A stretch of DNA of 56,689 bases from an uncultured Candidatus Saccharibacteria bacterium (lineage in GTDB: Bacteria > Patescibacteriota > Minisyncoccia > UBA6257 > CAYRSR01), in contig CAYRSR010000005.1 in the NCBI GenBank assembly GCA_964427275.1, positions 1-56,689 of the forward strand, given 5' to 3'. The notes below the pieces were generated by a model, which had not been told where the DNA came from, did no database searches, and saw nothing but the letters and a program-made list of their open reading frames with translations. Shown here one piece after another: positions 1 through 56,689 of the stretch. Numbering within the stretch: position 1 is the first letter of the stretch; every line of letters begins with the position of its first letter. Made by a program: the position numbers and the translations under genes.

Positions 1-270
1 ATAGTTAGTCAAGAAAATCAACGAATTTGCGAATAAAAGTTAGAAGTTGGAAGTTAGAAGTTGGAAGTTGATTGATAACAAAAATATCCGAAACTTATTA
101 ACAAATTTCGCGATCGTGAAAAATGTTAATAAGTACACAACTACCTTATTATGAAAGTAGTTCTATCTAATCTATTGACTTACAAAGTCGATAGATGAAA
201 ATTGAACTGACAAATTTTAGTTTAAAAAAAATTACGTAATTTATTACGTAATTTATTACGTAATTTTTTG
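1..270. repeat. Dispersed composite intergenic repeat, copy 1 (heptamer run, 40-bp palindrome, ATTACGTAAT array)
   Basis: 18-133 aligns closely with 55390-55513; AGAAGTT/GGAAGTT run at about 38-70; palindrome at 94-133; ATTACGTAAT at 231, 243 and 255. Confidence 0.85.
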
Positions 271-305
271 CTCCGCACCATTTTTGTTACAAAGGTGGTA
301 CGGGG

Positions 306-1595
306 TTAAGGTTTAGAAATTATTTTGACCAGCTCCTGCTTAACAATTTCAGATTCATTCCAGGGAATTTTTTTATGATTAATATGAATATAAGATTCAG
401 AACCTTTACCGGTTAAAATCACTATATCTCCAGGTTTAGCCAAAGATAGAGTCTTTTGAATAGCTTTTTTTCTATCCAGAATTTCATAAATGTTAGTAGC
501 TGGAAATTTGGCAGGAATTCCAGATTTTATATCCGATAAGATCCGAAAAGGGCTTTCATCATAAGGATCCTCATTAGTTAAAATTATTTGCCGGCAATAT
601 TTAGCTGCAATTTTTCCCATTTCTGGTCTTTTCCACTTATCTCTTCCACCCCCAGCACAACCCAACAAGCAGATCAGCTTTCCGTTAGCTTCTGGCCTCA
701 AGTTAACAATTGCTTGATAAGCTTTTTTTAAGCTGTCCGGAGTATGAGCATAGTCAATAATTACCATAAATGGTTCCTTTTGAATTACTTCCATCCTACC
801 CGGAGTTCCTGGAAATTTCTCAATTGCCTCCTTAATTAACTTGTCACTTATTCCTACTTCCTTAACAAAAGCTCTAGCAGCAGCAATGTTTTCAGGAAAA
901 ATAAAACTAGAGCCTGATAACAAAAAACTGGGTATTTTATCTTTAGAAAACAGAACAATTTTAGTATTTTGATTTTTTACTGCCTCAATGAAATGTTTAG
1001 CATTTAGGTCATCTTGATTAATAAAAAACAACCTATGTGGATGTTTGATGTTTGATGTTGGATGTTGGATGTTAGATGTTGGATGTTTGATGTTGGATGT
1101 TGGATGTTTGATGGTTGATAAGTTTTTCACGTAAGTAAAAAATTTAAGCTTTGCTTGCTTGTATTTTTCAAATCCTCCATGAGCTTCAATATGTTCAGGT
1201 GCTAAATTTAAAAACATTGCAGCATTCCAATTAATAAATCTGTGTCGGTGTTGAATAATTCCTTGAGAAGTAACTTCAATTAGAATAAAATCACAATTTT
1301 GATTTACTGCTTTCCTTAAAAACCTTTGAATGAAAAATCTACCTGGCATGGTAGTATCAGTTAAATTTTTAACTTTTTTATTGCCAATTTTTATCCATTC
1401 TGAAGAAATCAAAGCAGTCTTATAGCCGGCTTTTTCTAAAATAAAGCTGATTAAATCTAAGACACTAGTTTTTCCCTTAGTTCCAGTTACTCCTAAAATA
1501 AACTTTTTCCTGGAAGGAAAGCCAAATAAGATATTCCCCAAAAAAGCAAGTAAATAATGATAAACTGAAAAAATAAATCTTAATTTCTTTCTCAT
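306..1595 (-). CDS. murE: UDP-N-acetylmuramoyl-tripeptide synthetase (MurE family) with internal repeat insertion
   Basis: P-loop GVTGTKGKT, EVTSQG, NLAPEHIE, DYAHTPD, GGGRD and GKGSE Mur-ligase motifs. Confidence 0.88.
   Translation of the reverse strand: MRKKLRFIFSVYHYLLAFLGNILFGFPSRKKFILGVTGTKGKTSVLDLISFILEKAGYKTALISSEWIKIGNKKVKNLTDTTMPGRFFIQRFLRKAVNQNCDFILIEVTSQGIIQHRHRFINWNAAMFLNLAPEHIEAHGGFEKYKQAKLKFFTYVKNLSTIKHPTSNIKHPTSNIQHPTSNIKHPHRLFFINQDDLNAKHFIEAVKNQNTKIVLFSKDKIPSFLLSGSSFIFPENIAAARAFVKEVGISDKLIKEAIEKFPGTPGRMEVIQKEPFMVIIDYAHTPDSLKKAYQAIVNLRPEANGKLICLLGCAGGGRDKWKRPEMGKIAAKYCRQIILTNEDPYDESPFRILSDIKSGIPAKFPATNIYEILDRKKAIQKTLSLAKPGDIVILTGKGSESYIHINHKKIPWNESEIVKQELVKIISKP
1039..1122. 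repeat. Tandem heptamer NGATGTT x12 (84 bp) in frame within murE
   Basis: Ten exact NGATGTT units (1039-1108) plus two degenerate units; encodes (K/Q)HPTSNI repeats. Confidence 0.95.
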
Positions 1596-2161
1596 CTTTT
1601 GGATAAAACTTTTAAAGCCTGTCTTATTGCCGACTTCAAATCCAAATCTGCTGGAATCTGTTTCAAAACTCGACTAATCTCAGTTTTAGAATATCCCAAA
1701 TTAAGTAAAGCTTGTTTTAATTCTCGATAACTATTATCTTTTCTCTTTTGACTGGATTTAAACTTAGAACCGAGTTCTAAAATAATTCTTTGAGCTCCTT
1801 TTTTACTTAATCCAGAAACTTGAGACAAAAACTCTGAATCTCCACTACTTACAGCTGTCAAAATTCTTTTTACTTCAGCCAGGCTTAAAATTTTTAAAGC
1901 CAATTTTGGTCCAATTCCACTAACTGACCTAAGTGAATTAAATAAATCTCTTTGTTTCTCGGTTAAAAACCCGTATATCTCAAAACTACTTTCTTCGTGA
2001 TGAACAAAAACAAAACAAAAAACCTTTACTATTTTTCCAATTTTAGGAAGTCTTTTAATGTCTATTTCTGGAAAGAAAATTTTAAACCCACCCAAAGTAT
2101 TCTCAATAACAATAAAATTTTTTCCTTTTTCTATTAATTTTCCTTTAAGAAAATGGAACAT
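1592..2161 (-). CDS. ruvA: Holliday junction branch migration protein RuvA
   Basis: IYGF, SVSGIGPKLAL, HhH VSGLSKKGAQRIILEL, C-terminal ALLNLGY. Confidence 0.93.
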   Translation of the reverse strand: MFHFLKGKLIEKGKNFIVIENTLGGFKIFFPEIDIKRLPKIGKIVKVFCFVFVHHEESSFEIYGFLTEKQRDLFNSLRSVSGIGPKLALKILSLAEVKRILTAVSSGDSEFLSQVSGLSKKGAQRIILELGSKFKSSQKRKDNSYRELKQALLNLGYSKTEISRVLKQIPADLDLKSAIRQALKVLSKR

Positions 2162-2164
2162 AAC

Positions 2165-2923
2165 TTATTCTGACTCTGGATGATAAATAATTTTATTTTT
2201 TACCCGCAAGTCAATATAATTTAAGCTGGAAAAATCTTTCTGAGAAAAGAACTCTTTAATTAATTTACAAAAATCTTTAAACTTAAATTCCAAATTCAGG
2301 TAAATTTTTGGTCCAGAAGTTAAAACTTCTACCTCTCTGAGTTCCTCGGGCTTAATGTTTATATTAATAATCGGTAAGTCAGAATTTTTTAATTCTTTTA
2401 GATAAAACAAAAAATTTTCGATTAATTTCTCCTGTTCAAAAACTAAGCTACCCAGTTTGATTGGACAATCACGATAATCAGTTACATTAATCAAGACTTG
2501 TCCTTTAGCTTTGGGAGCTAAATCAAACAAAACTCCCTGATTGTCAAACCAGAAGCAATCAGAAGTTTCAGGTTTGCACAAAATTCCATAAGGTTTTCTG
2601 AGCTCCACCTGCAAGCTTACCTGTTTCTTTCTAAAGTCTCTTAATATTTTAAATTTCGAAACTTGAGGAATAAAAAAATTTGATTCTATATACTCAGACC
2701 AGAATAACAAATTCCCTGGACCAACTAAGGATAACCACGGGTTACCCAAGCCAACCAGTATTGCTTTATCCTTAATGCGGCTTTTAAAATGGTCATTTAA
2801 TTGCTGGTTTAATCCAATTACACTTAAACTATTCACCTTGAAAACATCGGTATAAAAAATCAAATAAAAACCGGAAACTAAAATAACAATTAAAATAAAA
2901 ACTAGAATAATTAACTTAGGCAT
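2165..2923 (-). CDS. FtsQ/DivIB-like cell division protein
   Basis: Single N-terminal TM helix, POTRA-like segment, C-terminal YIDLRVKNKIIY motif typical of FtsQ. Confidence 0.65.
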   Translation of the reverse strand: MPKLIILVFILIVILVSGFYLIFYTDVFKVNSLSVIGLNQQLNDHFKSRIKDKAILVGLGNPWLSLVGPGNLLFWSEYIESNFFIPQVSKFKILRDFRKKQVSLQVELRKPYGILCKPETSDCFWFDNQGVLFDLAPKAKGQVLINVTDYRDCPIKLGSLVFEQEKLIENFLFYLKELKNSDLPIININIKPEELREVEVLTSGPKIYLNLEFKFKDFCKLIKEFFSQKDFSSLNYIDLRVKNKIIYHPESE

Positions 2924-4203
2924 TTAAGATACGGTTTTAAAACCGGAGGAAATTCAAAGTCTTTATTAGCAGTCTGGTAATTTTCAATTATAGATACAAT
3001 AATTCGACCCATTGCAAAAACAGTTCCATTTATAGTATGAACAAAATCAGTTTTATCCTTTTCTCTATACTTAATATTTAGCCTTCTTGCTTGATAATCA
3101 GTACAATTTGAGGTTGAATGAGTTTCAATGTATCTATTTTCGGATGGAATGTAAGCTTCTATGTCATACTTTTGAGCTGCTGTTTGGCCAAGATCAGCAG
3201 TACAAATAGAGATTACTCGATAAGGAATATTAAGCTCCTGCATTAAGGCTTCTTCTAAAGCCAGGAAAAACTTATGCTCTAATCTCGATTTAGAAGGCAA
3301 GCAAAAACTAAACATTTCTAGTTTATCAAATTGGTGAACCCTGATTATTCCTTTAGTATCTTTTCCATAAGAACCTGCTTCTCTTCTAAAACAAGTAGAA
3401 AAACCAAGATATCTTTTAGGCAAGTCGGATTTTTTAAAAATTTCGTTTTGATGCCTTGCTCCAATCGACTGTTCAGATGTTCCAACCAAATAAAGATTAT
3501 CCTTTTCTATATGATAAACTTCTTCTTTGCCCCAGTCTAAATACCCCATTCCCTGCATTGACCTAAAATTCAACATTACTGGAGGCAATATTGGATAAAA
3601 CTCTTTAGCAGATACTCTCAATCTATTTTTTTGAATCACCCTGGTTAAAAATTTTCGATTAGTAAGTTTACTAATCACAAAATTTATTAAAGCAAATTCC
3701 AAAATTGCTGCCTTTCCCAGTAATGAGCCAAATCTAGTTCCAGAGGTTTTTACCGACCGCTCAATATCTATAACATTTAATCTCTGTCCAATTTCTAGAT
3801 AGGAAGATGGCTTAAAATTAAGTTTTCTTGGTTGCCCAACCCTTTTTATCTCTAGATTATCCAGTTCTGACTTTCCAATTGGAACTTCTTTTAAATGTAA
3901 ATTTGGAATCAAGTATAATCTTTGCATTCTTTCTAGCTCTAATTCTCTCTTTTCCTTTTCCAGTTTCTTTAAACGTTGTTTTAGTAATTGAGCTTTTAGA
4001 ATTAAATCCTTAGACTTAGTTTTACTTAGTTGCTTAGAAACTATATTCCGCTGAGCTCTCAAGTTATCAACTGCTTTAGTTTTTTCCCGCCAATCCTGGT
4101 CTATACTTAAAAATCTGTCTACTAACTTCGGAGAATATCCTCGTTCTTCAAGATTCTTTTTTATCAGTTCAGGATTGTTGCGAATTAAATCTACATCTAA
4201 CAT
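2911..4203 (-). CDS. serS: Seryl-tRNA synthetase
   Basis: MLDVDLIR start, coiled-coil arm, LVGTSEQ, FRREAG, RVHQFDKLEMF, NCTDYQARR. Confidence 0.97.
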   Translation of the reverse strand: MLDVDLIRNNPELIKKNLEERGYSPKLVDRFLSIDQDWREKTKAVDNLRAQRNIVSKQLSKTKSKDLILKAQLLKQRLKKLEKEKRELELERMQRLYLIPNLHLKEVPIGKSELDNLEIKRVGQPRKLNFKPSSYLEIGQRLNVIDIERSVKTSGTRFGSLLGKAAILEFALINFVISKLTNRKFLTRVIQKNRLRVSAKEFYPILPPVMLNFRSMQGMGYLDWGKEEVYHIEKDNLYLVGTSEQSIGARHQNEIFKKSDLPKRYLGFSTCFRREAGSYGKDTKGIIRVHQFDKLEMFSFCLPSKSRLEHKFFLALEEALMQELNIPYRVISICTADLGQTAAQKYDIEAYIPSENRYIETHSTSNCTDYQARRLNIKYREKDKTDFVHTINGTVFAMGRIIVSIIENYQTANKDFEFPPVLKPYLKCLS

Positions 4204-4204
4204 A

Positions 4205-5557
4205 TTATTTAGATTTTAATACTGGAAAGCTAATCACTTCTCTAATTGAATGACTATCAACTATTAAGGCTACTAGCCTATCAATTCCAATTCCTACTCC
4301 TGCTGCTGGAGGCATTCCATATTCTAAAGCCTCCAGAAAATTTTCATCTAGATTTTTTTGTTTACTCATTCTTTTTCTCTGTTCAAGCGGATTATTTAAT
4401 TCAGTATAACCATTGGCCAATTCTATTCCGCCAATATACAACTGAAACCTTTCTACCAATTCCGGATTATCCGGCTTAGATTTAGCTAAAGGAGAAATTG
4501 ATTTAGGATGATCAATTATAAAAGTTGGGTCAATTAAATTTGGCTTCACTTTTTTAGATAAAATTTGATCTGGTTCTCCTTTTTGATGCGGAGCATATCG
4601 CTTGATAGCTTCATTAAAAGTTAAAGTTTGCCAGTTATTAATATCAATACTCTTTTTCTGATAAACCAGTTTGTTCGGTTTAAACTGTTTAAACAACTTA
4701 GTTAAAACATTCTTAGTAAATTTCATTAAAAATTTGTAATCCTTATAGGCCCAATATAATTCCAGCATAGTAAATTCTGGATAATGCACCCTATCAATTC
4801 CTTCATTTCTAAAGTTCTTACCTAGTTCAAAAATCTTTTCAAATCCAGCAACCAATAACCTTTTTAAATAAAGTTCTGGAGCAATTCTTAAATAAACATC
4901 TTGCCCCAAAGCTTGCCATCGAGTCTTAAACGGACGAGCTTTAGCTCCTCCAGCAACTGGTTGAAGAATTGGAGTTTGAACCTCCTGAAATCCGTATTGA
5001 TGTAAAATTTTAGTTAAACTACTAATTATCTTACTCCGGGTCACCAAAAAGTTTTTAGCAGATGGATTTAAAATAAAATCCAGTTCTCTATGCCTTAACC
5101 TCTTTTCGATATCCTTTAAACCATACCAGCTTTGGGGTAATGGTCTTAAACTTTTACTTATAAGTCTGGCTTGATTTGCCAGTAAGCTTTTCTCCCTAGT
5201 TTTGGTTTTAAACAATCTACCTTTAGCCCACAGAAAATCACCAATATCTATGCAATCAGCTAGTAGTTCAAACTCGGAGGTTAAATCTTTCTTAAGAACT
5301 AGCTGAATTCTTGAATCAAAATCCTTCAAATCTACAAAAATTATCTTACCTTGATTCCTGAGTCCTACTATTCTTCCGACTAACTTTAAAGTTTTCTTAC
5401 TAGCAAGCCATTCTTCAAATTTATCAATAGCTTTTTTGATGGAAATCCTCGGTCCTATTCGGTTGGGATAAGCAGAATAAAATTTCTGGTACCGCTCTAA
5501 CTTCTGAAGTCGGTACTTAATTATATCATCAAGCATCATATAGTTTATTATAACCAC
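4205..5557 (-). CDS. lysS: Lysyl-tRNA synthetase, class II (start probably ATG 5539)
   Basis: GGAKARPF, LRIAPELYLKRL, FRNEG, HYPEFTMLE, YGMPPAAGVGIGIDRL. Confidence 0.97.
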   Translation of the reverse strand: MVIINYMMLDDIIKYRLQKLERYQKFYSAYPNRIGPRISIKKAIDKFEEWLASKKTLKLVGRIVGLRNQGKIIFVDLKDFDSRIQLVLKKDLTSEFELLADCIDIGDFLWAKGRLFKTKTREKSLLANQARLISKSLRPLPQSWYGLKDIEKRLRHRELDFILNPSAKNFLVTRSKIISSLTKILHQYGFQEVQTPILQPVAGGAKARPFKTRWQALGQDVYLRIAPELYLKRLLVAGFEKIFELGKNFRNEGIDRVHYPEFTMLELYWAYKDYKFLMKFTKNVLTKLFKQFKPNKLVYQKKSIDINNWQTLTFNEAIKRYAPHQKGEPDQILSKKVKPNLIDPTFIIDHPKSISPLAKSKPDNPELVERFQLYIGGIELANGYTELNNPLEQRKRMSKQKNLDENFLEALEYGMPPAAGVGIGIDRLVALIVDSHSIREVISFPVLKSK

Positions 5558-5602
5558 TACCAGTTCTAAAGCAAATTTTACAAGACTTGCTATAAAATTT
5601 AC

Positions 5603-6067
5603 TTAACTAATTGAAATAATTTTATAGATAATCTTTCGCCGAGGAGTTTTTACTTCAACCTGTTCTCCTTTGGCTTTACCTAATAAAGCACTTCCTAAAG
5701 GAGATTGAATTGAAATCAAGCCTTTTTCAGGATTAGCTTCTCCAGAACCAACTAATGTAAAAATTAGTTTATTTTTATTATTTAGTTGTTGAAGCTTAAT
5801 TGTAGACCCAATCTCAACTTTTTTGTTGTTTTTAGGTTTGCGAATAATCTTAGCATTCCTTATCAACATCTTTATCTCAGAAATTCGTTGTTCCAGCCGA
5901 ATTTTATCCTGCTTAGCTACTATATAATCGGCATTCTCAGAAAGGTCTCCTAAAGCCTTAGCATCCTCCAATCTTTTAGCAATTTTTGCTCTTTCAACAG
6001 TTTGCAAAAATTCCAGTTCCTTTTTTAATTCATTTAATCTTTTCCGAGTTAAATAAATTTCGCTCAT
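5603..6067 (-). CDS. greA: Transcription elongation factor GreA
   Basis: YLT start, GDLSENADY, ISIQSPLGSALLGK. Confidence 0.95.
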   Translation of the reverse strand: MSEIYLTRKRLNELKKELEFLQTVERAKIAKRLEDAKALGDLSENADYIVAKQDKIRLEQRISEIKMLIRNAKIIRKPKNNKKVEIGSTIKLQQLNNKNKLIFTLVGSGEANPEKGLISIQSPLGSALLGKAKGEQVEVKTPRRKIIYKIISIS

Positions 6068-6197
6068 GTTATTAATTAAGGAATAATTATAACTATTAAA
6101 TTTAAAAATGCAACTGTAAAAAAGCTAGCAGGATGAAATGATTACTTTGTTATATTTAGTTTTATTTTTCCCAAAAATAGATTAAAATTTAATAGTC

Positions 6198-7226
6198 ATG
6201 AAAATTTTAGCTATTGAAACTAGTTGTGATGAAACTGCAATTGCTTTAATGAAAGCAACTGGTAAAATTGAAAATCTTCAATTTAAAATTCTAAAAAGTG
6301 TAGTCCTCTCTCAAGTGAAAATTCACCGGCCATATGGAGGAATAGTTCCATACCTGGCTAAAAGAGAACATCTTAAAAACCTGCCTATACTTTTCAAAAG
6401 TCTTAAATCTGAAGTCAGTAATCTAGAACCTGATTTAATAGCTGTAACAGTTGGACCTGGGTTAGAGCCATGCTTATGGCAAGGAATAAACTTTGCTAAA
6501 ACTTTATTGGAAGACATAAAAAAAGAGAAATCACAAACAAAATTAATTGGAGTCAATCATTTAGAAGGTCATCTTTACTCGTTTCTATTAGAACAAAAGA
6601 AGATAAATTTTCCTGCTGTTGCTTTAATTGTTTCAGGTGGTCATACTATTTTACTATTAATGAAAAATTTAATTCATTTTAAAAAACTTGGAGAAACTCG
6701 AGATGATGCAGCAGGAGAAGCATTTGATAAAGTTGGAAGACTAATTGGTTTAAAGTATCCAGCTGGTCCAGAGATTGAAAAATTAGCCAAAAAAGGAAAA
6801 ACCATAATCAATTTTCCCAGACCAATGATTAATCAAAAAAACTATGATTTTAGCTTTTCTGGATTAAAAACTGCAGTTTATTATTTTTTAAAAAAACAAC
6901 CTAACTTAAGTTACCAAAAAAAAGCAGATATAGCAATTTCAGTTCAAAAAGCTATAATTGAGGTACTAACCTTTAAAACCATTAGGGCAGTAAAGGAATT
7001 CAAGACTAAGTCAGTCATTTTAACCGGAGGAGTAGCTGCAAATAAAGCTTTGAGAAATAAACTCAAAAAGGAAGCTAAAAAAATTAATTGTCAGTTTTAT
7101 GTTCCAAAACTAGAGTTTTGTACTGACAATGCAGTTATGATTGCTATAGCTGGCTATATAAACTATCTAATTGGAAAATCCTATCCATTAAAAGCAAACG
7201 GATATTTACCAATTAAAATTAATTAG
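6198..7226 (+). CDS. tsaD: tRNA N6-threonylcarbamoyladenosine synthase TsaD
   Basis: AIETSCDET, NHLEGH, VSGGHT, DDAAGEAFDK, FSFSGLKT, CTDNAVMIA. Confidence 0.97.
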   Translation: MKILAIETSCDETAIALMKATGKIENLQFKILKSVVLSQVKIHRPYGGIVPYLAKREHLKNLPILFKSLKSEVSNLEPDLIAVTVGPGLEPCLWQGINFAKTLLEDIKKEKSQTKLIGVNHLEGHLYSFLLEQKKINFPAVALIVSGGHTILLLMKNLIHFKKLGETRDDAAGEAFDKVGRLIGLKYPAGPEIEKLAKKGKTIINFPRPMINQKNYDFSFSGLKTAVYYFLKKQPNLSYQKKADIAISVQKAIIEVLTFKTIRAVKEFKTKSVILTGGVAANKALRNKLKKEAKKINCQFYVPKLEFCTDNAVMIAIAGYINYLIGKSYPLKANGYLPIKIN

Positions 7227-7242
7227 TTAAAATTAATAAGCT

Positions 7243-9387
7243 ATGGAAAAATCTTACAATCCAAAACTGGTAGAAGAAAAAATTTACAAGTTCTGGTTAA
7301 AAACTAAGTATTTTAATCCAGATAAGCTCCCTAAGACTTACAAATCCAAGCCTTATTTTACTACTCTACTTCCACCACCCAATATCACCGGTTCTTTACA
7401 CTTAGGTCATGCTTTAAATTCCACCATTATTGATATTTTAATTAGATATAATCGATTAAATGGTAAAAGAGCAGTTTGTTTACCAGGAACCGACCATGCT
7501 GGAATAGCTACTCAAAATGTAGTTGAAAAAAAGCTTAAACAACAAAATCAAACCAGGTTCGATATCGGTCGAGAAAAGTTTATCCAGTTAGTTTGGAAAT
7601 GGAAAAATAAATACGGAGAAATAATTTTAGAACAATTAAAAAAGTTAGGATTGTCAGCTGACTTTTCCAGAAACAGATTCACCATGGATGAGAAATATTC
7701 CAAGCAAGTTCAGCAAGCATTTGTCCATTACTTTAAAAAAGGACTAATCTATCGAAAAAAAAGAGTAATAAACTGGTGTCCTAGATGTCAAACTTCGCTT
7801 TCAGATTTAGAGTTAAAATACCGACAAGAAAAAACTAAATTATATTATCTCCGCTATCCTATTCAATCAAAAGCAAATAAAGCCTATGTAGTGGTAGCTA
7901 CTACCAGGCCAGAAACTATGCTTGGAGATACTGCAGTAGCAGTAAATCCTAAAGACAAAAGATATCAAAAACTTATTGGTAAAGCAGTAATATTACCATT
8001 AGTAAATCGAAAAATAAAAATAATTGCTGAGCCAAGAGTTGACCCAGAATTTGGTACTGGAGCAGTCAAAGTAACCCCAGCTCACGACTTACTTGACGCC
8101 GAAATAGGAGAAAAAAATAACCTTGAAGTAATTCAGGTAATAAATCAACAAGGTAGAATGAATGAAAATGCTCTAAATTACCAAGGTCAATCTACTCAGG
8201 AGGCTAGAGTAAATATAGTTAAAGACTTACAAAAACAAGGCTTAATTGAAAAAATTGAACCTTACACACATAATGTAGCCGTATGTTACCGCTGTGAAAC
8301 TAAAATTGAACCAATACCTTCTTTACAATGGTTTCTAAAGATGGATGATTTAGCTAAGCTAGCAAAATCAGCAGTTAAATCTGGACAAGTAAAGATTATT
8401 CCAAAAAGGTTTGAAAAAATATACTTTGATTGGCTTAATAACATCAAAGATTGGTGTATTTCCAGACAAATCTGGTGGGGACACCGATTACCTGTTTGGT
8501 TCTGCCAAAAAAATCAAGATAAATTTGTAACATCTCTTAAAAAACCAAAAACTTGTCCTTTCTGTAAAAAGTGTAATATGCAACAGTCAAATGAAGTACT
8601 GGATACCTGGTTTTCTTCAGCTCTCTGGCCATTTGCAGGACTATCAAAGCCCGACTTAAAAAAATTCTATCCTTCAGACACTTTAGTTACAGCTAGGGAT
8701 ATTATTAACCTGTGGGTAGCTAGAATGATTTTTTCCGGATTGGAATTTCAACAGAAAAAGCCTTTTTCTAAAGTTTTTATTCATCCAACTATTCTAACTA
8801 AGGAAGGTAAAAGAATGTCAAAAAGTCTAGGAACTGGAATAGATCCTTTAAACCTGATTGAAAATTTTGGAGCAGATGCTCTCCGCTTTGGAATTATCTG
8901 GCAAGTTGGTACTGCTCAGGATATCCACTGGGATGAAACTGCAGTAGTTGCTGGAAAGAAACTTAACAATAAAATCTGGAATGCAGCTAGGTTTGTTTTA
9001 CAACAATTATCAAAACATCCAAAAACATCTAATACTTGTTTGAATTTGTCTTCACTAACTAAAGCTGATAAATCCATTCTTTCTGAATTAAGAAAAACTA
9101 AAAAGGTAGTGAAAAAATACATTGAAAATTTTCAATTTGGTTTTGCTTTACGTCAGATATATCAATTTTTCTGGCATAAATTCTGTGATAAATATATTGA
9201 AACTTCCAAAATCCAAATTCGTAATCCCAAAACCAGCAAGTCAACCAAAAAAGTTCTCCTTTATGTTTTAAAAGAAACCCTTAAAATTCTTCACCCATTC
9301 ATTCCATTTATCACCGAAGAAATTTACCAGAAATTACCAAAATCATTGAGAAAAAGAAGTTTAATGATCGAAAGTTTAAATGACTAA
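7243..9387 (+). CDS. valS: Valyl-tRNA synthetase (no C-terminal coiled-coil arm)
   Basis: PPPNITGSLHLGHA, DHAGIATQ, TTRPET, DWCISRQ, LDTWFSS, RMSKS. Confidence 0.97.
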   Translation: MEKSYNPKLVEEKIYKFWLKTKYFNPDKLPKTYKSKPYFTTLLPPPNITGSLHLGHALNSTIIDILIRYNRLNGKRAVCLPGTDHAGIATQNVVEKKLKQQNQTRFDIGREKFIQLVWKWKNKYGEIILEQLKKLGLSADFSRNRFTMDEKYSKQVQQAFVHYFKKGLIYRKKRVINWCPRCQTSLSDLELKYRQEKTKLYYLRYPIQSKANKAYVVVATTRPETMLGDTAVAVNPKDKRYQKLIGKAVILPLVNRKIKIIAEPRVDPEFGTGAVKVTPAHDLLDAEIGEKNNLEVIQVINQQGRMNENALNYQGQSTQEARVNIVKDLQKQGLIEKIEPYTHNVAVCYRCETKIEPIPSLQWFLKMDDLAKLAKSAVKSGQVKIIPKRFEKIYFDWLNNIKDWCISRQIWWGHRLPVWFCQKNQDKFVTSLKKPKTCPFCKKCNMQQSNEVLDTWFSSALWPFAGLSKPDLKKFYPSDTLVTARDIINLWVARMIFSGLEFQQKKPFSKVFIHPTILTKEGKRMSKSLGTGIDPLNLIENFGADALRFGIIWQVGTAQDIHWDETAVVAGKKLNNKIWNAARFVLQQLSKHPKTSNTCLNLSSLTKADKSILSELRKTKKVVKKYIENFQFGFALRQIYQFFWHKFCDKYIETSKIQIRNPKTSKSTKKVLLYVLKETLKILHPFIPFITEEIYQKLPKSLRKRSLMIESLND

Positions 9388-10090
9388 AATTCTTTTGGTT
9401 CTAATTTTGGGAATCTCACCCTGTTTAATCTGGCTTAGTTACTTTTTAAAAAAAGATCCCAGGCCTGAACCAAGATATTTACTATTACTCACCTTTTTAA
9501 TTGGAGCAGCATTTATTTTTCCAACCATTTGTGCTGAACTTTTACTAAAAGATATTTTGAATTTTCTAAAGATAAGACAGGTATTATTTGCTTCAGTATT
9601 TTTGTTTGCTTTAATTGAAGAAATCTTTAAATTTTCTGCTGCCTATCTAACTGTCAGAAACCACAAAGAATTGGATGAACCAGTAGACCCAATGATATAT
9701 TGCATTACTGCCGGATTAGGTTTTGCTGCTGCCGAAAATTTTTCTCTAATCCACCGTTTATCCTTCAGTGAGTTTGCACCTGTCAGCGAAGTAATGGGAA
9801 CTAATTTACTAAGATTCCTAGGAGCTATTTTACTACATGGTTTAACTGCTGGAATTACCGGTTACTTCTGGGCTAAAGGAATAATTAAAAGTCAAATTTA
9901 TTCAACTTTACCTTTAGGAATTTCAATAGCAGCATTGTTTCATTCTACGTTTAATTACTTAATAATTAAATTTTCTTCTATTACAATTATCTGGGCTCTA
10001 TTATTTTTATTCATTCCAGCCACTTTAGTGGGGATTGGCTTTAAAAAATTAATATGCTATAATTTCTTTAAAGAAGGTCGAAAAAGTTAA
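9380..10090 (+). CDS. PrsW-family intramembrane metalloprotease
   Basis: D.RPEP, EEIFK, GLGFAAAEN, LLHG and FHSTFN motifs; multi-pass hydrophobic. Confidence 0.85.
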   Translation: MTKILLVLILGISPCLIWLSYFLKKDPRPEPRYLLLLTFLIGAAFIFPTICAELLLKDILNFLKIRQVLFASVFLFALIEEIFKFSAAYLTVRNHKELDEPVDPMIYCITAGLGFAAAENFSLIHRLSFSEFAPVSEVMGTNLLRFLGAILLHGLTAGITGYFWAKGIIKSQIYSTLPLGISIAALFHSTFNYLIIKFSSITIIWALLFLFIPATLVGIGFKKLICYNFFKEGRKS

Positions 10091-10109
10091 TAAAAAACAA
10101 AACCAAGCT

Positions 10110-10505
10110 ATGGTAGCTGAAAAAGAAAAGAAAGAATTTTTTGGTAAGAAGATTGAACAAAACGAAATTGAGGGAGAACTTGCCGTTGATGTTTATCAGA
10201 ATGAGAATGAGTTTGTTATTCAGTCATTAATAGCTGGAGTTCGGCAAGAAGACTTAGAAATTAATATTACCGATGAGAGTGTAAGTATTAAAGGTAAGCG
10301 GGAAAGACCAGCTCAGATCCCAAAGGAAAATTATCTTTACCAAGAGTGCTTCTGGGGACCATTTTCCAGATCCATAATTCTCCCACAGAAAATTGATTCT
10401 ACCAAAGCAAGTGCCAATCTTTCCAAAACCGGGATTTTGACCATTCGCTTGCCTAAATTAGCCAAGGGACAACCAAGAAAGTTAGAAATAACTATTGAAT
10501 CTTAA
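10110..10505 (+). CDS. Hsp20/alpha-crystallin small heat shock protein
   Basis: VDVYQ, YQECFWGPFSRSIILP, GILTIRLPK. Confidence 0.92.
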   Translation: MVAEKEKKEFFGKKIEQNEIEGELAVDVYQNENEFVIQSLIAGVRQEDLEINITDESVSIKGKRERPAQIPKENYLYQECFWGPFSRSIILPQKIDSTKASANLSKTGILTIRLPKLAKGQPRKLEITIES

Positions 10506-11574
10506 AGCCTTAGCCATATTTGCCAGTACAATCATCGGAGTAGGTATCTTCGGCTTACCCTATGTTGCCGTTAAGATTGGTTTCTTGCCCTTTATCTTAT
10601 ACTTTTTAATTACAAGTTTGGTAGTAATCGGGCTTAATATCTTATTAGGAAAGATAAGTCTGGGAACTAAAACGAAAGCTAGAATTCCTGGCTATGTAGC
10701 AAAATACCTGGGTAAAAAATGGGGTTACTTCTGCTTATTAGTTTCTGGCTTGGCTTTAATTGGAGCTTTAACTTCTTATCTAATTATTGGTGGAAGATTT
10801 ATTGGTCTCTTACTTTCAATTCCTGAGCTTTTAGCTGTATTAATCTATTTTAGCCTTGGCTCATTTTTGATTTTTAGAGGAATTCGAGCAATCGCTTTGG
10901 TAGAACTTTTATTACTAATTCTTCTAACTCTAATTTTATTTGGCTTTCTATTTAAATCTATACCTACCTTTAAACTACATAACTTAACCTGGTTCAATTC
11001 TTTGGCTCTCTGGCCAATTGGAGCAATAATCTTTTCTTTATGGGGATTAGCTTTAGTTCCTGAAATAAAAGAAATGGTTAAAAGTCAAAAAAAATTAAAT
11101 TTAGTAATTATTTCAGGTATAATTATTGCAGTAATATACTACTTGATATTTAGCTTTATTATCGTTGGAATCTGCGGAGAAAATACACCTGAAGATGCCT
11201 TATCTGGTCTAGACTCTTATCCTACCTTTCAAACTGCAATGTTAATATTTGGCATTTTAACTACCTTTACTTCTTTCATTTCCCTAGGACTAACTTTAAA
11301 AAAGATTCTCTGGTACGACTTTGGAATTCCAAAAAATTTTTCCTGGATTTTAAGTTGTTTTATCCCACTGGCACTATACTTGGCTGGCTTAAAAAGTTTT
11401 ATTGCTTTAATTAGCGTTACTGGCGGTATATTTTTAGCCTCAGAAGGAATATTAGTACTGTTTACCTACTTAAGTTTTAAAAAACAATCCAGAGTTAATC
11501 TTTACTTTAAACAAAAATTTAAGAATCCTGCCCGTCATCGCCTATGGCTCAGACCTTGGCAGGCGAGTGGATAA
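10495..11574 (+). CDS. Amino-acid permease (TyrP/Mtr-like), possibly C-terminally truncated
   Basis: STIIGVGIFGLPY, TTFTSFI, about 10 TM segments; ends in a non-hydrophobic tail encoded by a GC-rich element. Confidence 0.75.
   Translation: MNLKALAIFASTIIGVGIFGLPYVAVKIGFLPFILYFLITSLVVIGLNILLGKISLGTKTKARIPGYVAKYLGKKWGYFCLLVSGLALIGALTSYLIIGGRFIGLLLSIPELLAVLIYFSLGSFLIFRGIRAIALVELLLLILLTLILFGFLFKSIPTFKLHNLTWFNSLALWPIGAIIFSLWGLALVPEIKEMVKSQKKLNLVIISGIIIAVIYYLIFSFIIVGICGENTPEDALSGLDSYPTFQTAMLIFGILTTFTSFISLGLTLKKILWYDFGIPKNFSWILSCFIPLALYLAGLKSFIALISVTGGIFLASEGILVLFTYLSFKKQSRVNLYFKQKFKNPARHRLWLRPWQASG
11527..11570. repeat. GC-rich REP-like hairpin overlapping two convergent 3' ends
   Basis: CCTGCC (11527-32) and GGCAGG (11558-63) arms; markedly GC-rich versus its flanks. 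Confidence 0.5.
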
Positions 11575-12088
11575 CTTTATAGTAAACCTTAGGCAGAATT
11601 TTTAAAGCTAGCCAAAATCCCAAGCCACCAACCAAAAAGCCACCTAGTATATCAACTATCCAGTGAGCTCCAATAGCTACCCGAGATAAACCCATTAAAA
11701 AAACTATCAGAAAGGAAAAAATGCCCCATCTTTTATTAAGGAAAAAAATTAATAAACTAACTGGAAACCAGAAACTGACATGTCTAGAAGGAAAAGAATT
11801 AGATTTTGAGACTGCAATCAAAGGAGGAATATTTAAAGTTACAAATGGTCTGGGTGAATAATAAAAAAATCTAATGGTTTCAGTAATTATTCCAGCAGAA
11901 ATAATTAGAGATAATGTAAGTAAACCAAATATTAAAACTTTCTGATAAAAATCTCTCCTAAAAGTTAGACAGAACAAGATAACTAACAACAACAAAGGAA
12001 GAAATTGACTCAAAAATAGTATTCCTTTAATTAGAGGAAATCTTTCAGCTAAAAGAGTAAACTTTAAAAACATTAAACAAAAGGTCAA
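11549..12088 (-). CDS. PAP2-family membrane phosphatase (undecaprenyl-pyrophosphate phosphatase-like)
   Basis: RPF, SFPSRH and SRVAIGAHWIVD PAP2 motifs. Confidence 0.88.
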   Translation of the reverse strand: MTFCLMFLKFTLLAERFPLIKGILFLSQFLPLLLLVILFCLTFRRDFYQKVLIFGLLTLSLIISAGIITETIRFFYYSPRPFVTLNIPPLIAVSKSNSFPSRHVSFWFPVSLLIFFLNKRWGIFSFLIVFLMGLSRVAIGAHWIVDILGGFLVGGLGFWLALKILPKVYYKVIHSPAKV

Positions 12089-12108
12089 AACTTAACTTAA
12101 GGTTAAGG

Positions 12109-12309
12109 TTATCTAGTAGTAAATGGAAGCAATCCTAAATATCTAGCTCTCTTGATAGCTTTAGTCAACCTTCTTTGATGTTTAGCACAAACTCCAGTAT
12201 GTTTGGGATTAATTATTTTGCCCTGGGCAGAAATGAACCTTTTTAGTAAATCAACTTGTTTATAATCAATATCCTTATAATTTTGTGAGCAAAACAAACA
12301 CTGCTTCAT
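12109..12309 (-). CDS. rpsR: 30S ribosomal protein S18 (C+ zinc type)
   Basis: [30 protein letters not shown]. Confidence 0.97.
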
Positions 12310-12321
12310 ACCAACTTATTT

Positions 12322-12795
12322 TTAAAATGGTAAATCTTCTTCGCTTATTTCCTCTTCTTTTAACTCTACTTCCGGAAGTTCTTTCTCAGAGCCAGACTCT
12401 AAATTTTCAGTTTCTAATTTTGAACTGGAACTATCTAGATTTTGAGCTTCAGATTTCAGACTTTGAACTATCTTTGGACCGAGTTGCAGACGTTCACAAA
12501 TTATTTCAGTTCTCCAGCGGTTATTGCCTTGCTGATCTTGAAACTTACGAGTTTGTAATCTTCCCTCTATCAGCACCATGCTTCCCTTCTTTAAAAACTG
12601 ATTAACTATTTCAGCAGTTCTGCCCCAGGTAACCACATTGTGATATTGAACATCTGTTCTGGTTACTCCATCTTTATCTTTAAATACCCGATTAGTTGCA
12701 ACAGAAAAACTAGCCACTGGAATACCATTTGTGGTGCTCCGGAGTTGAGGGTCAGCAGTTAAATTGCCTAATATAAATACTTTGTTCAAATACAT
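12322..12795 (-). CDS. ssb: Single-stranded DNA-binding protein
   Basis: LNKVFILGNL, VLIEGRLQTR, acidic tail ending DLPF. Confidence 0.97.
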   Translation of the reverse strand: MYLNKVFILGNLTADPQLRSTTNGIPVASFSVATNRVFKDKDGVTRTDVQYHNVVTWGRTAEIVNQFLKKGSMVLIEGRLQTRKFQDQQGNNRWRTEIICERLQLGPKIVQSLKSEAQNLDSSSSKLETENLESGSEKELPEVELKEEEISEEDLPF

Positions 12796-12801
12796 AATTT
12801 T

Positions 12802-13197
12802 TTATTCGCTCATTTTTCTAATTTCATCTTCAATTGCCTCATTAGTTAAAATTTTTCTTTCAAATTCTAGCCTAGATTTACCTGGGGCAGATTGAGAAGT
12901 CTTCATTTCTTGAATAAGACCTAATTTTTTAATTATCAAAAACCGTAATACTTCCGGACATTTAATAAGTTTAGCTCTTAGTTGCCCAATTAAATCTGGT
13001 TTCCCCTCAAACTGCAAGTAGCCAAAATAACCAGTTTTCAATTTTTGAATTGGATAAGCTAAATCAATTTTTTGCAGAGTTCCTTCATTTGTAATAGTTA
13101 ACCCCTGTTGTTTTAAAAGCTGAAAAACAGGAGTAACATCCTCTTTTTTTAAAATAAAGGCCAGTTCGTAATTTCTAATCATATTTTCCATTACCAA
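12802..13197 (-). CDS. rpsF: 30S ribosomal protein S6 (start probably ATG 13191 or 13182)
   Basis: NYELAFI, LAYPIQK, GYFGY, VLRFLI; first gene of the conserved rpsF-ssb-rpsR order. Confidence 0.9.
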   Translation of the reverse strand: MVMENMIRNYELAFILKKEDVTPVFQLLKQQGLTITNEGTLQKIDLAYPIQKLKTGYFGYLQFEGKPDLIGQLRAKLIKCPEVLRFLIIKKLGLIQEMKTSQSAPGKSRLEFERKILTNEAIEDEIRKMSE

Positions 13198-13223
13198 TAT
13201 AATTAATAAAAATTCTTTGTCAA
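13196..13223 (-). promoter_or_regulatory. sigma70-type promoter for rpsF-ssb-rpsR
   Basis: TTGACA (13223-13218), 16 bp, TATATT (13201-13196) in the short gap after the rpoBC stop. Confidence 0.55.
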
Positions 13224-13233
13224 GTAATGGTTT

Positions 13234-16200
13234 TTACTTTGATTCAGAAAATTTAGAACGACCGATAGTTGGAATAAGATGTCCGATAATAATATTTTCT
13301 TTCAGGCCTTTTAGTTCATCCTTTTCGCCTGATAATGCAGCTTTTACTAAAGCTGAAGCGGTTTCCTGAAAAGATGCTGCTGAAAGAAAACTTCTGGTAG
13401 TTAAAGCAACTTTACTGATACCTTTAATTAATTGCTTGCCTTTAGCTGGCTTTCCATTCAGTTTTCTAACTCTTTGATTTTCTTTTTTGAACTGTAATCT
13501 TTCAACAATATCTCCAATTACAAAGTTTGTGTCTCCTGGATCAGTTATCAGAATCCTGGAAAGCATTTTTCTGACTATAATTTCAATATGCTTATCATTA
13601 ATGGATACTCCTTCAGAAGTATAAACTTTTTGAATTTCATTAACAATATATCTAACCACTTCCCTTTCAGATTTTAATTCAAATAATTCTTTAATATCTA
13701 TTGAGCCCTCGCAGAGCTGTTGTCCTTTAATTACCTTTTCGCCCTCTTTTACCAATAATAAATTCTGGCCTGGAATCTTATACTTCTTAATTTTCCCCTC
13801 AGCAGTTTTTAGTTTAATCTCAGTAAATAATTTTTGAGGCTTAATTTCTTCAACTTCTCCATCTACTTCAGCTAAGATTGCTTTTCCTTTAGGAGTTCTA
13901 GCTTCAAAAATTTCTTCTACTCTAGGAAGACCATAAGTAATGTCAGTTCCAGCCACTCCACCGGAATGAAAAGTCCGCAGAACCAATTGAGTACCTGGTT
14001 CTCCAATTGACTGAGCAGCAATTATTCCAACTGCAACACCAACTTCAACTGGCTTGTTATTTCCCAAGTCATAACCATAACACTTACTGCAAATTCCCTC
14101 GCTACTATTACAGGTAATCGGCGAGCGAACTTCAACTGATTTAATTTTTTTATTTTGGTCAATCAATTCAGCCTTCTTTCGGTCAATAATCTCTCCAGCT
14201 TTAACTATTACTTTTTTACCTACTTTTATGTCTTTAAGTGCAGTTCTAGAAAATAGCCTATCCTTAAATGAGTAACCAAATTTCTCTCCATCCTCTCTAA
14301 ATATTTCAATACCTCTGGTAGTATGACAATCTTTTTCAGTAATAATTAAATCTTGAGCTACGTCAACTAGGCGTCTGGTCAAATACCCAGCCTGAGCGGT
14401 TTTCAATGCAGTGTCAGTAACTCCTTTTCTAGCTCCATGAGTGGCAGTAAAATATTCTAAAACATCAAATCCTTCTCCATATGAAGAAGTAATTGGTAGT
14501 TCAATTATTCTATTTTGAGGGCCCTGTACCAGTCCTTTTATTCCTGTCATCTGGTTAATTGGTTCCCAGGAACCCCTGGATCCAGAGTCAGTAATTTGAA
14601 ATACTGGATTGTCTTTAGGAAAAGAAAGTTTGACCAAATGATTTATTTGTTGAGTAGCCTTACTCCAGATTTCAATAATCCTAGCTCTCTTTTCTTCAGC
14701 AGTAAGTAGCCCTTGATTAAATTGCCTTTCTACAGCTTCAACTTCCCTTTCAGCATCAGCTATTATTTTTGACTTCTGCTTTGGAGAAACCAAATCATCT
14801 ATTCCCCAGCTTATCCCTGAAATTGTTGAATACCTAAAACCAATATCCTTGATTTGATCTAAATAATCAGGAGCATTTTCAATTCCTACTGTCTCAATAA
14901 TTTCTCTGGTAAGCTCAGAAAGAGCTTTTTTAGTTAAAGTTTTATTAACAAACTCTAGCTCTTTTGGCAGGCACTGATTAAACAGTACTCTACCATAAGT
15001 AGTCTGAACTAGCTTATTTCTAATTGGTACTTTAATTGGTGAATGTAGAGTAATCTGACCTTGTTCAAAAGCCAGTTTTAGCTCTTTGATTCCTGAAAAA
15101 ACTTTTGTTTTCCCAGAACCCTCCTTAGTTAAATAATAACAACCCAAAACCATATCCTGCGAAGGATCAACTATTGGCCGGCCATTAGCTGGTTTCAAAA
15201 GATTTTTAGCCGAAAACATAATTTCGGCAGCTTCTTTTTGAGCTAGTTCAGACAAAGGTAAGTGAACCGCCATTTGATCTCCATCAAAGTCAGCATTAAA
15301 AGCTCGACAGACCATAGCTGGAATCTGAATAGACAAGTCCTCAATTAACCTGGGACAAAATGCCTGAATCCCCAACCGGTGCAAGGTTGGAGCGCGATTA
15401 AGTAAAACAAACTTGGATTTAATAATTTCTTCTAAAATAGCCCAAATTTCAGGAGTTTCTTGTTCAATTAATCGATTGGCAGTTTTAACATTATAAGCTA
15501 ATTCCCGTTCAATAATTTTATGAATCACATAAGGCCGACATAGTTCCAAAGCCATTTTCTTAGGTAAACCACACTCTCTTAACTTTAGATCTGGCCCAGC
15601 TACAATTACTGACCTTCCTGAATAATCAACTCGTTTTCCTAGAAGATTCTGGCGAAATCTTCCTTTCTTTCCTTTCAAAATATCAGCCAGAGATTTCAAC
15701 GGACGATGCTGTCTGGAAAGATAAGTTGAGCCAGTTCTGGCTGAATTATCAATTAAAGCATCTACTGCTTCCTGTAACATTCTTTTTTCATTAGCAATGA
15801 TAGCCTGAGGAGCTTTTAGTTCAATTAGCTCTTTAAGCCGATTATTTCTGGTAATTACCCTTCGATACAGATCATTAATATCTGATGAGGCATATCGTCC
15901 ACCATCTAAAGCCACCATTGGACGAAGATCTGGAGGAAGAACTGGTAAAACAGTTAAAATCATCCATTCTGGACGAACTCCTGCCTTAAGCATATTCCCT
16001 ACTAGATTATATCGTCTGGAAAGCTTCTTCCTTCTCCCTTTACTTTCAGTAGCTTTCAATTCTTCTAATAGTTCTTTCCGTAGTTTCTTTAAATCTATTT
16101 TCTCTAAAAGTTTTCTAATGGTTTCAGCGCCCTGCCCAGCTTCAAATACCTGTTTAAAATGCTTATTAAGCCAAATGTATCTATCTTCAGATAAAACAGT

Positions 16201-19200
16201 TCCAACTTTTAAAGTTTTAATTTGCTGAATTAATATTGCCTTTTCCTGTTCAGATATCTTCTTTTTAACTAAACTTTCAATGGCCTGTTTTCTCCTGGAT
16301 TCATCCACAGAAGTTACCAGATAAGATGCGTAATAAATAACTTCCTCCAGTTTATCTGATGGGATATCTAAAATTAAACCAATCCTGGAAGGAATATTTT
16401 TAAAAAACCAGATGTGAGCTACTGGCGTAGCTAATTTTATATATCCCATTCTCTCTCTTCTTACTCGCGAATGAGTAACTTCTACTCCACAACGTTCACA
16501 AATAACTCCCTTGTACCTGGGCCCCTTATACTTTCCACAGTAGCACTGGTAGTCTCTAGTGGGGCCAAAGATTCTTTCAGAAAATAGTCCATCTCTCTCT
16601 GGACGTTGAGTTCGATAATTTATAGTCTCCGGCTTAATTACTTCTCCCCCTCCTCTCTTTCCGAAAGTCTTAAATAAAGTTTTTTCAGCATAACACCAAT
16701 CCAAAATCTGCTCCGGAGACGCTAAAGTTAATTTTATTGACTTAATCTCATCTCCCTTTTTCTCAATATCAACATTTAATACCAAACTTTTTAGCTCACA
16801 AACCAGAACTTTAAATGAAGCTGGAACCAGAAGTTTTTTAATCTTTTCACCTTTAATTATTGATTCAAATGCAGCAGTTCGACCAGGCACATCATCTGAT
16901 TTGATAGTCAACATCTCCTGAAGAGTATGGGCAGCCCCATAACCTTCCAAAGCCCAAACTTCCATTTCCCCAAACCTTTGTCCGCCCATTCTTGCTTTTC
17001 CTCCTAAGGGTTGTTGAGTAATTAAAGAATAAGGTCCAGTAGATCGCATGTGAATTTTATCCTCCACCAGGTGATTCAGTTTCATCATATAAATAAAGCC
17101 AACAGTAACTTTCTGTTCAAAGGGCTCTCCAGTTCTACCATCATATAGAGTTACTTTTCCAGATTCCGGAAGTCCAGCTTTCTTAAGTTCCATTTTAATA
17201 TTCTTACTTTTAGCTCCTACAAATATTGGAGTAATAGCCTGATAATTTAATTTTTTCGCCGCCCATCCTAAATGGGTTTCCAGAACTTGCCCGAGATTCA
17301 TTCGCGAGGCTATACTCAATGGATTAAGTATAATATCTACTGGAGTTCCATCTTCTAGATAAGGCATATCTTCAATTGGTCTAACCTGTGAAACTACTCC
17401 CTTATTACCATGACGACCAGCCAACTTATCTCCTGCTTGAATATTTCTCCACTGGGCTAATCTAACTCTAATCCTCTTCAGTACCCCTGGTTCTAGTTGA
17501 TCTCCTTTTTCCCTGGAATAAACTTTTACTCCCACTATCTTGCCGCGTTTTCCATAAGGCAAGGTTAGAGAAGTATTCTTAACTTCTATAGATTCTTTAC
17601 CAAAAATAGCTTGAAGTAATTTTTCCTCAGAAGTAAGTTCTCTCTCACCTTTAGGAGAAATTTTTCCTACCAAAATATCTCCTCCAAATACTTCAGTACC
17701 AATTCTAACTATCCCTTCTTCATCTAAGTTAGCCAATTTTTCTTCGGCAACATTTGGAATATCTGGAGTAGTCTCTTCTGGTCCTAAATTAGTATCTCTG
17801 ACATCACAATAGAAATCCTCAATGTGAATTGAAGTAAATTTATCGTCTCTAACCAGTCTTTCAGAAATAACTACAGCATCTTCAAAATTAGCCCCATAAT
17901 AAGGTATAAAAGCCACCAGTAAATTTTGACCAAGTGATAAACATCCATCCTTAATGGCATAACTATCAGTTAAATACTGTCCTTTTTTAACTTTCTGCCC
18001 CGGCTCAACTTTAATCTGTTGAGAGATACAGGTATACTGGTTACTTAATTTAAATTTATCCACTTTAAATTCATAGATCTTACCTGATTTACCTTTCAAA
18101 ATAATAGCTTGCTGATCTGCCTTGAGTATCTTTCCATCTTCTGGAGAAATGATTACTTGCCTGGAGTCTCTAGCTATTTTTGTTTCTATTCCAGTAGCTA
18201 CAAGTGGTGGTTGTGAAGTTAACAATGGAACTGCTTGTCTCTGCATATTAGAGCCCATCAAAGCTCGATTAGCTTCATCGTGTTCTAGAAATGGAATAGC
18301 TGAAGTAGCCAAACTAAACGGTTGATAACAAGATACATCTATAAACTCTATTTCTGATTTCTTGAATAATCCTGGTCTGCCACCCTTTCTAGCTTTTACT
18401 CTAGCAGGAATAATCTCATTTTGTTGATTGATTGGTATTCCAAACATGGCAATAACATGCTTTTCTTCTTCAATCGCATCAAGCCAGACTACCTGATTGG
18501 TTACTTTTCCATCCTTTACTTTAAAATAGGGAGTTTCCAAAAAGCCTAGTTTATTAATCCTGGCAAAGCTGGCTAATTTATTTACCAGACCGATATTAGT
18601 TCCTTCAGGAGTTTGAATAGGACAAATTCTTCCATAGTAAGAACTTTGCACATCTCTTACTTCAAAACCAGCCCTTTCTCTGGTTAGACCTCCAGGACCC
18701 ATAACCGAAAGTAATCTCTTGTGTTCCAGTTCTGCCAAAGGATTAACTTGATCCATAAACTGAGAAAGCGAACATAAGGCAAAAAAACCGTCTACCAGAC
18801 TAGTTAAGACTTTGGGATTTATGAGTTGAGCTGGAACTAAACTAGTTTTTTCCAGAGTAGACATCCGGTCTTGAATAGCTCTCCTTAATCTTCCAAACCC
18901 GACTCTCAACTTACTTTGAATTAGCTCTCCCACTGGCCTAATCCTTCTATTTCCAAGATGATCAATATCATCTGGCTCGGCACCAGGATTTTCATTCAGG
19001 TTAATAATTTCCCTGACTATAGTCGTTAAGTCTTCTAGGTCTAGTAGTCTTGAAGCTTTATTTTTAAACCCTAGTCTTTGGTTAAGTTTATACCTACCTA
19101 CATCGAATAAATCATATCGCTCGGTGGAAAAAAACATTGATTCAACTAAGGATTTAGCATTTTCAACAGTAGCCAGGTCACTTGGGCGCAATCTTCGATA

Positions 19201-19878
19201 AATTTCTACAAAAGCAGTGGCTTTGTTTTTAGCAGCATCTCGATTCAAAGTCGGTTTAATCTTTTCACCTAAAGCTGCCAAAATTTCCTTATCAGTTTCC
19301 AGCCCAAAAGCTCTTAGTAAGTCAGTAACTGGAATTTTTCTTTTTTTATCTATTCTTACCCAGATTGAAGAATCCGGATTGGTTTCAAACTCCAACCAGG
19401 AACCTTTAGATGGAATTAACTTAGCTCCAAACAATTTTTTTCCTTTAAATACATTAGCGGTAAAATATACTCCTGGAGAACGAATCAACTGAGATACTAC
19501 TACTCGCTCAACTCCATTGATGATAAAAGTACCTCGGTCAGTCATTAAAGGATAATCACCAAAATAAACAGATTGGGTAACAGTCTTTTTGGTTAGATGA
19601 TTAACTAATTTAAGTTTAACTTTAAGTGAGGATACATAACTTTGTTCTCTATGTTTACTTTCTTCCTCAGAAAATTTTGGAGCATCAAACTTATAACTCA
19701 AATAGTGAAGTTCTAGTTCTTTTCCAGAGGGATCTTTAACCGGAAAAAATTCTTCAAATAACTCTTTCCAACCTTGAGTCTTAAGCCAGTTAAATGAGTT
19801 AAGCTGAAACTCAAATAAGCCCTTGGGCTCAAGAATTGGACCATTATAAGAGGAGAAATTTTTAGTAGTGTTGAACAT
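13234..19878 (-). CDS. rpoBC: Fused DNA-directed RNA polymerase beta-beta' subunit
   Basis: Beta motifs (GDKLAGRHGNKG, GGQRFGEME) and beta' motifs (Zn ribbon, GKRVDYSGR, NADFDGD, EPGTQ) in one 2214-aa frame. Confidence 0.96.
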   Translation of the reverse strand: MFNTTKNFSSYNGPILEPKGLFEFQLNSFNWLKTQGWKELFEEFFPVKDPSGKELELHYLSYKFDAPKFSEEESKHREQSYVSSLKVKLKLVNHLTKKTVTQSVYFGDYPLMTDRGTFIINGVERVVVSQLIRSPGVYFTANVFKGKKLFGAKLIPSKGSWLEFETNPDSSIWVRIDKKRKIPVTDLLRAFGLETDKEILAALGEKIKPTLNRDAAKNKATAFVEIYRRLRPSDLATVENAKSLVESMFFSTERYDLFDVGRYKLNQRLGFKNKASRLLDLEDLTTIVREIINLNENPGAEPDDIDHLGNRRIRPVGELIQSKLRVGFGRLRRAIQDRMSTLEKTSLVPAQLINPKVLTSLVDGFFALCSLSQFMDQVNPLAELEHKRLLSVMGPGGLTRERAGFEVRDVQSSYYGRICPIQTPEGTNIGLVNKLASFARINKLGFLETPYFKVKDGKVTNQVVWLDAIEEEKHVIAMFGIPINQQNEIIPARVKARKGGRPGLFKKSEIEFIDVSCYQPFSLATSAIPFLEHDEANRALMGSNMQRQAVPLLTSQPPLVATGIETKIARDSRQVIISPEDGKILKADQQAIILKGKSGKIYEFKVDKFKLSNQYTCISQQIKVEPGQKVKKGQYLTDSYAIKDGCLSLGQNLLVAFIPYYGANFEDAVVISERLVRDDKFTSIHIEDFYCDVRDTNLGPEETTPDIPNVAEEKLANLDEEGIVRIGTEVFGGDILVGKISPKGERELTSEEKLLQAIFGKESIEVKNTSLTLPYGKRGKIVGVKVYSREKGDQLEPGVLKRIRVRLAQWRNIQAGDKLAGRHGNKGVVSQVRPIEDMPYLEDGTPVDIILNPLSIASRMNLGQVLETHLGWAAKKLNYQAITPIFVGAKSKNIKMELKKAGLPESGKVTLYDGRTGEPFEQKVTVGFIYMMKLNHLVEDKIHMRSTGPYSLITQQPLGGKARMGGQRFGEMEVWALEGYGAAHTLQEMLTIKSDDVPGRTAAFESIIKGEKIKKLLVPASFKVLVCELKSLVLNVDIEKKGDEIKSIKLTLASPEQILDWCYAEKTLFKTFGKRGGGEVIKPETINYRTQRPERDGLFSERIFGPTRDYQCYCGKYKGPRYKGVICERCGVEVTHSRVRRERMGYIKLATPVAHIWFFKNIPSRIGLILDIPSDKLEEVIYYASYLVTSVDESRRKQAIESLVKKKISEQEKAILIQQIKTLKVGTVLSEDRYIWLNKHFKQVFEAGQGAETIRKLLEKIDLKKLRKELLEELKATESKGRRKKLSRRYNLVGNMLKAGVRPEWMILTVLPVLPPDLRPMVALDGGRYASSDINDLYRRVITRNNRLKELIELKAPQAIIANEKRMLQEAVDALIDNSARTGSTYLSRQHRPLKSLADILKGKKGRFRQNLLGKRVDYSGRSVIVAGPDLKLRECGLPKKMALELCRPYVIHKIIERELAYNVKTANRLIEQETPEIWAILEEIIKSKFVLLNRAPTLHRLGIQAFCPRLIEDLSIQIPAMVCRAFNADFDGDQMAVHLPLSELAQKEAAEIMFSAKNLLKPANGRPIVDPSQDMVLGCYYLTKEGSGKTKVFSGIKELKLAFEQGQITLHSPIKVPIRNKLVQTTYGRVLFNQCLPKELEFVNKTLTKKALSELTREIIETVGIENAPDYLDQIKDIGFRYSTISGISWGIDDLVSPKQKSKIIADAEREVEAVERQFNQGLLTAEEKRARIIEIWSKATQQINHLVKLSFPKDNPVFQITDSGSRGSWEPINQMTGIKGLVQGPQNRIIELPITSSYGEGFDVLEYFTATHGARKGVTDTALKTAQAGYLTRRLVDVAQDLIITEKDCHTTRGIEIFREDGEKFGYSFKDRLFSRTALKDIKVGKKVIVKAGEIIDRKKAELIDQNKKIKSVEVRSPITCNSSEGICSKCYGYDLGNNKPVEVGVAVGIIAAQSIGEPGTQLVLRTFHSGGVAGTDITYGLPRVEEIFEARTPKGKAILAEVDGEVEEIKPQKLFTEIKLKTAEGKIKKYKIPGQNLLLVKEGEKVIKGQQLCEGSIDIKELFELKSEREVVRYIVNEIQKVYTSEGVSINDKHIEIIVRKMLSRILITDPGDTNFVIGDIVERLQFKKENQRVRKLNGKPAKGKQLIKGISKVALTTRSFLSAASFQETASALVKAALSGEKDELKGLKENIIIGHLIPTIGRSKFSESK

Positions 19879-20912
19879 TAACGGTATAAGTACCGATTAT
19901 AATTATGCTGCTTTAAAGTCTTGGAAAAAATAGTTTTTTTAGTACCTTTAGCTGATAGATAATAAAGATAATCATTCGGAATAGGAGAAATTGCTGCCTC
20001 TAAACTTTCCAATCCGAAATTAGCTATTGGGAAAGGAGGTAATCCCAGGTTACGATAAGTATTATACAGAGATTTTATCTGAAAATCAGTTTTTCTTAAA
20101 TTAAGTAAATCTGGCTGACAAGTCAAGAACCTTTTTCCACACTTAATATAAACTACTGTGGCATCTACCTGCAATGGAATTTTTTGGTTCAATCGATTTA
20201 ACAAAACTCCCGCTACCAATTTTTTATCTTTTAAAGTAATTACCTCTTTCTCTAGTAAAGAAGCTAAAATTAAGATATTAAACCAATCCCGGCGATTACT
20301 AATCCTAGGCCAAACCTTGTCCTGAAAATTATCCAGAAATTTTCTAAGCACATCCTCAATTGAACAGTCTAGCCTGAAATAATAAGTGTCCGGATATAAA
20401 AATCCTTCCAGGTTATTAACCTGCTTAAGGAAAGGATATTTCTTCTTTAAATTACTTTTTTCAAGACTGAAATTCAATAACTCATTTGGGAAAATTATTC
20501 CTTCAGAAGCCAGAATTTCATCTATATCAGCCAGGGTAGCTCCTTTAGGAATAAAAACTAGCTTTTGCCGATACCGACCTTTAGATAAAACTCTAGCAAT
20601 CTTTGAAGCAGGCATATTAGAATCTAATTCGTAAATTCCCGGCTTGAACTTAAAAGCTGTACCAGAAAATATAGCTTGAAGTTTAAAAGCAAAAGCTGAT
20701 TGAACTATTCCTCGCTCAAGTAAATCTACAGCAATTTTTCTTACTCCATCACCCTGGTTTACTCGATACTTAATCAGACGATTTTTTCCAGCGGGTAATA
20801 AATTAGAATAAAACCAGCCAGCAAGTAAACAAATAATAGCCAAAACTAAGGCTGTTGCCATTATTAATCGGAACTTATAAAAAAAATTGTATAAAAATCC
20901 TTTTTTAATCAA
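19878..20912 (-). CDS. mltG: Endolytic transglycosylase MltG (YceG)
   Basis: N-terminal TM, LEGFLYPDTY, ILASLLEKE, LQVDAT, YNTYRNLGLPP. Confidence 0.92.
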   Translation of the reverse strand: MIKKGFLYNFFYKFRLIMATALVLAIICLLAGWFYSNLLPAGKNRLIKYRVNQGDGVRKIAVDLLERGIVQSAFAFKLQAIFSGTAFKFKPGIYELDSNMPASKIARVLSKGRYRQKLVFIPKGATLADIDEILASEGIIFPNELLNFSLEKSNLKKKYPFLKQVNNLEGFLYPDTYYFRLDCSIEDVLRKFLDNFQDKVWPRISNRRDWFNILILASLLEKEVITLKDKKLVAGVLLNRLNQKIPLQVDATVVYIKCGKRFLTCQPDLLNLRKTDFQIKSLYNTYRNLGLPPFPIANFGLESLEAAISPIPNDYLYYLSAKGTKKTIFSKTLKQHNYNRYLYR

Positions 20913-20922
20913 AGGCTTAGTA

Positions 20923-21978
20923 TTAAAAATAAGTTTCGAGCCTAGCTATTATGCCCAAAAGTAAGCAATTTGTCAATAGGCTGGATCCCCCATAACTAAC
21001 TAATGGTAGAGTAGTTCCAACTACCGGAAACAACCCAAGACTTGAACCAACATTTATAAAAAAATGAATTGAAAAGACTATCATAGCTCCCAGACAAAGA
21101 AATCTTTCCTGGTTAGAAAAGCTTCTGAGTCCAATTCTAGAGATTCTCCAAACCAAAGCTAAATAGGTCAGAATTAATCCAATTCCAGCTATTATCCCCC
21201 ATTCTTCAATTATGGCGCTAAAAATAAAATCAGTTTGAGCTTCTGGAAGGAATCCTAGTTGTACCTGAGTACCTTGTCTAAATCCCTTACCAAAAAATCC
21301 GGCCGAACCTATAGCTACTTTGGATTGAATGACATTATAACTTGCACCTAAAGGATCTCTATAAGGAAATAGAAAACTAATTATCCGACTTTTTTGATAA
21401 GGCTTAAGGAGAAAAACAAAGCTAATAGTAAAAATCAAAACAAAAACTATCAGACCAATTAAAATCCTGCTAGCTTTTAATCCACTAGACAATAAAAATC
21501 CACCCCAAATGCCAGTCAAAATTAAAACCGTTCCTAAATCTGGCTGGAGTAATACTAATCCACCTGGAACAGCCAAAAATAAAAAGGAAATAAAAATGTT
21601 TTTAAATCTAGATGCCTCAAAATGACGTTTGGTAAAAAAACTAGCTAAAAGAAAAATTAGAGACAATTTAGCTAGTTCGCTAGTCTGGAAATTGAAATTT
21701 CCAATTTTTAACCAGCTTTTTACTCCCCGAATTGGAGTAGAGAATAAGGTTAATAAAAGTAAAAAGATTGTTAAGCCATAAAAACCAAAAATAAACCAGT
21801 TTTGAGTAAACAACCACTTCCAGTTTACTTTCAAACTAAGAAACATTAAACCCAAACCAATCACAGCATGTAGAAGTTGTAGTTTAAATCGATGAATATC
21901 TGTACTGAACAGTGAAATTAAGCCTGCTGATATCAAAACAACTACACAAAGAATTAAAATCTGATCAATTCTTTTCAT
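20923..21978 (-). CDS. rodA: SEDS peptidoglycan polymerase, RodA/FtsW family
   Basis: FQTSELAK, QPDLGT, YQKSRI, LPEAQTDFIFS, LPLVSYGGSS. Confidence 0.9.
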   Translation of the reverse strand: MKRIDQILILCVVVLISAGLISLFSTDIHRFKLQLLHAVIGLGLMFLSLKVNWKWLFTQNWFIFGFYGLTIFLLLLTLFSTPIRGVKSWLKIGNFNFQTSELAKLSLIFLLASFFTKRHFEASRFKNIFISFLFLAVPGGLVLLQPDLGTVLILTGIWGGFLLSSGLKASRILIGLIVFVLIFTISFVFLLKPYQKSRIISFLFPYRDPLGASYNVIQSKVAIGSAGFFGKGFRQGTQVQLGFLPEAQTDFIFSAIIEEWGIIAGIGLILTYLALVWRISRIGLRSFSNQERFLCLGAMIVFSIHFFINVGSSLGLFPVVGTTLPLVSYGGSSLLTNCLLLGIIARLETYF

Positions 21979-21993
21979 TATGTAATCAAGTAT

Positions 21994-22998
21994 TTACCAT
22001 CTGGCTTCAACAAAAATCTCGGTAGTTAAAGACTCAAGATTAAACCTTGGTTTTGTCTCTTTAGTAATCAAATAATTAACATAATCTCTAGTAGATTTTC
22101 CAAAATAACCAGTTCCGGAACTAAGGCCAAGTGGCTTAAGAATCTCATCTGAATGGAGTTCCTGAAACTTTTTAACTGCTATCTTTGTTAAGTAGCCAAA
22201 GTATTCAGTCTCATTACCAGGAGAACCTGGACCACTTTCAGCAACTCTGGTTAAAGGGTTTTGATTTAAAAACTTTTGTAACTCCTTAACCTGAGGACTT
22301 CTGGAACCTAATTTCAGATCTTGATTGAAAACTAATTTTGGTTTAGGTTCCTCTTTAATTTGAGTAAGTTCCACTGGAATAATTACAATAAAATCTCTTT
22401 TATCTCCAGCTTCAATTTCATTAAAAAAGCTGTTTGAAGCTCCAATTAACTTTCCTTCCTTAAATAAACCAACAATTATCTTCACATCTTTCAGACTTAA
22501 GCCTTCTCGATTTAAAATCTTTCCTTGAACATAAATTTTTTTACCTTGCCTGGTTTTAACTATAGAAACAGCTTCTATTCTTGGAGAAAGCCTATCAGAT
22601 TTTTCAAACCGGGCTTCCTCAATACTTAGGTTTACAAAACTAACATCCTTTGTTGAAATAGTTACAGCTGGAATAATCACATACTTACGTTGACCAGGAT
22701 AAATAAAGGAACTTGCTTCCACGCTTTTTAAAAGCGTCCCAAATGACCCAAATATATCAAGTTTATAATTAAACTCAGCTAGAGCGTTTAAATTAGGATT
22801 TACAATCTCACCTAAAAGAGTAAGCTTGTTGGGTAAGGTAGTATAATCAAACCAGCTTACTTTCAATGGTTTAAACTGAATTTCTGACTCTGGCTTTGGT
22901 TTTGGTTTCCTTAAAGGAAGGTAAACCAATGTAAAAATTAGACCAAAAAAGAAAAGAAAAAAGAATATATAAATTAACTGTTTAATCCTTCGATTCAC
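21994..22998 (-). CDS. Membrane-anchored protein with FxLYD-like beta domains and an inserted peptidoglycan-binding domain
   Basis: N-terminal TM; DLKLGSRSPQVKELQKFLN...YFGYLTKIAVKKFQ is a PG_binding_1-like segment. Confidence 0.6.
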   Translation of the reverse strand: MNRRIKQLIYIFFFLFFFGLIFTLVYLPLRKPKPKPESEIQFKPLKVSWFDYTTLPNKLTLLGEIVNPNLNALAEFNYKLDIFGSFGTLLKSVEASSFIYPGQRKYVIIPAVTISTKDVSFVNLSIEEARFEKSDRLSPRIEAVSIVKTRQGKKIYVQGKILNREGLSLKDVKIIVGLFKEGKLIGASNSFFNEIEAGDKRDFIVIIPVELTQIKEEPKPKLVFNQDLKLGSRSPQVKELQKFLNQNPLTRVAESGPGSPGNETEYFGYLTKIAVKKFQELHSDEILKPLGLSSGTGYFGKSTRDYVNYLITKETKPRFNLESLTTEIFVEARW

Positions 22999-23085
22999 AG
23001 TAGTAAAAATAAAAACCTCATCAAGTGTTTACTAAACTAAGAAAGCATTAAAGTATTTAAAATAAAACAAACAATAAAAATTAAT

Positions 23086-23200
23086 GGTTCCTGGCAAACC
23101 TTACTTTCACTCCGAAGAATTATCATCAGGGTCATGTACTTTCACTTCTCTGTTCGGAATGGAAAGAGGTGGGTCATACATGACTAAATCACCAGGAACC
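23086..23200 (-). rRNA. rrf: 5S rRNA
   Basis: Terminal stem GGTTCCTGG/CCAGGAACC; conserved CCATTCCGAAC...GAAGTGAA; directly downstream of 23S. Confidence 0.93.
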
Positions 23201-23228
23201 AAAATTATTTAAAAACCACTTAGATGTG

Positions 23229-26362
<3,134 letters not shown>

Positions 26363-26397
26363 ACATCTAAGAGGCTTTTATCTACCTTAATTTTAAC

Positions 26398-26409
26398 TTT
26401 TAAAGAACT
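26398..26409 (-). promoter_or_regulatory. boxA-like rRNA antitermination element
   Basis: AGTTCTTTAAAA in the leader, preceded by a CCCGC...GCGGG hairpin; nusB is encoded in this window. Confidence 0.5.
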
Positions 26410-26530
26410 TCTTTTCAGATATAAAAACCCGCCTTCTCAAGCTTAAGTTAACTAAGTCTATTTTGAAAGCGGGCTCTACAGCAACTAATTCAACCAAGCA
26501 CCCGCTTCAGCAAGCTTTTCTCATACTAAT

Positions 26531-26561
26531 ATTATAATAAGGAATCAAATAAAAATGTCAA
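26531..26561 (-). promoter_or_regulatory. Promoter of the 23S-5S unit
   Basis: TTGACA (26561-26556) with TATTAT at 16 bp or TATAAT at 19 bp, about 170 bp upstream of the 23S 5' end. Confidence 0.65.
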
Positions 26562-26571
26562 CCCTGTACCA

Positions 26572-26850
26572 AATTTAAAATTTAAAAATCAAAAATTAAA
26601 ATGGCAGTTAAAAATTTAAAATTGGCAAATTTCAAAATTACACCAAGCCATAGTTAAATTTAAAATGTAAATATCAAAAATCAAAATGACAATTTAAAAT
26701 TCAAAATGATTTAATGTTAAAATTTATAAATTGGTAATTGAAAATTGATTGAAAATTAGAAATTAAAAATTGAAAATGATAGATGGCAAATATCTAAAAT
26801 CTTATTAACAAATTTCACGATCGTGAAAAATGTTAATAAGAAAAATTTAG
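26572..26850. repeat. Heptamer-phased AT-rich run plus 40-bp palindrome (composite repeat copy 2)
   Basis: AAAATTY/GAAAATT-type units over 26572-26790; palindrome at 26801-26840. Confidence 0.8.
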
Positions 26851-26880
26851 CTTCAATAATGAACCAATAATTTAAAACTA

Positions 26881-27000
26881 GTATTTATCAACCATTATGG
26901 AAGTCAACCATTATGGAAGTTCAACTCCCATAATTGGGAGGAATAAACTCCCAAAAGTCAGTATTTATCAGCCATTATAGGAGTCGAACTTCCATAATGG
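26881..27000. repeat. CCATTATGGAAG direct/inverted repeat cluster
   Basis: 16-bp tandem at 26889-26920; 14-bp inverted repeat 26908-26921/26987-27000; 25-bp imperfect direct repeat at 26881 and 26961. Confidence 0.8.
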
Positions 27001-27048
27001 GATTGTCTTGAAAAGATTTGGTTTAAAAATTTGAGAGATGGATTTTGG

Positions 27049-27492
27049 TTATTTTTCCTCAGGTTCTTCTATTTTTTCTAAACGAATATCTTCATAACCT
27101 CTGCGCTTGCCAACAATTTGGTAATCAAAGCAAGCATTGGATTTACCATTATTTACTTCTTTAACCACAAAATAATTTTTATTTCTTTCAGCTATATAAA
27201 CACCATTACAATCATCTAATAAGCTAATAAAGACCATATATGGCTCTTTTTCGCTTATTGCTTCAGCAAAAATAGGATCTAATTCTATTTTGGCTGTTCC
27301 ATTTTTTAATTGACTTGAGCCAAAATCAGAAAACCAATGTTCAGTAGCCTCTTGAGAATAAAAGGCAAATCTACCAAAAGAAGTATCAGCAGCCGAAGAT
27401 TTAGAAGTAGCGTAAAAAGAACCATTGACATAGAGCTTGTAACTACCCGGATTCGTCGTCCCGATGCCGACGTTGCCGGAAGAATCAACAAC
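27049..27492 (-). pseudogene. Start-less 147-codon alternative C-terminal fibre cassette
   Basis: Open frame VVDSSGNVGIGTTNPG...EHWFSDFG...KRRGYEDIRLE bounded upstream by in-frame TAA at 27493-95; the 62-aa track ORF is only its tail. Confidence 0.8.
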
Positions 27493-28209
27493 TTAATTCT
27501 CTATGCTTTGCGTTACATTATGGAAGCTACAGACAATCTGGCCTCGCAATAATCTGAATTTCCTTCACAAGAAGAATATATAGTTCCCCCATCTACTTTC
27601 TTCCATTGCACTTTGATAGTATGTGCTCCAGCACTTAAATTTCCAACATAATGCAGATTTACATTATGCTGATCACCAGTATCCATTATTCTAACATGAG
27701 TTCGTGCAACTACTGCCCCATCAATTGTAATACGAAAATTATGCCTACCACTCTCACTTCGACATGTTACATCTGTATATAAAATTATCACATCCCCTCC
27801 AGTCCAAGTTGAGGGGATAGATATTGTCATATCAGGCACATCAGTCCAACTTGTGCTTGTAGTCGCTGCCTGTGAAGTTCTGAAAACTGATAATGCTAAC
27901 CTGGAACTCCCTGGGAGAACCTTCTCAGAAACTTTAAGATTCCCTACTACCTCCAACTTTACCCCCGGACTCGTCGTCCCGATGCCGACGTTGCCACTGC
28001 CTTTTATAACGAAAAGACTTTGTGGTGAATAGTCAGTGTTGTCCACAACTTTAAACAACTCCTTACTGTCGCTTGTATCCTCAGTATTCTCTACAATAAG
28101 TCCGTAACCATTTGCGTTTTGTTGCCTAATCCTCGCAACCCAACCAGTTATATTTTCGTAGACTGATAGCTTATTGGGTGGACTTGTCGTCCCAATGCCA
28201 ACATTACCT
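27457..28209. repeat. GC-rich GNVGIGTT-coding direct repeats, locus 1
   Basis: CGTCCCGATGCCGACGTTGCC exact at 27457-27477 and 27975-27995; degenerate copy at 28180-28209. Confidence 0.9.
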
Positions 28210-28649
28210 GGAAAAGAATAGTCTCCTCCCCCAGTATTGGAACCAAATTCACCTGCAGAAACATTAGCCGCTGAAACAGTTCCACCAGTATAAGTGGTTA
28301 AATCAAATTCATTTCCTGAAGAGTCTTTAAAATATAATTTGCCATCATCAGCCTTAACATAAACTTTTCCATAACCAGTAGTAGCCGAAGGAGGAGTAGA
28401 AACTTCATCTAAACTCAATACACCTTCTACAGTTAATTTTTCATTAGCTGAATTAGTTCCTATTCCAACATTTCCATCAGATTTAATAAAAATAGTTTGA
28501 GCTGGAGCATTTTCTTCTGAACCAATTACACCAGCTCCTTCAGGAGGATTCTGAGCTGGGTTACTAAAACCAGAAATAATAACTACCGCAATTAGAGAAG
28601 CAATCACCCCAACTAAAATAGAAATCAATAATTTAGTAACTTTATCCAT
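27513..28649 (-). CDS. Membrane-anchored fibre/adhesin-like protein with three GNVGIGT repeats and a beta-rich C-terminal domain
   Basis: N-terminal hydrophobic anchor; GNVGIGT repeats like those of phage tail-fibre proteins; C-terminal beta-sandwich-like domain. Confidence 0.65.
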   Translation of the reverse strand: MDKVTKLLISILVGVIASLIAVVIISGFSNPAQNPPEGAGVIGSEENAPAQTIFIKSDGNVGIGTNSANEKLTVEGVLSLDEVSTPPSATTGYGKVYVKADDGKLYFKDSSGNEFDLTTYTGGTVSAANVSAGEFGSNTGGGDYSFPGNVGIGTTSPPNKLSVYENITGWVARIRQQNANGYGLIVENTEDTSDSKELFKVVDNTDYSPQSLFVIKGSGNVGIGTTSPGVKLEVVGNLKVSEKVLPGSSRLALSVFRTSQAATTSTSWTDVPDMTISIPSTWTGGDVIILYTDVTCRSESGRHNFRITIDGAVVARTHVRIMDTGDQHNVNLHYVGNLSAGAHTIKVQWKKVDGGTIYSSCEGNSDYCEARLSVASIM

Positions 28650-28703
28650 ACTGACTTATTATAAAATAAAAAACTAATAGATGCAAAGAGAGTAAGTTTT
28701 AAT

Positions 28704-29222
28704 TTATGGTCTTACTACCAATATTCCTTCTACCTTAGCCTGACAGGTTTTACAGTAAAACTTAAACTTTCCTGCTTTTACAGCCTGAAATTCAATAACT
28801 TTAATTTCATCTGCTGCAGCTGTTTGGGACATACTATAATCAGGAATAGTTAAGTCGTAAGTTTTATCTTTAGCAGTAAAATCAATATGGACAATGTCAT
28901 TTTTATTTACAATTATTTTACTCGGCAAATATTCATCATTATTAGCAGTAATATCAAAAGAACGAAGCTTAGATGCTACTCCAGGAACAGCCTCAACAGA
29001 AACTTTAGGAATAGCGATTTCAACCGATTCTGGCTTCTCACCTGGTTCAGGAACTTTTATTCGTTTAAGTTCCAGTAACTCTTTCATTTGAAAAGAGGAT
29101 TTGAAGGGTTGAACTTGAACCAAATCAGATCTTAGTCTAATAACTTTAGTAATTAAACCAACAACAATTAGAATGACTAATGATAAGCCCAGTAAACTAA
29201 TTAAAACCTTTTTTTGATTCAT
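28704..29222 (-). CDS. Membrane-anchored cupredoxin-like domain protein
   Basis: N-terminal TM; YLPSKIIVNKND..V.I.F and GKFKFYC cupredoxin-type strands. Confidence 0.65.
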   Translation of the reverse strand: MNQKKVLISLLGLSLVILIVVGLITKVIRLRSDLVQVQPFKSSFQMKELLELKRIKVPEPGEKPESVEIAIPKVSVEAVPGVASKLRSFDITANNDEYLPSKIIVNKNDIVHIDFTAKDKTYDLTIPDYSMSQTAAADEIKVIEFQAVKAGKFKFYCKTCQAKVEGILVVRP

Positions 29223-29235
29223 AGTTAAATATTAG

Positions 29236-31632
29236 TTAAATCGTTAAAGTTAACTTTCTTTTTGGAAGTAAAGAATAAACTTTTTTATTTATTTCTATTA
29301 GTACTGGAGAAGTTTCAGATTGACTTAAAAACAAGCTAATTTTTTTCCGAGTTAGAGACAAATTAATACGTTTTCCCTGGTATGAAAAATCAAACTTTAG
29401 TTTTTGCCATTTTTGAGGAAGGCGGGGATTAATTCTTACTTTATCTTCTAGAAGCTTGACACCGGCAAAACCACGAATAACTAAATCAATTGAACCTCCC
29501 ATAGTACCGATATGAATTCCTTCTTGAGTAGTTCCCTGTTGGATATCACAAATATCTGAACTTAAAACTTTTTGAAACCAATCCCAGCTCTGTTTTGGTT
29601 GATTTAAAATAATGGAGATAAAACCATGAACTATTGGACTTAAAGTTGAGCCATGGCTGGTTCTCTTCAAATAATAATTATAATTTTTTCTCAACAATTT
29701 CAGATTAAAGTAATAACCTAGTCGTTTAAATAATTCGATTATCTCATCTAAGGGTAAAAGATAGAAAATCATTAATGCGTCAGCCTGTTTGATAATTTTA
29801 TACTCATCCGGAGATTTCCCTTCTGCTTTCAAAATTCTATCCATTCTCTGAATGTTTCCATATTTCCGCCGATATCTGGCTAGATTTAACTCTTTTAATT
29901 TGAAATAACCATCAAATTGAGAAATAATTCCATCTTTATTTATTATTAGCTTCATTTTCCTGCTAATCTCATCCCATTTTTTAAGTTCTGATTCAGTTAA
30001 ATTTAATTTATCTAAAATTCTTTTTCTAGCTGATGGAGGTAAAATTTCTAGAACTTTTTCAGCTTTAATTAAAGTCCAGGCAATCATTAAGTTAGTATAC
30101 GCATTATCCTTTAAGCCCGGAGTTTTTGAGTCTGGATATTTTTCATGAAATTCATCCGGTCCCATCACTTTTCTAGTATGATACCGCTTATCTTTTGAAT
30201 CATAATAAACTAAACTTGCTGCAAACCTAGCTATAGAAAGTAGCATTTCGGCACCATAATTTACCAAAAAGTCCAAATCAGCAGTTCGATTCCAGTGCTG
30301 CCAAACGTTATAGGCAATGGCAAAGGAAACATGTCTCTGATATCTACTATAATCTGGACCCCACCTTCCTGAAATTGGATTAAGATGCCAGGGTTGAGTT
30401 CTTTCCTCTCCAGTAGAACCACTATTCCAGGGAAACATTGCCCCACGATAGCCATTTTCTCTGGCATATTTTCTGGCCGCATCTAAACGTCGGTATCTAT
30501 ATAAAAGCAAAGCTTTAGCAACTTCAGGGAGATTGAAATCATAAAACGGTAAGGCAAAAATCTCGTCCCAAAATATTAATCCCCGATAAGATTCTCCATG
30601 TAATCCCCTAGCTGGCAGTCCTGCATCAATGTTTTTATTATGAATTGATGCTGTTTGAAGAAGATGAAATATATGCAATCGAATCACTTTCTGAGAAAAA
30701 TTGTCTCCGACTATCTGAATATCGCACTTTTTCCACAAATCTTTCCAGGTTTCTTGATGAGATTTAAATAGTTCTGAAAATCTTTTAGTCTGCTTAACTG
30801 AATTTATTGCTGAAACAACTAGATCTTTTTCTTTATCTCTAGAAGTATAAATTGAAACAATTTTTTCAATCAGATAAGATTGCTTTGGTTTAGCCAGAAA
30901 ACTAAATTGCCGACTAACTTTTTCTGGTTGCAAAACAGAATAACTACTCTTAGCTCTAGCAGGTTGACCATTAATGTACAGCTGAGTTCTAGCTGCTTCA
31001 GCAATAACAATTTTTGAATTTTTAGTAATCATAGCCAGATACATTCCATTCTTTTCAAATTTTCCAAATTTAAAAGGTAAAAGATGTTTAGAATTTAGCT
31101 GACGATATCTTTCCACTCCAGTATTTTCCACACTACCATCCAAGGTTGAATTCACAGTTATCACCTGCTCATAATTCTGAGGAATAATCTCATAACTAAT
31201 TGCACCAAGATGAGGGTATTTCATATGAACAATTCTTTTAATATTAATATCAGTTATCTGATTATACTTATCTTTCAATCTGAGTTCCCAGTTAAGAAAT
31301 CCTTCTTTAAAATTTAAAGTTTGATTAAATTTTAATGTTTTGGTATTTAATAAGTTAATCCAATCTCCGGTTCCAATTTTAAACTCTAATTTAATCCAGT
31401 TAGGACAATTAACCATAGATTCATTAATTATGGTCCTGCCGGCAATCTTAGTAGAAAGTTCATTATAAACTCCAGCCAAGTAAGTTCCTGGATAATGAAT
31501 ATCAGAAGCATCGGCTTCGCAAAGTGCTCCACGAGTAGCAAAATAGCCATTCCCCAAAACACAAAGAGCTTCTCTTAACTTCTGTTTTTTTGGATTAAAA
31601 CTTTTATAAACCAAACTCCAGGTAGAACTCAT
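29236..31632 (-). CDS. GH65 disaccharide phosphorylase (trehalose/trehalose-6-phosphate phosphorylase-like)
   Basis: LGNGYFATRG, RGLHGESYRG..FWDE, catalytic GPDEFHE, KQAD and HGSTLS motifs. Confidence 0.9.
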   Translation of the reverse strand: MSSTWSLVYKSFNPKKQKLREALCVLGNGYFATRGALCEADASDIHYPGTYLAGVYNELSTKIAGRTIINESMVNCPNWIKLEFKIGTGDWINLLNTKTLKFNQTLNFKEGFLNWELRLKDKYNQITDINIKRIVHMKYPHLGAISYEIIPQNYEQVITVNSTLDGSVENTGVERYRQLNSKHLLPFKFGKFEKNGMYLAMITKNSKIVIAEAARTQLYINGQPARAKSSYSVLQPEKVSRQFSFLAKPKQSYLIEKIVSIYTSRDKEKDLVVSAINSVKQTKRFSELFKSHQETWKDLWKKCDIQIVGDNFSQKVIRLHIFHLLQTASIHNKNIDAGLPARGLHGESYRGLIFWDEIFALPFYDFNLPEVAKALLLYRYRRLDAARKYARENGYRGAMFPWNSGSTGEERTQPWHLNPISGRWGPDYSRYQRHVSFAIAYNVWQHWNRTADLDFLVNYGAEMLLSIARFAASLVYYDSKDKRYHTRKVMGPDEFHEKYPDSKTPGLKDNAYTNLMIAWTLIKAEKVLEILPPSARKRILDKLNLTESELKKWDEISRKMKLIINKDGIISQFDGYFKLKELNLARYRRKYGNIQRMDRILKAEGKSPDEYKIIKQADALMIFYLLPLDEIIELFKRLGYYFNLKLLRKNYNYYLKRTSHGSTLSPIVHGFISIILNQPKQSWDWFQKVLSSDICDIQQGTTQEGIHIGTMGGSIDLVIRGFAGVKLLEDKVRINPRLPQKWQKLKFDFSYQGKRINLSLTRKKISLFLSQSETSPVLIEINKKVYSLLPKRKLTLTI

Positions 31633-33194
31633 AACAACTTTTGAAACAATTCTTGAACCTGCTTAGGAGATGAAACTCTAAAATCTGCTGCCGAAGCTCT
31701 TGGTTTTTCTGAGACTAAAATTCCAGTTCCCCTGGTTCTGATTATTCTAAAAGCGTCTTCATCAGTAACATCGTCACCAACATAGATTACACTAAAGTCT
31801 CTAAAAGATATATTTAAAGTGGACATAATCCACTTAATTGCTTTTCCTTTGTTCCAATCAACATTTGGTAAAAGCTCAAAAACTTTTTTCCCCGACATTA
31901 ATCTTAAACCAGGATTGGTTTTAACTATATTTTTAACTATATCTCCAATTATATCTAGATATTTTTCTTGCTTCACCAATCGATAATGAATCGCCAAACT
32001 AAACTTTTTTTCTTCAATTATTAAGCCAGGAATACCCAACAATTCAGATTTAAGACCTTTAGCTAGTTTAGAAATTGTTGGAGCTATTTTTTCAGCCGAT
32101 GGATGAATCATAGATAAGTCTCTTCCTTTAATGTCAAATCCATGACTTCCAGCATAAAAAATACCAGGAATTTTTACCAGGTTTTCTACATCTTTTCTTT
32201 CTCTGCCACTTACTATTGCAACTACATAATGCTTGGATAACTCTTTTAATGTATCTCTCATTGACTCCGATAGCAAAGCCAGTTCCGGTCGACTAACTAT
32301 TGGAGTCAAAGTTCCATCATAATCCAGGAAAAAAACCGGCTTTCGATTATTTAAAGCTAACTTAAAACTTCGCTCGTAGCTTGAATTTACTAAAATTTTA
32401 TCAACTAAAAGATTTCCTAAATCTCTTGGTTTTTCCCAGAATTTAAACAGGTCAGCCGGTTTTAAGTTAAACCAACTTTTAATCCAGGCTACATTAATAT
32501 CTGACAGGTCAGTTACGACAATATCAGCTCCACAGTTCAGTAATTCTGACTGATTATTTTCCCTGGCCACTCCTATCACCAATCCAAAACCGCCGTTTCT
32601 GCCGGCTTCTACTCCGGAGGAGCTATCCTCTACAACTGCTAATTCAGCTGGGGCTATTCCCAGGTTATTTGCTGCAGTGACAAAAATATCCGATTCAGGT
32701 TTACCTTTAAGATTAAGTTTAGAAGAAACTAATCCATCTACTATTGTAGAAAATAAATCAGTAATTCCCAAGCTTTCTAAAATAAAACTGCCGTTTTTAG
32801 AAGAAGTAGCCAGTCCAACTTTTAAATTGTTCCTCTTAAGCTGGTTAATAAAATCAATCGAAGAGGGAAAAACTTCAGCACCTTCAGTTTGAATTATTCT
32901 TCTAAATAAAACATTTTTACGATTTCCAATTCCACAAATCGTTTCCTTGTCAGGGTCATCTTGAGAAGTTCCATAAGGAAGTCTTATACCTCTGGAATTT
33001 AAAAAACTTTTTACACCCTCATATCTTGGCTTACCATCTACGTAATCCAAATAATCCTTTTTTGTAAATGGCCTGAATGGTAAATTTAATTTTTTCAAAT
33101 AATCTTCAAAAGTTGATTTCCAGGCTCGAAAGTGAACTGAAGCAGTTTTGGTAATTACTCCATCTAGGTCAAAGATTACTCCCTTAAAATTCAT
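31629..33194 (-). CDS. Bifunctional HAD: beta-phosphoglucomutase-like plus trehalose-6-phosphate phosphatase
   Basis: N-terminal FDLDGVIT, GKPESD and VVEDS; C-terminal LDYDGTLTP, VSGR, GSHG and GDDVTDEDAF (OtsB type). Confidence 0.9.
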   Translation of the reverse strand: MNFKGVIFDLDGVITKTASVHFRAWKSTFEDYLKKLNLPFRPFTKKDYLDYVDGKPRYEGVKSFLNSRGIRLPYGTSQDDPDKETICGIGNRKNVLFRRIIQTEGAEVFPSSIDFINQLKRNNLKVGLATSSKNGSFILESLGITDLFSTIVDGLVSSKLNLKGKPESDIFVTAANNLGIAPAELAVVEDSSSGVEAGRNGGFGLVIGVARENNQSELLNCGADIVVTDLSDINVAWIKSWFNLKPADLFKFWEKPRDLGNLLVDKILVNSSYERSFKLALNNRKPVFFLDYDGTLTPIVSRPELALLSESMRDTLKELSKHYVVAIVSGRERKDVENLVKIPGIFYAGSHGFDIKGRDLSMIHPSAEKIAPTISKLAKGLKSELLGIPGLIIEEKKFSLAIHYRLVKQEKYLDIIGDIVKNIVKTNPGLRLMSGKKVFELLPNVDWNKGKAIKWIMSTLNISFRDFSVIYVGDDVTDEDAFRIIRTRGTGILVSEKPRASAADFRVSSPKQVQELFQKLL

Positions 33195-33222
33195 ATTGAT
33201 AAAATTAGCTGAAAATAAAGCA

Positions 33223-33262
33223 GAAAACTACCCAGTCCTAAAAACAGAACTGGGTAGCTTTC
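33223..33262 (-). terminator. Hairpin after the RRM gene
   Basis: GAAAACTACCCAGT...ACTGGGTAGCTTTC inverted repeat just past the stop. Confidence 0.65.
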
Positions 33263-33274
33263 TACCACAATCTT

Positions 33275-33547
33275 CTAGAAACCTTTTCTTATTTTTCTTC
33301 TCATTGGTCTGGCTTCAGCTACTTTAATATTTCTTCCTTCAAATTCTTTTCCATCAAACATCTCAATAGCTTTTTTAGCTTCTTGTTCTGTAGACATTTC
33401 TACAAACCCAAATCCTCTTGACCGCCCAGAAAACTTATCTTTGATAATACTTACTGAACTTACCATACCAGCTTTGGAAAATAGTTCTTTGAGAGTATCT
33501 TCTGTAGTTTGATAAGAAAGACCTCCCACATAAAGTCTTTTTTCCAT
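33275..33547 (-). CDS. RRM-domain RNA-binding protein
   Basis: RNP-2 LYVGGL and RNP-1 RGFGFVEM. Confidence 0.95.
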   Translation of the reverse strand: MEKRLYVGGLSYQTTEDTLKELFSKAGMVSSVSIIKDKFSGRSRGFGFVEMSTEQEAKKAIEMFDGKEFEGRNIKVAEARPMRRKIRKGF

Positions 33548-33679
33548 TCTAGTAGTAAAATAAATTAGTTAATTTATCTGCTCCAACTCTCTTATTGCTA
33601 AGATCTAAAGAGCACGACCTTTCAGCAAAACTGCCAATTTTAATTTTAAAATACTATACTTTGATGTCAATGACTTAAA

Positions 33680-34129
33680 CTAAATTGTATCCAATTTACC
33701 ATTCAAAATAATTGGCTGCATTGCTTTAATTTCAGTTCGATAAGGAACGTCAGGAATTGGATTTAGTAAAAATATTTTTTTTCCCAACACATAAGCAAAA
33801 CCCATTTCTAAAAAAGTATTTCCACCAATATAGTTTTTAACTCCATCTTTATCCAGATTCACAACTAATATCGCATCAGCTTTCTTTATTTTATTAAAAT
33901 AATACTTTAAAACATCTAGCTTTATAGCTCTTTTAAAAATTTCTCCAGTTTTCTTTTCGTTCAAAATCTGTTTTAAGCTCACCTTGCCGTTTAAAATCAT
34001 TTTAGAAACCTTAGGTATAGTTACTTGATGACCTAAATTTCTGAGTTTGATAGCTATCTTTTCAATTTGATAAGTAAAATCTAAACTACCGCAAATAACA
34101 ATCTTCATAAATCTATTGTAGGTATCCAA
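33680..34129 (-). CDS. Nucleoside 2-deoxyribosyltransferase-like hypothetical protein (start probably ATG 34108)
   Basis: KIVICGS, IKKADAILVVN, YIGGNTFLEMGFA, Rossmann-like pattern. Confidence 0.5.
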   Translation of the reverse strand: MDTYNRFMKIVICGSLDFTYQIEKIAIKLRNLGHQVTIPKVSKMILNGKVSLKQILNEKKTGEIFKRAIKLDVLKYYFNKIKKADAILVVNLDKDGVKNYIGGNTFLEMGFAYVLGKKIFLLNPIPDVPYRTEIKAMQPIILNGKLDTI

Positions 34130-34805
34130 TTACTGCTAGTTGGACTAAAAGCTTTTTATCCCGACGATAGGAAAAATATTTGTTTTTGCAACTGTAGGTA
34201 CAAACTGGACTTACTTCAATGTTATGACTTTTCAATCTTGAATTTATTAACTGAATTCTGGCTATTTTCTTTAGATCTAAAAAGACTTGTTTACCTTTAA
34301 ACATTAAAGCTGCCCCATATTTTTTAAACTTATTATAAACATCTGATTTTACTTCAAAATGATTTTGGCATATTCCTGGCCCAATTCCAGCTAAAATATT
34401 CTCTGGATTAGTTTTAAATTCCCGAATCATTTTAGCTACTGCCTTGGATAGAATATTTCTGGCTAATCCTCTCCAGCCACAGTGAATTAGTCCAACTGCT
34501 TTATTTTCTAAATCAAATAAAAAAACCGGCAGACAGTCGGCTACAGTTATGCCTAAAAAGGTATTTTTTGATTTAGTTAATAAACCATCAACTCCAGGAA
34601 TAACTTCACCTCTATCTTTTTTAAATACAATTGAAATTTTGGACTGGTGAACTAATTGAGCAAGTACCAAATTTTTTGGAGAAATCTTTAATTTCTTTAA
34701 AAATCTATTCCTATTTTCAAAAAAATTAGAATTCATTGCCCCATCAGCTTTGGTAGATAAGCCTAAAACCAAACCGGGAAATTTTTGAAAAATAGAAAAC
34801 ACCAT
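34113..34805 (-). CDS. pgeF: YfiH/PgeF family protein (purine nucleoside phosphorylase/polyphenol oxidase-like)
   Basis: QLVHQ, DGLLT, TVADCLPV, HCGWRG, IGPGIC, FSYRR. Confidence 0.9.
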   Translation of the reverse strand: MVFSIFQKFPGLVLGLSTKADGAMNSNFFENRNRFLKKLKISPKNLVLAQLVHQSKISIVFKKDRGEVIPGVDGLLTKSKNTFLGITVADCLPVFLFDLENKAVGLIHCGWRGLARNILSKAVAKMIREFKTNPENILAGIGPGICQNHFEVKSDVYNKFKKYGAALMFKGKQVFLDLKKIARIQLINSRLKSHNIEVSPVCTYSCKNKYFSYRRDKKLLVQLAVIGYLQ

Positions 34806-34819
34806 ATAAAAATGATACT

Positions 34820-34950
34820 AATCAATTTTCAATTATCAATTTTCAATTTTCATTGAATTTTCAATTTTTCAACATCCAACTTCTAACTTTTAACTTTTAA
34901 CTTTTATTTGTAAATTCGTTGATTATTAGCAATTTGTAGATTGGCATAAT
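34820..34950. repeat. Heptamer run plus inverted partial copy of the composite repeat
   Basis: CAATTTT and TAACTTT/CAACTTC units; 34875-34950 is the reverse complement of about 55364-55430. Confidence 0.85.
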
Positions 34951-34970
34951 ATATTTACATTTTACATTTA

Positions 34971-35474
34971 CTATATTTGGTATATTCCATTGTATCCTCG
35001 ATCAGTCTTGGAAATTTTTATGAAAATCAACTGAATAATTCTAGCATTTTGCTTCATTTTAATTGGATTTTCTACTTTTAAGACAAACTCAGATTCTCCA
35101 GAAAATCCAGCATCCCACACTCCCGAAATAGTATAGGCTCCCATCCTTAATAAAGAACTTCGAGGAAAACCAATTCCTATTATATCTAAAGGTAAATTCA
35201 ATCTCTCATTAGTTCTTATCTTATACGCTCCTGGAGAAAGATCCCACCAGCCAAACTTATCCTCAGGATTTTCCTTTTTTGGTAATATTTCTTCAACTTC
35301 GGATAACTTTCTTTGTTTATTAGAAAAATCTAAACTTCCTTCAGTTTCAAATCTAAATATTTTTCCAACAGTTAAATCAAAACCATTAGGAGTAAGTTGA
35401 TAATCCAGATTAATATAATTTTCTATCAGCTTGTTTTTTTCAATTAGGTTCTTAATCTGCTTTTGGTTTAACAT
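34971..35474 (-). CDS. Trimeric dUTPase / dCTP deaminase family protein (archaeal-like dUTPase)
   Basis: PNGFDL, PRSSLLRMG, WDAGFSG, ARIIQLIF, YNGIYQ. Confidence 0.85.
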   Translation of the reverse strand: MLNQKQIKNLIEKNKLIENYINLDYQLTPNGFDLTVGKIFRFETEGSLDFSNKQRKLSEVEEILPKKENPEDKFGWWDLSPGAYKIRTNERLNLPLDIIGIGFPRSSLLRMGAYTISGVWDAGFSGESEFVLKVENPIKMKQNARIIQLIFIKISKTDRGYNGIYQI

Positions 35475-35478
35475 AAAA

Positions 35479-35931
35479 TTATTTACTTCTTTGATAAATC
35501 CCGATTAACTCAGCTTTTTCAATAATACTATTTTTTATAGCTTTTTTTAAATCTTCAAATTTTGCTTTAGGCGATAATTTCAGTTTCTTGTCTAAAGCAT
35601 AAACCTTAAACCTATATCGATGAACTTTTTGGGGAGCTGGGCAAGGACCACAATACCCAATCATATCAAAATCATTAATTCCTTCTACTGCTGGATAGGG
35701 AATAAGTTTTTCTTTAATTCTTACTTTTCTAGCCCATTTTGGAGGAATATTCCAGATTATCCAGTGAATTTTATTTTTAACCGCATCTAAATCCTCCATA
35801 ACTAAAACTAAACTGATAGCTGATTTAGGAATTTCAGTAATAATCAAAGGTGGATTTACGCTCTCTCCATCACAACTATATTTTTTAGGAATTGGCTGTA
35901 AATGATTAAATGCAGAACTTTTAATTTTCAT
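35479..35931 (-). CDS. YbhB/YbcL (PEBP, Raf kinase inhibitor-like) protein
   Basis: CDGESVNPP, DLDA..HW, GYCGPCP, HRYRFKVYALD. Confidence 0.92.
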   Translation of the reverse strand: MKIKSSAFNHLQPIPKKYSCDGESVNPPLIITEIPKSAISLVLVMEDLDAVKNKIHWIIWNIPPKWARKVRIKEKLIPYPAVEGINDFDMIGYCGPCPAPQKVHRYRFKVYALDKKLKLSPKAKFEDLKKAIKNSIIEKAELIGIYQRSK

Positions 35932-36325
35932 AATTGGTTAATTTTTTAAAATCATTGATTATTTTTCGATGGTCAAATCCAATCTTTTTTGGTAGCTTAT
36001 TCAAAGAAAAATATTTAAACTGACTGGCTTCAAAATTTAATTTAATCTTACCACTGATTCTTTTCAGAACATAGGCTATAGAGACACTATGATAACGAGG
36101 ATCTCTGCTTGGGTTTGAATAAACCCCTAAAAGCCTTTTTATTCTAATTTTTATTCCTAACTCTTCTTTTATTTCCCTTACTATTGCTTGTTCAACCGTC
36201 TCTCCATACTTTACCTTCCCACCTGGTAAAACCCAAAAATCTTTAAATGGATAAATCGCTCTCTTTAATAGAATAATTTTTCTATCTTCTATAATCAATC
36301 CATCTACAGACAAAACCGGGCTCAT
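35921..36325 (-). CDS. NUDIX hydrolase
   Basis: Nudix box GGKVKYGETVEQAIVREIKEELG; RDPR; FDH. Confidence 0.93.
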   Translation of the reverse strand: MSPVLSVDGLIIEDRKIILLKRAIYPFKDFWVLPGGKVKYGETVEQAIVREIKEELGIKIRIKRLLGVYSNPSRDPRYHSVSIAYVLKRISGKIKLNFEASQFKYFSLNKLPKKIGFDHRKIINDFKKLTNYEN

Positions 36326-36378
36326 AATTTTATTCTAGTAATTTTCAAATAAAAAACAAATACATTAACATAACCAAT

Positions 36379-36410
36379 GAAAAAGAAAAAGGTGCGGTTT
36401 CCCGCACCTC
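36379..36410 (-). terminator. Rho-independent terminator after pafA-like gene
   Basis: AGGTGCGG-TTTC-CCGCACCT stem followed by a U-tract on the - strand. Confidence 0.8.
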
Positions 36411-36413
36411 ATT

Positions 36414-37742
36414 TTAATCAATTTCTTTAATTGACTCAATTAATTTTTCAAGTTGCTGGTTTTTTGTTTCAAGAGGTTTCAAACTAATTGTCTTATCTAG
36501 TGCACGCCTACGCAAAAATCCCACACAGGCTATTTGATTCCAATCAATAAAAATCACTTGCTTAACTCTAGGATGCTTCAGAATTGTCTTAATTAGTTTA
36601 GCTCTTAGCTTGGCTCGAGTATTAGATGGAGGATTTTTTTCAGCTCTGCTAATTTCAGCATCAATAACCAATCTTCTAATTTTCCCCTGGTTAAGTAACT
36701 TATAATAGATCCCTAATTCAGGATTTAGGAGATGATACAGCCAGGCTAAATTTCGAACCTCTTTACTCCCTAAGCTCAGTCCTCTTTTGGCCTGGTAAGT
36801 TCGAATTAGTTTCTGTTTAATACACCAATCAAGTTCAGTTCCACACAACTCTGGATCAGCAGATAATTTTCTAAGTTTATCTTCCCATTCAATCATCACT
36901 ATCTTTTGCTCTTTAGTTGGTCGAGCTACCTGCTTAAAAAATATCCTAGCTTGATTGTAGTACCATTCCTGTAGATTGATTGCAGTAAATCTTTTTTTAT
37001 TACTCAATCTCACCGTTTTCTTACATTTCGGGTCACTGGAAATTTTCCAGATTGCCCTAACTGGCTTTTGCAAGCTCGGAACTTTCTTCAAAAACCTAGC
37101 TTCAATCATTTGCAAAACAATATCAGTAGTACCAAACTTTAAAAAAGTAGAAACATCAGCTAAGTTCGCATCACCCAGAATCAAATGAAGGCGTCCTGCT
37201 TTTTTAGTGTTAATAATTGCTCTTTGTGCAGTAGTACAATCACCAGTCACCTGGGTAATAAAAGCTGCTCTCTGAGAAATGTGATACTCAAATCTACCAC
37301 CAATTCTCTCAATATTGCCAGCACCGCATAAGATCTGCCGACTTACTAGAAATGGAACTAAACATTTCACCAAATACCAGAACTCAGATGCATACTCCCA
37401 CAAAAATTGAGGCAGAATAGAATAATTTTCGTGAGCTCCAGAGGTGGAATCATCATTTCTGCTACTCTTCAGTATCTGAGCTACTCGTCCTATCTTTTTA
37501 AGCACAATTCTATCACCAGCTCGGTCATAAACTAGTAAATCTCTGATAGTTGCACATTCTGGAGTTGCATATTCTACCAAATCTCGATCCAGGTACAATC
37601 TAGCTCCATTTAGAATGAACTGGCAAACTATTTCTGGATCATCCTTGATAATCTGAACATATTTTGGTGTGTTACCTAAAATTTTTTGTTCTTCCTTTTC
37701 AACTATCCGGTACTCACTTTCTAATCCAAAAATTCTTTTCAT
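36414..37742 (-). CDS. pafA: PafA-like Pup/UBact ligase (divergent)
   Basis: RIFGLESE, NGARLYLD, EYATPEC, DRAG, HENY, SQRA, RLHLILGDAN; no Dop-type loop. Confidence 0.7.
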   Translation of the reverse strand: MKRIFGLESEYRIVEKEEQKILGNTPKYVQIIKDDPEIVCQFILNGARLYLDRDLVEYATPECATIRDLLVYDRAGDRIVLKKIGRVAQILKSSRNDDSTSGAHENYSILPQFLWEYASEFWYLVKCLVPFLVSRQILCGAGNIERIGGRFEYHISQRAAFITQVTGDCTTAQRAIINTKKAGRLHLILGDANLADVSTFLKFGTTDIVLQMIEARFLKKVPSLQKPVRAIWKISSDPKCKKTVRLSNKKRFTAINLQEWYYNQARIFFKQVARPTKEQKIVMIEWEDKLRKLSADPELCGTELDWCIKQKLIRTYQAKRGLSLGSKEVRNLAWLYHLLNPELGIYYKLLNQGKIRRLVIDAEISRAEKNPPSNTRAKLRAKLIKTILKHPRVKQVIFIDWNQIACVGFLRRRALDKTISLKPLETKNQQLEKLIESIKEID

Positions 37743-37801
37743 TTAAATCACCTCCGATTTTGCTAATAAACCATATACTTAAGCTTCAAATAGCCGTGTT
37801 T

Positions 37802-37829
37802 ATACTAACATTTTTTTAAAATAAGTCAA
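37802..37829 (-). promoter_or_regulatory. Promoter of pafA-like gene
   Basis: TTGACT, 16 bp, TAGTAT with upstream TG; GGAGGTGA Shine-Dalgarno before the ATG. Confidence 0.55.
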
Positions 37830-37835
37830 GTAAAG

Positions 37836-37864
37836 TAAAAACCCCGCTAGTTCCTAGCGGGGTT
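37836..37864 (-). terminator. Terminator after pup-like gene
   Basis: AACCCCGCTAG-TTC-CTAGCGGGGTT plus U-tract on the - strand. Confidence 0.85.
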
Positions 37865-37875
37865 AATTTGAAGTA

Positions 37876-38064
37876 TTATTGCCCCTCTTTTTTATCTCTA
37901 TTGCGATATTGCTTTTCTTTAACCTCTTTCACTATCTTATCAATTTCGTCTATATCATCATCTTTCAAAAAATCCTCGTCAAGGGGCTCAAATGGTTTAA
38001 CTGGCTGCTCATGGGGAGGTCTTTCTTCTCTCTTTTGACCATTCAATTTTAAAATTTTAGTCAT
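37876..38064 (-). CDS. Pup/UBact-like small modifier protein (62 aa, C-terminal EGQ)
   Basis: AGGAGG SD before ATG 38064; charged, disorder-prone; DDDIDEIDKIVKE resembles the Pup helix; ends in GQ; inside the proteasome operon. Confidence 0.75.
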   Translation of the reverse strand: MTKILKLNGQKREERPPHEQPVKPFEPLDEDFLKDDDIDEIDKIVKEVKEKQYRNRDKKEGQ

Positions 38065-38068
38065 AATT

Positions 38069-38746
38069 TTACCTCCTCTGAAATTTTTTATCTCTGCTTT
38101 GAATCCCCACCTCAAACCTGATTTCTTGACCTTCCGGAGTTAAAACCTTTTTAAGAATATCAATAGCAGTTTCAATGTCCAGTTCCTCAAATCTTCGATC
38201 AGCCAGATGCTGCTTAATTTTCTGTTCCAGGCTTGAATAAGTCTCATCAGTTCCAGCTAAAACAGCATAAGAACTCTCTATCTGAGTCAATATCCCACTG
38301 GGAGAAACCACAAATATCTTATCCTGCTCTGGAGTTGAATTAACTTCAGCTAGTAAAAACTTTACACAAATAGGGAATCTTTTTGGGTCAATATAAATTT
38401 TCCGAATTAAGCTCCCTAGTACTAAAGCTAAACTGTCAACATGGACATCTTCTTCAGAATACTGAAGAACATGAGTGCTAACCAGCTTAACTGCAATATC
38501 CTGAATTCCCTCCAGACCAGGAATTCTTACTGAACCAACTCCTTTAAAATCAGTAAATTCACCAATTCCTCCAAATACAATCTTGGAAGATACTGGCCAA
38601 ATTTTTTTTCTAGTGCCGGCACTTTCAGTTACCAGTACTAATCCATCTCTGGTTGAAGCTGCTACAATTGGTCTTGATTTACTCAGTTTTTCTCGAATAA
38701 GCTCATCTTTTTGAATTAGCACTTCTCTTAAATTATAGCTGAACAT
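38069..38746 (-). CDS. prcA: 20S proteasome alpha subunit
   Basis: Aligns by eye with actinobacterial PrcA (KIVFGGIGEFTDF, VKFLLAEV, VLAGT, FEVG, FQRR); SD-supported start at 38746. Confidence 0.8.
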   Translation of the reverse strand: MFSYNLREVLIQKDELIREKLSKSRPIVAASTRDGLVLVTESAGTRKKIWPVSSKIVFGGIGEFTDFKGVGSVRIPGLEGIQDIAVKLVSTHVLQYSEEDVHVDSLALVLGSLIRKIYIDPKRFPICVKFLLAEVNSTPEQDKIFVVSPSGILTQIESSYAVLAGTDETYSSLEQKIKQHLADRRFEELDIETAIDILKKVLTPEGQEIRFEVGIQSRDKKFQRR

Positions 38747-39434
38747 TTTTATCACCCTCCTCAATTTTGCTTATTTTTTCTGAATCAATTTCAACTATCT
38801 CATCCTCGATGATATAAACCAGCTTTACTTTTCCAGTCTGAGGGTTTCTCTGATAAGCTAAATTTAAAGCAGCTACTGCAATCTTTACTGCCTGAAATTT
38901 GGATAATTCCTCATTCCAGTTGCTATCCAGATAAGTTAAAGCCTGTTGACTACCGCTACCAACTGCTAAATATTTCACTTCATATCTTGCTCCAAGATAA
39001 TCGTAACCATAAATCTTATTTCTAGACGCATAAATAGGCAGGACTACTATACCGGCAGAAGCTAATGGAGCAAACTTAGCCAGAATTCTAGAAACTAAGT
39101 TAGCCTTTCCTTCAAAGGACAACCGGTGAGTCTGAGTTCGATTGTAAATATCAACCTCAGCTCTAAGAAATCTGATTAACTCCATAGCTGGAGCTACACT
39201 ACCAGCTACTGCAATTACACTATCTTCATCAATCTTAAACAGTTTCTTAAAGTTCTCCGAGCCAATAAGAGTTGGGTTAAAACACATTCGGCAATCTCCA
39301 GCTACTACTACACCATTCTTATATTTCAGAGCTAAAATAGTAGTTCCATGTAAAATATCCCGTTCTTTAACTGACTGTTTACTCAAGCCAGCAAAGCTTC
39401 TCACATATTCCTGGATTTCCTTTTCTAATTTCAT
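38733..39434 (-). CDS. prcB: 20S proteasome beta subunit with propeptide
   Basis: HG|TTILALKY cleavage site with Thr1, AGDCR, K33-equivalent, AVGSGS; SD-supported start at 39434. Confidence 0.9.
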   Translation of the reverse strand: MKLEKEIQEYVRSFAGLSKQSVKERDILHGTTILALKYKNGVVVAGDCRMCFNPTLIGSENFKKLFKIDEDSVIAVAGSVAPAMELIRFLRAEVDIYNRTQTHRLSFEGKANLVSRILAKFAPLASAGIVVLPIYASRNKIYGYDYLGARYEVKYLAVGSGSQQALTYLDSNWNEELSKFQAVKIAVAALNLAYQRNPQTGKVKLVYIIEDEIVEIDSEKISKIEEGDKNVQL

Positions 39435-39439
39435 TTTTT

Positions 39440-40915
39440 TCACCTCCTTAATTCCTGAATTTTTTTCCAAAATTCAGTTTCCTTTTCTTTTCCAACTAGA
39501 GGATTCATTAAATAAATTAACCGATAGTCTCCTATACTTAACCCGCTACTAGCTAAACTTTCCCGATTAAAGCGATACTCAATAATCTCCCAATCCTTTA
39601 CCATCTCTGAAGCATATCCAGCTACCTTTCCTCTAAGATAAGCCCGAGTATTCTCTGGAGGATAAACCATTCGCTGCCTGATTAAGTCTTCACTAACTAT
39701 TTGCTTTATTTTTCCACGCTTTTCTAAAATTAAGTAGAGTCCCTTTTCAGGATTTAGATCATGGTAAGCAATGTCTATTGCTTTCAGTTTACCGCTATTC
39801 AGAGATAGATTATTTCTCTGTCCTATTCTTTTCAGTAAGTATTTTTTGGTTATCCAGTCTAGATACCCAACTAGTGAATCTGGTTGTTTTAACTGATTCA
39901 ATATAAACTGCCAGTGAGCCAAAATTTCTTTTTCTTCCTGGCTAAAGTTACCATACTCTCTAGCTTTATTCAGGTACCAATACTGAATATCCAGAGCAGA
40001 AACCTCTCGTCCGTTTATCGTGCCAATCTTAGCTGCAAAATTTCGAGAAACTTGTTTAATAGCCTTAACCGGATCAATTATTTTCGGAGCTTCTTTGATA
40101 AAGTCATCTTCTAGCATTGACAGAACTATACTGGTAGTTCCAACTCGAAGATATAAACTCCAATCACATAGATTAGCATCTCCTAAAATCAGATGTAACC
40201 TGGCAAACTTTTCTGGATCAGCATGGGGCTCATCTCTAGTATTGATGATATTCCTGTTCGAGGTGGTTGAAGATCCGATAACCCGAGTAATAAAGTCAGC
40301 TCTTTGAGAAACCTGGTAAATTGATTTCATTTTCTCAAAGATATTTCCTCTTTCAATTCCAATCTTCCCAGCTCCACATAAAATCTGACGACTCACTAAA
40401 AATGGAATTAACTTCTTCTGAAAATCTGAATCCATCATTAACCGATTAAAAGCACTCCTTTTTAAAAGATAGTTCTCATGAGAACCCCAGGAGGCACCCT
40501 GTCGATTAGAATTATCTTTCAACACGATTATTCTTTCATTCAATATCTGAGAAACTTTCTCGGCTGCTTTTTGAACCAGCAAGTTTCCAGCTTTGTCTGC
40601 AGCAATCAAATCCTCAACAGTTGCACACTCTGGAGTAGAATACTCCAGATGAGGATAATCTACATAAATTCTAGCTCCGTTTGGCAAAAATAAGCTTCCT
40701 TCTTTAATCTCCTCTTTCCTTCTATTCAACTCTCTTTCTGCTTGAGAAGTTGAGCCTTCCCACTTAAGCTTCTGGTTAGCGCCAATTCTGAAAAAATCCC
40801 GAATCACTTTGAGAAATAAATTGAACTCCTTAATATCAGCCCCCTTATCAGTTCCTTTTTTCTGAGGAACTATTATCGACCATTCAGTTTCAATTCCAAA
40901 AACTCTTTTAATCAT
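39440..40915 (-). CDS. dop: Dop-like deamidase/depupylase
   Basis: RVFGIETE, Trp-containing loop, NGARIYVD, GASWGSHENY, INTRDEPHAD, RLHLILGDAN; SD-supported start at 40915. Confidence 0.8.
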   Translation of the reverse strand: MIKRVFGIETEWSIIVPQKKGTDKGADIKEFNLFLKVIRDFFRIGANQKLKWEGSTSQAERELNRRKEEIKEGSLFLPNGARIYVDYPHLEYSTPECATVEDLIAADKAGNLLVQKAAEKVSQILNERIIVLKDNSNRQGASWGSHENYLLKRSAFNRLMMDSDFQKKLIPFLVSRQILCGAGKIGIERGNIFEKMKSIYQVSQRADFITRVIGSSTTSNRNIINTRDEPHADPEKFARLHLILGDANLCDWSLYLRVGTTSIVLSMLEDDFIKEAPKIIDPVKAIKQVSRNFAAKIGTINGREVSALDIQYWYLNKAREYGNFSQEEKEILAHWQFILNQLKQPDSLVGYLDWITKKYLLKRIGQRNNLSLNSGKLKAIDIAYHDLNPEKGLYLILEKRGKIKQIVSEDLIRQRMVYPPENTRAYLRGKVAGYASEMVKDWEIIEYRFNRESLASSGLSIGDYRLIYLMNPLVGKEKETEFWKKIQELRR

Positions 40916-40968
40916 CTCGAACACCTCCATTCTTTTCTAATCAAAAAGTTTTCAAGTAACCAGCTTAA

Positions 40969-40996
40969 ATAGTACCACTTGTTTTAATTTTGTCAA
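40969..40996 (-). promoter_or_regulatory. Promoter of dop-prcB-prcA-pup
   Basis: TTGACA, 16 bp, TACTAT with extended TG. Confidence 0.6.
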
Positions 40997-41005
40997 GCCT
41001 TAAAA

Positions 41006-41038
41006 CTAAAAATCCCGCCACTTGAACATGGCGGGATT
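41006..41038 (-). terminator. Terminator after arc
   Basis: AATCCCGCCA...TGGCGGGATT 10-bp stem plus U-tract on the - strand. Confidence 0.85.
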
Positions 41039-41049
41039 AATTTTAAAAA

Positions 41050-42816
41050 TTATACTACACCTTCAGTAATATCCTTTGTTTGAAGCTTACCTTTAATTTT
41101 TTTAATCCTTTTTTCTTCAATCAAACTTTTTACCTTAACTGGAGTCTTGCCAGGACGAAATACAAACTCCTGTTTTAAAGCATGAATGTCAACAAGGTGC
41201 TTATTTTCCTGATATAACTCGGTAATAACTTCAATTAGTTCCTCAGGGTTAATTTCTGGATCAACTTCCGGCCTGGCTCCCTGTTTCACCCAGCGTCTTA
41301 TTGCATTAGCTTTTAGCCTATCAACAATTGCCTTAATCAAGCTTCCAGAAATGAAATCTCGAAAGTATAGCTTCTCTTTCGAACCATCATTGTAGGTAAC
41401 CTCCATGAATTCAGTATCTTCAGTTTTACTGAAAATAAACTTAGCTGCTTTTGTTGCCATCTGGTCAATAGTTTTTCTGATACTCTGGTTCTCTGGTCCT
41501 TTAATAGGTAAGTCAGGAGTAAGATAGATCTTAAATATCTCTTTTATTCCCTGTTTATCTGGTCTTCCAATCTCCATCTTAAGTTCTAGTCTTCCTTCAC
41601 GAATAACTGCAGGGTCAATCATATCCGGCCGGTTAGTTGCTCCAAGAATTAAGATATTGGAAGTATCACCCATACCATCTACCAGAGCATTAAACTGAGA
41701 AACATAATCAATGTTTACATCAGAACTCTTTCTTAATCCCCTGGTAGAAAGAAAGGCTTCAATTTCATCAAAAAATAGCACTACCGGAAATCCTTGTTTG
41801 CTCTTTTCTTTTGCTTGCTTAAACAATTCTCTAAGCATTCTCTCTGTTTCTCCAACCCATTTTGATTGAAGTTGAGGCCCGGCTATGTATAAAAAGTATC
41901 CTTTATAGTCTGTTCTTCCTAGCTTTCTAGCAAACAATTTACTGAGATAATTGGCTAAAGCTTTTCCAATTAGAGTCTTTCCACAGCCAGGAGGACCAAC
42001 CAACAGTCCACCTTTCACTGCAGGAAGCTTTAACCTTTTAAATTTTTCCCGATAAACTATTGGCCATACAAAACTTCGTTTAATTTTTTCAATCTGCTTC
42101 TTTAACCCACCAATCTGTTCAAAAGTAACCTCTGGAACTTTTTCCAGTTCTAACTCGGATAATTCTTGCTCAGTCTTTTTTACCTTTTCCAGCACCAGAT
42201 TGTAGTTGGGATCAAAGCGAACTTTGTCTCCAGCCTTAATTTTCCCTTCCAGATCAGGAATCAAGTAGGCTACTTTAGTTCCCATATGGTCTCCAATCAG
42301 CACTCTTTTTTTATCCAAAACCTGTCGAACCACAGAGACCATTCCTTCAGATAAAATATCCTCACCAGTTGCCTGAATAATATTCATTTGTTGGTTAAGC
42401 AGAACTTCCTGTCCAGGCCTGAGCCTTTGAAATAATCCCGAGTCAGCTGTATTAACCACAAAACACTGTCCACTGCATTTTACAGCTACTTTTTGATTAG
42501 CAAGTTTTTTAATTACTCTTCCAATGCGCCATGGAACTTCAGCTAAACGCTGATATTTCTCTCTAAGTAGCTTGTACATAGCAATCAATTGTGCCAGCTG
42601 AGCATCTTTTTCGCTAACTTCTCTTTTTAGAGATTCAATTTTAGCTCTGGCTTGATTCAGCTGCTGTTCGAAATATCGCCTTATTTCTTCAATTTCCTTC
42701 TGGTACTTTTCTTGCTGTTGTTTCAGTATCCTTCTCCACCTGGCTTCTAACCTGGCTTTAATTTCTTTCAGCTTTCTCTCCAAAGCTTTCTTTTCTTGAT
42801 TTAACTTTTCTTTCAT
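41050..42816 (-). CDS. arc: Proteasome-associated AAA+ ATPase (ARC/Mpa family)
   Basis: Long N-terminal coiled coil, OB-like segments, GPPGCGKT, FFDEIE, ATNRPDMIDPA; SD-supported start at 42816. Confidence 0.88.
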   Translation of the reverse strand: MKEKLNQEKKALERKLKEIKARLEARWRRILKQQQEKYQKEIEEIRRYFEQQLNQARAKIESLKREVSEKDAQLAQLIAMYKLLREKYQRLAEVPWRIGRVIKKLANQKVAVKCSGQCFVVNTADSGLFQRLRPGQEVLLNQQMNIIQATGEDILSEGMVSVVRQVLDKKRVLIGDHMGTKVAYLIPDLEGKIKAGDKVRFDPNYNLVLEKVKKTEQELSELELEKVPEVTFEQIGGLKKQIEKIKRSFVWPIVYREKFKRLKLPAVKGGLLVGPPGCGKTLIGKALANYLSKLFARKLGRTDYKGYFLYIAGPQLQSKWVGETERMLRELFKQAKEKSKQGFPVVLFFDEIEAFLSTRGLRKSSDVNIDYVSQFNALVDGMGDTSNILILGATNRPDMIDPAVIREGRLELKMEIGRPDKQGIKEIFKIYLTPDLPIKGPENQSIRKTIDQMATKAAKFIFSKTEDTEFMEVTYNDGSKEKLYFRDFISGSLIKAIVDRLKANAIRRWVKQGARPEVDPEINPEELIEVITELYQENKHLVDIHALKQEFVFRPGKTPVKVKSLIEEKRIKKIKGKLQTKDITEGVV

Positions 42817-42922
42817 TTCCACCTCCTATTCTTTATCCAATATTTAAAAGTTAATGAACAACCAAGCTTAAGATAATAGAAAAATTTTATTTTGTCAACC
42901 CCCTGCATTGAAATAAACTTAT

Positions 42923-43495
42923 GTGCTAAAATTAATTTTGATGATTGAAGCTGGAGACTTAGAAAAAGGATTAATCATAAAAGTTGATAAGCAGCTATTT
43001 AAGGTTTTGGATTATGAATTTATGAAAATGGGAAGAGGAATTGCCCATGTCAAGGCAAGTTTAAAAAATTTAAAAACCGGGAACATAATCAAAAAAACCT
43101 TTCGTTCAACTGAAAGATTGGAAGAAGTTGAGTTATCTTACCAGTCAGCAACTTTTCTTTATAAAGATAGGAAATCAGCAGTATTTTTAAGAGATGGCAA
43201 AAGAATATCCTTTCCATTAGAAGAAATCGGTGATAAAGTTTACTACTTGACTGAAAGATTAGAAGTAAAAATAATTTACCTTGATGAAACACCTTATTCC
43301 ATTGAATTACCGATAAAAGTTGACCTCAAAGTAATTGATACTCCCCCTTACATTAAAGGAGCTACAGTAGCTTCTAACACTAAGTTAGCAACTTTAGAAA
43401 CCGGATTAAAGGTAAAAGTTCCAATGTTTATTAAGCCAGGTGATGTTATTAGGGTAAATACTGAAACCGGTGAATATACTGAAAGAATAAAATGA
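42923..43495 (+). CDS. efp: Elongation factor P (start probably ATG 42941)
   Basis: KMGRG loop, KLATLETG, VPMFIKPGD, VNTETGEY. Confidence 0.95.
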   Translation: MLKLILMIEAGDLEKGLIIKVDKQLFKVLDYEFMKMGRGIAHVKASLKNLKTGNIIKKTFRSTERLEEVELSYQSATFLYKDRKSAVFLRDGKRISFPLEEIGDKVYYLTERLEVKIIYLDETPYSIELPIKVDLKVIDTPPYIKGATVASNTKLATLETGLKVKVPMFIKPGDVIRVNTETGEYTERIK

Positions 43496-43511
43496 CTAAA
43501 AATACCTTGGT

Positions 43512-44705
43512 TTGGAAGTTTCAGAAACAATGAGTGATATAAGTATCTGGAAAAAGAAAATAGAGCTAGCCAAACAGAGTTTAAGGCCAGACGATGCCTG
43601 GATAATTTACACCGCTGAACAAAAAGACCAGACTTTTGAGCTTTTTGGTTTACAACCGGTAGCCGCAACGGTGCTTATAATTTCTAAAAAGCTTACTTAC
43701 CTAATTTGTGGTAAACTTGATTTTTCAAATGTTCCAAATATTTTTGATAAATCTGAATTTTGGGCTGAAAGCGAAGAATTTAAGAAAAAATTTTTCCAGG
43801 CCATTCAGCAAATAAATCCAAGAAATATATTTTTAAATTATAGTAAGAGTGATATTCAAGCAGATTTTCTTGGACATGGGAGCTACTTAAATTTAATCCG
43901 ATTGATTAGAAAATCAAAAGTAAGAGCCAAAATCAATTCAGCTCTACACTTAATTTACAGGTTATTCAACAAGAAAACACCTGAAGAAATAAAAAGAATA
44001 AGCAAGGCAGCAAAAATTAGCCACCAGATAATTTTAAAGGCATTTTCCCAATTAAAGACCGGAATGACCGAAATTGATATTTATAACTTAATTCATAAAT
44101 TGGTTGAAAACTATCCAGAAAAACTGGAATTTGCCTGGGCTGAATCTATGTGCCCAATTGTACTCATTGGCAAAAGAATTGGAAAAACCGAAAATGCCCA
44201 CAGTAAGCCAACCAGAACTAGATTAAAACCTGGAAATATGATTTATGTTGATTTTGGCCTGAGATACAAAGGATATGGTTCTGACATTCAGAGAGCAGCT
44301 TATATGTTGAAACCAAAAGAGAATTTTCCTCCAGCTGAAATCCAGAGAAGATTTGATACTACAATCAAGTCCATAAATGCGGCAGCTAAAGCTTTAGTTC
44401 CTAAAAAAACCGGCAAAGAAGTTGATCTGGTAGCCAGGAAAGTGATTATAGATACAGGATATCCTGAATATGAGCATGGCACCGGGCATCCAATTGGTAA
44501 ATTTGCCCACTCCCCAGGACCTTCACTCAGTAAACATTCAAAAAAAGCAAATATTGAGATAGAAGAAGGATATGTATTTACCATTGAACCAAGAATCACT
44601 TTACCGAATGGATGCTCTATAGAGGAAGATGTAATAGTAACCAAAAATGGAGCAAAGTTTTTATCTCCCAGACAAACTAAGCTTTTTTTAATTAAAGCTA
44701 GTTAA
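43512..44705 (+). CDS. M24 Xaa-Pro aminopeptidase (start probably ATG 43530)
   Basis: YVDFG, YGSDIQR, HGTGHPIG, FTIEP and SIEED metal-ligand motifs; adjacent to efp. Confidence 0.88.
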   Translation: MEVSETMSDISIWKKKIELAKQSLRPDDAWIIYTAEQKDQTFELFGLQPVAATVLIISKKLTYLICGKLDFSNVPNIFDKSEFWAESEEFKKKFFQAIQQINPRNIFLNYSKSDIQADFLGHGSYLNLIRLIRKSKVRAKINSALHLIYRLFNKKTPEEIKRISKAAKISHQIILKAFSQLKTGMTEIDIYNLIHKLVENYPEKLEFAWAESMCPIVLIGKRIGKTENAHSKPTRTRLKPGNMIYVDFGLRYKGYGSDIQRAAYMLKPKENFPPAEIQRRFDTTIKSINAAAKALVPKKTGKEVDLVARKVIIDTGYPEYEHGTGHPIGKFAHSPGPSLSKHSKKANIEIEEGYVFTIEPRITLPNGCSIEEDVIVTKNGAKFLSPRQTKLFLIKAS

Positions 44706-46306
44706 TGTATTCTATCTCTTTGTTCTTTAAGGAAGTATCTCCATTGAGCAATAAATTCAACAAAAGTTCGAAATGGAACTTCAACCAGTAAGTTAAAGAT
44801 TATCCCAACTATGTTGATTTTTCTCCATTTAGAAGACAACCACTTTCCCAAATGAAGTACCGGCAAAGCAAATTGTGAAAAAAAGCTATCTATAAAAGTA
44901 GCTTTGGTTTCAATCACATGTAATTCTTTTGCTCTTTCTCTGATAATTGTTCCAGTATAAGCAATCAAAGCAGTAAATATAACCAGAATTAAATAAGAAA
45001 GTGGAGGAAAATTAAACAGATAAGCCAAAAAAACCACTATTCCCCAGGATATTAGAAAACTTAAGGTAAATAGAAACTTAAGAATAATTTTAACTATTAG
45101 CGAACTTTCCGGGTAAACATCTATTTCGTGAACTTCAGCTTCATTTGTACCGTAGCAAATTCTTTTTACTTCTTCTATGACTAATTTAAGATTTTCCTCT
45201 GGAGGCAGTTTAATAGTTCCAACCAAAAAAAACATCAATAGAGTTGGTCCAAATATATCAAATAACCTGGCCCAGGGATTTAGAAAACCAATTCCGGTCA
45301 ATTTAACAAATGGAATTTCAATTAAATAAAGTGCAAATACATTAGTTAAAAATACTGAAATGGTAGCATATAAAGCTGCTCTGTAGGACCTAGTTTTTAA
45401 AGTTGAAAGTCGCTTAAGATAAGCCTGGGCAGTTAAACTTTCCAGAGTTTTTGAATCGGCTATTTTTTCATCAATATCCTCAAAATTTTCTCTAATAATA
45501 TCTCCCAGTAATAGAAACGGTGTATCGTATCTTTCACAAAGCTTATAAAACTTGCCGGCTAGCGGGTGATTTAAAATACTTTCAAACTCATCTAAAATGC
45601 TGTAAAATTTTTGGCTTACTTCAGATAATTCTGCTTTAGAGATTTCAAACCAATTTGAGTACTTCTTTTTTAGAAGGTTGTAGTAAATAACCGAGCTATC
45701 AAATTTAAATAAGGCCTGTTGTATTGCAACATAAAGAAGGGTTTCTTTCTTAGACTCATCAATTATTTTTTTATCCAGTGCTCTTTTTCCCAATCTTATC
45801 TTTTCTCTCATTAAGCTTTGCATGCATTCAATCAGAATATCGGCCCGCTGATAAGAAAATGGATCAAGAATTTGTTCAATTTCACAGCTAGCAATTTGAA
45901 AAATTGGTAGTTGAACTTCAGCTTCAGTCTTCCCGCTTGGAACTGGAGGTAAATGATCTAGAATAAATTTGTACTTGTTAATTGCATTTTGTACTAACTT
46001 AATTTTTGACTTCGGGATATAGTCATTTGGAAAATGTCCTCCGCTAACCAATTCTAAAACAAATGGTTCAGCATCCAGTTCATTTAAATAAAACCTTCTT
46101 TTTAAAATTCTTTCAACAGCAATTCGACGCATCAAATGTTCTTCCTTCCAATCTACTACTCTTCTAATTTTCTCATAACCGGTAGCTAAAGCAGTAACTA
46201 CTTCATCTGCATGCACGGTAGGCTCCTCTAATGGGGCTTCCAGTTTTCTTTTCCAGGTTCGATATTTTTCAATTAAAGATTCAACAGCAGGAGTTAGTCC
46301 AGCCAT
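44702..46306 (-). CDS. Hypothetical multi-pass membrane protein
   Basis: 534-aa ORF with a helical N-terminal region and several C-terminal TM segments; no motif I can name. Confidence 0.7.
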   Translation of the reverse strand: MAGLTPAVESLIEKYRTWKRKLEAPLEEPTVHADEVVTALATGYEKIRRVVDWKEEHLMRRIAVERILKRRFYLNELDAEPFVLELVSGGHFPNDYIPKSKIKLVQNAINKYKFILDHLPPVPSGKTEAEVQLPIFQIASCEIEQILDPFSYQRADILIECMQSLMREKIRLGKRALDKKIIDESKKETLLYVAIQQALFKFDSSVIYYNLLKKKYSNWFEISKAELSEVSQKFYSILDEFESILNHPLAGKFYKLCERYDTPFLLLGDIIRENFEDIDEKIADSKTLESLTAQAYLKRLSTLKTRSYRAALYATISVFLTNVFALYLIEIPFVKLTGIGFLNPWARLFDIFGPTLLMFFLVGTIKLPPEENLKLVIEEVKRICYGTNEAEVHEIDVYPESSLIVKIILKFLFTLSFLISWGIVVFLAYLFNFPPLSYLILVIFTALIAYTGTIIRERAKELHVIETKATFIDSFFSQFALPVLHLGKWLSSKWRKINIVGIIFNLLVEVPFRTFVEFIAQWRYFLKEQRDRIH

Positions 46307-46370
46307 ACTTATATAATTATAAGTCCTTTAGTTAATAATTTGAAGCTAAAATAATCACAGTAAATAAAAT

Positions 46371-46396
46371 ATGAGCCAGAGAATTCTCTGGCTCAT
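46371..46396 (-). terminator. Terminator after rnpB
   Basis: Perfect palindrome ATGAGCCAGAG-AATT-CTCTGGCTCAT followed by ATTTTATTT on the - strand. Confidence 0.75.
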
Positions 46397-46398
46397 TG

Positions 46399-46778
46399 TG
46401 GTGTGGCAGGTAATAAGCCGGATTCTGTATCTCGATGGCAATTCATCTGGGCTCTGGATTACTCCAGAGCTCAAGCGGCACCCCCAATACCACTCCAATT
46501 CAAAGCAATACCGGGTACGGCCTTACACTCGGGTAAGAATTTAGCCGTTTCACCTTAATAATTTCTCATTAAGCTTGTCCCAGAGGGACATCTAAATTCT
46601 CACGAATTTAGACGTCTCTGTTCGCATCTCTCGGCCTGATAAAAGATATCAAGCCGGGTGGGTGTTACCCACTACCCTGCTCTCCATTTAAACCTAACCG
46701 GTTTAAATGAAGGAGTGTCCGGACTTTCCTCCCTGCCTCAAAAATTTGAGACAGAGCTGCCATCTTCCTGCCACACCA
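46399..46778 (-). ncRNA. rnpB: RNase P RNA
   Basis: GAGGAAAGTCCGG and ACAGAATCCGGCTTAT conserved regions; P1 stem pairing 46399-46410 with 46767-46778. Confidence 0.95.
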
Positions 46779-46786
46779 CGGTGGAG

Positions 46787-46815
46787 ATAATAAAACATTT
46801 TGTGATTTTAGTCAA
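46787..46815 (-). promoter_or_regulatory. rnpB promoter
   Basis: TTGACT, 17 bp, TATTAT just upstream of the P1 5' strand. Confidence 0.7.
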
Positions 46816-46830
46816 GTTCCTTACACTTTG

Positions 46831-46872
46831 AAAAAAAGAAAGGGAGTAGAACTTTTTAACTCTACTCCCTTT
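46831..46872 (-). terminator. Cassette terminator hairpin (also at 47901-47934 and 49626-49659)
   Basis: AAAGGGAGTAGA...TCTACTCCCTTT 12-bp stem plus U-tract; three identical copies. Confidence 0.8.
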
Positions 46873-46917
46873 GTTAACTACATTTTTAGCCTGGAAAAAA
46901 TTTGTAGGGTTTAGAAT

Positions 46918-47640
46918 CTAAAGGTCTCTACTACCACAGGAGGGCGAACCCCACGAGTTACTCTCACTATTGACCCAACATTGATCGAGCATCGGTATAT
47001 CCAGCAGCACGACATCCGGCACCATATCTCTCTCATCATAGCTACAACGGGAACCAGTAGCCTGGACGTAGTGATGTTTAAGCACATTAGTGTGAACACA
47101 GAGCGCAATAATTTCAGCAGCAGTAAGGGGGGATCTCGGCTGTTCTTCGAGAATTTTTTCTGCCTCTTTTGGGCTCTTTCCAACAAGCCTCCTACCATCC
47201 TCAATATCATAGATGTAGTAGGGTTTATCTGGAGTTTTAATCTTATCGGTAATACTAGTAACAACTACTGGATCCAGATGAACGTAGCCCCGCTTGTCAC
47301 CATTTCGTACCATAGCCATCAGATCATAGAAACTCCGATAGGTTTGTGGAATAACTGGAATGAATGGAATATGTCCATTTTCAAAAGCAATTTTACTTGC
47401 TTTCGAGAGTACCGAACTTTTCTGTGCAACAAGCAATCCAATAATCTGGTCAGGGCAGCCGCGATCCCATAGGACTTGAATCTGGCTATCAAACAATTTC
47501 TCTAAGACTTCATACTTGGGTTTCTTTGCTTCAACTACCAGCCGATTTTTGGCTTCTTTGATTGCTTTATCAATATCTTTGTCTGAAATACCTTTGAAAA
47601 GTGACACTAACTTATCAACCAACTTATCCTCTTTACCCAT
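46918..47640 (-). CDS. DUF5701-like protein, paralogue A
   Basis: PFIPVIP, YDIEDG, SPLT, WGSPSCGSR; family name from memory, needs an HMM check; SD-supported start at 47640. Confidence 0.55.
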   Translation of the reverse strand: MGKEDKLVDKLVSLFKGISDKDIDKAIKEAKNRLVVEAKKPKYEVLEKLFDSQIQVLWDRGCPDQIIGLLVAQKSSVLSKASKIAFENGHIPFIPVIPQTYRSFYDLMAMVRNGDKRGYVHLDPVVVTSITDKIKTPDKPYYIYDIEDGRRLVGKSPKEAEKILEEQPRSPLTAAEIIALCVHTNVLKHHYVQATGSRCSYDERDMVPDVVLLDIPMLDQCWVNSESNSWGSPSCGSRDL

Positions 47641-47714
47641 CTTCACCTCCTTTTTCAAGTTTTTCCAGAAATATTTGTTAATGTTCAAGCCAGTTTATTT
47701 TTACTGTTGGGAAA

Positions 47715-47743
47715 GGTATAACACAATATGTTATATTTGTCAA
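47715..47743 (-). promoter_or_regulatory. Promoter of paralogue A with internal palindrome
   Basis: TTGACA, 17 bp, TATACC with extended TG; ATAACA...TGTTAT inverted repeat within it. Confidence 0.6.
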
Positions 47744-47789
47744 GCCCTTGTAAGACAGGTATGTTTTGATAAGTATGATTTTCGCAGGC

Positions 47790-47934
47790 TATCTCAATAA
47801 GGAGGTTTTATTTAAAGAAGTCAATTTAAAGTTAAAATCTTTAAGTCTTCTTTTTTAGTTATAATCAGTACTTAACCAATTATCTGGCATCTTAAAAAAG
47901 AAAGGGAGTAGAACTTTTTAACTCTACTCCCTTT
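47790..47934. repeat. 145-bp direct repeat, copy 1
   Basis: Base-for-base identical to 49515-49659. Confidence 0.95.
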
Positions 47935-48082
47935 GTTAATCCTTTAGGTAGCCTGCAAAAAAGTTGCAGGACTTAAAACAAAAGCCACGATTTTTGCTGT
48001 TCACTTCCAAATCTATTCCGTGTAAAATTTTTATTCCATTATGACCTGTTTTTAGATTATTTATTTTAAGCTTAAAATTAAG

Positions 48083-48847
48083 TTACCGTACTTCAGAAAA
48101 AATAAAAATTAATCTTTGTTTTAATTCAGGAATAATTTTTCGGTAATTAGAAGGCAAAAATTTTACTAAATCAAGATAAATTTTCTTTTCTGGATAATTT
48201 TTGATTTTTTCCAAGAAAAACTTCTTGTGGAATTCTAAATTTACTGTTTTTAGTTTTTTTTTCAAAAGTTTTTTGTTTATTAAAACTCCTTTATCTAAAA
48301 GATACCACAAATCAAAAATATCTCTTCCTTTTCCTCGCCAAAGAAAAGCCCTGATTTTTTCAACTAAAATTTCTTCTTCTTTTTGGCAGGAAACCAAAGA
48401 GAAAAAATTAACCGGAAATTTTGTTTTTAAAGAAAGAATGTTTGGCTCAAGAAAAGTTCTCTCTAAAGAAAAATCCAACCTTATTGTTTGAGGAAATTTT
48501 AAGAACTTACTTTCATATTTTAACCTAAATCTTAATGAGTTTTTTCCCCGATAAATAAAACTTAAACTTGATTCTGGAACTTCAATTTGAAATTTTTTTA
48601 TTATCTCTTTTAAAAAGTTTTTAATTTTCTTTTCAGAAAGAGTGGTTGAAAAGTCCAAATCTTCTGAAAACCTTGGAGATTTATAAAATAAATGAAGGCA
48701 AGTCCCTCCTTTAAAATAAATTTTCTCAGCCAACTTTTCTTTGTAAAGATAATTTAAAAACAAAATCTGGAGATACTCCCGAAATATAGTAAACCTGTCA
48801 ATCTTAAAATACTGGGAAAGTTGTTCTAACTGGGTTTTACTTATCAT
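48083..48847 (-). CDS. abiEii: AbiEii-type nucleotidyltransferase toxin (type IV TA)
   Basis: IYFKGGT, RFSEDLDFS, EKIRA, RDIFDL. Confidence 0.9.
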   Translation of the reverse strand: MISKTQLEQLSQYFKIDRFTIFREYLQILFLNYLYKEKLAEKIYFKGGTCLHLFYKSPRFSEDLDFSTTLSEKKIKNFLKEIIKKFQIEVPESSLSFIYRGKNSLRFRLKYESKFLKFPQTIRLDFSLERTFLEPNILSLKTKFPVNFFSLVSCQKEEEILVEKIRAFLWRGKGRDIFDLWYLLDKGVLINKKLLKKKLKTVNLEFHKKFFLEKIKNYPEKKIYLDLVKFLPSNYRKIIPELKQRLIFIFSEVR

Positions 48848-48850
48848 AAT

Positions 48851-49447
48851 TTATAAAAACTTTTTCAATTTTTCTTGCTTGGTTTCTTTTAAAAGAGAAA
48901 AAAACTTCTTTTTATTTATCAAACTTAGGTCAAAATCATCTTTTTCAAATCTTCTCAATCCCTTTGAACAAAAATAAAGATAATCAAAAAACGCTTTTTC
49001 TTTAGAGGCAATTAAAAATTTTTCTTTTTTTTCATAATCAAAAAACAATTTGGGTTTGATATGAGAATAAAAAAATTCTTTATCGAGTGTTTTTATGATT
49101 TTTGTTTTTTTAAGAGTGACTGAAGTAACTTGATAAGGAAACTGGGTAATAATTCCATAAAAAGACAAAGCTGATTCTAAAGAAATATAAGAAGGAGAAT
49201 ATAAAAAATTGGCAATTTGAAAATCATCGCTTTCTGAAAAAACAAAGAGATATTTCTTTTTAATCAATCTTTTTAAAATTCCTTTTTTGGTTAATCTTTC
49301 TAAAATTTTAGAGGCGGTATTTTCTTTTTTAATCTGAAAAAATTTTTTAAAATCAGAAAAAGTAAAAAGAGAAATTCCTTCTTCCTTTAGTTTTTTAATA
49401 ATTATTGTTTGAGATAACGATTCCTTCATCAGTATAATATTATACAA
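48851..49447 (-). CDS. abiEi: AbiEi-type antitoxin / transcriptional regulator (start probably ATG 49429)
   Basis: wHTH-like N-terminus, PSYISLESALSFYG, ASKEKAFFD; immediately upstream of abiEii. Confidence 0.85.
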   Translation of the reverse strand: MYNIILMKESLSQTIIIKKLKEEGISLFTFSDFKKFFQIKKENTASKILERLTKKGILKRLIKKKYLFVFSESDDFQIANFLYSPSYISLESALSFYGIITQFPYQVTSVTLKKTKIIKTLDKEFFYSHIKPKLFFDYEKKEKFLIASKEKAFFDYLYFCSKGLRRFEKDDFDLSLINKKKFFSLLKETKQEKLKKFL

Positions 49448-49514
49448 TTTCTGTCATTGTGTCAAATAGCTGTCAAAATGTAATTATCTTATACAGCTGA
49501 GAATTTTCGAAGAT

Positions 49515-49659
49515 TATCTCAATAAGGAGGTTTTATTTAAAGAAGTCAATTTAAAGTTAAAATCTTTAAGTCTTCTTTTTTAGTTATAATCAGTACTTAA
49601 CCAATTATCTGGCATCTTAAAAAAGAAAGGGAGTAGAACTTTTTAACTCTACTCCCTTT
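49515..49659. repeat. 145-bp direct repeat, copy 2
   Basis: Identical to 47790-47934. Confidence 0.95.
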
Positions 49660-49705
49660 ATTAACTACATTTTTAGCCTGGAAAAAATTTTGTAGGGTTT
49701 AGAAC

Positions 49706-50341
49706 CTAAAGGTCTCTACTACCACAGAAGGGCGAACCCCAGCGTTCATCCCGAGTATCGACAAGGCCCCATCCGAGGACTGGCATACCACCATGTAGGA
49801 AAATAGCTGGTATTCCGTCGTCTGACTTGTTATAACAGGAACCAGCAGCCTTGATATAGTGATGTCTAAGTACATCAGTATGAATGGTAAGTGCTATAGC
49901 TTCGACAGTAGTAAGTGGAGACCTTAACTGCTTTTTAAGGATTTTTTCTGCATCCATCGGACTCTTTCCAAGAAAAGCTCTACCATCCTCAACATCATAG
50001 ATATAATAAGGCCTACCTGGAGTCTTAACCTTATCAGTAATATCTGCTGGATCCAGCTGGGTGTAGCCCCACTCGTTACCATTTCGTACCATGGCTATCA
50101 GATCATACAAGGTCCTGTACCTCTGTGGAATAACCGGAATAAATGGAATATGTCCATTCTCAAAAGCCATTTTACTTGCTTTCGAGAGTACCGAACTTTT
50201 CTTTGCAACAAATAGCCTAACAATCTGTTCAGGACAACTAAGATTCCGCAAAGTTTGAATCTGAGTGTCAAATAATCTCTCTAAGTCTTTATACTTGAGC
50301 TTATTTGATTCAACCGCCAACTTATCCTTACTCTTACCCAT
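49706..50341 (-). CDS. DUF5701-like protein, paralogue B
   Basis: About two-thirds identical to paralogue A over the core; WGSPFCGSRDL end; SD-supported start at 50341. Confidence 0.55.
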   Translation of the reverse strand: MGKSKDKLAVESNKLKYKDLERLFDTQIQTLRNLSCPEQIVRLFVAKKSSVLSKASKMAFENGHIPFIPVIPQRYRTLYDLIAMVRNGNEWGYTQLDPADITDKVKTPGRPYYIYDVEDGRAFLGKSPMDAEKILKKQLRSPLTTVEAIALTIHTDVLRHHYIKAAGSCYNKSDDGIPAIFLHGGMPVLGWGLVDTRDERWGSPFCGSRDL

Positions 50342-50417
50342 TTTCACCTCCTTTTTTTCAAGTTTTTTCAGAAATATTTGTTAATGTTCAAGCCAGTTTA
50401 TTCTTACTGTTACAGAA

Positions 50418-50446
50418 GGTATAACATAACATGTTACATTTGTCAA
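50418..50446 (-). promoter_or_regulatory. Promoter of paralogue B with internal palindrome
   Basis: TTGACA, 17 bp, TATACC; TAACATGTTA palindrome in the spacer. Confidence 0.6.
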
Positions 50447-50527
50447 ATCTTTGTAAGATAGGTATATTTTTGATTAAGTATGATTTCCACAAGCTACCTC
50501 AATAGAAGATTTCATTTAAAGAGGTTC

Positions 50528-50986
50528 CTATAAAATTAGATTCTTTAAGTCTTTTTTCCTATGCTTATGTTCAGCTAATACTTTTTTAACCAGCTTATCG
50601 GCTGGTTTATTTTCTTTTCGGGAGATATAAATAAAATCCACTTTTTTGAAGTCCTGTTTTAAGTTCCAAATTTCAATAAATAAAGGGAAAAGTTCCCGAT
50701 GTTTAATTTTATAAGTTCCATTTAGTTGATTTACTATTAACTTGCTATCTGAACGAATCTCAACTTCAGTTTGTCTGGTTTTAGTTTTACCTATTAATCT
50801 CTTTAATTTATTTAATCCAAAAATCACTGCTTGATATTCAGCAATATTGTTAGTAGTTTCTCCAATAAACTTAGAATAGTTTTTGACTTCTGACTTTAAA
50901 TTTTGAATCTTAACAACTATTCCAATTGCTGCCGGGCCAGGATTTCCAATTGAACCACCATCAGTATTAATAATAACTCTGCTCAT
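50528..50986 (-). CDS. rnhA: Ribonuclease HI
   Basis: TDGGSIGNPGPA, TNNIAEY, SDSKLIVNQ, NKPADKL. Confidence 0.93.
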   Translation of the reverse strand: MSRVIINTDGGSIGNPGPAAIGIVVKIQNLKSEVKNYSKFIGETTNNIAEYQAVIFGLNKLKRLIGKTKTRQTEVEIRSDSKLIVNQLNGTYKIKHRELFPLFIEIWNLKQDFKKVDFIYISRKENKPADKLVKKVLAEHKHRKKDLKNLIL

Positions 50987-51001
50987 ATTTTCAAGATTTT
51001 A

Positions 51002-52081
51002 TTAATGTAAATTTTTACTCAGACATATTTTAATCTTTTCTAAGTCGTTATATCTAGCCTGAAAGCCAGCAGCTTTAGGATGACCTCCAAAGTTTAAAAA
51101 TAGATTAGAGCATTTCCTGAACAATTTAACTAGATGATAACCGTCTGAAGGGGCCCTAGCTGAAACTCTGACCAGTCCATTTTTATCCTTTCCTCCGTGA
51201 ACTAAAGCTATTCGATTAAACTTATTAGCTAGTCTTTCAGCTATAGCTCCATTAACTCCAGAGGTAGCATGAGGTAAATGATGCTCTACTAAAGTTAATT
51301 TTGATTCTTCCAGCTTAATTGTTTTACTAAATTCATCAATTTTTTGATAAATATTTTGATGAAACCTAATAAGCTCATCGGTCAACTTATCTAACTTCGA
51401 TTCGTCGTTTAACACAAATATTTGATAAAAATTGTTCTGTAAGCCATTTCTTAAAGGAAAATTGAAGTAACTTCTTAGCTTGTCCCAGCTTTTCCCTGGT
51501 TTTTTAGCTAATTTAGCCAACTTTATTTTGGACAATAAAATTTTTAATCCTATCCTCTTTCTCTGATTTATTCTTTCAATTCCTTTAATAATCACTTTCT
51601 TGTTCTCAGAATTTAGTTCAATTTTGTCAGCAATACTCCCAAGAGCAACCAGATCACTAAACTGTTCATCAGGATTAATTGCCTTAGCTACTTCATAACA
51701 TAATTGAACCGCTGCTTTCTTTAACGAGTGATGAAACAGCACCGGCGGAGGACTGGTATATAAATGATGGTCAATAACTATAACCTCCATTCCATTACTT
51801 AAAGCAAAATTTATCTTTTCTACTTCAGTTATACCCATATCAACAATTACAATTAATTTATTCCCATTAGAAATTAGCTTATGAATAATTTTTTGATCCA
51901 TTCTTCCAGAAGGATCAAGAATTAACTGAAGATTTTTAAATCCAAGGTTTTTAAGTGTTTGATAAACAATTGTAGCTCCAGAAATTCCGTCAGTATCATA
52001 ATCTCCCCAAACTGCAACCTTCTGATCCTCTTTTTTGGCCAGAAAAATTCTTTCAGCTATTCTTTTTAAGTTATTTTTCAT
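51002..52081 (-). CDS. Short RecJ-like DHH phosphoesterase
   Basis: GDYDTDG, VDMG, IDHH, GSIAD, VSAR, GGHPKAAG. Confidence 0.8.
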   Translation of the reverse strand: MKNNLKRIAERIFLAKKEDQKVAVWGDYDTDGISGATIVYQTLKNLGFKNLQLILDPSGRMDQKIIHKLISNGNKLIVIVDMGITEVEKINFALSNGMEVIVIDHHLYTSPPPVLFHHSLKKAAVQLCYEVAKAINPDEQFSDLVALGSIADKIELNSENKKVIIKGIERINQRKRIGLKILLSKIKLAKLAKKPGKSWDKLRSYFNFPLRNGLQNNFYQIFVLNDESKLDKLTDELIRFHQNIYQKIDEFSKTIKLEESKLTLVEHHLPHATSGVNGAIAERLANKFNRIALVHGGKDKNGLVRVSARAPSDGYHLVKLFRKCSNLFLNFGGHPKAAGFQARYNDLEKIKICLSKNLH

Positions 52082-53196
52082 TATTTTAAAGCTTCAATAC
52101 CAGGCAGTTTTTTTCCGCTTAGATATTCCAGCATAGCTCCTCCACCAGTAGAAATAAAACTAAACCTATTTTCCAGATTTAATTTTGAAATGAAATCTGT
52201 AGTTTCTCCTCCCCCAATTAAGCTAAAAGCTTTAGATTTAGCAATAGCTTTCGCTATGCTTTTAGTACCTTCGGTAAATTTTTTATCCTCAATTTTTCCT
52301 AAAGGTCCATTCCAGATAATAGTTTTAGTTTGGCTAATAAATTTAGAATAGTAATTAATTGTAAAAGGTCCAATATCAAGAATTTTCTGATCCTTCATTT
52401 TAACATCTCTTGGTAAAAGGATTTTTTCAGGATAATCAGTAAGAACTTTAGAAGCAAAATCAAGCTTTTTTTCATCATATAAAGACTTTTTTAGAGGATA
52501 ACCAAGAACTTTAAGAAAGGTATTAGCCACACCTCCACCAAGCATAAACCATCTAGCTTTATCAATAAAATACTTTATCATTCCTATTTTATCTTCAACC
52601 TTAGCTCCTCCAATAATTAGCAAGAGAGGGTTTTTATATTTATTCATCACTAAATCTAAGTTTTTAATTTCCTGCTCTAATCTTAAGCCAGCATAAGCTG
52701 GCAAATAATCAGTTATAGCAACTACTGAAGCATTTTTTCGATGAGATACTGCAAAAGCATCATTAACATAAATATCTCCAAGGTTAGCTAATTTTTTAGC
52801 CAGTTTTTTATCATTACTTTTCTCACCTTCAAAAAATCTTAAGTTTTCCAATAGAAAAATTCTATTTAAAGAATTCCGGTAGTCAAAATCAAAAATTTTA
52901 TCAAAATCAACAAATTTTACTTTTTTAGAAAGCAATTCAGATAAAATTCTAGCAGCTGGCTTAAGAGAAAATTCCCTAAAACCTGAAATTTTAACTCCCA
53001 AATCTAATGGCTTAGGCCTACCCAAATGACTTAAAATTATAACTTTTGCATCATTTTTCAGTAAAAACTTAATTGAAGGCAAAATTGCTTTTATTCTGAA
53101 AGATTTCCTGGATATTTTTTTGACATTTAAATCAATTCTTAGTAGAGCAATTTTTCCTTTTAATTTAGATTTGGATAAATTTTTTAAGTATTTCAT
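52081..53196 (-). CDS. pgk: Phosphoglycerate kinase
   Basis: RIDLNV, SHLGRP, LLENLRF, NDAFAVSHR, GGAKVEDK, STGGGAMLEYL. Confidence 0.97.
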   Translation of the reverse strand: MKYLKNLSKSKLKGKIALLRIDLNVKKISRKSFRIKAILPSIKFLLKNDAKVIILSHLGRPKPLDLGVKISGFREFSLKPAARILSELLSKKVKFVDFDKIFDFDYRNSLNRIFLLENLRFFEGEKSNDKKLAKKLANLGDIYVNDAFAVSHRKNASVVAITDYLPAYAGLRLEQEIKNLDLVMNKYKNPLLLIIGGAKVEDKIGMIKYFIDKARWFMLGGGVANTFLKVLGYPLKKSLYDEKKLDFASKVLTDYPEKILLPRDVKMKDQKILDIGPFTINYYSKFISQTKTIIWNGPLGKIEDKKFTEGTKSIAKAIAKSKAFSLIGGGETTDFISKLNLENRFSFISTGGGAMLEYLSGKKLPGIEALK

Positions 53197-53217
53197 GTCT
53201 AGTATAAAAATTTTAGT

Positions 53218-53988
53218 TTATTTAAAAGAACTTGTAAACTTGCTTGTGATATCAATAATTTTTTGAAACTCTTTAATCTTCAAGCTAGCCCCACCAACCA
53301 AAAAACCCTGAATTGATTCGTACCCTAAAAATTTTTCAACATTTTTAGAATTTACTGAACCACCATAAATAGTTTTAAAGTTTAAGATTGGAAATCCAGA
53401 ATCAAAAACCACTTTTCTTACATACTGATGAACCTGATCAGCCTCATCAGGCTGACAAAAAACTCCAGTACCAATTGCCCAGACTGGCTCATAAGCAAAA
53501 ATAAATTCTTTAATCTTTGATTTGTAATTCCTAATTTCCTTTAAGCCTTTTTGAAGTTGATTTTTAATTACCTTTTTAACTAAACCTCTTTTTCTTTGCT
53601 TCAAAGTTTCTCCAATACACAAAATTGGAGTTAGATTATTACTTAAAACGGCTTTAATCTTTTTGCTGATTAGCTCGTCGGTTTCTCCAAAATATTTTCT
53701 TCTTTCAGAATGTCCAATAATAACGTATTTCACTTTTAGTCCTTTAAGCATCCTGGCAGAAATTTCACCAGTGTATGCACCCTGATTTTCAAAATGACAA
53801 TTTTGAGCCCCTAATGCTATTCTGGAGTCTATTAAGCTTCTTAGTTTCTCAAGATATAAAAATGGGGGACAAATAGCTATATCGACATTTAGCCTTGGCT
53901 GAAGATTCTTCCAAGATGATAAATTTGGACAATTCATTTTCCAATTAGCTACAACCAATCTTTTATTTTTTAACTTACTTTTTTTCAT
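53218..53988 (-). CDS. tpiA: Triosephosphate isomerase
   Basis: ANWKMN, GHSERR, AYEPVWAIGTG, YGGSV, LVGGASL. Confidence 0.97.
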   Translation of the reverse strand: MKKSKLKNKRLVVANWKMNCPNLSSWKNLQPRLNVDIAICPPFLYLEKLRSLIDSRIALGAQNCHFENQGAYTGEISARMLKGLKVKYVIIGHSERRKYFGETDELISKKIKAVLSNNLTPILCIGETLKQRKRGLVKKVIKNQLQKGLKEIRNYKSKIKEFIFAYEPVWAIGTGVFCQPDEADQVHQYVRKVVFDSGFPILNFKTIYGGSVNSKNVEKFLGYESIQGFLVGGASLKIKEFQKIIDITSKFTSSFK

Positions 53989-54664
53989 ACAGCTTTAGTG
54001 CATTTTTAGCTGCTTCAACTTCAGCTTCATACTTGGAAAATCCCCTACCCTCACTAACCATTTTTTGACCTACAAATAACCCTACTCTAAATTCCCTTCG
54101 ATGAGCTGGGCCAGATTCTTCTAACACTTCGTAATGTGGAGTAATTTTAAATTTCCCTTGAATAATTTCCTGAAAAAGGCTTTTGGGATCCTGATAATAT
54201 TTTTTTTGAATTATTTCTGGTAGGCAAACAAGTAAGTACTTTTCAATAAATTCTTTGCAGTGCTGATAGCCCTGGTCCAAATAAATTGCCCCAATTATAG
54301 CTTCAATTGCATTTCCCAAAATATGATTTTTAGCCTTTCCTTCTTGCATACGCTCTCCCCTGGACAAAAAAACTAGTTTATCCAGGTTCAACTTTCGAGC
54401 CAACTGAGATAGCCTGTGAATATTAATCAGCGATGCCCGCAACATTGTTAGCTCTCCTTCAGATTTTTCAGGAAATTTTTTATAAAGATACTCGCTAACA
54501 ACCAATTCCAGTACCGCATCCCCCAGAAATTCCAGCCTTTCATTATGAGGACCCCAGTTTGGATGTTCATTTAAGTAGGAACGATGAGTTAATGCTTGTT
54601 TAAGTAATTCTTTATTCTTAAATTCTATTCCAATTAATTTTTCAAGCTCCAAAAAATTTGACAT
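53975..54664 (-). CDS. rnc: Ribonuclease III
   Basis: NERLEFLGDAVL signature; dsRBD DPKSLFQE, AEVEAA. Confidence 0.97.
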   Translation of the reverse strand: MSNFLELEKLIGIEFKNKELLKQALTHRSYLNEHPNWGPHNERLEFLGDAVLELVVSEYLYKKFPEKSEGELTMLRASLINIHRLSQLARKLNLDKLVFLSRGERMQEGKAKNHILGNAIEAIIGAIYLDQGYQHCKEFIEKYLLVCLPEIIQKKYYQDPKSLFQEIIQGKFKITPHYEVLEESGPAHRREFRVGLFVGQKMVSEGRGFSKYEAEVEAAKNALKLYEKK

Positions 54665-54681
54665 AAACTAAATAAGAAATT

Positions 54682-55134
54682 TTACTTACCTGGCTGAGAT
54701 TGTTTTTCTTTGTCTTTTGTGCTTTGCATTTGTTTATATACTGCCCCCATTACACCATTAATAAATCTTCCCGAAGTTAAGCCTCCAAAGTTTTTAGCCA
54801 GTTCAATTGCTTCATTTATAGCAACCTTAGGTGGAACTTCTTCTTTGTCTCCATACACAAGCTCATATAATCCAATTCTTAAAACATTTCTATCTATTAG
54901 GGCAATTCTTTCAATCGGCCACTGTGGAGCAAATTTTTCAATCATCTTATCTATTGAGTCTAAGTGAGTAATTATTCCTTTAAGGAGCTTCCAGGGAAAA
55001 GTAGTATCCAGGCCAGGCCCAAAATTCTTTAGGTTTCTTTCCATAATAGCTATCAGGTCTTTTTTCTTCTGATAAAAGTCCCATTCAAAAAGTGATTGTA
55101 AAACAATTGAACGAGCCAACTGCCTGGAAGCCAT
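54682..55134 (-). CDS. nusB: Transcription antitermination factor NusB
   Basis: [32 protein letters not shown]. Confidence 0.96.
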
Positions 55135-55156
55135 AATTTAGTCTAAAATTTGCTTT

Positions 55157-55309
55157 TTATTTTGCACCACACTGAGGACACTTTCGATGAGGAAGTTTAG
55201 GCACTCCACACTTTTTACAGGGAACCACTGGTAGCTTCTCTAAGCGAAGAATTAATCCCCTTCTCTTTCTAACCCTAGATTTTGATTTTCTCTTTTTTGG
55301 TAAAGCCAT
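55157..55309 (-). CDS. rpmF: 50S ribosomal protein L32
   Basis: MALPKKRKSK start (ATG 55309); CKKC...PHRKCPQC zinc ribbon. Confidence 0.92.
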   Translation of the reverse strand: MALPKKRKSKSRVRKRRGLILRLEKLPVVPCKKCGVPKLPHRKCPQCGAK

Positions 55310-55363
55310 TAGTGGAATTATAAAAGAACATTTTATTAAAATCAACAATTGATTTACAATATG

Positions 55364-55590
55364 TTATGCCAATCTACAAATTGCTAATAATCAACGAATT
55401 TACGAATAAAAGTTAGAAGTTGGAAGTTAGAAGTTGAAAGTTGGAAATTGATTGATAACAAAAATATCCGAAACTTATTAACAAATTTCACGATCGTGAA
55501 AAGTGTTAATAAGAAAAATCTAATTGAAAATTGAACTGATTAAGTTTTAGTTCAAAAAAAATTACGTAATCTATTACGTAATTTTTTGGA
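55364..55590. repeat. Dispersed composite intergenic repeat, copy 3
   Basis: Matches 18-133 and 197-270; palindrome at 55474-55513; ATTACGTAAT at 55561 and 55573. Confidence 0.85.
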
Positions 55591-55669
55591 TTCTTTTAAA
55601 AAATATATGGACTTCGCAAGTCCTTATATCACCAACTAGGATTAATTAAAACCGCTATTAATATAAAAC

Positions 55670-55703
55670 AACATTCTAACATTCTGCAGGATGTTAGAAT
55701 GTT
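55670..55703. repeat. 13-bp inverted repeat downstream of the fibre gene
   Basis: AACATTCTAACAT-TCTGCAGG-ATGTTAGAATGTT. Confidence 0.7.
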
Positions 55704-55752
55704 TAATTTTATTACTAAAGTTTAACTCCGATAATCGAAAATAACTACCTGT

Positions 55753-56689
55753 TTATCTAGTTACTTTCTCCAGTAAAAATTTGTAAATTTCACCAGTTTT
55801 TTGATTTTCTAAATACAGTCCATTTTCATCCTCAAACATTCGCCAGAGTGGCTCACCATCTTTTTTAAAGAGTATATCGCCTGTATGATAACTGTGTGCT
55901 GACACAGTACCTTCCACATCTAACTTATACTGTGGACTCGTTGTGCCGATGCCGACGTTGCCGGTTCTTGTAACTAAAAACCTAGGTGTTCCCAGCACGT
56001 TGTCATCCCAGGCCCCAAAAATACATGAACCATCATTAGCAATTACATTAAGTGTAGCGGTGAGACTAGGAGTACCATTACCAATTTTTAATTTCGATTG
56101 GGAGTCATCTCCAACTCCTTTATCTCTAATTTCCAGATTTGCCCCCGGATTCGTCGTCCCGATGCCGACGTTGCCGTTTTCTTGTATTCTAAACAACTCA
56201 GTCCCACTGTCTCCCGGACTCGTAGTATCTTTTACAACTCTAAACGCTTGACTTGCTGAATTGTTATTAGCATCAATGCCTATATGCAACCCACCATCTG
56301 TAATTATTACACCATCGCCTACTCCCTCATCACCAAGTTCAAGGTTTGACCCTGTTGTCCCAGAAACGCCTGTAGCTATGTGCAATTTACTTCCCGGACT
56401 CGTTGTCCCAATGCCGACGTTGCCGCCATTTTGCATAAGTTGCAATTCATCATTGGCCATATCAAAGGTTAAAAAGTTTGTAGAGTCTGGTGAAGGATCA
56501 GCAAAGGAAAACTGATTGGTATCTACTTGGATAAGTTCTACGTCCCCAGTTGGAAAAGTCCATCGTTGTCCATCACCACTAATCTCTAATTTTCTTCCTG
56601 GCCCTGTCGTCCCGATGCCGACGTTGCCATTGCTATCTATTACCAAATCTCCTCCAAGATATGTTCTTTCAATATGAAGGGAGTCGTCT
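55753..56689 (-). CDS. GNVGIGTT-repeat fibre/adhesin protein, 5'-truncated by the window edge
   Basis: Frame stays open to 56689; four GNVGIGTT modules; C-terminal TGDILF...WRMFEDENGLYL...KTGEIYKF resembles phage tail-fibre ends. Confidence 0.7.
   Translation of the reverse strand, partial: DDSLHIERTYLGGDLVIDSNGNVGIGTTGPGRKLEISGDGQRWTFPTGDVELIQVDTNQFSFADPSPDSTNFLTFDMANDELQLMQNGGNVGIGTTSPGSKLHIATGVSGTTGSNLELGDEGVGDGVIITDGGLHIGIDANNNSASQAFRVVKDTTSPGDSGTELFRIQENGNVGIGTTNPGANLEIRDKGVGDDSQSKLKIGNGTPSLTATLNVIANDGSCIFGAWDDNVLGTPRFLVTRTGNVGIGTTSPQYKLDVEGTVSAHSYHTGDILFKKDGEPLWRMFEDENGLYLENQKTGEIYKFLLEKVTR
55934..56628. repeat. GC-rich GNVGIGTT-coding direct repeats, locus 2
   Basis: 21-mer exact at 56155-56175 and 56608-56628; near-exact at 55934-55962 and 56393-56425. 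Confidence 0.9.

What the first reader, a model, noticed from the sequence alone, without database searches (positions are those of the whole stretch)
27049..28649. Shufflon-like adhesin locus: expressed fibre gene followed by a silent alternative C-terminus
Seen: 20 nt after the 378-aa gene's stop, a second frame opens right after an in-frame TAA, has no start codon, and begins VVDSS-GNVGIGTTNPG. It carries the same 21-bp repeat as the gene's last module junction (27975), 518 bp away in direct orientation. Recombination between the repeats would excise the current C-terminal domain and fuse the anchor in frame to the 147-codon cassette. Established: shufflons and phage tail-fibre switches swap C-termini at short repeats. 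Inference: a C-terminal cassette-exchange system diversifying host-attachment fibres in an episymbiont. No recombinase is visible in the window.
Basis: partly seen in the sequence, partly recalled or inferred. Interest (0 to 1): 0.8.

Follow-up and report, generated by a model that had tools for sequence, protein, structure and literature searches.

The report
Silent spare tip for surface fibre
A surface-fibre gene of a tiny candidate-phyla-radiation-type bacterium is followed by an intact but untranslatable spare tip domain that one short deletion could swap in, most likely an older tip pushed aside by recombination at a conserved DNA junction, not a shufflon.

Summary
On the minus strand, a 378-aa membrane-anchored fibre gene (27513-28649) is followed, 20 nt after its stop, by a 147-codon open frame (27049-27492). 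That frame has no start codon. It begins at the fibre's module-junction motif GNVGIGTT.

The shared repeat is 32 nt, 31/32 identical (27446-27477 and 27964-27995), direct, 518 bp apart. A deletion between the copies would give an in-frame 360-aa fusion.

The cassette encodes a real phage-tail-fibre-type C-terminal domain and evolved under purifying selection (dN/dS about 0.2).

The junction is conserved as DNA. Six of eight copies in this 34% GC window use the same rare GC-ending codons, as do related contigs.

Near-identical strains elsewhere join the same cassette to three unrelated upstream sequences, switching exactly at the motif. Two relatives carry start-less cassettes directly after another tip's stop codon.

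Against a shufflon: no inverted repeats, no recombinase in 56 kb, only one cassette. Six same-strain contigs are identical to the window, none rearranged (one spans both repeat copies).

Best reading: an orphan tip displaced by motif-mediated module exchange, possibly reactivatable by deletion. This parallels Rhs and CdiA orphan C-termini. It is a new variant of a known kind.

The parts
28658..28687 (-). Promoter-like site (TTTGCA-18-TATAAT, 10/12) just upstream of the fibre gene's ATG
   Evidence: This is a consensus match only. No comparable site lies directly upstream of the cassette.
27513..28649 (-). Expressed fibre gene, 378 aa. It has an N-terminal transmembrane helix (residues 2-25), a shaft of three modules joined by GNVGIGT(T/N)SP motifs, and C-terminal tip domain A.
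   Evidence: predicted helix 2-25. PHROG tail-fibre families phrog_9942 (1.3e-12) and phrog_18345. The family is widespread in Patescibacteria and phages.
28452..28475 (-). Junction motif 1 (GNVGIGTN), AT-type codons, 0/8 GC-ending
28185..28208 (-). Junction motif 2 (GNVGIGTT), mixed codons (3/8 GC-ending). It marks the end of the conserved stem and the point where third-position GC content jumps from 0.12 to 0.36.
   Evidence: The stem up to this motif is conserved with a syntenic Minisyncoccia contig, and similarity stops after it.
27964..27995 (-). Junction motif 3, the upstream copy of the 32-nt direct repeat (GGCAACGTCGGCATCGGGACGACGAGTCCGGG), all rare GC-ending codons
27516..27963 (-). 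Tip domain A, the current C-terminus (residues 230-378)
   Evidence: A widespread domain of about 110 aa, with 524 representative proteins at E<=1e-3. It is C-terminal in small proteins and in fibre P0044. No Pfam name.
27493..27512 (-). 20-nt spacer between the gene's stop and the cassette. It ends with the TAA (27493-27495) that closes the cassette frame upstream. The gene frame has a second stop (TAG) inside it.
27049..27492 (-). Start-less cassette of 147 codons plus stop: five lead-in codons (VVDSS), the junction motif, and tip domain B
   Evidence: phrog_6616 tail protein at 2.7e-17. The AlphaFold core (pLDDT 82-97) matches tailspike and tail-fibre C-terminal domains. dN/dS 0.16-0.20.
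27446..27477 (-). Downstream copy of the 32-nt direct repeat, inside the cassette. Extended by one base (27445-27477), it is 33/33 identical to a motif copy of the second fibre gene (56144-56176).
26880..27000 (-). Long hairpin (27-bp stem) 50-170 nt after the cassette's stop. It is the only strong structure downstream of the locus and a possible shared transcript end.
   Evidence: I1, I14; z = -5.1; local only. No terminator-like site lies between gene and cassette.
55753..56689 (-). Second fibre gene of the same family, cut by the contig end. It has four GC-type junction motifs and a different tip, and is a possible donor or partner of modules.

Best explanation
The locus is a modular cell-surface fibre gene with a displaced ('orphan') alternative tip behind it.

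Structure. The fibre is built from modules joined by the motif GNVGIGTTxPG. In the variable part of the gene this motif is also conserved as DNA: GGCAACGTCGGCATCGGGACGACG, made of rare codons in a 34% GC genome.

Proposed mechanism. These 24-32-nt patches act as homology points where general recombination swaps or inserts distal modules, within the genome and across related genomes. Here a segment carrying tip A and its stop codon now sits in front of tip B. Tip B keeps its junction motif but has lost any start codon, anchor or promoter of its own. It is probably carried silently on the 3' end of the fibre transcript.

Possible reactivation. The two GC-type motif copies are direct repeats 518 bp apart. 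A rare RecA-dependent or slippage deletion would remove tip A and produce a 360-aa anchor-shaft-tip B protein. That would be a one-way change of tip.

What is shown and what is inferred.
- Shown: the anatomy, the in-frame geometry, that both tips are genuine domains, the DNA-level conservation of the junction, and breakpoints at the motif in related strains.
- Inferred: the order of events, that the deletion actually occurs, and that the fibre binds a host cell.
For: 1. Anatomy and frame arithmetic.

2. Tip B is a bona fide distal domain.
- phrog_6616 tail protein at 2.7e-17.
- Fold matches to the cyanophage Pam1 tailspike C-terminus, R2 pyocin fibre and BFVD tail proteins, down to 5.8e-8.
- In other phyla, most complete reading frames that carry it place it at the C-terminus of a protein of several hundred residues or more with a start near its 5' end. 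A minority are short frames of about 110-200 aa.

3. Purifying selection. dN/dS is 0.16-0.20 against four relatives at dS about 1. The frame has 147 stop-free codons (P = 6.5e-6).

4. The junction is conserved as DNA.
- Six of eight copies in the window use GGC AAC GTC GGC ATC GGG ACG ACG, with P = 5e-10 per copy given the amino acids.
- The same string occurs in AT-rich relatives L003, L017 and L095. L001 differs at two third positions. Their cassettes are saturated at synonymous sites.
- In AT-rich phage genes, only 3 of 105 motif copies are of this type.

5. Exchange at the motif in nature. L001, L002 and L017 are 99.7-99.8% identical for 2.5-3 kb from the first base of the motif onward, and unrelated upstream of it.

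6. The same architecture recurs.
- L003 reads '...CCKPR* I GNVGIGTT...'.
- L095 reads '...CIGRP* NA GNLGIGTT...'. Both are start-less cassettes directly behind another tip's stop.
- In phage contigs, only 1 of 335 motif copies has a stop within 15 codons upstream.

7. Compositional mosaic with a boundary at a motif. Third-position GC is 0.12 in the stem, 0.36 and 0.26 in module 3 and tip A, and 0.18 in tip B. For stem plus B against module 3 plus A, p = 2e-4.

8. The stem up to motif 2 is conserved with a syntenic Minisyncoccia contig, and the distal part is not.

9. Precedent. In Salmonella, a start-less Rhs orphan C-terminus is fused to the main gene by recombination at shared homology (PMC3967940).
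Against: - No rearranged copy was seen. Six same-strain contigs from two samples are 100% identical to the window, though only L337 spans both repeat copies. No anchor-tip B protein is in the protein database.
- The homology is only 32 nt (25 exact), close to the lower limit for RecA-dependent exchange. The Rhs case has 522 bp.
- The cross-strain breakpoints come from short metagenome contigs that all end 80-460 nt upstream of the motif. Chimeric joins at the repeat cannot be fully excluded.
- How the short 'stop-spacer-motif' joints first arose is unexplained.
- A hand estimate from the distances puts dN/dS on the window branch at about 0.22, against about 0.11 for a copy that lies inside a longer open frame. 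This is compatible with some relaxation of selection.
Confidence: 0.55

Rival explanations
1. Inert fossil. The cassette is merely the leftover 3' part of an older C-terminus or of a neighbouring fibre gene. It has no further role and is on its way to decay.
For: - A truncated remnant of the same domain, with no motif and a degenerate C-terminal end, is fixed in four contigs of another lineage, next to GIY-YIG and RelE-like genes (L018-L021).
- No fused variant was found.
- dN/dS on the window branch is roughly twice that of a copy lying inside a longer open frame (hand estimate).
Against: - The frame is intact over 147 codons in AT-rich DNA (P = 6.5e-6).
- dN/dS is far below 1.
- The 5' edge sits five codons before the junction motif, as in two other lineages. 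Random deletion would not produce that.
- The repeat is kept at 31/32. All of this is also compatible with a very recent displacement.
Confidence: 0.25
2. Dedicated cassette-exchange system. The 24-nt GC-type core is the site of a site-specific recombinase encoded elsewhere in the genome. It excises and integrates tip cassettes as small circles, like an integron, or like a shufflon.
For: - A core conserved at synonymous sites across lineages looks like an att or sfx-type site.
- Cassette starts lie 1-5 codons from the core in three lineages.
- The layout 'anchor-motif-A-stop-spacer-motif-B' is what single-crossover integration of a circle carrying one motif copy would give.
Against: - No tyrosine or serine recombinase, invertase or transposase is in the 56.7-kb window.
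- All motif copies are in direct orientation.
- There is a single cassette.
- The core also encodes a structurally conserved peptide and occurs widely in ordinary phage tail-fibre genes.
- Other Patescibacteria fibre loci examined have no orphans.
Confidence: 0.1
3. The cassette is translated as it stands, either as a separate small protein or by readthrough or frameshifting from the fibre gene.
For: - Some relatives have an ATG six codons before the motif: P0002 'MRITDTGNVGIGTT', L017 'MVITDSGNVGIGTT', P0006 and P0009.
- In L003 and L095 the cassette is in the same frame as the upstream gene, separated from it by a single TAA.
Against: - In the window there is no ATG, GTG or TTG, nor ATT, ATA or CTG, between the TAA and the motif. 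The first start is at codon 86, inside the domain.
- The cassette frame is offset from the gene frame. The gene frame has two stops (TAA, TAG) and the cassette frame one TAA in between.
- A free-standing product would lack any signal or anchor.
Confidence: 0.05
4. Assembly artefact. The cassette was wrongly joined behind the gene at the repeated motif.
For: - The motif is repeated in the genome.
- Several contigs of this strain end in or near motif copies: L338 at 27428 and L339 at 27969.
Against: - L337, from a different sample and assembler, is 100% identical over 7621 bp spanning gene, cassette and both flanks.
- The gene's own stop and 20-nt spacer lie between the motif copies.
- The repeat (32 nt) is much shorter than sequencing reads.
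Confidence: 0.03

Closest known systems
Orphan C-terminal modules of polymorphic toxin loci: Rhs orphans (Koskiniemi et al. 2014, PMC3967940), CdiA-CT orphans, MafB alternative C-termini (PMC4287609)
   Same: - A full-length gene with a constant N-terminal part and a variable C-terminus, demarcated by a conserved motif.
- Downstream, a fragment encoding a different C-terminus that keeps a piece of the conserved junction but lacks translation initiation and export signals.
- Recombination at the shared homology fuses it to the main gene. This was shown experimentally for Rhs.
   Different: - The modules here are fibre tips resembling phage receptor-binding domains, not toxins, and there is no immunity gene.
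- The homology is 32 nt instead of 522 bp at 95%.
- The host is a Patescibacteria-type organism.
- There is one orphan only.
- Reactivation is not demonstrated.
Recombination between conserved motifs in phage tail-fibre genes (the T-even gp37/gp38 motif-mediated adhesin swaps and general tail-fibre mosaicism, cited from my own knowledge of Tetart et al. 1998 and Sandmeier 1994)
   Same: - Short conserved sequence motifs between variable segments serve as crossover points that exchange receptor-binding parts.
- The proteins here belong to the same structural world (PHROG tail-fibre hits and fold matches).
   Different: - This is a chromosomal gene of a cell, with a membrane anchor, outside any prophage.
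- The displaced tip is retained in tandem as a silent cassette.
- The motif is homogenised at synonymous sites against a strong AT bias.
Shufflons (R64 pilV with Rci) and invertible tail-fibre segments (Mu G with Gin, P1 C with Cin)
   Same: Alternative C-termini for one constant N-terminal part of an adhesive fibre, exchanged at short repeats.
   Different: Those systems use inverted repeats and an adjacent dedicated recombinase, and they are reversible. Here the repeats are direct, no recombinase is present in 56.7 kb, and only a one-way deletion is possible.
Silent-cassette antigenic variation (Neisseria pilE/pilS, Borrelia vlsE), cited from my own knowledge
   Same: An expression site plus a promoter-less, start-less partial copy sharing conserved sequence with it.
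   Different: Those systems have many cassettes, homology on both sides of the variable segment, and non-reciprocal gene conversion. Here there is one cassette with homology on the 5' side only.

Membership tests
Shufflon (Rci-type multiple inversion system) | Short repeats in inverted orientation flanking invertible segments | tested here: not met
   All eight motif copies in the window are on the minus strand. The repeat finder reports no inverted partner of the 32-nt repeat.
Shufflon (Rci-type multiple inversion system) | Dedicated tyrosine recombinase (Rci) encoded next to the segments | tested here: not met
   Pfam and NCBIfam scans of essentially all ORFs of 100 aa or more found no integrase, invertase or transposase. 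The rest of the genome was not seen.
Shufflon (Rci-type multiple inversion system) | Several alternative C-terminal segments for one constant N-terminal part | tested here: not met
   Only one silent cassette follows the gene. After it come a hairpin and the 23S rRNA promoter region.
Serine-invertase tail-fibre switches (Gin/Cin/Pin/Min) | Inverted crossover sites plus a resolvase/invertase gene and an enhancer | tested here: not met
   Same results as for the shufflon.
Orphan C-terminal module loci (Rhs/CdiA/MafB type) | Main gene with a constant N-terminal part and a variable C-terminus after a conserved junction motif | tested here: met
   The stem is conserved with a syntenic relative up to motif 2, and the distal part differs. 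Tips A and B are unrelated domains, each following GNVGIGTTxPG.
Orphan C-terminal module loci (Rhs/CdiA/MafB type) | Downstream fragment with junction homology but no start codon or export signal | tested here: met
Orphan C-terminal module loci (Rhs/CdiA/MafB type) | The C-terminal module is a toxin paired with an immunity gene | tested here: not met
   Both tips are fibre-tip-type beta domains. No ORF lies between the gene and the cassette, or between the cassette and the hairpin. The locus therefore works like this family but is not a member.
Orphan C-terminal module loci (Rhs/CdiA/MafB type) | Recombination actually fuses the orphan to the main gene | not testable with these tools
Assembled contigs and protein databases show only the unrearranged form.
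Phage-type tail-fibre proteins with GNVGIGTT-type junctions | Sequence or fold similarity of shaft and tip to phage tail-fibre families | tested here: met
   phrog_9942, phrog_18345 and phrog_6616. Foldseek matches to tailspike and tail-fibre C-terminal domains. The same 20-mer occurs in at least 120 viral contigs.
Phage-type tail-fibre proteins with GNVGIGTT-type junctions | Located in a phage or prophage structural module | tested here: not met
   The neighbours are a cupredoxin-like gene, a GH65 phosphorylase, a trehalose-phosphatase fusion and the 23S/5S rRNA genes. The protein has an N-terminal membrane helix.
Silent-cassette gene-conversion systems (pilE/pilS, vlsE) | Multiple cassettes with homology on both sides of the variable segment | tested here: not met
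   There is one cassette. No second shared repeat lies downstream of the two tips.

The most novel reading that the evidence does not exclude
The GC-type 24-nt core GGCAACGTCGGCATCGGGACGACG may be a dedicated, community-wide recombination site. Through it, Patescibacteria and perhaps their phages would trade and stockpile fibre-tip cassettes in an integron-like way, as 'motif-tip-stop' units inserted and excised at the motif. Start-less cassettes would then be the normal storage form, and tip switching a regulated or frequent event that changes which host cell the episymbiont can attach to.
Probability: 0.12. Interest if true: 0.85.

Novelty: new variant of a known kind. Interest (0 to 1): 0.55.

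Why it matters
Patescibacteria depend on attaching to other cells, yet how they change or broaden their attachment specificity is largely unknown.

This locus gives a concrete, testable route. It would combine modular fibres with phage-type tips, a junction kept identical at the DNA level against the genome's AT bias, and displaced tips kept intact behind the expressed gene.

If the 518-bp deletion occurs in populations, it would be a simple contingency switch of a surface adhesin that needs no dedicated recombinase.

Even if it does not occur, the synonymous-site conservation of the junction and the motif-exact breakpoints between near-identical strains indicate that fibre tips are exchanged as cassettes in this group.

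The finding also matters for annotation. Gene callers report only a 62-aa fragment here, so such reservoirs are invisible in standard annotations.

Tried and rejected
- **Programmed readthrough or frameshift.** Rejected for the window. The frames differ, and three stops intervene.
- **Second fibre gene as another start-less cassette.** Rejected. Its frame stays open to the contig end, so it is simply truncated.
- **GC-rich codons as a universal property of the motif.** Rejected. In an unbiased sample of phage genes the motif is only mildly GC3-enriched. In AT-rich contexts it is mostly AT-type.
- **Orphans as a general feature of Patescibacteria fibre loci.** Not found in L332, L333, L334 or L336.
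- **Close homologues of the whole 378-aa protein.** None found (best 37% identity).
- **Word-index search with tip A alone.** Returned nothing. The exhaustive search was needed.
- **Structure of tip A.** The AlphaFold model of the full protein was too poor over tip A (pLDDT about 50) for a fold search. The PDB sequence search gave only a weak hit, 8oml at E = 0.009.
- **Known RNA or named family.** No Rfam family, tRNA or terminator lies between gene and cassette. No Pfam or NCBIfam family names either tip.
- **Literature.** A full-text search for the motif string found no paper. No paper was found describing this arrangement in Patescibacteria.
- **Direct search for the deletion junction.** Not possible.
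Full report
**1. What is there**

The feature lies on the minus strand.

- **Gene.** A 378-aa gene runs from 28649 to 27513 (ATG start, TAA stop). A promoter-like site sits at 28687-28658.
- **Protein.** It starts with a predicted membrane helix, residues 2-25. Three modules follow, each ending in the motif GNVGIGT(T/N)SP, with the motif's first glycine at residues 59, 148 and 219. A 149-aa C-terminal domain follows, called tip A here.
- **Spacer.** Twenty nucleotides follow the stop (27493-27512). The last three are a TAA.
- **Cassette.** Directly after that TAA, a frame of 147 codons is open down to a TAA at 27049-27051. It reads VVDSS-GNVGIGTTNPG-SYKLYVNG... and is called tip B here.
- **No start codon.** No ATG, GTG or TTG, nor any rarer start, lies before codon 86.
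- **Frames.** The cassette frame is offset by 2 from the gene frame. The gene frame carries a second stop (TAG) in the spacer. Readthrough or a single frameshift therefore cannot join the two.

**2. The repeat**

- The shared sequence is 32 nt at 31/32 identity (27446-27477 and 27964-27995). It is direct, with a spacing of 518 bp. The exact run is 25 nt.
- Because 518 mod 3 = 2, which equals the frame offset, a deletion between the copies would fuse residues 1-218 to cassette residues 6-147. The product would be 360 aa.
- Extended by one base (27445-27477), the cassette's copy is 33/33 identical to a motif copy in a second fibre gene at the contig end (56144-56176).

**3. Not an artefact and not chance**

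- An independent contig from another sample and assembler (L337, 7621 bp) is 100% identical across gene, spacer, cassette and flanks.
- The motif pattern occurs 8 times in the window against 0.01 expected.
- Identical codon choice at the 10 shared residues has P = 1.7e-4 under this genome's codon usage. A stop-free run of 147 codons at this composition has P = 6.5e-6.

**4. Both tips are real domains**

Tip B:
- It matches PHROG tail-protein family 6616 at 2.7e-17.
- Its AlphaFold core (residues 51-135) has 10-residue block means of pLDDT between 82 and 97.
- The model matches the C-terminal domain of the cyanophage Pam1 tailspike (E = 1e-3), R2 pyocin fibres, and many predicted phage tail proteins down to 5.8e-8.
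- In Chloroflexi, Acidobacteria-like contigs, DPANN archaea, Flavobacterium and phage-like contigs, most complete reading frames carrying it are several hundred residues or more, with a start near the 5' end and the domain at the C-terminus. A minority are short frames of about 110-200 aa.

Tip A:
- It has 524 representative relatives at E<=1e-3.
- It is C-terminal in small proteins and in a fibre of this family (P0044). It is often present three times in large proteins.
- It has no Pfam or NCBIfam name.

**5. The cassette has been under selection**

- dN/dS against four relatives is 0.16-0.20, with dS about 1.
- A three-taxon decomposition done by hand from those distances gives about 0.22 for the window branch. 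A copy lying inside a longer open frame (L095) gives about 0.11.
- The constraint may be somewhat relaxed, but it is clearly not neutral. Saturation of dS makes these numbers rough.

**6. The junction is conserved as DNA**

This is the most informative result.

- The window is 34% GC. Genome-wide usage of the motif's codons is low: GGC 11%, AAC 22%, GTC 6%, ATC 10%, GGG 10%, ACG 2%.
- Six of eight motif copies nevertheless read GGC AAC GTC GGC ATC GGG ACG ACG or differ at one or two third positions. P = 5e-10 per copy given the amino acids.
- The two exceptions are motifs 1 and 2, which lie in the conserved stem.
- The same string is found in AT-rich related contigs L003, L017 and L095 (32-41% GC). 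L001 (31% GC) differs at two third positions. Their tip B sequences are saturated at synonymous sites relative to the window.
- This is not a general property of the motif. In an unbiased sample of phage genes, the motif's GC3 is only mildly above its context. In AT-rich contexts, only 3 of 105 copies are of the GC type.
- The junction is therefore either homogenised or selected at the nucleotide level in this gene family. That is what one expects of a sequence that serves as the homology patch for recombination.

**7. Exchange at the motif in related populations**

- Contigs L001, L002 and L017 come from three metagenomes. They are 99.7-99.8% identical over 2.5-3 kb, starting at the first base of the motif and covering the cassette and downstream genes. 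Upstream of the motif they are unrelated.
- The three upstream contexts are a YadA-like repeat shaft, a different module preceded by an in-frame TAA, and the end of an unrelated gene.
- Caveat: all three contigs end 80-460 nt upstream of the motif. Chimeric assembly cannot be fully excluded, although the repeat is shorter than the k-mers usually used.

**8. The same architecture recurs**

- L003: '...IWCCKPR* I GNVGIGTTAPAHKLDV...'.
- L095, the closest relative at 79% identity: '...NCICIGRP* NA GNLGIGTTSPG...[module]...GNVGIGTTDPGSYKLYVNG-tip B'.
- Both are start-less cassettes directly behind the stop of a different, Cys-rich tip.
- In phage contigs, only 1 of 335 motif copies has an in-frame stop within 15 codons upstream.
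- Four other Patescibacteria fibre loci examined have none.
- In another lineage, tip B survives only as a remnant truncated at both ends (L018-L021). Decay therefore also happens.

**9. Mosaic composition**

| Segment | Third-position GC (GC3) |
|---|---|
| Stem (start to motif 2) | 0.12 |
| Module 3 | 0.36 |
| Tip A | 0.26 |
| Tip B | 0.18 |
| Other genes in the window | 0.25 +/- 0.04 |
| Second fibre gene | 0.33 |

- Stem plus tip B against module 3 plus tip A gives p = 2e-4.
- The stem up to motif 2 is conserved with a syntenic contig of a Minisyncoccia genome, which has a cupredoxin-like gene followed by a fibre gene. Similarity stops after motif 2.
- This fits a history in which the distal segment (module 3 plus tip A) arrived later, in front of tip B. 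The order of events is an inference.

**10. What is absent**

- No integrase, invertase, resolvase or transposase is encoded in the window. The only recombination gene is ruvA.
- No inverted copy of the repeat exists.
- No terminator-like site separates gene and cassette. A strong hairpin follows the cassette.
- No rearranged contig of this strain and no anchor-tip B protein were found. Only L337 extends across both repeat copies.

**11. Interpretation**

- The locus works like the orphan C-terminal modules of Rhs, CdiA and MafB loci. A displaced, start-less C-terminus keeps a piece of the conserved junction, and recombination can fuse it to the main gene. This was shown experimentally for Rhs, with 522 bp of homology (PMC3967940).
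- It also resembles motif-mediated tip exchange in phage tail fibres.
- It is not a member of the toxin families, because it has no toxin and no immunity gene.
- It fails every defining test for shufflons and invertase switches.
- With only 32 nt of homology, any reactivating deletion should be rare. Whether it happens is the open question.
- A dedicated site-specific system remains possible but has no positive evidence beyond the conserved core.

**12. Verdict**

- The locus is a new variant of a known kind. Interest is moderate, mainly because of the DNA-level junction and the recurrence of start-less tip cassettes in this group.

Noticed in passing
window 13234-19878 (-): A single 2214-aa ORF encodes RNA polymerase beta and beta' as one fused protein. 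rpoB models match residues 6-1039 and rpoC models match 1048-2204. It also has a weak Peptidase_M23-like stretch.
   Followed up: partly
window 36414-42822 (-): A complete-looking Pup-proteasome gene set in a Patescibacteria-type contig. It comprises two Pup-ligase family genes (PafA/Dop-like), proteasome alpha- and beta-type subunits, and an ARC/Mpa-type AAA ATPase with OB domains.
   Followed up: no
window 23089-26363 (-) and 26364-27048: 23S and 5S rRNA genes have no 16S gene upstream. Instead, the fibre cassette ends 685 nt upstream of the 23S gene. A near-consensus promoter (TTGACA-16-TATTAT) lies at 26561-26534. No tRNA gene is present in 56.7 kb.
   Followed up: no
window 26749-26864, 55420-55536, 44-133: An intergenic element of about 100 nt is repeated three times. 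It consists of GTTGGAAGTTAGAAGTT-type short repeats followed by a near-perfect palindrome, CTTATTAACAAATTTCACGATCGTGAAAAATGTTAATAAG. Two of the three copies lie a few hundred nt downstream of the two fibre loci.
   Followed up: partly
window 26880-27000: A local inverted repeat with a 27-bp stem plus a tandem CCATTATGGAAGT unit. It folds at z = -5.1 and occurs nowhere else in the window.
   Followed up: partly
window 55753-56689 (-): A second fibre gene of the same family has four GC-type junction motifs and a different small C-terminal tip. The contig ends inside it. The syntenic relative L333 also ends inside its fibre gene. Several contigs carrying tip B start within a few hundred bases upstream of the junction motif, some of them inside a fibre-type reading frame. 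This suggests that these genes break assemblies.
   Followed up: partly
window 46918-50347 (-): An AbiEii toxin / AbiEi antitoxin pair (48083-49447) is flanked by two DUF5701 paralogues (46918-47688 and 49706-50347). RNase P RNA lies at 46398-46775.
   Followed up: no
window 29236-33194 (-): Next to the fibre locus are a GH65 phosphorylase-type gene and a fused HAD (beta-phosphoglucomutase-like) plus trehalose-phosphatase gene. A cupredoxin-like membrane protein (28704-29222) sits directly upstream of the fibre gene, and that pairing is conserved in a Minisyncoccia genome.
   Followed up: partly
L018-L021 (e.g. L020 1043-1384): In another lineage, a remnant of tip B truncated at both ends is fixed in four samples. 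It lies next to a GIY-YIG-type gene and a RelE/ParE-like toxin gene.
   Followed up: partly
L096 300-968 and L001 1-100: A full-length anchored fibre gene carries only the first 147 nt of the tip B cassette (99.3% identical to L001) and then diverges. L001's upstream 60 nt match the gene upstream of that fibre at 93%. This suggests further deletions or conversions with one end at the motif, or else chimeric contigs.
   Followed up: partly
window 28118-28123: Three independent assemblies of a second sample (L340-L342) all break at 28118-28123, inside module 3 and not at a motif. The cause is unknown. It could be a coverage drop or strain variation starting there.
   Followed up: no

Follow-up and report, generated by a model that had tools for sequence, protein, structure and literature searches.

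Fibre genes at two loci of the window

Two loci on the minus strand of the window, i.e. the whole stretch of 56,689 nt that was analysed, contain fibre-like genes. Gene 1 (27513..28649, minus strand) is an ORF for a fibre-like surface protein of 378 aa, which consists of an N-terminal transmembrane helix, the motif copy M1, module 1, M2, module 2, M3 and tip A, the latter being its beta-rich C-terminal domain. The hydrophobic helix covers residues 2-29, as judged from the sequence and from AF2 models, and a promoter-like site lies upstream of the gene (28687-28658). No Pfam or NCBIfam family matched gene 1; its matches were tail fibres in PHROG (E=1e-12) and, weakly, the Bdellovibrio MAT fibre 8oml in the PDB (E=0.009). 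The AF2 monomer models were poor, with a pLDDT of 42 without an alignment and 58 with one, and below 50 in the tip.

The stop codon of gene 1 is followed after 21 nt, in a different frame, by an orphan cassette that we call tip B (27049..27492, minus strand). This is a startless open frame of 147 codons that opens 5 codons ahead of the motif copy M4, and no ATG, GTG or TTG was found before its residue 70. Tip B matched a tail protein in PHROG (E=3e-17), and neither Pfam nor NCBIfam gave a toxin or immunity domain at this locus, where the next feature downstream is the 23S rRNA. Gene 2 (55753..56689, minus strand, its 5'-end lying beyond the window) encodes a fibre-like protein with four motif-bounded modules and a tip C; it matched tail fibres in PHROG (E=3.5e-25) and 8ond, the Bdellovibrio protein Bd2133, in the PDB (E=3e-11).

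The nearest solved relatives of both fibre proteins were the Bdellovibrio MAT fibres. The MAT (mosaic adhesive trimer) superfamily of Caulton et al. (2024) comprises fibres of Bdellovibrio and S74-type phage tail fibres or spikes (PMC10769870). Its motif is a recurring 'capping loop', and the base of these surface-adhesion proteins is constant while the C-terminal tips are swapped; motif and mosaicism were described there at the protein level only, the paper being silent on DNA conservation (PMC10769870). The eight GNVGIGT(T)xPxxKL sites of the window fit the capping-loop motif (V-G-x-G ... P-x-x-x-L), on which the HMMER alignments to 8ond and 8oml fall, and the alignments of two further PDB matches, 8ojn and 8on4, fall on the GxVGxG...P..KL turn motif. 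Furthermore, GNVGIGTTxPxxKLxVxG was the only part conserved in an alignment of 43 relatives. PF13884 Peptidase_S74 is often present in relatives.

The window proteins thus resemble the MAT fibres in the turn motif and in their matches to the solved structures, but they are short (378 aa for gene 1) and have no S74 domain. The MAT fibres have a signal peptide and a conserved beta-rich N-domain of ~130 aa, whereas gene 1 has a transmembrane anchor instead; only ~30 residues separate its helix from M1, and therefore such an N-domain is unlikely in gene 1. The hosts also differ, Bdellovibrio on one side and a Patescibacteria-like bacterium on the other. Both loci encode surface fibres of the phage-tail-fibre type, probably trimeric, which a small Patescibacteria-like bacterium with AT-rich DNA would use as adhesins.

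Motif copies and their codons

Eight in-frame sites of the window code for GNVGIGT, all of them on the minus strand. The minus-strand 23-mer GGCAACGTCGGCATCGGGACGAC is identical in four of these sites (its plus-strand form, GTCGTCCCGATGCCGACGTTGCC, is exact at 27455, 27973, 56153 and 56606) and has 2 mismatches in two more (55940 and 56402), so that exact and near-exact copies account for 6 of the 8; from 100 shuffles 0 copies were expected. The consensus codon string is GGC AAC GTC GGC ATC GGG ACG ACG, which encodes GNVGIGTT.

In gene 1, M1 (28455..28475) is written in host-type, AT-rich codons (GGA AAT GTT GGA ATA GGA ACT); its peptide is degraded to GNVGIGTNS, without the Pro, and the GC3 of its flanks is 0.12-0.13. 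M2 (28188..28208) is a hybrid of a host-type 5' half (GGT AAT GTT) and a consensus-type 3' half (GGC ATT GGG ACG ACA). M3 (27963..27995), at the junction with tip A, has the GC-rich consensus with the exact 23-mer and encodes GNVGIGTTSPG. M4 (27446..27478), also of the consensus type, heads the orphan cassette. In gene 2, M5 (56606..56628) and M7 (56144..56176) are exact, while M6 (56402..56424) and M8 (55940..55962), the latter at the junction with tip C, each have 2 synonymous differences from the consensus. M4 and M7 are 100% identical over 33 nt, although they lie 29 kb apart.

This identity between distant loci, as well as the core that is exact in four places and nearly so in two, had been reported in the original prediction and was reproduced here, the core with the 23-mer. 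The low similarity claimed for the modules was also confirmed, as DNA similarity stops at the motif and none was found between the modules or the flanks of the window copies beyond it. The same holds for the AT-rich codons of the most N-terminal repeat of the 378-aa gene, to which we add that the second copy is intermediate. As a correction, the copy at 27446-27478 is not inside this gene but in a different frame, 36 nt past the stop codon. L357, which was assembled independently from a different sample, is 100% identical to the window over 2222 nt that include two motifs, and therefore the motif copies are not an assembly artefact of the contig of the window.

The GC3 of the window is 0.25 and ACG makes up 1.9% of its Thr codons; given the peptide and the window's own codon usage, the consensus string has a probability of 5e-10. 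All 8 codons of the motif end in G or C, whereas the modules between the motifs are host-like, with GC3 of 0.12-0.37. The motif is thus an island of ~70% GC with near-perfect identity over 21-33 nt. M2 coincides with a step in GC3, from 0.13 in the 78 codons upstream to 0.37 in the 60 codons downstream (Fisher p=0.002), and GC3 is 0.15 in the anchor, module 1 and tip B together versus 0.29 in module 2 and tip A (p=3e-4). M2 might therefore be an old crossover.

A DNA-level consensus across collections

In IMG/VR, more than 120 contigs with a GC content of 29-65% contain the exact 23-mer, and all its sites there (172/172) are in frame in long ORFs. The flanks of exact sites have random-level identity (median 29-31%), and 124 out of 153 sites lack a partner at 60% identity or more. 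Head, terminase and portal genes show that L030 and L077 are true phages; no close relatives of the window genome were found in the collections searched.

Unbiased degenerate scans were made in viral and in cellular (GTDB genomes) collections, taking each ORF's own codon usage as the expectation. The consensus codons per site were 3.37 versus 1.98 expected in cellular genomes (p=7e-7) and 2.46 versus 1.33 in viral contigs (p=8e-5). The exact 24-mer was found 12 times in the GTDB sample, where it is the commonest codon string for the motif and 0.034 occurrences were expected, and 4 times in the viral contigs (0.009 expected). Furthermore, codon differences were fewer between copies within one locus than between GC-matched loci (3.12 versus 4.99, p=5e-14). 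The string is thus preserved almost without change in this AT-rich bacterium and in fibre genes from hundreds of unrelated bacteria, of several phyla, and uncultured phages.

Could such a consensus arise codon by codon, by translational selection for 'accurate' C-ending codons at structurally critical residues? The first five consensus codons (GGC AAC GTC GGC ATC) do end in C, and AAC and ATC form Watson-Crick pairs with G34 tRNAs. Nevertheless, the consensus includes the rare codons GGG and ACG, and its three Gly positions favour different codons. The GC3 excess is restricted to codons 0-7, the eight motif codons, and is absent from the equally conserved Pro +9 (94% conserved, two codons downstream), Leu +13 and Gly +17. 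Moreover, the whole string is in excess, 9 versus 0.41, in a permutation that preserves position and GC bin and thus holds the position-specific frequencies. The restriction to these codons and the whole-string excess together largely refute this explanation, and we consider it very unlikely.

The earlier claim that the DNA itself appears constrained is therefore upheld, with homogenisation as another form that this could take, by an excess of the whole string that is limited to the 8 motif codons and occurs in unrelated flanks. This constraint is not universal: where phages are most AT-rich (GC3 below 0.25), the excess is small and the codons of the motif are mostly those usual for the host, and 71 contigs carry an all-T string. 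Tracking of genome GC by the motif codons, which would have contradicted the original prediction, is thus seen in part. The description of the codons as foreign and GC-rich holds against the codon usage of the window; a derivation from GC-rich donors does not, because the flanks are host-like and the canonical high-GC string is rare (4 contigs, compared with 71 for the all-T string and more than 120 for the consensus).

The rarity of the string typical of GC-rich donors also bears on the idea that the motif is a passive relic without a role, being merely the slowest-evolving part of modules recently copied from a common donor pool. Such copying would suit the well-known mobility of fibre genes, the GC3 of module 2 and tip A, which exceeds that of the resident parts, and the sharing of whole modules by some contigs. 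But the flanks of the 153 exact sites are at random-level identity and the third positions of the neighbouring conserved Pro and Leu codons are not preserved. Tip B, whose GC3 is host-like (0.18), shows 37-44% synonymous divergence from its relatives, and yet its motif has 0/8 synonymous changes against L358 and L359. Motif identity that persists where neighbouring synonymous sites are saturated, already seen in part, speaks against recent copying as well, and we regard a passive relic as unlikely. Recombination may instead be the cause of the conservation of the motif DNA.

Breakpoints at the motif

Internal HSP ends fell at motifs in 19 of 64 cases of the exact-consensus set, compared with 1.4% expected, although these cases come from ~3 groups of related contigs and so the 19 ends are not independent events. 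In the unbiased viral set, 2 of 8 internal HSP ends were at motifs; the species-dereplicated cellular sample had no power for this test. Overall, the ends of segments with at least 85% identity were located at motifs ~20 times more often than by chance.

Individual pairs show the same pattern. One module, bounded exactly by two motifs, is common to L070 and L078 with 98-100% identity. L355 and L356 come from different samples and carry tip B; their identity of 99.7% over 3019 nt sets in at the first base of the motif, while upstream of it they are unrelated and encode different proteins. That the motif is a crossover point, as originally proposed, agrees with these pairs, with the HSP ends and with the hybrid M2; this evidence is comparative and the sequences compared are all metagenome assemblies, in which a repeat of 23-33 nt could in principle create chimeric joins. 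Taken from such alignments, the motif marks the swap points of adhesin and tail-fibre modules in related sequences.

Breakpoints at the motif edges and the hybrid M2 are left unexplained if the string acts as an mRNA or DNA element, for instance a local hairpin or a ribosome-pause signal that would time co-translational folding and trimer registration at module boundaries, with recombination as a by-product. In agreement with such an element, the island was found in coding context only, it coincides exactly with the structural turn known as the 'capping loop' (PMC10769870), and it could form a 5-bp stem, CGTCG(N9)CGACG, two pairs of which hinge on synonymous choices. Nevertheless, the apparent covariation at 9/21 and 6/24 is equalled by the non-pairing controls 9/18, 9/24 and 3/21 and thus reflects haplotypes rather than structure, no Rfam family matched, and a pause signal for the ribosomes of many phyla would not require one exact 24-mer. 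We therefore judge a nucleic-acid element to be improbable.

The orphan cassette and programmed variation

The homology of tip B to its relatives (L355, L358 and L359) extends from the motif to the stop codon. In L355 and L358 tip B is the in-frame C-terminus of larger proteins, while in L359, where the stop of another gene precedes it by 1 codon, it once more lacks a start; this startless arrangement probably recurs in L356 too. Outside the tip B family, orphan cassettes were found at 1-2 of 620 sites.

A startless cassette directly behind an expressed gene, recurring in other loci and arranged like pilS, Rhs or CdiA orphans, is what would be expected if variation were programmed, either with a site-specific recombinase, of the shufflon or Gin/Cin kind, that uses the motif as its site or with the cassettes as silent donors for tip switching. 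However, all copies are direct: the eight of the window share one strand, and among 244 multi-copy loci 0 combine the two orientations. By Pfam, no recombinase, invertase or DGR reverse transcriptase was found in the ~50 scanned of the 52 window ORFs of at least 100 aa, whose matches were housekeeping genes only, including RuvA. Moreover, the string spans phyla and phages that cannot share one enzyme, orphan cassettes are rare in general, and a reciprocal exchange involving both loci of the window would remove 29 kb with essential genes. Programmed variation is thus highly improbable in our opinion.

The target of a diversity-generating retroelement was also considered and rejected, as no reverse transcriptase was found and the repeats are short, identical and not adenine-variable. 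An RVT_3 match at 50528-50986 belongs to an RNase H-type protein instead of a reverse transcriptase.

Proposed mechanism

The explanation that we favour, and consider fairly probable from the sequence comparisons, is that the short identity island serves as a homologous-recombination joint for module exchange. The dissimilar modules are each introduced by the structural turn motif GNVGIGTTxP, and the island is the sole DNA identity between otherwise unalignable modules and also sets the reading frame. Being the only patch of identity, with the frame fixed, it would be the preferred crossover for ordinary homologous recombination or annealing, and each exchange there would yield an in-frame chimera. 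Repeated crossover and gene conversion through the motif may homogenise the island, as suggested by copies within a locus being more alike than copies between loci; at the lineage level, compatibility with a common 'plug' may also be favoured. The GC-richness might help pairing over a short stretch or be a product of GC-biased conversion, and unused copies, such as M1 beside the membrane anchor, would drift towards host codons. Tip B may be the former tip of gene 1, pushed downstream by the import of a segment that comprises the 3' half of M2, module 2, M3, tip A and the stop codon.

A bolder version, which we put forward tentatively as a possibility we would not bet on, is that GGCAACGTCGGCATCGGGACGAC(G) serves as a 'standard plug' across bacteria and phages, i.e. 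a recombination linker embedded in coding sequence whose exact DNA would be selected so as to remain compatible with a global pool of fibre modules. This selection, at the level of lineages, would depend on frequency, and phages would share one module market with cellular adhesin genes, those of host-dependent Patescibacteria among them. Second-order selection of this kind, for 'compatibility', is difficult to prove as well as controversial in principle.

Comparison with known systems

The tail-fibre adhesins of T-even phages are a precedent for exchange within conserved motifs (PMC3157838). Their gp37 His boxes and gp38 glycine-rich motifs are, like the window motif, short conserved motifs between hypervariable segments. 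However, those motifs are found in a single phage group and their exchange was demonstrated in crosses, whereas the evidence for the window motif is comparative only, and the window motif differs in that its one DNA consensus spans phyla, phages and 29-65% GC, against host codon usage.

In the Rhs/CdiA polymorphic toxin loci, recombination at the 3' tip swaps one C-terminal domain for another (PMC3482391). These loci and the window have in common a full gene and, behind it, a C-terminal cassette without promoter or start codon whose beginning is a conserved junction, but the window has no toxin domain or immunity gene and only a single cassette; besides, its junction motif is repeated inside the gene, so that internal modules are swappable too. 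The window locus works like the Rhs/CdiA systems but is not a member of them.

In the G segment of Mu and the C segment of P1 (Gin/Cin) and in the R64 shufflon (Rci), alternative C-terminal ends of fibres or pilus adhesins are joined to a constant part at a short coding repeat. Invertible segments and shufflons need inverted repeats and a dedicated recombinase, whereas the window repeats are direct and no recombinase was found. The 'linker' idea of Botstein, in the modular theory of phage evolution, holds that short conserved DNA at module borders provides homology patches for shuffling. Short conserved stretches at module borders and shuffling have been described for the PeSL mobile regulatory cassettes of T4-type phages (PMC2839356). 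PeSLs are intergenic elements with a promoter and a stem-loop, whereas the window linker lies in coding sequence, is constrained by its peptide and is shared with cellular genes. The principle of exchange is known from T-even tail fibres and Rhs/CdiA cassettes; the window motif, its DNA consensus and its breadth appear to be undescribed.

Receptor-binding fibres decide the attachment of a phage, predator or episymbiont to a cell and their fast diversification is a central question, while module swapping at conserved motifs is known for a few model phages. The 'standard plug', if true, would give the linkers of the modular theory of phage evolution a concrete, testable instance. Should compatibility be what maintains the string, selection for evolvability and the old 'linker' hypothesis would both become experimentally testable, and the string would be a natural, frame-preserving joint for swapping fibre modules as well as a search handle for fibre and adhesin genes in metagenomes.

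As a separate observation, the motif string appears to break metagenome assemblies.

Motif copies and fibre genes in the window

On the minus strand of the window there are eight in-frame GNVGIGT sites (M1-M8). The first three belong to gene 1 (27513-28649, minus strand), which encodes a 378-aa protein with an N-terminal hydrophobic helix and a beta-rich C-terminal tip (tip A), and M5-M8 belong to gene 2 (55753 to past 56689, minus strand), which extends off the window. The gene context of M4 (27446-27478, minus strand) needs one correction: this copy lies past the stop codon of gene 1 and in a different frame. There it heads an orphan cassette (27049-27492, minus strand), a 147-codon open frame that encodes tip B and has no start codon in its first 69 codons. 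A promoter and terminator scan round the cassette gave nothing informative.

The other features first noticed in the sequence were reproduced. M4 is the copy behind the 33-nt identity, 27446-27478 and 56144-56176 agreeing at 33/33 nucleotides. The GC-rich core, taken as an exact 23-mer, occurs four times and near-exactly twice in the window, against a chance expectation of 0. The block of identity begins with the Gly codon, at its first base, and extends to the Pro-Gly codons, and the modules between the motifs, with a third-codon-position GC (GC3) of 0.12-0.37, have no DNA similarity to one another. Given the peptide and the codon usage of the window, where ACG represents 1.9% of the Thr codons and GTC 5.8% of the Val codons, the consensus codon string (GGC AAC GTC GGC ATC GGG ACG ACG) has a probability of 5e-10. 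The most N-terminal repeat, M1, has the ordinary host codons that had been described, and its peptide no longer includes the TxP part, while M2 is intermediate between host and consensus codons. A stretch of 2.2 kb of the window was recovered at 100% identity in a second assembly from another sample, and an assembly artefact is an unlikely source of the pattern.

Regarding the proteins, the three fibre ORFs matched no Pfam or NCBIfam family, and in PHROGs all three reading frames hit tail-fibre or tail-protein families. The top PDB matches were fibre proteins of Bdellovibrio bacteriovorus, Bd2133 (8ond, E=3e-11), 8oml, 8ojn and 8on4. These belong to the mosaic adhesive trimer (MAT) fibres, intertwined trimeric beta-helices that are kin of the S74 phage tail spikes (PMC10769870). 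In an alignment of 43 relatives the only conserved element is GNVGIGTTxPxxKL. Since the HMMER alignments to the Bdellovibrio fibres cover the loop of the MAT paper that corresponds to the motif, this element is, at the protein level, a structural turn already described in fibres of this type. The MAT paper does not discuss nucleotide conservation (PMC10769870), the string 'NVGIGT' was absent from all 8.3 million full texts searched, and our other literature searches returned general precedents only. AlphaFold2 monomer models of the 378-aa protein reached a pLDDT of 42 without an alignment and 58 with the 43-sequence alignment, and the tip was not resolved. Most of the named sequences closest to the fibre gene come from Patescibacteria MAGs. 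No relative of the 378-aa protein has more than 60% local identity to it, or more than 43% over at least one third of its length. We also used the neighbouring cupredoxin gene to look for syntenic loci in metagenome contigs, and the only hit was the second contig of the same organism.

Conservation of the motif at the DNA level

The exact 23-mer occurs in more than 120 IMG/VR contigs with a local GC of 29-65%, and 172/172 of its occurrences are in frame, in long ORFs (median 711 codons). We checked two of the contigs, and both proved to be real phages: they have genes for head, portal and terminase, and carry the motif in their tail-fibre gene. The exact-string sites are mutually unrelated: their motif-anchored 90-nt flanks have on each side a median identity of 29-31%, and 124 of 153 sites lack any partner with at least 60% flank identity.

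In order to avoid selecting on codons, we also scanned IMG/VR and one genome per GTDB species with a fully degenerate pattern, GGNAAYGTNGGNATHGGNACNAC. The GTDB matches listed include Patescibacteria, Omnitrophota, Bacteroidota, Planctomycetota, Proteobacteria, Acidobacteriota and a few archaea, and the MAGs with exact or 7/8 copies are labelled Doudnabacteria, Berkelbacteria, Saccharibacteria, Omnitrophota, Hyphomicrobiaceae and Chloracidobacterium. Among the matches listed, the consensus codons per site were 3.37 against 1.98 expected from the ORFs in cellular genomes (per-locus Wilcoxon p=7e-7) and 2.46 against 1.33 in viral contigs (p=8e-5), and the exact 24-mer was the most frequent string in the cellular genomes (12 observed, 0.034 expected). 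The proposal that the DNA of the motif itself is constrained is borne out by both scans. Its corollary, that the motif codons do not follow genome GC, holds in part. Among the matches listed, the GC3 of the motif exceeds that expected for its amino acids from the codon usage of the ORF in all bins below 0.75 (for example 0.41 vs 0.17, 0.50 vs 0.34 and 0.65 vs 0.44), whereas in the most AT-rich phages (GC3 <0.25) the motif codons mostly track the host; the codon constraint is not absolute.

The GC3 excess is found only at motif codons 0-7. The following Pro +9 (94% conserved), Leu +13 (83%) and Gly +17 have the GC3 of the ORF average, therefore the excess is not a property of conserved residues. 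Moreover, we shuffled codons among sites within GC3 bins, preserving the position-specific frequencies. Exact strings were observed 9 times vs 0.41 in this permutation, and strings with at least 7/8 consensus codons 23 times vs 3.6, therefore the signal is a whole-string haplotype and not a per-codon preference. Translational selection acting codon by codon is contradicted by this whole-string excess and by the limit at codons 0-7, and we consider it very improbable. An mRNA or DNA structure, or a pause element, is also an unlikely explanation of the string: covariation in the motif showed the same excess at control position pairs, so that a hairpin was rejected, and Rfam gave no match at the fibre loci.

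In the GenBank set of cultured phages the consensus is near-absent: the best cases, in two Synechococcus phages, match at 84%. This scarcity may be the reason that the consensus escaped notice. Copies within a locus differ at 3.12 codons, against 4.99 between GC-matched loci (p=5e-14). Some loci of uncultured phages and gammaproteobacteria (L026, L002, L192, L300) have 12-17 motif copies in one gene, and L026 (IMG/VR 3300025317_000141) has the exact 23-mer 15 times in 7 kb; these loci would be good material for studying the concerted evolution of the joint.

Recombination breakpoints at the motif

We counted the internal ends of segments with at least 85% identity as being at the motif when they fell within 12 nt of it. 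In the exact-string loci 19 of 64 ends were at the motif, against 1.4% expected (p=3e-20), although these represent around three groups of related contigs. The unbiased viral set gave 2/8 ends (p=0.004) and the species-dereplicated cellular set 0 segments at this identity; for comparing consensus-type with drifted motifs as breakpoints, the unbiased samples gave few high-identity segments. One pair of loci, L070 and L078, is 96-100% identical precisely over the stretch between two successive motifs and around 45% identical outside it, and one of the two has a further module, missing from the other, between the same neighbours. For such comparisons of mosaic contigs an assembly artefact is a formal caveat.

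Contigs often end just past a motif, the window 61 nt beyond M5 and the metagenome contig L357 18 nt beyond M4, and in loci L001-L120 the end of the locus is no more than 150 nt away for 20 of the 172 exact sites. Probably the string, being shared, causes forks in assembly graphs, leaving fibre genes fragmented or at risk of mis-joins.

Tip B was found again (SYKLYVNGSFYATSKSS...RRGYEDIRLEK) in four metagenome contigs, L355, L356, L358 and L359, whose homology to the window starts at the motif and stops at the stop codon. L355 and L356, from different samples, are 99.7% identical over 3019 nt, starting with base 1 of the motif, and nothing upstream of it is similar between the two. Tip B continues YadA-like 'NTALG' repeats as an in-frame fusion in L355, and in L356 it is out of frame after an ORF with the motif GYAWSENIGWISFN. 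This pair, together with the segment ends, supports the original reading of the motif as a crossover site for module exchange. In L358 tip B is the end of a multi-motif gene, and in L359 it is again startless, with the exact consensus one codon past the stop of another gene. The cassette of the window itself is the cleanest breakpoint case.

In L356 the GYAWSENIGWISFN motif is one of Patescibacteria surface proteins, and its ORF (1-130) runs out of frame into the GNVGIGTT-coding string, so that an unrelated surface-protein gene adjoins the cassette. Silent cassette arrays were rejected as a general feature, because only 1-2 of 620 motif sites lie within 5 codons of a stop.

Within the tip B family 37-44% of the codons for identical residues in the tip differ synonymously, whereas the eight motif codons have 0 differences among the window, L358 and L359, and 2 against L355. 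Taken by itself this family gives marginal synonymous conservation (p around 0.01-0.02; not for L355), in agreement with DNA-level conservation of the motif. Such divergence beside an unchanged motif speaks against a passive relic of recent transfer, as do the host-like GC3 of the modules and the random-level flanks of the exact sites. The string typical of GC-rich genomes (GGCAACGTGGGCATCGGCACCAC) is moreover rare, with 4 IMG/VR contigs against 71 for the all-T string and more than 120 for the consensus. We therefore regard a relic as improbable.

Inferred history of gene 1 and proposed mechanism of exchange

M2 reads GGT AAT GTT / GGC ATT GGG ACG ACA, where the left part has host-type and the right part consensus-type codons, and GC3 changes across it from 0.13 in the preceding module to 0.37 in the following one (p=0.002). 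Likewise, the anchor, module 1 and tip B together have a GC3 of 0.15, against 0.29 for module 2 and tip A (p=3e-4). The simplest history that we infer is a recombined-in segment. The recipient would be a resident gene ending in tip B, and the incoming segment would run from within the motif, with its left crossover inside M2, via module 2, M3 and tip A to the stop codon, shifting tip B and its motif M4 downstream as a startless remnant. M3 and M4 are direct repeats with 25 identical bases, at a distance of 518 nt; a deletion between them would re-fuse tip B in frame, since it is the motif that determines the frame. Such a history would follow the logic of C-terminal displacement of the Rhs/CdiA polymorphic toxins (PMC3482391), but the locus of gene 1 has no toxin or immunity genes.

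The 21-33-nt island of identity sits in modules that are otherwise unalignable. This length should be enough for a minimal pairing segment in RecA-type or phage single-strand-annealing recombination, and the island would most likely be the segment where such pairing occurs. Crossovers and conversion tracts through it would homogenise the copies locally and tie them to a wider pool, so that lineages keeping the common version would keep access to the modules of this pool. The high GC may stabilise a very short heteroduplex or may be the product of GC-biased conversion, and copies out of exchange, such as M1 beside the anchor, would relax to host codons. A dedicated site-specific recombination system is a far less probable basis: all copies are direct, with 0/244 multi-copy loci having mixed strands, Pfam scans of about 50 of the window's 52 ORFs of at least 100 aa gave no recombinase, and the breadth of hosts is too wide. 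Around both fibre loci we found no prophage, recombinase or retroelement.

Conserved motifs as recombination joints in fibre adhesins, as well as tip displacement, were already known. The codon-defying exact DNA consensus with its limit of eight codons, its reach over phages and several bacterial phyla, and the motif-headed orphan cassettes in Patescibacteria-like genomes appear to be undescribed.

Other features of the window

The window (GC 33%, GC3 0.25 over 43 ORFs) reads as a chromosome stretch of a small Patescibacteria-like bacterium, with genes for aminoacyl-tRNA synthetases, RuvA, GreA, NusB, L32, RNase III, TIM, PGK and a fused RpoB-RpoC. The latter is one 2214-aa ORF (13234-19878, minus strand), with RpoB at residues 1-1040 and RpoC at 1044-2204, whose top NCBIfam models are fused beta/beta' equivalogs. 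The RNA genes are 23S and 5S rRNA and RNase P RNA. The 23S match (23089-26363, minus strand), adjoined by the 5S gene, covers 3139 nt against a model of 2925 nt, and therefore around 200 nt of extra sequence would lie inside the gene. No 16S or tRNA gene was found in the 56.7 kb, which suggests that the rRNA genes are unlinked.

A Pup-proteasome cluster (36414-42822, minus strand) looks complete, with two Pup-ligase family genes (PafA/Dop-like), the proteasome alpha and beta subunits and an ARC/Mpa-type AAA ATPase, and is unexpected in a small AT-rich genome of this kind. Beside the RNase P RNA, the region 46918-50347 (minus strand) resembles a small islet of defence or toxin-antitoxin genes, having an AbiEii-type toxin gene (48083-48847) with a 198-aa partner ORF upstream and DUF5701 paralogues on both sides (46918-47688 and 49706-50347). 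Finally, sugar metabolism genes adjoin the adhesin gene: directly upstream of gene 1 (29236-33194, minus strand) there are a GH65 glycoside phosphorylase, a HAD/trehalose-phosphatase fusion and a cupredoxin-like protein.

Follow-up and report, generated by a model that had tools for sequence, protein, structure and literature searches.

Results

Examining a 56,689-nt contig (here called the window), we found six genes of a Pup-proteasome type, all on the minus strand: arc/mpa (41050-42816), encoding a 588-aa proteasomal AAA+ ATPase; a dop-like deamidase/depupylase gene (39440-40915; 491 aa, Pup_ligase 422 bits); prcB for the 20S beta subunit (38733-39434; 233 aa, Pfam Proteasome 124 bits); prcA for a very divergent 20S alpha subunit (38069-38746; 225 aa, NCBIfam 20S_bact_alpha 47 bits, E = 2e-12); a tag ORF for a putative Pup-like modifier (37876-38064; 62 aa, GGAGG 7 nt before its ATG); and pafA-like, a second Pup_ligase paralogue (36414-37742; 442 aa, Pup_ligase 330 bits). 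With this Pfam and NCBIfam support, the complete gene set that an earlier note on this DNA had claimed is present. The components were also said to be divergent throughout, and NCBIfam profile searches bear this out, since all of them score below the equivalog cut-off. For dop, a start at 40915, where the ATG follows GGAGGTG, is more likely than one at 40930. The prcB start was taken from an independent gene call, and there is a 14-nt overlap between prcA and the prcB stop.

The fused RpoBC encoded on the contig is 58-64% identical to proteins of Liptonbacteria, Ryanbacteria, Paceibacterota and Minisyncoccia, and the closest relatives of Dop carry the name "Patescibacteria group bacterium". 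Beyond this small clade the next best Dop matches are from Actinomycetota, and identity to non-CPR homologues reaches at most about 41-43%. The G+C content of the cluster is 0.35-0.37 versus ~0.33 typical elsewhere on the contig. Judged by the RpoBC and Dop similarities, the contig belongs to the Patescibacteria, to a Paceibacteria-type CPR organism with a tiny genome, in keeping with the CPR origin proposed earlier. A second, independent contig of 10.3 kb (L001) belongs to the same organism and encodes an identical PafA-like protein.

Scanning for hairpins revealed three strong intrinsic terminators with T-runs on the gene strand, each no more than about 12 nt from a stop codon: an 11-bp stem 3' of arc (41011-41038), an 11-bp stem 3' of the modifier gene (37840-37864) and a 9-bp stem 3' of pafA (36389-36410). 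Downstream of each of the first two, a consensus scan detected a promoter-like site, TTGACA-16-TGnTACTAT before dop (40969-40996) and TTGACT-16-TGnTAGTAT before pafA (37802-37829), and a third such site, TTGACA-17-TATCTT (42870-42898; a consensus match only), lies upstream of arc, all on the minus strand. These signals separate three predicted transcription units, arc, dop-prcB-prcA-tag and pafA, just as the earlier note had read them. An equivalent of the arc-dop hairpin was found in all 8 gaps examined, TTGACA-type sites occupy the same arc-dop position in related loci, and the modifier gene is followed by a terminator in every related locus. Given that the terminator-promoter pairs of the arc-dop and tag-pafA gaps are kept in all related loci inspected, we concluded that the three-unit layout is conserved and not due to chance. 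The "split regulation" seen earlier is real in that there are three units, but it is no departure from known systems, since mpa, dop, pup-prcBA and pafA are as a rule separate units in mycobacteria.

Comparison with related loci showed that the order dop-prcB-prcA-tag recurs in seven independent full or near-full relatives (L002, L005, L006 and L087-L090), and also in L091, which as a close relative of L002 was not counted as independent; nor was L001, the second contig of the window's organism. A short fragment (L094/L095) has the order prcA-tag-pafA. Wherever a contig reaches arc or pafA, arc lies upstream and pafA downstream in the same places and with the same terminators, and several assemblies sharing this layout are named Patescibacteria. 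The dop-prcB gap is only 5 nt and the tag gene lies 3' of prcA in all clade loci, the order dop-pup-prcB-prcA being absent from the window and from every one of them. In contrast, a simple ORF screen placed pup between dop and prcB in all ~50 Actinomycetota-type comparator loci in which one was found, and UBact in the same interval in Nitrospira comparators. The modifier thus follows prcA instead of preceding prcB, as first noticed, the tag ORF (38064-37876) coming directly after it. To call the order rearranged is correct relative to Actinomycetota and Nitrospira, but the arrangement is not specific to this contig: throughout a small CPR clade the order is fixed as arc-dop-prcB-prcA-tag-pafA.

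Arc combines a coiled coil at its N-terminus with two OB domains and an AAA domain; it matches Pfam AAA, Prot_ATP_ID_OB_N and Prot_ATP_ID_OB_C, and its translation shows Walker A and Walker B as well as pore-loop motifs. Among NCBIfam models pup_AAA fits it best, although at 391 bits it stays under the cut-off of 505; the solved structures closest to it are of M. tuberculosis Mpa (5KWA and 7PX9; E about 1e-87, residues 50-541), and it scores 296 bits for Mpa versus ~200 for PAN models. Docking of mycobacterial Arc to the proteasome needs the penultimate Tyr of a C-terminal GQYL (PMC8223512). The window Arc ends in ...DITEGVV and lacks the GQYL docking motif; none of seven clade Arcs has a penultimate Tyr or other aromatic residue, their tails being -GVV, -AV, -VI, -TV, -II and -LT (including -RVI and -GII). 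GQYL closes 10 Pup-type comparator Arcs, while the eleventh, from Nitrospirota (L079), ends in GHYF and keeps the penultimate Tyr. Nitrospira Arcs are also without GQYL and end in -HII or -QII, so that another way of docking may be usual outside Actinobacteria. We infer that Arc docks to the 20S particle in the clade, the canonical GQYL motif being unusable.

PrcB matched Rhodococcus PrcB with E = 9e-22 and scored 122 bits on the archaeal versus 115 bits on the bacterial beta model. A propeptide of about 30 aa is predicted, with cleavage between HG and TT. PrcB retains Thr1, Asp17, Lys33 and Ser129 and has Thr at position 169. Alignment of RNPQTG with DDSATG of Rhodococcus PrcB puts Asn at position 166, confirming the earlier assignment of Asn to the Asp166 equivalent and leaving the second triad, Ser129/Asp166, incomplete in the window. 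Across the clade, Gly-1/Thr1, Asp17 and Lys33 are conserved in 8/8 members, position 166 is Asn in 5/8 versus Asp in 13/13 non-CPR comparators, and Ser129 is lost in two members (L006 and L087). PrcA matched the Pfam Proteasome model weakly (28 bits) and the Rhodococcus alpha subunit with E = 3.5e-6, its activator-pocket Lys aligned.

The dop product scored 361 bits on the NCBIfam Dop model versus 337 on the PafA model and matched the Dop structure 4B0R with E = 3e-85. It carries an insert with a conserved Trp (KLKWEGS) that aligns with the actinobacterial Dop loop, defined as roughly 40 residues with a WDYEV-type Trp (PMC9556782), and with the loop columns removed it still scored 44 bits higher on the Dop HMM than on the PafA HMM. 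At the positions that discriminate Dop from PafA (PMC7947786), the catalytic Asp of this paralogue has Dop-type surroundings (YVD..EYS), and that of the second paralogue, which has no Dop loop, PafA-type surroundings (YLD..EYA). Loop insert, catalytic-Asp surroundings and HMM score differences thus agree in marking the first paralogue as Dop-like. The second scored 266.2 bits on the NCBIfam PafA model versus 264.5 on the Dop model, being almost neutral between the two profiles in CPR and Nitrospira alike, and 26 bits higher on the PafA HMM than on the Dop HMM. The PafA alpha-loop signature EHIWEGVSSATTRS is absent from it, its alpha-loop not being PafA-like; it has Lys at the position of PafA R193, as does the L087 protein, and in the window it carries a unique 9-residue deletion (RDEPHAD...) of a stretch present in 43/43 other family members compared. 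The Dop structure gives both paralogues a better score than the PafA structure does, and in a crude NJ tree the CPR paralogues did not fall within the Dop and PafA clades. The earlier note had mentioned neither the missing GQYL of Arc, nor the absent alpha-loop signature of the PafA-like enzyme, nor its deletion in the window.

The tag ORF is best read as 62 aa, and an independent gene call on the second contig gave an identical 62-aa product. Its N-terminal half is rich in Lys, Glu and Pro, it has a DIDEIDKIVKEV helix-type motif, its C-terminus is ...DKKEGQ, and 11 of its 62 residues are Lys. An ORF of 50-69 aa occupies the tag position in all eight other independent loci and ends in G-[QE] in seven of them. 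The tags recovered (nine independent plus L091) are 50-69 aa long and followed by a terminator in 10/10 cases, with a strong Shine-Dalgarno site in 9/9 inspected for signals. Gln is the terminal residue in four and Glu in six, the same Q/E alternation as in Pup; nine end in Gly-Gln or Gly-Glu and one in Asn-Glu, the endings being [EQG]-G-[QE] or N-E, with G-[QE] instead of GG-[QE] in 8/10. Identity of clade tags to the window tag is only 27-39% in the alignment. The Pup models PF05639/TIGR03687 matched none of eight clade tags tested at E <= 10, whereas an actinobacterial Pup control gave 4e-21 and 3e-21; likewise, none of these tags matched the UBact models PF20513/NF033388 at E <= 10, with 4e-20 and 4e-22 for a Nitrospira control. 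Comparing the 10-tag profile with 15 Pups by hhalign yielded P = 8.7e-6 and 83% probability over 40 columns extending to the last residue, the score of 30.2 standing against 8.1 +/- 1.8 (maximum 15) for 200 column shuffles of Pup, while the same profile showed no similarity to UBact (E = 0.19). UBact, as described in 2017, reportedly has a basic C-terminal half ending in R-[TS]-G-[EQ]. In Pup, a small disordered protein, the helices that bind the ligase and Mpa lie in the C-terminal half (LLDEIDxVLE...GG[QE]). Given the end-to-end profile alignment with Pup and not with UBact, despite the lack of a match to curated models, the clade tag appears to be a distant relative of Pup and not UBact-type, as judged by one profile comparison of short charged sequences. 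The original label "Pup/UBact-type" was too loose, nothing linking the tag with UBact. In a set of 1.84 billion representatives, the closest tag relative found likewise has its place between prcA and pafA. Clusters of Rokubacteria and one of Nitrospirota are complete without an in-cluster G-[QE] ORF, indicating that tags can be unlinked.

Discussion

Together, the data make it probable that the window encodes a complete, strongly divergent Pup-proteasome system of a small clade of Paceibacteria-type Patescibacteria. Gene identities and order, signals, conservation in the clade, catalytic residues and the likeness of the tag profile to Pup are what the comparisons show directly. Each enzymatic step is assigned by homology, as follows. 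The 62-aa protein encoded after prcA would be a disordered Pup-type tag ending in Gly-Gln, its terminal Gln being deamidated to Glu by the Dop-like enzyme, which would later remove the tag from substrates. The loop-less PafA-like enzyme would phosphorylate the Glu side chain and ligate it to substrate lysines. Tagged proteins may be captured through the tag by the N-terminal coiled coils of an Arc hexamer and threaded via its OB and AAA rings into a PrcA/PrcB 20S particle, PrcB presumably maturing by cleavage between Gly-1 and Thr1. That the system is retained for amino-acid recycling is speculation.

Tagging might also work while being weakly or not at all coupled to degradation, owing to a slow or gated 20S particle and non-canonical Arc docking, and would then serve mainly as a reversible regulatory modification or leave Arc as a stand-alone unfoldase. 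Asn166 in five of eight clade members fits this view, as do the loss of Ser129 in L006 and L087, the clade Arc tails without GQYL or a penultimate aromatic residue, the loss of about 60% of activity in yeast beta5 D166N (PMC4792962) and the persistence of pupylation without a proteasome in some Actinobacteria (PMC8223512). We nevertheless regard it as rather unlikely: every locus of these strongly reduced genomes keeps prcB and prcA in translational coupling with dop and tag, Thr1, Asp17, Lys33 and Gly-1 of PrcB are intact, the alpha-subunit pocket Lys is conserved, and Nitrospira Arcs ending in -II likewise do without GQYL. It is more improbable still that the small ORF after prcA is an assembly factor or regulator, the tag being encoded elsewhere or the ligase using another carboxylate. 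Although neither Pup nor UBact models recognize the ORF, the tag of one clade member has Asn-Glu instead of Gly-Glu at its end, and the Rokubacteria and Nitrospirota clusters manage without such an ORF, its position, size and terminal Gln/Glu are kept in 10/10 and its penultimate Gly in 9/10 at such low identity; its likeness to Pup depends on sequence order and extends to the C-terminus, and its nearest relative sits in the same interval.

The deletion in the PafA-like protein could mean that an essential loop is gone and that tagging has ended in a decaying system, the more so as R193 of PafA, here Lys, is essential in M. smegmatis, where R193A is inactive (PMC7947786). This is very improbable, given that none of the six reading frames is broken and strong ribosome-binding sites precede them, that pafA has its own promoter-like site and terminator, and that GhExE, the catalytic Asp, HENY and RLH are all kept in the protein; the Lys, found in L087 too, replaces Arg conservatively, and the second contig has the same PafA-like sequence. 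Scarcely credible is a cluster foreign to CPR, whether on a mis-binned contig or recently transferred from Actinomycetota or Nitrospirota. The Actinomycetota matches of Dop outside the clade would suit it, but the cluster sits on the same 56.7-kb contig as a fused rpoBC of the kind usual in Paceibacteria, has a G+C content near that of the contig, shows low identity to non-CPR homologues and recurs with the same layout in assemblies named Patescibacteria.

Beyond the reading of a divergent Pup-proteasome system, it is conceivable, if doubtful, that the clade represents a third, separately evolving Pup-type tagging lineage beside Pup and UBact, with its own tag class, tyrosine-free Arc docking and an early-split or independently duplicated ligase/depupylase pair. 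If so, pupylation would not simply be of actinobacterial origin and spread by transfer, and the minimal CPR system would reveal what can be dispensed with in PafA, Dop and the second triad of the 20S particle.

With the actinobacterial system (M. tuberculosis Rv2115c-Rv2097c: Mpa/ARC, Dop, Pup, PrcB, PrcA, PafA) the locus shares six protein families, an Arc with coiled coil, two OB domains and AAA domain aligned to Mpa over residues 50-541, a Dop loop with conserved Trp beside a loop-less second ligase-family enzyme, 20S residues Thr1, Asp17 and Lys33, separate predicted transcription of arc and pafA, and a small, charged tag that has a helix motif of the DEID type and ends in Gly-Gln or Gly-Glu, the last residue alternating between species. 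It differs in that the tag gene follows prcA, whereas Pup lies between dop and prcB, and in that the window tag fails PF05639/TIGR03687, ends in E-G-Q and not G-G-Q, has no FVxxYVQK segment and is rich in Lys. The window Arc is without GQYL, PrcB has Asn166, the PafA-like enzyme is without the alpha-loop signature, no pafBC genes are adjacent to the cluster, and identities are just 20-43%. UBact-type systems of Nitrospirota and other Gram-negative phyla likewise have a non-actinobacterial host and the same five enzyme and proteasome families; their Arcs without GQYL end in two hydrophobic residues (Nitrospira -HII and -QII; CPR -GVV, -RVI and -GII), and their second paralogue is also near-neutral between Dop and PafA profiles. 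Unlike the CPR tag, Nitrospira UBact is encoded between dop and prcB and is basic (...KRMRKVDPKQAERYRQRTGE); the CPR tag is dissimilar to it by hhalign and matches no UBact model. Archaea combine an HbYX-tailed PAN with beta-grasp SAMP tags from E1-like enzymes. The archaeal PAN-20S system resembles the locus in its 20S alpha and beta subunits and in an AAA+ unfoldase with coiled coil and OB domain, but the CPR tagging enzymes are of the glutamine-synthetase-fold Pup_ligase family and the ATPase is closest to Mpa. Pup-proteasome systems are already known, and the form found in this CPR clade is rare and new.

The proteasome locus and its transcription units

The cluster consists of six genes in one orientation, all on the minus strand of the window. 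The product of arc (42816-41050) combines a coiled-coil N-terminus of ~100 residues with the two OB domains of proteasomal ATPases and a single AAA module. Among curated models it scores highest on that for the Pup-system ATPase (391 bits, not reaching the cut-off of 505), and among solved structures it is closest to Mpa of M. tuberculosis (E about 1e-87, residues 50-541). Two genes match Pup_ligase: dop (40915-39440; 422 bits) and, last in the cluster, pafA-like (37742-36414; 330 bits). prcB (39434-38733) clearly encodes a proteasome beta subunit, and prcA (38746-38069) encodes an alpha subunit that has diverged strongly (47 bits on 20S_bact_alpha; E 3.5e-6 to Rhodococcus alpha). Between prcA and pafA-like lies a 62-aa ORF, the tag (38064-37876), with GGAGG 7 nt 5' of its ATG and a C-terminus reading ...DKKEGQ. 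Identical genes are found on an independent 10.3-kb ENA contig, in which the gene caller predicted the same 62-aa product. In the current annotation the tag gene has no name and both Pup_ligase enzymes are labelled 'PafA2 family'.

Three strong hairpin and T-run terminators are positioned a few bases 3' of the stop codons of arc, the tag ORF and pafA-like. A -35/-10-like site follows the arc terminator and another the tag terminator, while a third is located upstream of arc. The scan returned 10 terminator-like sites versus 4.7 ± 2.1 in shuffles, a count that by itself is weak evidence; the position of the terminators and their conservation across loci are strong evidence, the arc-dop and tag-pafA gaps carrying a hairpin and T-run followed by a TTGACA-type site in every related locus. 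Together with the tight packing of dop, prcB, prcA and tag (5-nt gap, 14-nt overlap and 4-nt gap), these signals bear out the claim of an earlier note that arc, dop-prcB-prcA-pup and pafA form three units. Such a split is not unusual, since mpa, pup-prcBA and pafA are separate transcription units in mycobacteria too. The placement of the modifier after prcA was also read correctly. In our clade of Patescibacteria (CPR) loci dop abuts prcB and the small ORF lies between prcA and pafA, whereas Actinomycetota-type and Nitrospira comparators (~50 loci, each one where a simple ORF screen recovered Pup or UBact) have canonical Pup or UBact between dop and prcB. The position of the tag gene at the end of the dop-prcBA unit ties tag supply to the depupylase and the protease and leaves the ligase to be regulated alone.

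The small ORF resembles Pup

The clade tags (n=10) are 50-69 aa long with a Lys/Glu/Pro-rich first half, and each carries an amphipathic stretch of the [DE]x[LIM]D[ED][IL] type. The last residue is Gln or Glu in 10/10 (Gln in 4, Glu in 6) and is preceded by Gly in 9/10. Q/E alternation at the final residue is the hallmark of Pup, whose Gln forms need deamidation by Dop before ligation (PMC8223512). At E ≤ 10, Pfam and NCBIfam scans of the tags gave chance matches only, and 0/8 tags tested matched the Pup or UBact models; control Pup and UBact from comparator loci score about 1e-20 on these models. Profile-profile comparison of the 10 tags with 15 Pups yielded P 8.7e-6 and a probability of 83% over 40 columns, which begin at the DEID motif and extend to the last residue. 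The real Pup alignment scored 30.2 against 8.1 ± 1.8 (max 15) for 200 column shuffles and 19 for the reversed alignment. The tag profile showed no similarity to UBact (E 0.19) and, given also the lack of a UBact model match, UBact membership was rejected. Based on the Pup profile result, the shuffles and the null result with UBact, we conclude that the tag is a putative distant Pup-type modifier, not UBact, and a member of neither curated family; of the former description "Pup/UBact-type", the Pup-like part is kept and the UBact part dropped. Unlike Pup, the tag ends E-G-Q, is without the FVxxYVQK segment and is Lys-rich (11/62 residues).

Four non-CPR comparator loci (L032, L040 and L045 of Rokubacteria and L079 of Nitrospirota) show the order arc-dop-prcB(-prcA)-pafA with dop abutting prcB. 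The gene strand of each fetched locus is free of small ORFs with a G-[QE] end; the tag of these clusters must look different or have its gene at another site.

Assignment of the two Pup_ligase paralogues

The dop-like enzyme carries a ~45-residue insert with a conserved Trp (KLKWEGS vs VKWDYEE) at the position of the Dop loop (defined in PMC9556782), where the pafA-like enzyme has no insert. Residues beside the catalytic Asp, which discriminate Dop from PafA (Hecht et al., PMC7947786), read YVD...EYS in the dop-like enzyme (Dop type) and YLD...EYA in the window's pafA-like enzyme (PafA type). HMMs were built from 14 Pup-type Dops and from 14 PafAs, with the loop columns removed. Every first paralogue of the clade scored higher on that for Dop (by 27-51 bits) and most second paralogues on that for PafA (by 6-26 bits, the window's by 26 bits). 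The dop and pafA labels initially given to these genes are reasonable in light of the insert, the discriminating residues and the scores. The pafA-like enzyme is without the PafA alpha-loop signature (EHIWEGVSSATTRS), identified as the key discriminator between PafA and Dop (Hecht et al., PMC7947786). A phmmer search of PDB scored the sequence of the Acidothermus Dop structure above that of PafA for both paralogues and did not separate Dop from PafA, probably because the sole PafA structure is the divergent Corynebacterium one. A neighbor-joining tree of the Pup_ligase family resolved four well-supported clades, placing Pup-type Dop and Pup-type PafA together (support 94 of 100, 50 bootstrap replicates) and both CPR clades outside. 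As this is a distance method with long branches and a midpoint root, we did not accept the tree as evidence of independent duplication. Dop/PafA orthology of the CPR paralogues, to which the profile scores and discriminating residues point weakly, is likely.

The window's pafA-like enzyme has a 9-residue deletion at residues about 178-190. It reads IINTK and, across the gap, KAGRLH, at a site where 43/43 other family members compared read IINTRDEPHADxxxxRRLH or close variants, and nothing similar occurs in these 43 Dop/PafA-family sequences. The Arg to Lys site corresponds to R193 of M. smegmatis PafA, an Ala mutant of which is inactive (PMC7947786). The second contig has the same deletion sequence.

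The 20S subunits and the Arc tail

PrcB contains the HG/TT processing site, Asp17, Lys33, Ser129 and Thr169, and position 166 is Asn, within an RNPQTG segment that aligns with DDSATG of Rhodococcus, confirming the initial reading of this site. Among clade PrcB proteins position 166 is Asn in 5/8 and Asp in 3/8, compared with Asp in 13/13 outside comparators; two Asn166 members are missing Ser129 too. Because yeast beta5 D166N keeps propeptide cleavage and its activity is down about 60% (PMC4792962), the likeliest reading by analogy is that clade Asn166 PrcB would be a slower yet functional protease. Ten of 11 Pup-type comparator Arc proteins end in GQYL and the 11th (Nitrospirota L079) in GHYF, so that the penultimate Tyr, the docking determinant in mycobacteria (PMC8223512), is present in all 11. 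Nitrospira Arc tails end in -HII or -QII and those of the clade (n=7) in -GVV, -DAV, -TVI, -GLT, -TTV, -RVI and -GII. PrcA keeps the pocket Lys of the alpha subunit. Arc-20S docking, if any, would have to use a tail different from the mycobacterial one.

Host genome and distribution of the locus

The window carries a fused rpoB-rpoC gene (2214 aa; 13234-19878, minus strand), the best matches of which (58-64% identity) are equally fused and carry the names Candidatus Liptonbacteria, Ryanbacteria, Paceibacterota, Minisyncoccia and 'Patescibacteria group'. The Dop proteins closest to the window's (46-54% identity) carry the name 'Patescibacteria group bacterium' as well, and the G+C of the cluster (0.35-0.37) is close to that of the rest of the contig (typically ~0.33). 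These results support the CPR host proposed earlier; a non-CPR bin, named beforehand as the finding that would speak against it, was not seen. Hundreds of fused RpoBC proteins of 2240-2290 aa from Paceibacteria-type CPR genomes match the window's at 58-64%; one match is labelled Anaplasmataceae, probably a mis-binned MAG.

Outside about ten 90%-identity clusters, Dop identity drops to 38-41% (Actinomycetota, Rokubacteria, Nitrospira). When metagenomes were scanned with an alignment of Dop N-termini specific to the clade, only 3 loci were found among 241 million records. A genome-contig search with the single Dop protein gave no match, and with the Dop alignment there was no CPR genome among the matches listed, which were the Actinomycetota, Rokubacteria and Nitrospira loci used as comparators. 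A word-indexed search with the 62-aa tag as query recovered only the tag itself, and its relatives were reached through the genes next to it and through an exhaustive phmmer search. The latter, over 1.84 billion representatives, yielded one relative of 61 aa (44% identity, E 2.5e-5) that ends KKEGE; its gene is flanked by a prcA-like 3' end on one side and, on the other, by a terminator and then the start of a pafA-like gene. All fetched relatives and metagenome loci whose contigs are long enough have the layout arc-dop-prcB-prcA-small ORF-pafA, indicating that it is a clade trait, and a rare one.

One branch (GCA_002402995.1 and a JGI contig; L002 13423-16603, L091 5342-9358) has 2-3 tandem pafA-like paralogues after the tag gene, elsewhere one. 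Assembly GCA_027718005.1 ('Patescibacteria group bacterium AH-259-L07') contains two different loci on separate contigs (L005 and L006), each spanning at least dop to pafA and cut by a contig end, and the tags of the two differ considerably (...KQGE and ...EGGE). This implies either two systems in a single cell or an assembly that combines two organisms.

A predicted tagging and degradation pathway

The locus combines its gene set and signals, a conserved layout and catalytic residues with a tag that has a Pup-like profile and a Q/E terminus. By homology, the terminal Gln of the tag would be deamidated by Dop and the resulting Glu ligated to lysines by the loop-less paralogue. The tag would then be bound on the Arc coiled coils, the substrate unfolded by Arc and degraded by the 20S, and the tag recycled by Dop. 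We consider it probable that this is a working degradative tagging system. A role in amino-acid recycling is speculation.

Tagging only weakly coupled to proteolysis is the strongest rival, albeit an unlikely one; the divergent Arc tails and Asn166 stand beside the retained processing site and pocket Lys. It is less likely still that the small ORF is not the tag: it evades the curated models, and its profile aligns with Pup up to the terminal residue. Decay of the system in the window organism, to which the pafA-like deletion is relevant, appears improbable next to the intact reading frames, and that the contig is misassigned is hardly credible. Mis-binning or recent transfer was rejected on G+C, fused RpoBC and low identity to non-CPR homologues. 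The degradative tagging system remains our preferred reading, and it is probably important to its hosts, because Patescibacteria discard most non-essential genes.

Other features of the window

Divergent from arc are genes for EF-P and an M24 (Xaa-Pro-type) metallopeptidase (42923-44705, plus strand), the peptidase adjoining the proteasome locus. efp-pepP is a common pairing, and the pair is probably merely that. Several related loci instead have genes for a UbiE-type methyltransferase and UPF0102 (YraN) upstream. The 23S rRNA gene (23089-26363, minus strand) matches over 3139 nt versus a 2925-nt model, and the ~200 nt extra may be an insertion or intron. A 5S gene follows directly, the ~1.1 kb upstream (26364-27512) has no ORF of ≥ 90 aa, and the whole 56.7-kb window has no 16S rRNA or tRNA gene. 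A bacterial class A RNase P RNA (119 bits) lies at 46398-46775 (minus strand); in some CPR lineages these RNAs are unusual or missing. Also on the minus strand are an AbiEii-type nucleotidyltransferase toxin (type IV toxin-antitoxin; 48083-49447, 104 bits), whose adjoining 198-aa ORF could be the AbiEi partner, and, at 29236-33194, a GH65 glycoside phosphorylase gene (798 aa) with a gene for a fused HAD-hydrolase/trehalose-phosphatase (521 aa) after it, a pair that suggests trehalose or maltose phosphorolysis.

Comparison with known systems

Actinobacteria and Nitrospirota are the groups to which pupylation and bacterial proteasomes are usually ascribed, and the 2017 UBact paper reportedly has some Parcubacteria-type candidate phyla in its list. 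Pup-proteasome loci outside Actinobacteria are a class already known, as the earlier note stated, and in databases a few Patescibacteria assemblies already carry the 'PafA2 family' label on both enzymes. A search of the open full-text literature yielded no paper that connects pupylation or 20S proteasomes to CPR, Patescibacteria or Parcubacteria. CPR are absent from the pathway distribution of Hecht et al. (PMC7947786), and, according to one model, the pathway originated in Actinobacteria and reached other groups by gene transfer (PMC7947786). What is new here is an alternative gene order shared across the clade, a tag class overlooked by curated models, and natural departures from the known systems, namely no GQYL, Asn166 and a non-PafA alpha-loop. 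Ultra-small, presumably symbiotic Patescibacteria have a complete, conserved and very divergent system, in which a model-evading tag, a GQYL-less ATPase, Asp166/Asn166 beta subunits and an alpha-loop-less ligase-like enzyme offer natural experiments on which features of the known systems are needed.

Follow-up and report, generated by a model that had tools for sequence, protein, structure and literature searches.

In streptococci, ICEs and IMEs accrete together with CIMEs at the 3′ ends of housekeeping genes, a process that has been reviewed (PMC7563491) and catalogued in ICEberg (PMC6323972), and AbiE is able to stabilise such integrative elements (PMC11062541). The locus described here is similar in that an array is anchored at the 3′ end of a gene, that 3′ end is duplicated at the junctions and the members lack an integrase of their own. 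However, no terminal att copy and no integrase are found on its contig, its payloads are paralogues that arose in place, and elsewhere genes of the payload family show no association with rnhA. In chromosomal integrons stabilised by TA cassettes, small gene units likewise follow one another in a line with a structured sequence recurring between them, and a TA module is among them. Here, by contrast, the contig has no intI or attI, the units have their own TTGACA-type promoter-like sites, and the recurring sequence is a canonical intrinsic terminator rather than attC, accompanied by DNA derived from the neighbouring gene.

AbiE type IV toxin-antitoxin/abortive-infection systems (Dy et al. 2014, PMC3985639; Beck et al. 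2020, PMC7319586) share with the middle unit of our array the bicistronic abiEi–abiEii order, a DUF1814 nucleotidyltransferase toxin and a compact promoter of their own. What differs is the Patescibacterium host and the position of the copy within a duplicated DUF5701 unit, to which it has dragged a fragment of an ABC ATPase gene. Multi-target DGR loci with C-type-lectin-fold variable proteins (PMC8144416, PMC11661182, PMC6328139) are also comparable, given a DUF5701 C terminus homologous to the proven VR of L111, conserved gene ends with a hairpin, and duplicated genes of the target type; unlike such loci, our contig has no TR, RT or Avd, and its VR-like segments are too different for one current TR. 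Tandem duplication with unequal crossing-over or gene conversion matches the head-to-tail units, identical boundaries, sister copies and homogenised junction repeats, and the gain or loss of a whole unit in close relatives, with the break inside a repeat, resembles ordinary gene-amplification dynamics. Two features depart from ordinary amplification: one payload has been replaced by foreign DNA, and the units are old and diverged (59% amino acid identity). The array is real and dynamic, and it probably formed by segmental duplication in tandem, payload replacement and homologous recombination rather than from separately integrated cassettes. It looks like the product of ordinary duplication and repeat-mediated recombination and not like a new integrase-less cassette system.

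Three units between rnhA and rnpB

The stretch of DNA analysed, referred to as the window, is a contig of 56,689 nt (CAYRSR010000005.1, assembly GCA_964427275.1) from an uncultured Candidatus Saccharibacteria bacterium (Patescibacteriota). On its minus strand, rnhA is followed by DUF5701 paralogue B, abiEi–abiEii, DUF5701 paralogue A and rnpB (Table 1). The rnhA–rnpB spacer thus consists of three head-to-tail promoter-to-terminator units, with the AbiE pair in the middle one. The original prediction had proposed such a three-unit array with common junctions, and all of its elements were found in their places.

Table 1. Features of the rnhA–rnpB interval, in order of transcription (window coordinates).
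Feature	Position	Strand	Evidence
rnhA, RNase HI family, 152 aa	50986-50528	-	Pfam RVT_3 5.8e-19, RNase_H 6.5e-12
Segment a0, genuine rnhA 3′ end (last ~25 codons + ~30 nt downstream)	50500-50602	-	local and multiple alignments
Unit B promoter-like site, TTGACA, 17 nt, TATACC	50418-50446	-	read from sequence
DUF5701 paralogue B, 211 aa, strong Shine-Dalgarno	49706-50341	-	PF18959 3.8e-10
Repeat R copy 1, 145 nt	49515-49659	-	exact; terminator hairpin tB (49626-49659) + T-run + decayed rnhA-3′-end copy a1
DUF5701-type promoter-upstream remnant in abiE unit	49467-49498	-	alignment and L009 sequence
abiE promoter, TTGACA, 15-17 nt, TATAAT/TAATAT	49437-49465	-	promoter scan
abiEi, antitoxin/transcriptional regulator, 192 aa from ATG	48851-49429	-	PADLOC AbiEi 2.3e-35
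abiEii, DUF1814 nucleotidyltransferase toxin, 254 aa	48083-48847	-	PF08843 1.1e-29; PADLOC AbiEii 3.4e-33
ABC-transporter ATPase pseudogene fragment, ~28 codons, start codon lost	47981-48067	-	79% nt identity to start of ABC_tran gene
u′, diverged DUF5701 3′UTR remnant upstream of tE	47935-47980	-	86% identity to A/B 3′UTR-terminator over 72 nt
Repeat R copy 2, 145 nt	47790-47934	-	exact; terminator hairpin tE (47901-47934) + T-run + decayed rnhA-3′-end copy a2
Unit A promoter-like site, TTGACA, 17 nt, TATACC	47715-47743	-	read from sequence; homologous to unit B site
DUF5701 paralogue A, 240 aa from ATG following AGGAGG site	46918-47640	-	PF18959 1.5e-12
Terminator hairpin tA	46839-46872	-	exact hairpin match
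rnpB promoter-like site	46787-46815	-	promoter scan
rnpB (RNase P RNA)	46398-46775	-	Rfam RF00010, 119.4 bits

The junctions have the composition that had been predicted, a terminator followed by a degenerate copy of the rnhA 3′ end. Each unit opens with a segment ‘a’ corresponding to the last ~25 codons of rnhA, genuine in a0 and decayed in a1 and a2, and closes with a hairpin ‘t’, giving three copies of each for the three units. The 34-nt hairpin, AAAGGGAGTAGAGTTAAAAAGTTCTACTCCCTTT, has exactly three copies in the window where shuffled sequences are expected to have none; its 15 pairs and T-run are typical of an intrinsic terminator, and rnhA-derived DNA follows. The rnhA-like segment starts at ~50602, 24-25 codons ahead of the rnhA stop, with a small hairpin (50588-50607) at its 5′ edge, and a0 aligns with the copies in the repeats, continuing into the DUF5701 promoter region at 84-88% identity. 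Multiple alignment revealed no rnhA-like remnant between tA and rnpB, that is, no attR-like copy past the last unit. The 145-nt identity of the two R copies that flank the AbiE pair is exact, as had been claimed, and the repeat lengthens to 162 nt at 98%. This perfect identity stands against a 7-14% divergence of the surrounding DNA. It is a difficulty for the scheme favoured below, which would need a further step to account for it, such as gene conversion or a crossover in the recent past.

Collinearity between units A and B extends from rnhA codon ~128 to the end of the terminator, and the local alignment between them starts at a0, which marks the beginning of the duplicated unit. Their promoter-like sites are homologous (88% over 117 nt), although that of unit B failed the -10 hexamer rule of the consensus scan. 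At the other end, the 3′UTR and terminator of unit A are 99% identical to those of unit B over 72 nt, and the last ~120 nt of the two genes are 95-99% identical compared with ~77% elsewhere. In a tree of 35 homologues the paralogues are sisters with 100/99 support, which argues for duplication in place over separate recruitment. As in tandem segmental duplication, the units are collinear and head-to-tail, their end points match and the copies are each other's closest relatives.

Foreign DNA in the middle unit and variation in relatives

The middle unit had been read as a type IV TA (AbiE) module, and the profile matches of two adjacent genes bear this out. The genes lie 3 nt apart, the NTase motif GG-x14-DLDF is evident in the sequence, the abiEi start is called identically in contigs L004 and L009, and its ATG lies ~8 nt past the promoter, which accompanies abiE in all contexts. 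From the sequence, the pair would act as a toxin-antitoxin/abortive-infection module. At other loci, abiE lies among ABC-transporter genes or in other contexts, with no R-like flanks; in L096-L098 and L109, modules with 88-92% nucleotide identity sit between Peripla_BP_6 and ABC_tran genes. Similarity to the modules elsewhere starts at 49465-49479, and beyond abiEii the window retains the start of the neighbouring gene as a pseudogene, whose translation reads INNLKTGHNGIKILHGIDLEV as against ISNLKSGYNGMEILHGIDLEV in the ABC_tran gene that follows abiEii in those four. The abiE segment is thus of foreign origin, and since it carries a gene fragment of its former neighbour, illegitimate replacement is suggested rather than site-specific cassette capture. 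On either side of it, DUF5701-type DNA has been kept, namely upstream sequence as far as the -35 box and the 3′UTR remnant u′. Within the upstream remnant, CAGCTG palindromes enclose a 21-nt loop whose orientation is opposite to that of its counterpart in L009; by direct reading, its reverse complement matches L009 at 18/21 positions. These retained flanks, together with the ABC-ATPase codons, indicate that abiE overwrote a third DUF5701 copy.

Comparison of the rnhA–rnpB interval across relatives, where variable content had been anticipated, did uncover it. In the closest relative (L009), NusB-RNase III-TIM-PGK-DHH-rnhA synteny is conserved at ~90% nucleotide identity, and the rnhA product of the window is 91% identical to the 141-aa P0100, which it exceeds by an 11-aa C-terminal extension. 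In L009, abiEi directly follows rnhA (93% nucleotide identity) without unit B, and the contig ends inside abiEi. L009 has one ‘a’, and this is a hybrid: the 5′ part matches a0 (55/60, 29/33), the 3′ part a2 (32/33, vs 26/33 to a0). Because the rnhA–abiEi join runs through a hybrid repeat copy, recombination between the repeats appears to add or remove units. The direction of the change, a loss of unit B in L009 or its gain in the lineage of the window, is inferred solely from how deeply A and B have diverged. In a more distant relative (L094, 66% identity), the DNA downstream of rnhA differs too.

Formation of the array and alternative readings

In the scheme we favour, the ancestor would have had rnhA, a single DUF5701 gene equipped with a promoter and a hairpin terminator, and rnpB. 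A ~1.07-kb segment, comprising the final ~75 nt of rnhA and everything up to and including the DUF5701 terminator, would then have been duplicated head-to-tail, probably twice; with those end points, every unit would open with ‘a’ and close with ‘t’. The internal ‘a’ copies, being non-functional, would have decayed. Before the split from L009, the middle copy would have been overwritten from its -35 box to about its stop codon by a ~1.5-kb segment from an ABC-transporter locus, which brought in the abiE promoter with abiEi and abiEii, along with 28 codons from the start of the ABC ATPase gene next door. The t+a junctions would now be substrates for homologous recombination or gene conversion, which would have homogenised 145 nt of the two junctions flanking abiE and, in either the window's lineage or that of L009, deleted (or inserted) unit B. 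As a side effect, AbiE may make loss of the middle unit costly. Read in this manner, the locus would be a small-scale record of the remodelling of an intergenic spacer in a streamlined CPR genome, where a unit was duplicated along with a piece of the upstream gene, a defence/TA module bearing a scar of its old locus took the place of one copy, and the repeats then let whole units come and go. It also carries a caution, namely that duplicated gene 3′ ends do not prove integrase activity. The original duplication junction itself yields no mechanistic clue.

The identity of the repeats could have been an assembly artefact, a concern answered by other samples: independent k=141 assemblies (L001, L002, L004) have contigs that end exactly 140 nt into the repeat, as is expected of a genuine two-copy repeat of 145 nt. 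A related reading is that the assembly was mis-resolved, so that the chromosome runs rnhA-B-R-A-rnpB, and abiE with one R is a separate 1,725-bp circle or belongs to another strain. A 145-nt exact repeat with k=141 or 31 leaves an assembly graph that permits both pairings, the abiE unit of sample ERZ27248139 forms a separate 1,862-bp contig bounded by R on either side, and, apart from the window, no contig gives long-range evidence across a repeat copy and its two flanks or bridges abiEii-R-A with unique DNA on either side. Nevertheless, abiE is joined to the chromosomal rnhA through unique sequence in L009, and another sample (L003) reads rnhA-B-R-abiEi, crossing one repeat copy, albeit with k below the repeat length. 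Read depth over abiE is 10.5-11.1 compared with 9.4 in the flanks in run X1, which is about equal, and the same equality is seen in run X2. Moreover, the DUF5701-type upstream and 3′UTR remnants of the abiE unit make sense only inside the array. Mis-resolution is thus highly improbable, and the order B-abiE-A follows from the window assembly, the equal depth and L009. Excision or amplification of the TA unit via the perfect repeats, which the original prediction had raised, is possible, but read depth, equal over abiE and its flanks, shows no sign of it.

The original prediction went further and saw an integrase-less or remotely catalysed cassette platform, an interpretation that the evidence does not favour. 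It would make the units CIME-like or cassette-like elements with an att site mimicking the rnhA 3′ end, inserted by a recombinase whose gene would lie at another place in the genome, on a phage or on some other element. Duplication of the target-gene 3′ end at each junction, the perfect repeats, the presence or absence of unit B with a break inside the rnhA-like repeat, and the difference downstream of rnhA in L094 would all fit, as would the short contigs that carry most abiE homologues, which are typical of repeat-bounded or strain-variable modules. Against this stand the sister relationship of A and B, the units' own promoters and the missing attR-like copy after the last unit. DUF5701 genes elsewhere (L005, L006) occupy unrelated loci without rnhA and without such flanks, the similarity of L005, on which flanks were compared, being confined to coding sequence; abiE at other loci lacks R-like flanks, and in the window it keeps a piece of its old neighbour. 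No Phage_integrase, transposase, RT or any other recombinase family was found on the contig (among its 47 ORFs with 90 aa or more, 27 were covered by Pfam scans and 20 judged from the ORF list), and the terminator and ‘a’ core have no match among 2.9 million viral contigs. We consider such site-specific accretion quite unlikely, and very unlikely the bolder version in which the terminator and rnhA-remnant junction is a trans recombination site for an unlinked recombinase that moves whole expression units at rnhA. If the latter were true, Patescibacteria would have a chromosomal cassette platform distinct from both integrons and ICE-type islands, with DGR-target genes and AbiE as cargo. A different idea is that A, B and formerly a third copy were multiple targets of one DGR, with near-identical 3′ ends, 3′UTR and hairpin kept as cis elements for mutagenic homing and the repeats as a by-product. 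The DGR genes beside homologues in other genomes (next section), the contrast between the final ~120 nt of A and B and the rest, the shared 3′UTR layout and, weakly, the fold matches speak for this organisation. However, the contig has neither TR-like copy nor RT nor Avd, identity between the VR-like segments of A and B is only 61%, with differences that extend to scaffold positions, and homing leaves the rnhA-like part of the repeat and the abiE unit unexplained. Organisation of the array by a DGR is unlikely; the idea is compatible with tandem duplication, since it bears on the continued similarity of the gene ends and not on the origin of the array.

DUF5701 and its link to DGRs

A by-product of this analysis that may be more useful than the array itself concerns DUF5701 (PF18959), a widespread family of unknown function, here in the form found in Parcubacteria. 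In L111, a DUF5701 homologue adjoins genes for RVT_1 (2.2e-26) and bAvd (1.2e-23), and a 125-nt VR/TR pair has 15 of its 17 mismatches at TR adenines; on sequence grounds, this gene is demonstrably a DGR target. RT and Avd fragments likewise adjoin the DUF5701 gene of L006. Codon alignment with the VR/TR of L111 indicates that the C-terminal part of paralogue B is homologous to the DGR variable region. The proteins encoded here are probably ligand-binding members of a DGR-targeted family, and a role as a diversified binding protein may offer a first functional handle for DUF5701. The AlphaFold2 model of paralogue A has a pLDDT of 95.8, and its best PDB/BFVD matches are C-type lectin domains, weak at a probability of 0.1-0.3 and E>0.1. 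The layout with a hairpin-containing 3′UTR recurs in L111, L006 and L005.

Layout of the rnhA-rnpB array

The window, a whole contig of 56,689 bp at 34% G+C, comes from a Patescibacteria/CPR bacterium of hydrothermal-vent metagenomes, and the array lies in a housekeeping neighbourhood that runs NusB, RNase III, TIM, PGK, a DHH/DHHA1 protein, rnhA, the array itself, rnpB and the gene of a conserved membrane protein of 534 aa. All of the elements listed in the original prediction (rnhA, DUF5701 paralogue B, abiEi, abiEii, DUF5701 paralogue A and rnpB) were located in the window. The terminator predicted at every unit end was recovered as well, as a 34-nt hairpin followed by a T-run that occurs in exactly three copies, one per unit end, and not at all in shuffled sequence.

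Coordinates of the array genes in the window and of the diversity-generating retroelement (DGR) in contig L111
Sequence	Feature	Position	Strand	Remark
Window	rnhA	50986-50528	minus	
Window	DUF5701 paralogue B	50341-49706	minus	
Window	abiEi	49429-48851	minus	
Window	abiEii	48847-48083	minus	
Window	DUF5701 paralogue A	47640-46918	minus	
Window	rnpB	46775-46398	minus	own promoter-like site
L111	Variable repeat (VR)	712-836		last 125 nt of DUF5701 homologue
L111	Template repeat (TR)	2606-2730		inverted orientation relative to VR
L111	RVT_1 gene	1149-2237		
L111	bAvd gene	2201-2560		

The abiE unit is flanked by a repeat, R, which is exact over 145 nt (47790-47934 and 49515-49659) and joins the terminator to a decayed duplicate of the rnhA 3' end, covering its final ~25 codons and the next ~30 nt; in length, identity and make-up it is the junction repeat that had been proposed. 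R is real and not an assembly error, since independent k=141 assemblies from other samples (L001, L002 and L004) stop precisely 140 nt into it, breaking as a true two-copy repeat of 145 nt would. The unit order B-abiE-A is supported by the window assembly, by contig L003 from another sample, which runs rnhA-B-R-abiEi, by equal depth of abiE (10.5-11.1) and its flanks (9.4) in metagenome run X1, and by the closest relative, L009.

Local alignment of unit B with unit A reveals that they are collinear from ~50602, a point within rnhA that is 24-25 codons ahead of the stop, through the T-run of the terminator. They share ~70% identity across the rnhA-like part, 84-88% across the promoter and leader, ~77% within the coding region and 95-99% over the final ~120 nt. 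From this collinearity, one unit can be defined as a copy of the rnhA 3' end, a promoter, a payload, a 3'UTR and a terminator. Across the three units there are three rnhA-end copies and three terminators, and alignment of the interval between the last terminator and rnpB found no rnhA-like sequence. An 8-bp hairpin (AACCAGCcgatAAGCTGGTT) is present at 50588-50607, within the rnhA 3' end and just ahead of the start of the duplicated segment, and slippage or template switching may have occurred there in the original duplication.

Both borders of the array have features of their own. At 50528-50575, a 2-nt length difference ahead of the L009 stop shifts the rnhA frame and adds 11 residues (KHRKKDLKNLIL), giving a product of 152 aa compared with 141 aa in L009 and 136-149 aa in most homologues. 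Downstream of rnpB, the 534-aa multi-pass membrane protein (44702-46306) has no Pfam match. Apart from the same strain (L014), it is found at 39-47% identity across at least 79 Parcubacteria metagenome contigs, and a scan of at least 80 metagenome loci around its homologues found no rnpB, rnhA, DUF5701 or abiE close by. With L014 set aside, these homologues are at most 47% identical and lack nearby array genes, so synteny is gone at such a distance.

Origin of the DUF5701 and AbiE units

A maximum-likelihood tree built from 35 DUF5701 homologues groups A and B as sisters (support 100/99) on long branches, with 59% aa and ~77% nt identity to each other. The next relatives, at 62-66% aa identity, belong to other Parcubacteria and lie at unrelated loci. 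For example, the L005 gene is flanked by glycosidase and NUDIX genes, and the L006 gene adjoins an rRNA operon. At L005, the one homologue locus compared with the window by BLAST, nucleotide similarity does not reach beyond the coding sequence, and the comparison showed no rnhA remnant. The family is therefore not tied to rnhA which, together with the sister status of A and B, argues that both copies arose in place. No protein ~90% identical to either was found in a collection of 5.8 billion proteins, and neither paralogue matched PHROGs or PADLOC. The idea of DUF5701 as a hidden recombinase or nuclease was rejected, as a confident model (pLDDT 95.8) gave no significant fold match and nothing enzyme-like. 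PDB sequence matches to designed armadillo repeats were confined to one 30-residue helix and were disregarded.

The middle unit had been predicted to hold an abiEi-abiEii toxin-antitoxin module, and judged by sequence it is a bona fide AbiE (PMC3985639, PMC7319586). Modules 88-92% identical in nucleotides occur in the same and other environments. Those of L096-L098 and L109 have a periplasmic-binding-protein gene on one side and an ABC-transporter ATPase gene on the other, and more distant ones (83%; L099-L108 and L110) occupy still other contexts. On the contigs with homologues (L096-L110), similarity to the window sets in 5-15 nt ahead of the abiE -35 box, and for the L096 type it runs through abiEii and takes in the first part of the ABC ATPase gene. 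About 28 codons of this gene are kept in the window as a dead fragment (47981-48067), whose translation is INNLKTGHNGIKILHGIDLEV, compared with ISNLKSGYNGMEILHGIDLEV in the L096-type gene. Outside these limits the unit resembles its neighbours. Upstream, an rnhA-end copy is followed by a DUF5701-type promoter-upstream stretch as far as the -35 box; L009 shows this best, with TCAAAATATACTTGTCTTA there corresponding to TCAAAACATACCTGTCTTA in unit A. Downstream, a diverged 3'UTR precedes the terminator, with 86% identity over 72 nt to the stretch that follows A and B. The simplest reading is that an import of ~1.5 kb, carrying abiE and the ABC fragment, would have replaced a third DUF5701 copy from its promoter core through its coding sequence. 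Promoter homology between abiE and DUF5701 through the -35 box was considered and dropped after comparison with abiE at other loci; there abiE keeps the same promoter, which is therefore its own, and the sequence common to DUF5701 ends just upstream.

Further observations concern this unit and its homologues. Just upstream of the abiE -35 box (49467-49498), a 21-nt loop lies between CAGCTG(T)/(A)CAGCTG palindromic arms. The loop is inverted relative to L009 (~9000-9035) and to A/B-type promoter-upstream sequence, with 18 of 21 positions matching after reverse complementing, and the difference is a small hairpin-mediated inversion. Logan contig L110 (202-3128) carries two abiEi-abiEii modules in tandem, the second 84% identical in nucleotides to the window's. 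In runs X1-X3, abiE variants ~92% identical to the window (48290-49410) reach up to 6-8 times this strain's depth in X2. Their different flanks, with loose ends at 48057, 48196 and 49403, indicate that related modules reside in community members more abundant than this strain.

Proposed recombination between units and comparison with known systems

The closest relative found, L009, is a 9.5-kb JGI contig with ~90% DNA identity, the same six-gene synteny and an rnhA product 91% identical to the window's. The check for a variable payload after rnhA was borne out here, as rnhA is joined directly to abiEi (93% nt identical to the window gene, with the contig ending inside it) and unit B is absent. 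The 5' part of the single rnhA-end copy in L009 matches the genuine rnhA end of the window (55/60 and 29/33), and its 3' part matches the repeat copy at 32/33 positions compared with 26/33 for the rnhA end. Such a hybrid marks a crossover between two rnhA-end copies. That the L009 lineage lost B is likelier than that the window's lineage gained it, since A and B (59% aa, ~77% nt) are more diverged than the strains (~90% nt). Through loss or gain alike, a whole unit differs between the two through the repeat. The abiE unit is also older than the split from L009, and its two junctions are identical while neighbouring DNA is 7-14% diverged; to explain identical junctions around an old unit, we propose that gene conversion or unequal crossing-over took place between the two recently.

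Read contigs were also searched for deletions. A Logan contig of run X4 joining 46831 to 47894, as in a deletion of unit A, was dismissed as an artefact of the k=31 graph at low coverage. The depth there is 2.9, the terminator stretch common to both sides of the join spans 46 nt, and the contig on the A side begins at 46852, which leaves it 4 nt short of the branching k-mer. Among k=31 run contigs no junction of the genuine rnhA end with the next copy, as deletion of unit B would give, was reported, and these contigs gave no sign of excision, circles or amplification. A 145-nt repeat is beyond the resolution of the k=31 contigs from the 2018 runs, which are hence blind to deletion of abiE between the copies of R.

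The mechanism we favour is in-place duplication and payload replacement followed by homologous recombination, which probably made the array. The array has the features of tandem segmental duplication. It differs from an integron in having no intI or attI, in having units that carry promoters, and in having a terminator, not attC, as its recurring structure. It differs from ICE/CIME-type accretion in having no terminal att copy, payloads that are in-place paralogues, and a payload family that is not target-specific. A site-specific recombination system acting in trans is an unlikely source, given that the search for a cognate integrase on the 56.7-kb contig returned no integrase, transposase, resolvase or reverse transcriptase (of the 47 ORFs with 90 aa or more, 27 went through a Pfam scan and the other 20 were judged from the ORF list; everything scanned was housekeeping or unannotated), and that the terminator and the core of the rnhA-end copy are absent from the viral contig collection. 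What stands of the original prediction is a real, dynamic array; its interpretation as an integrative-element or cassette platform is less likely than duplication with homologous recombination. The array can be seen as a further instance of known genome dynamics. There is precedent for AbiE stabilising a mobile element (PMC11062541), and by analogy it is a possibility, though only that, that AbiE might stabilise this array.

A scan of genome contigs with PGK gave just two distant matches. In L094, whose rnhA is 66% identical and whose NusB-to-rnhA synteny is the same, another small gene follows rnhA; in so distant a relative this only weakly suggests variation at the locus. This 73-aa ORF (L094, 5321-5542) lies straight after rnhA and has a strong Shine-Dalgarno site, a G+C-rich hairpin and no Pfam match. 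In L010, L012, L094 and L095, rnpB is not adjacent to rnhA, and the same holds for L009 as far as its short contig reaches.

DUF5701 as a DGR target family

A useful side result is the link between DUF5701 and DGRs. Contig L111 (IMG/VR UViG_3300035698_027858) contains at 116-2730 a complete, canonical DGR with a DUF5701 homologue as its target. The VR/TR pair has 86% identity, with 15 of 17 mismatches at TR adenines, and the variable TR codons are AAY/AAG. DUF5701 (PF18959) thereby receives a first functional assignment, at least for Parcubacteria, as a variable protein of DGRs. Beside the L006 homologue (8933-9769), a 159-aa C-terminal reverse transcriptase fragment and a truncated bAvd gene are present with no detectable VR/TR pair, and the locus resembles a decayed DGR.

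The C-terminal segments of A (46925-47060) and B (49712-49850), on the minus strand, are homologous to the L111 VR, making the array units genes of a DGR-target family. No template repeat, reverse transcriptase or Avd gene was found in the 56.7-kb contig. The two segments align without gaps at just 61% identity, and both proteins share a ...WGSPxCGSR end with the L111 variable region. Over their last ~35 nt, TGGGGTTCGCCCTyCTGTGGTAGTAGAGACCTTTAG, the A and B genes have a single mismatch and are similar to the 3' end of the L111 VR; the keeping of homing signals may help account for the 95-99% identity of the A and B 3' ends. The 3'UTR layout, an A/T tract and a hairpin with an A-rich loop followed by a T-run, recurs after the DUF5701 genes of L111, L006 and L005.
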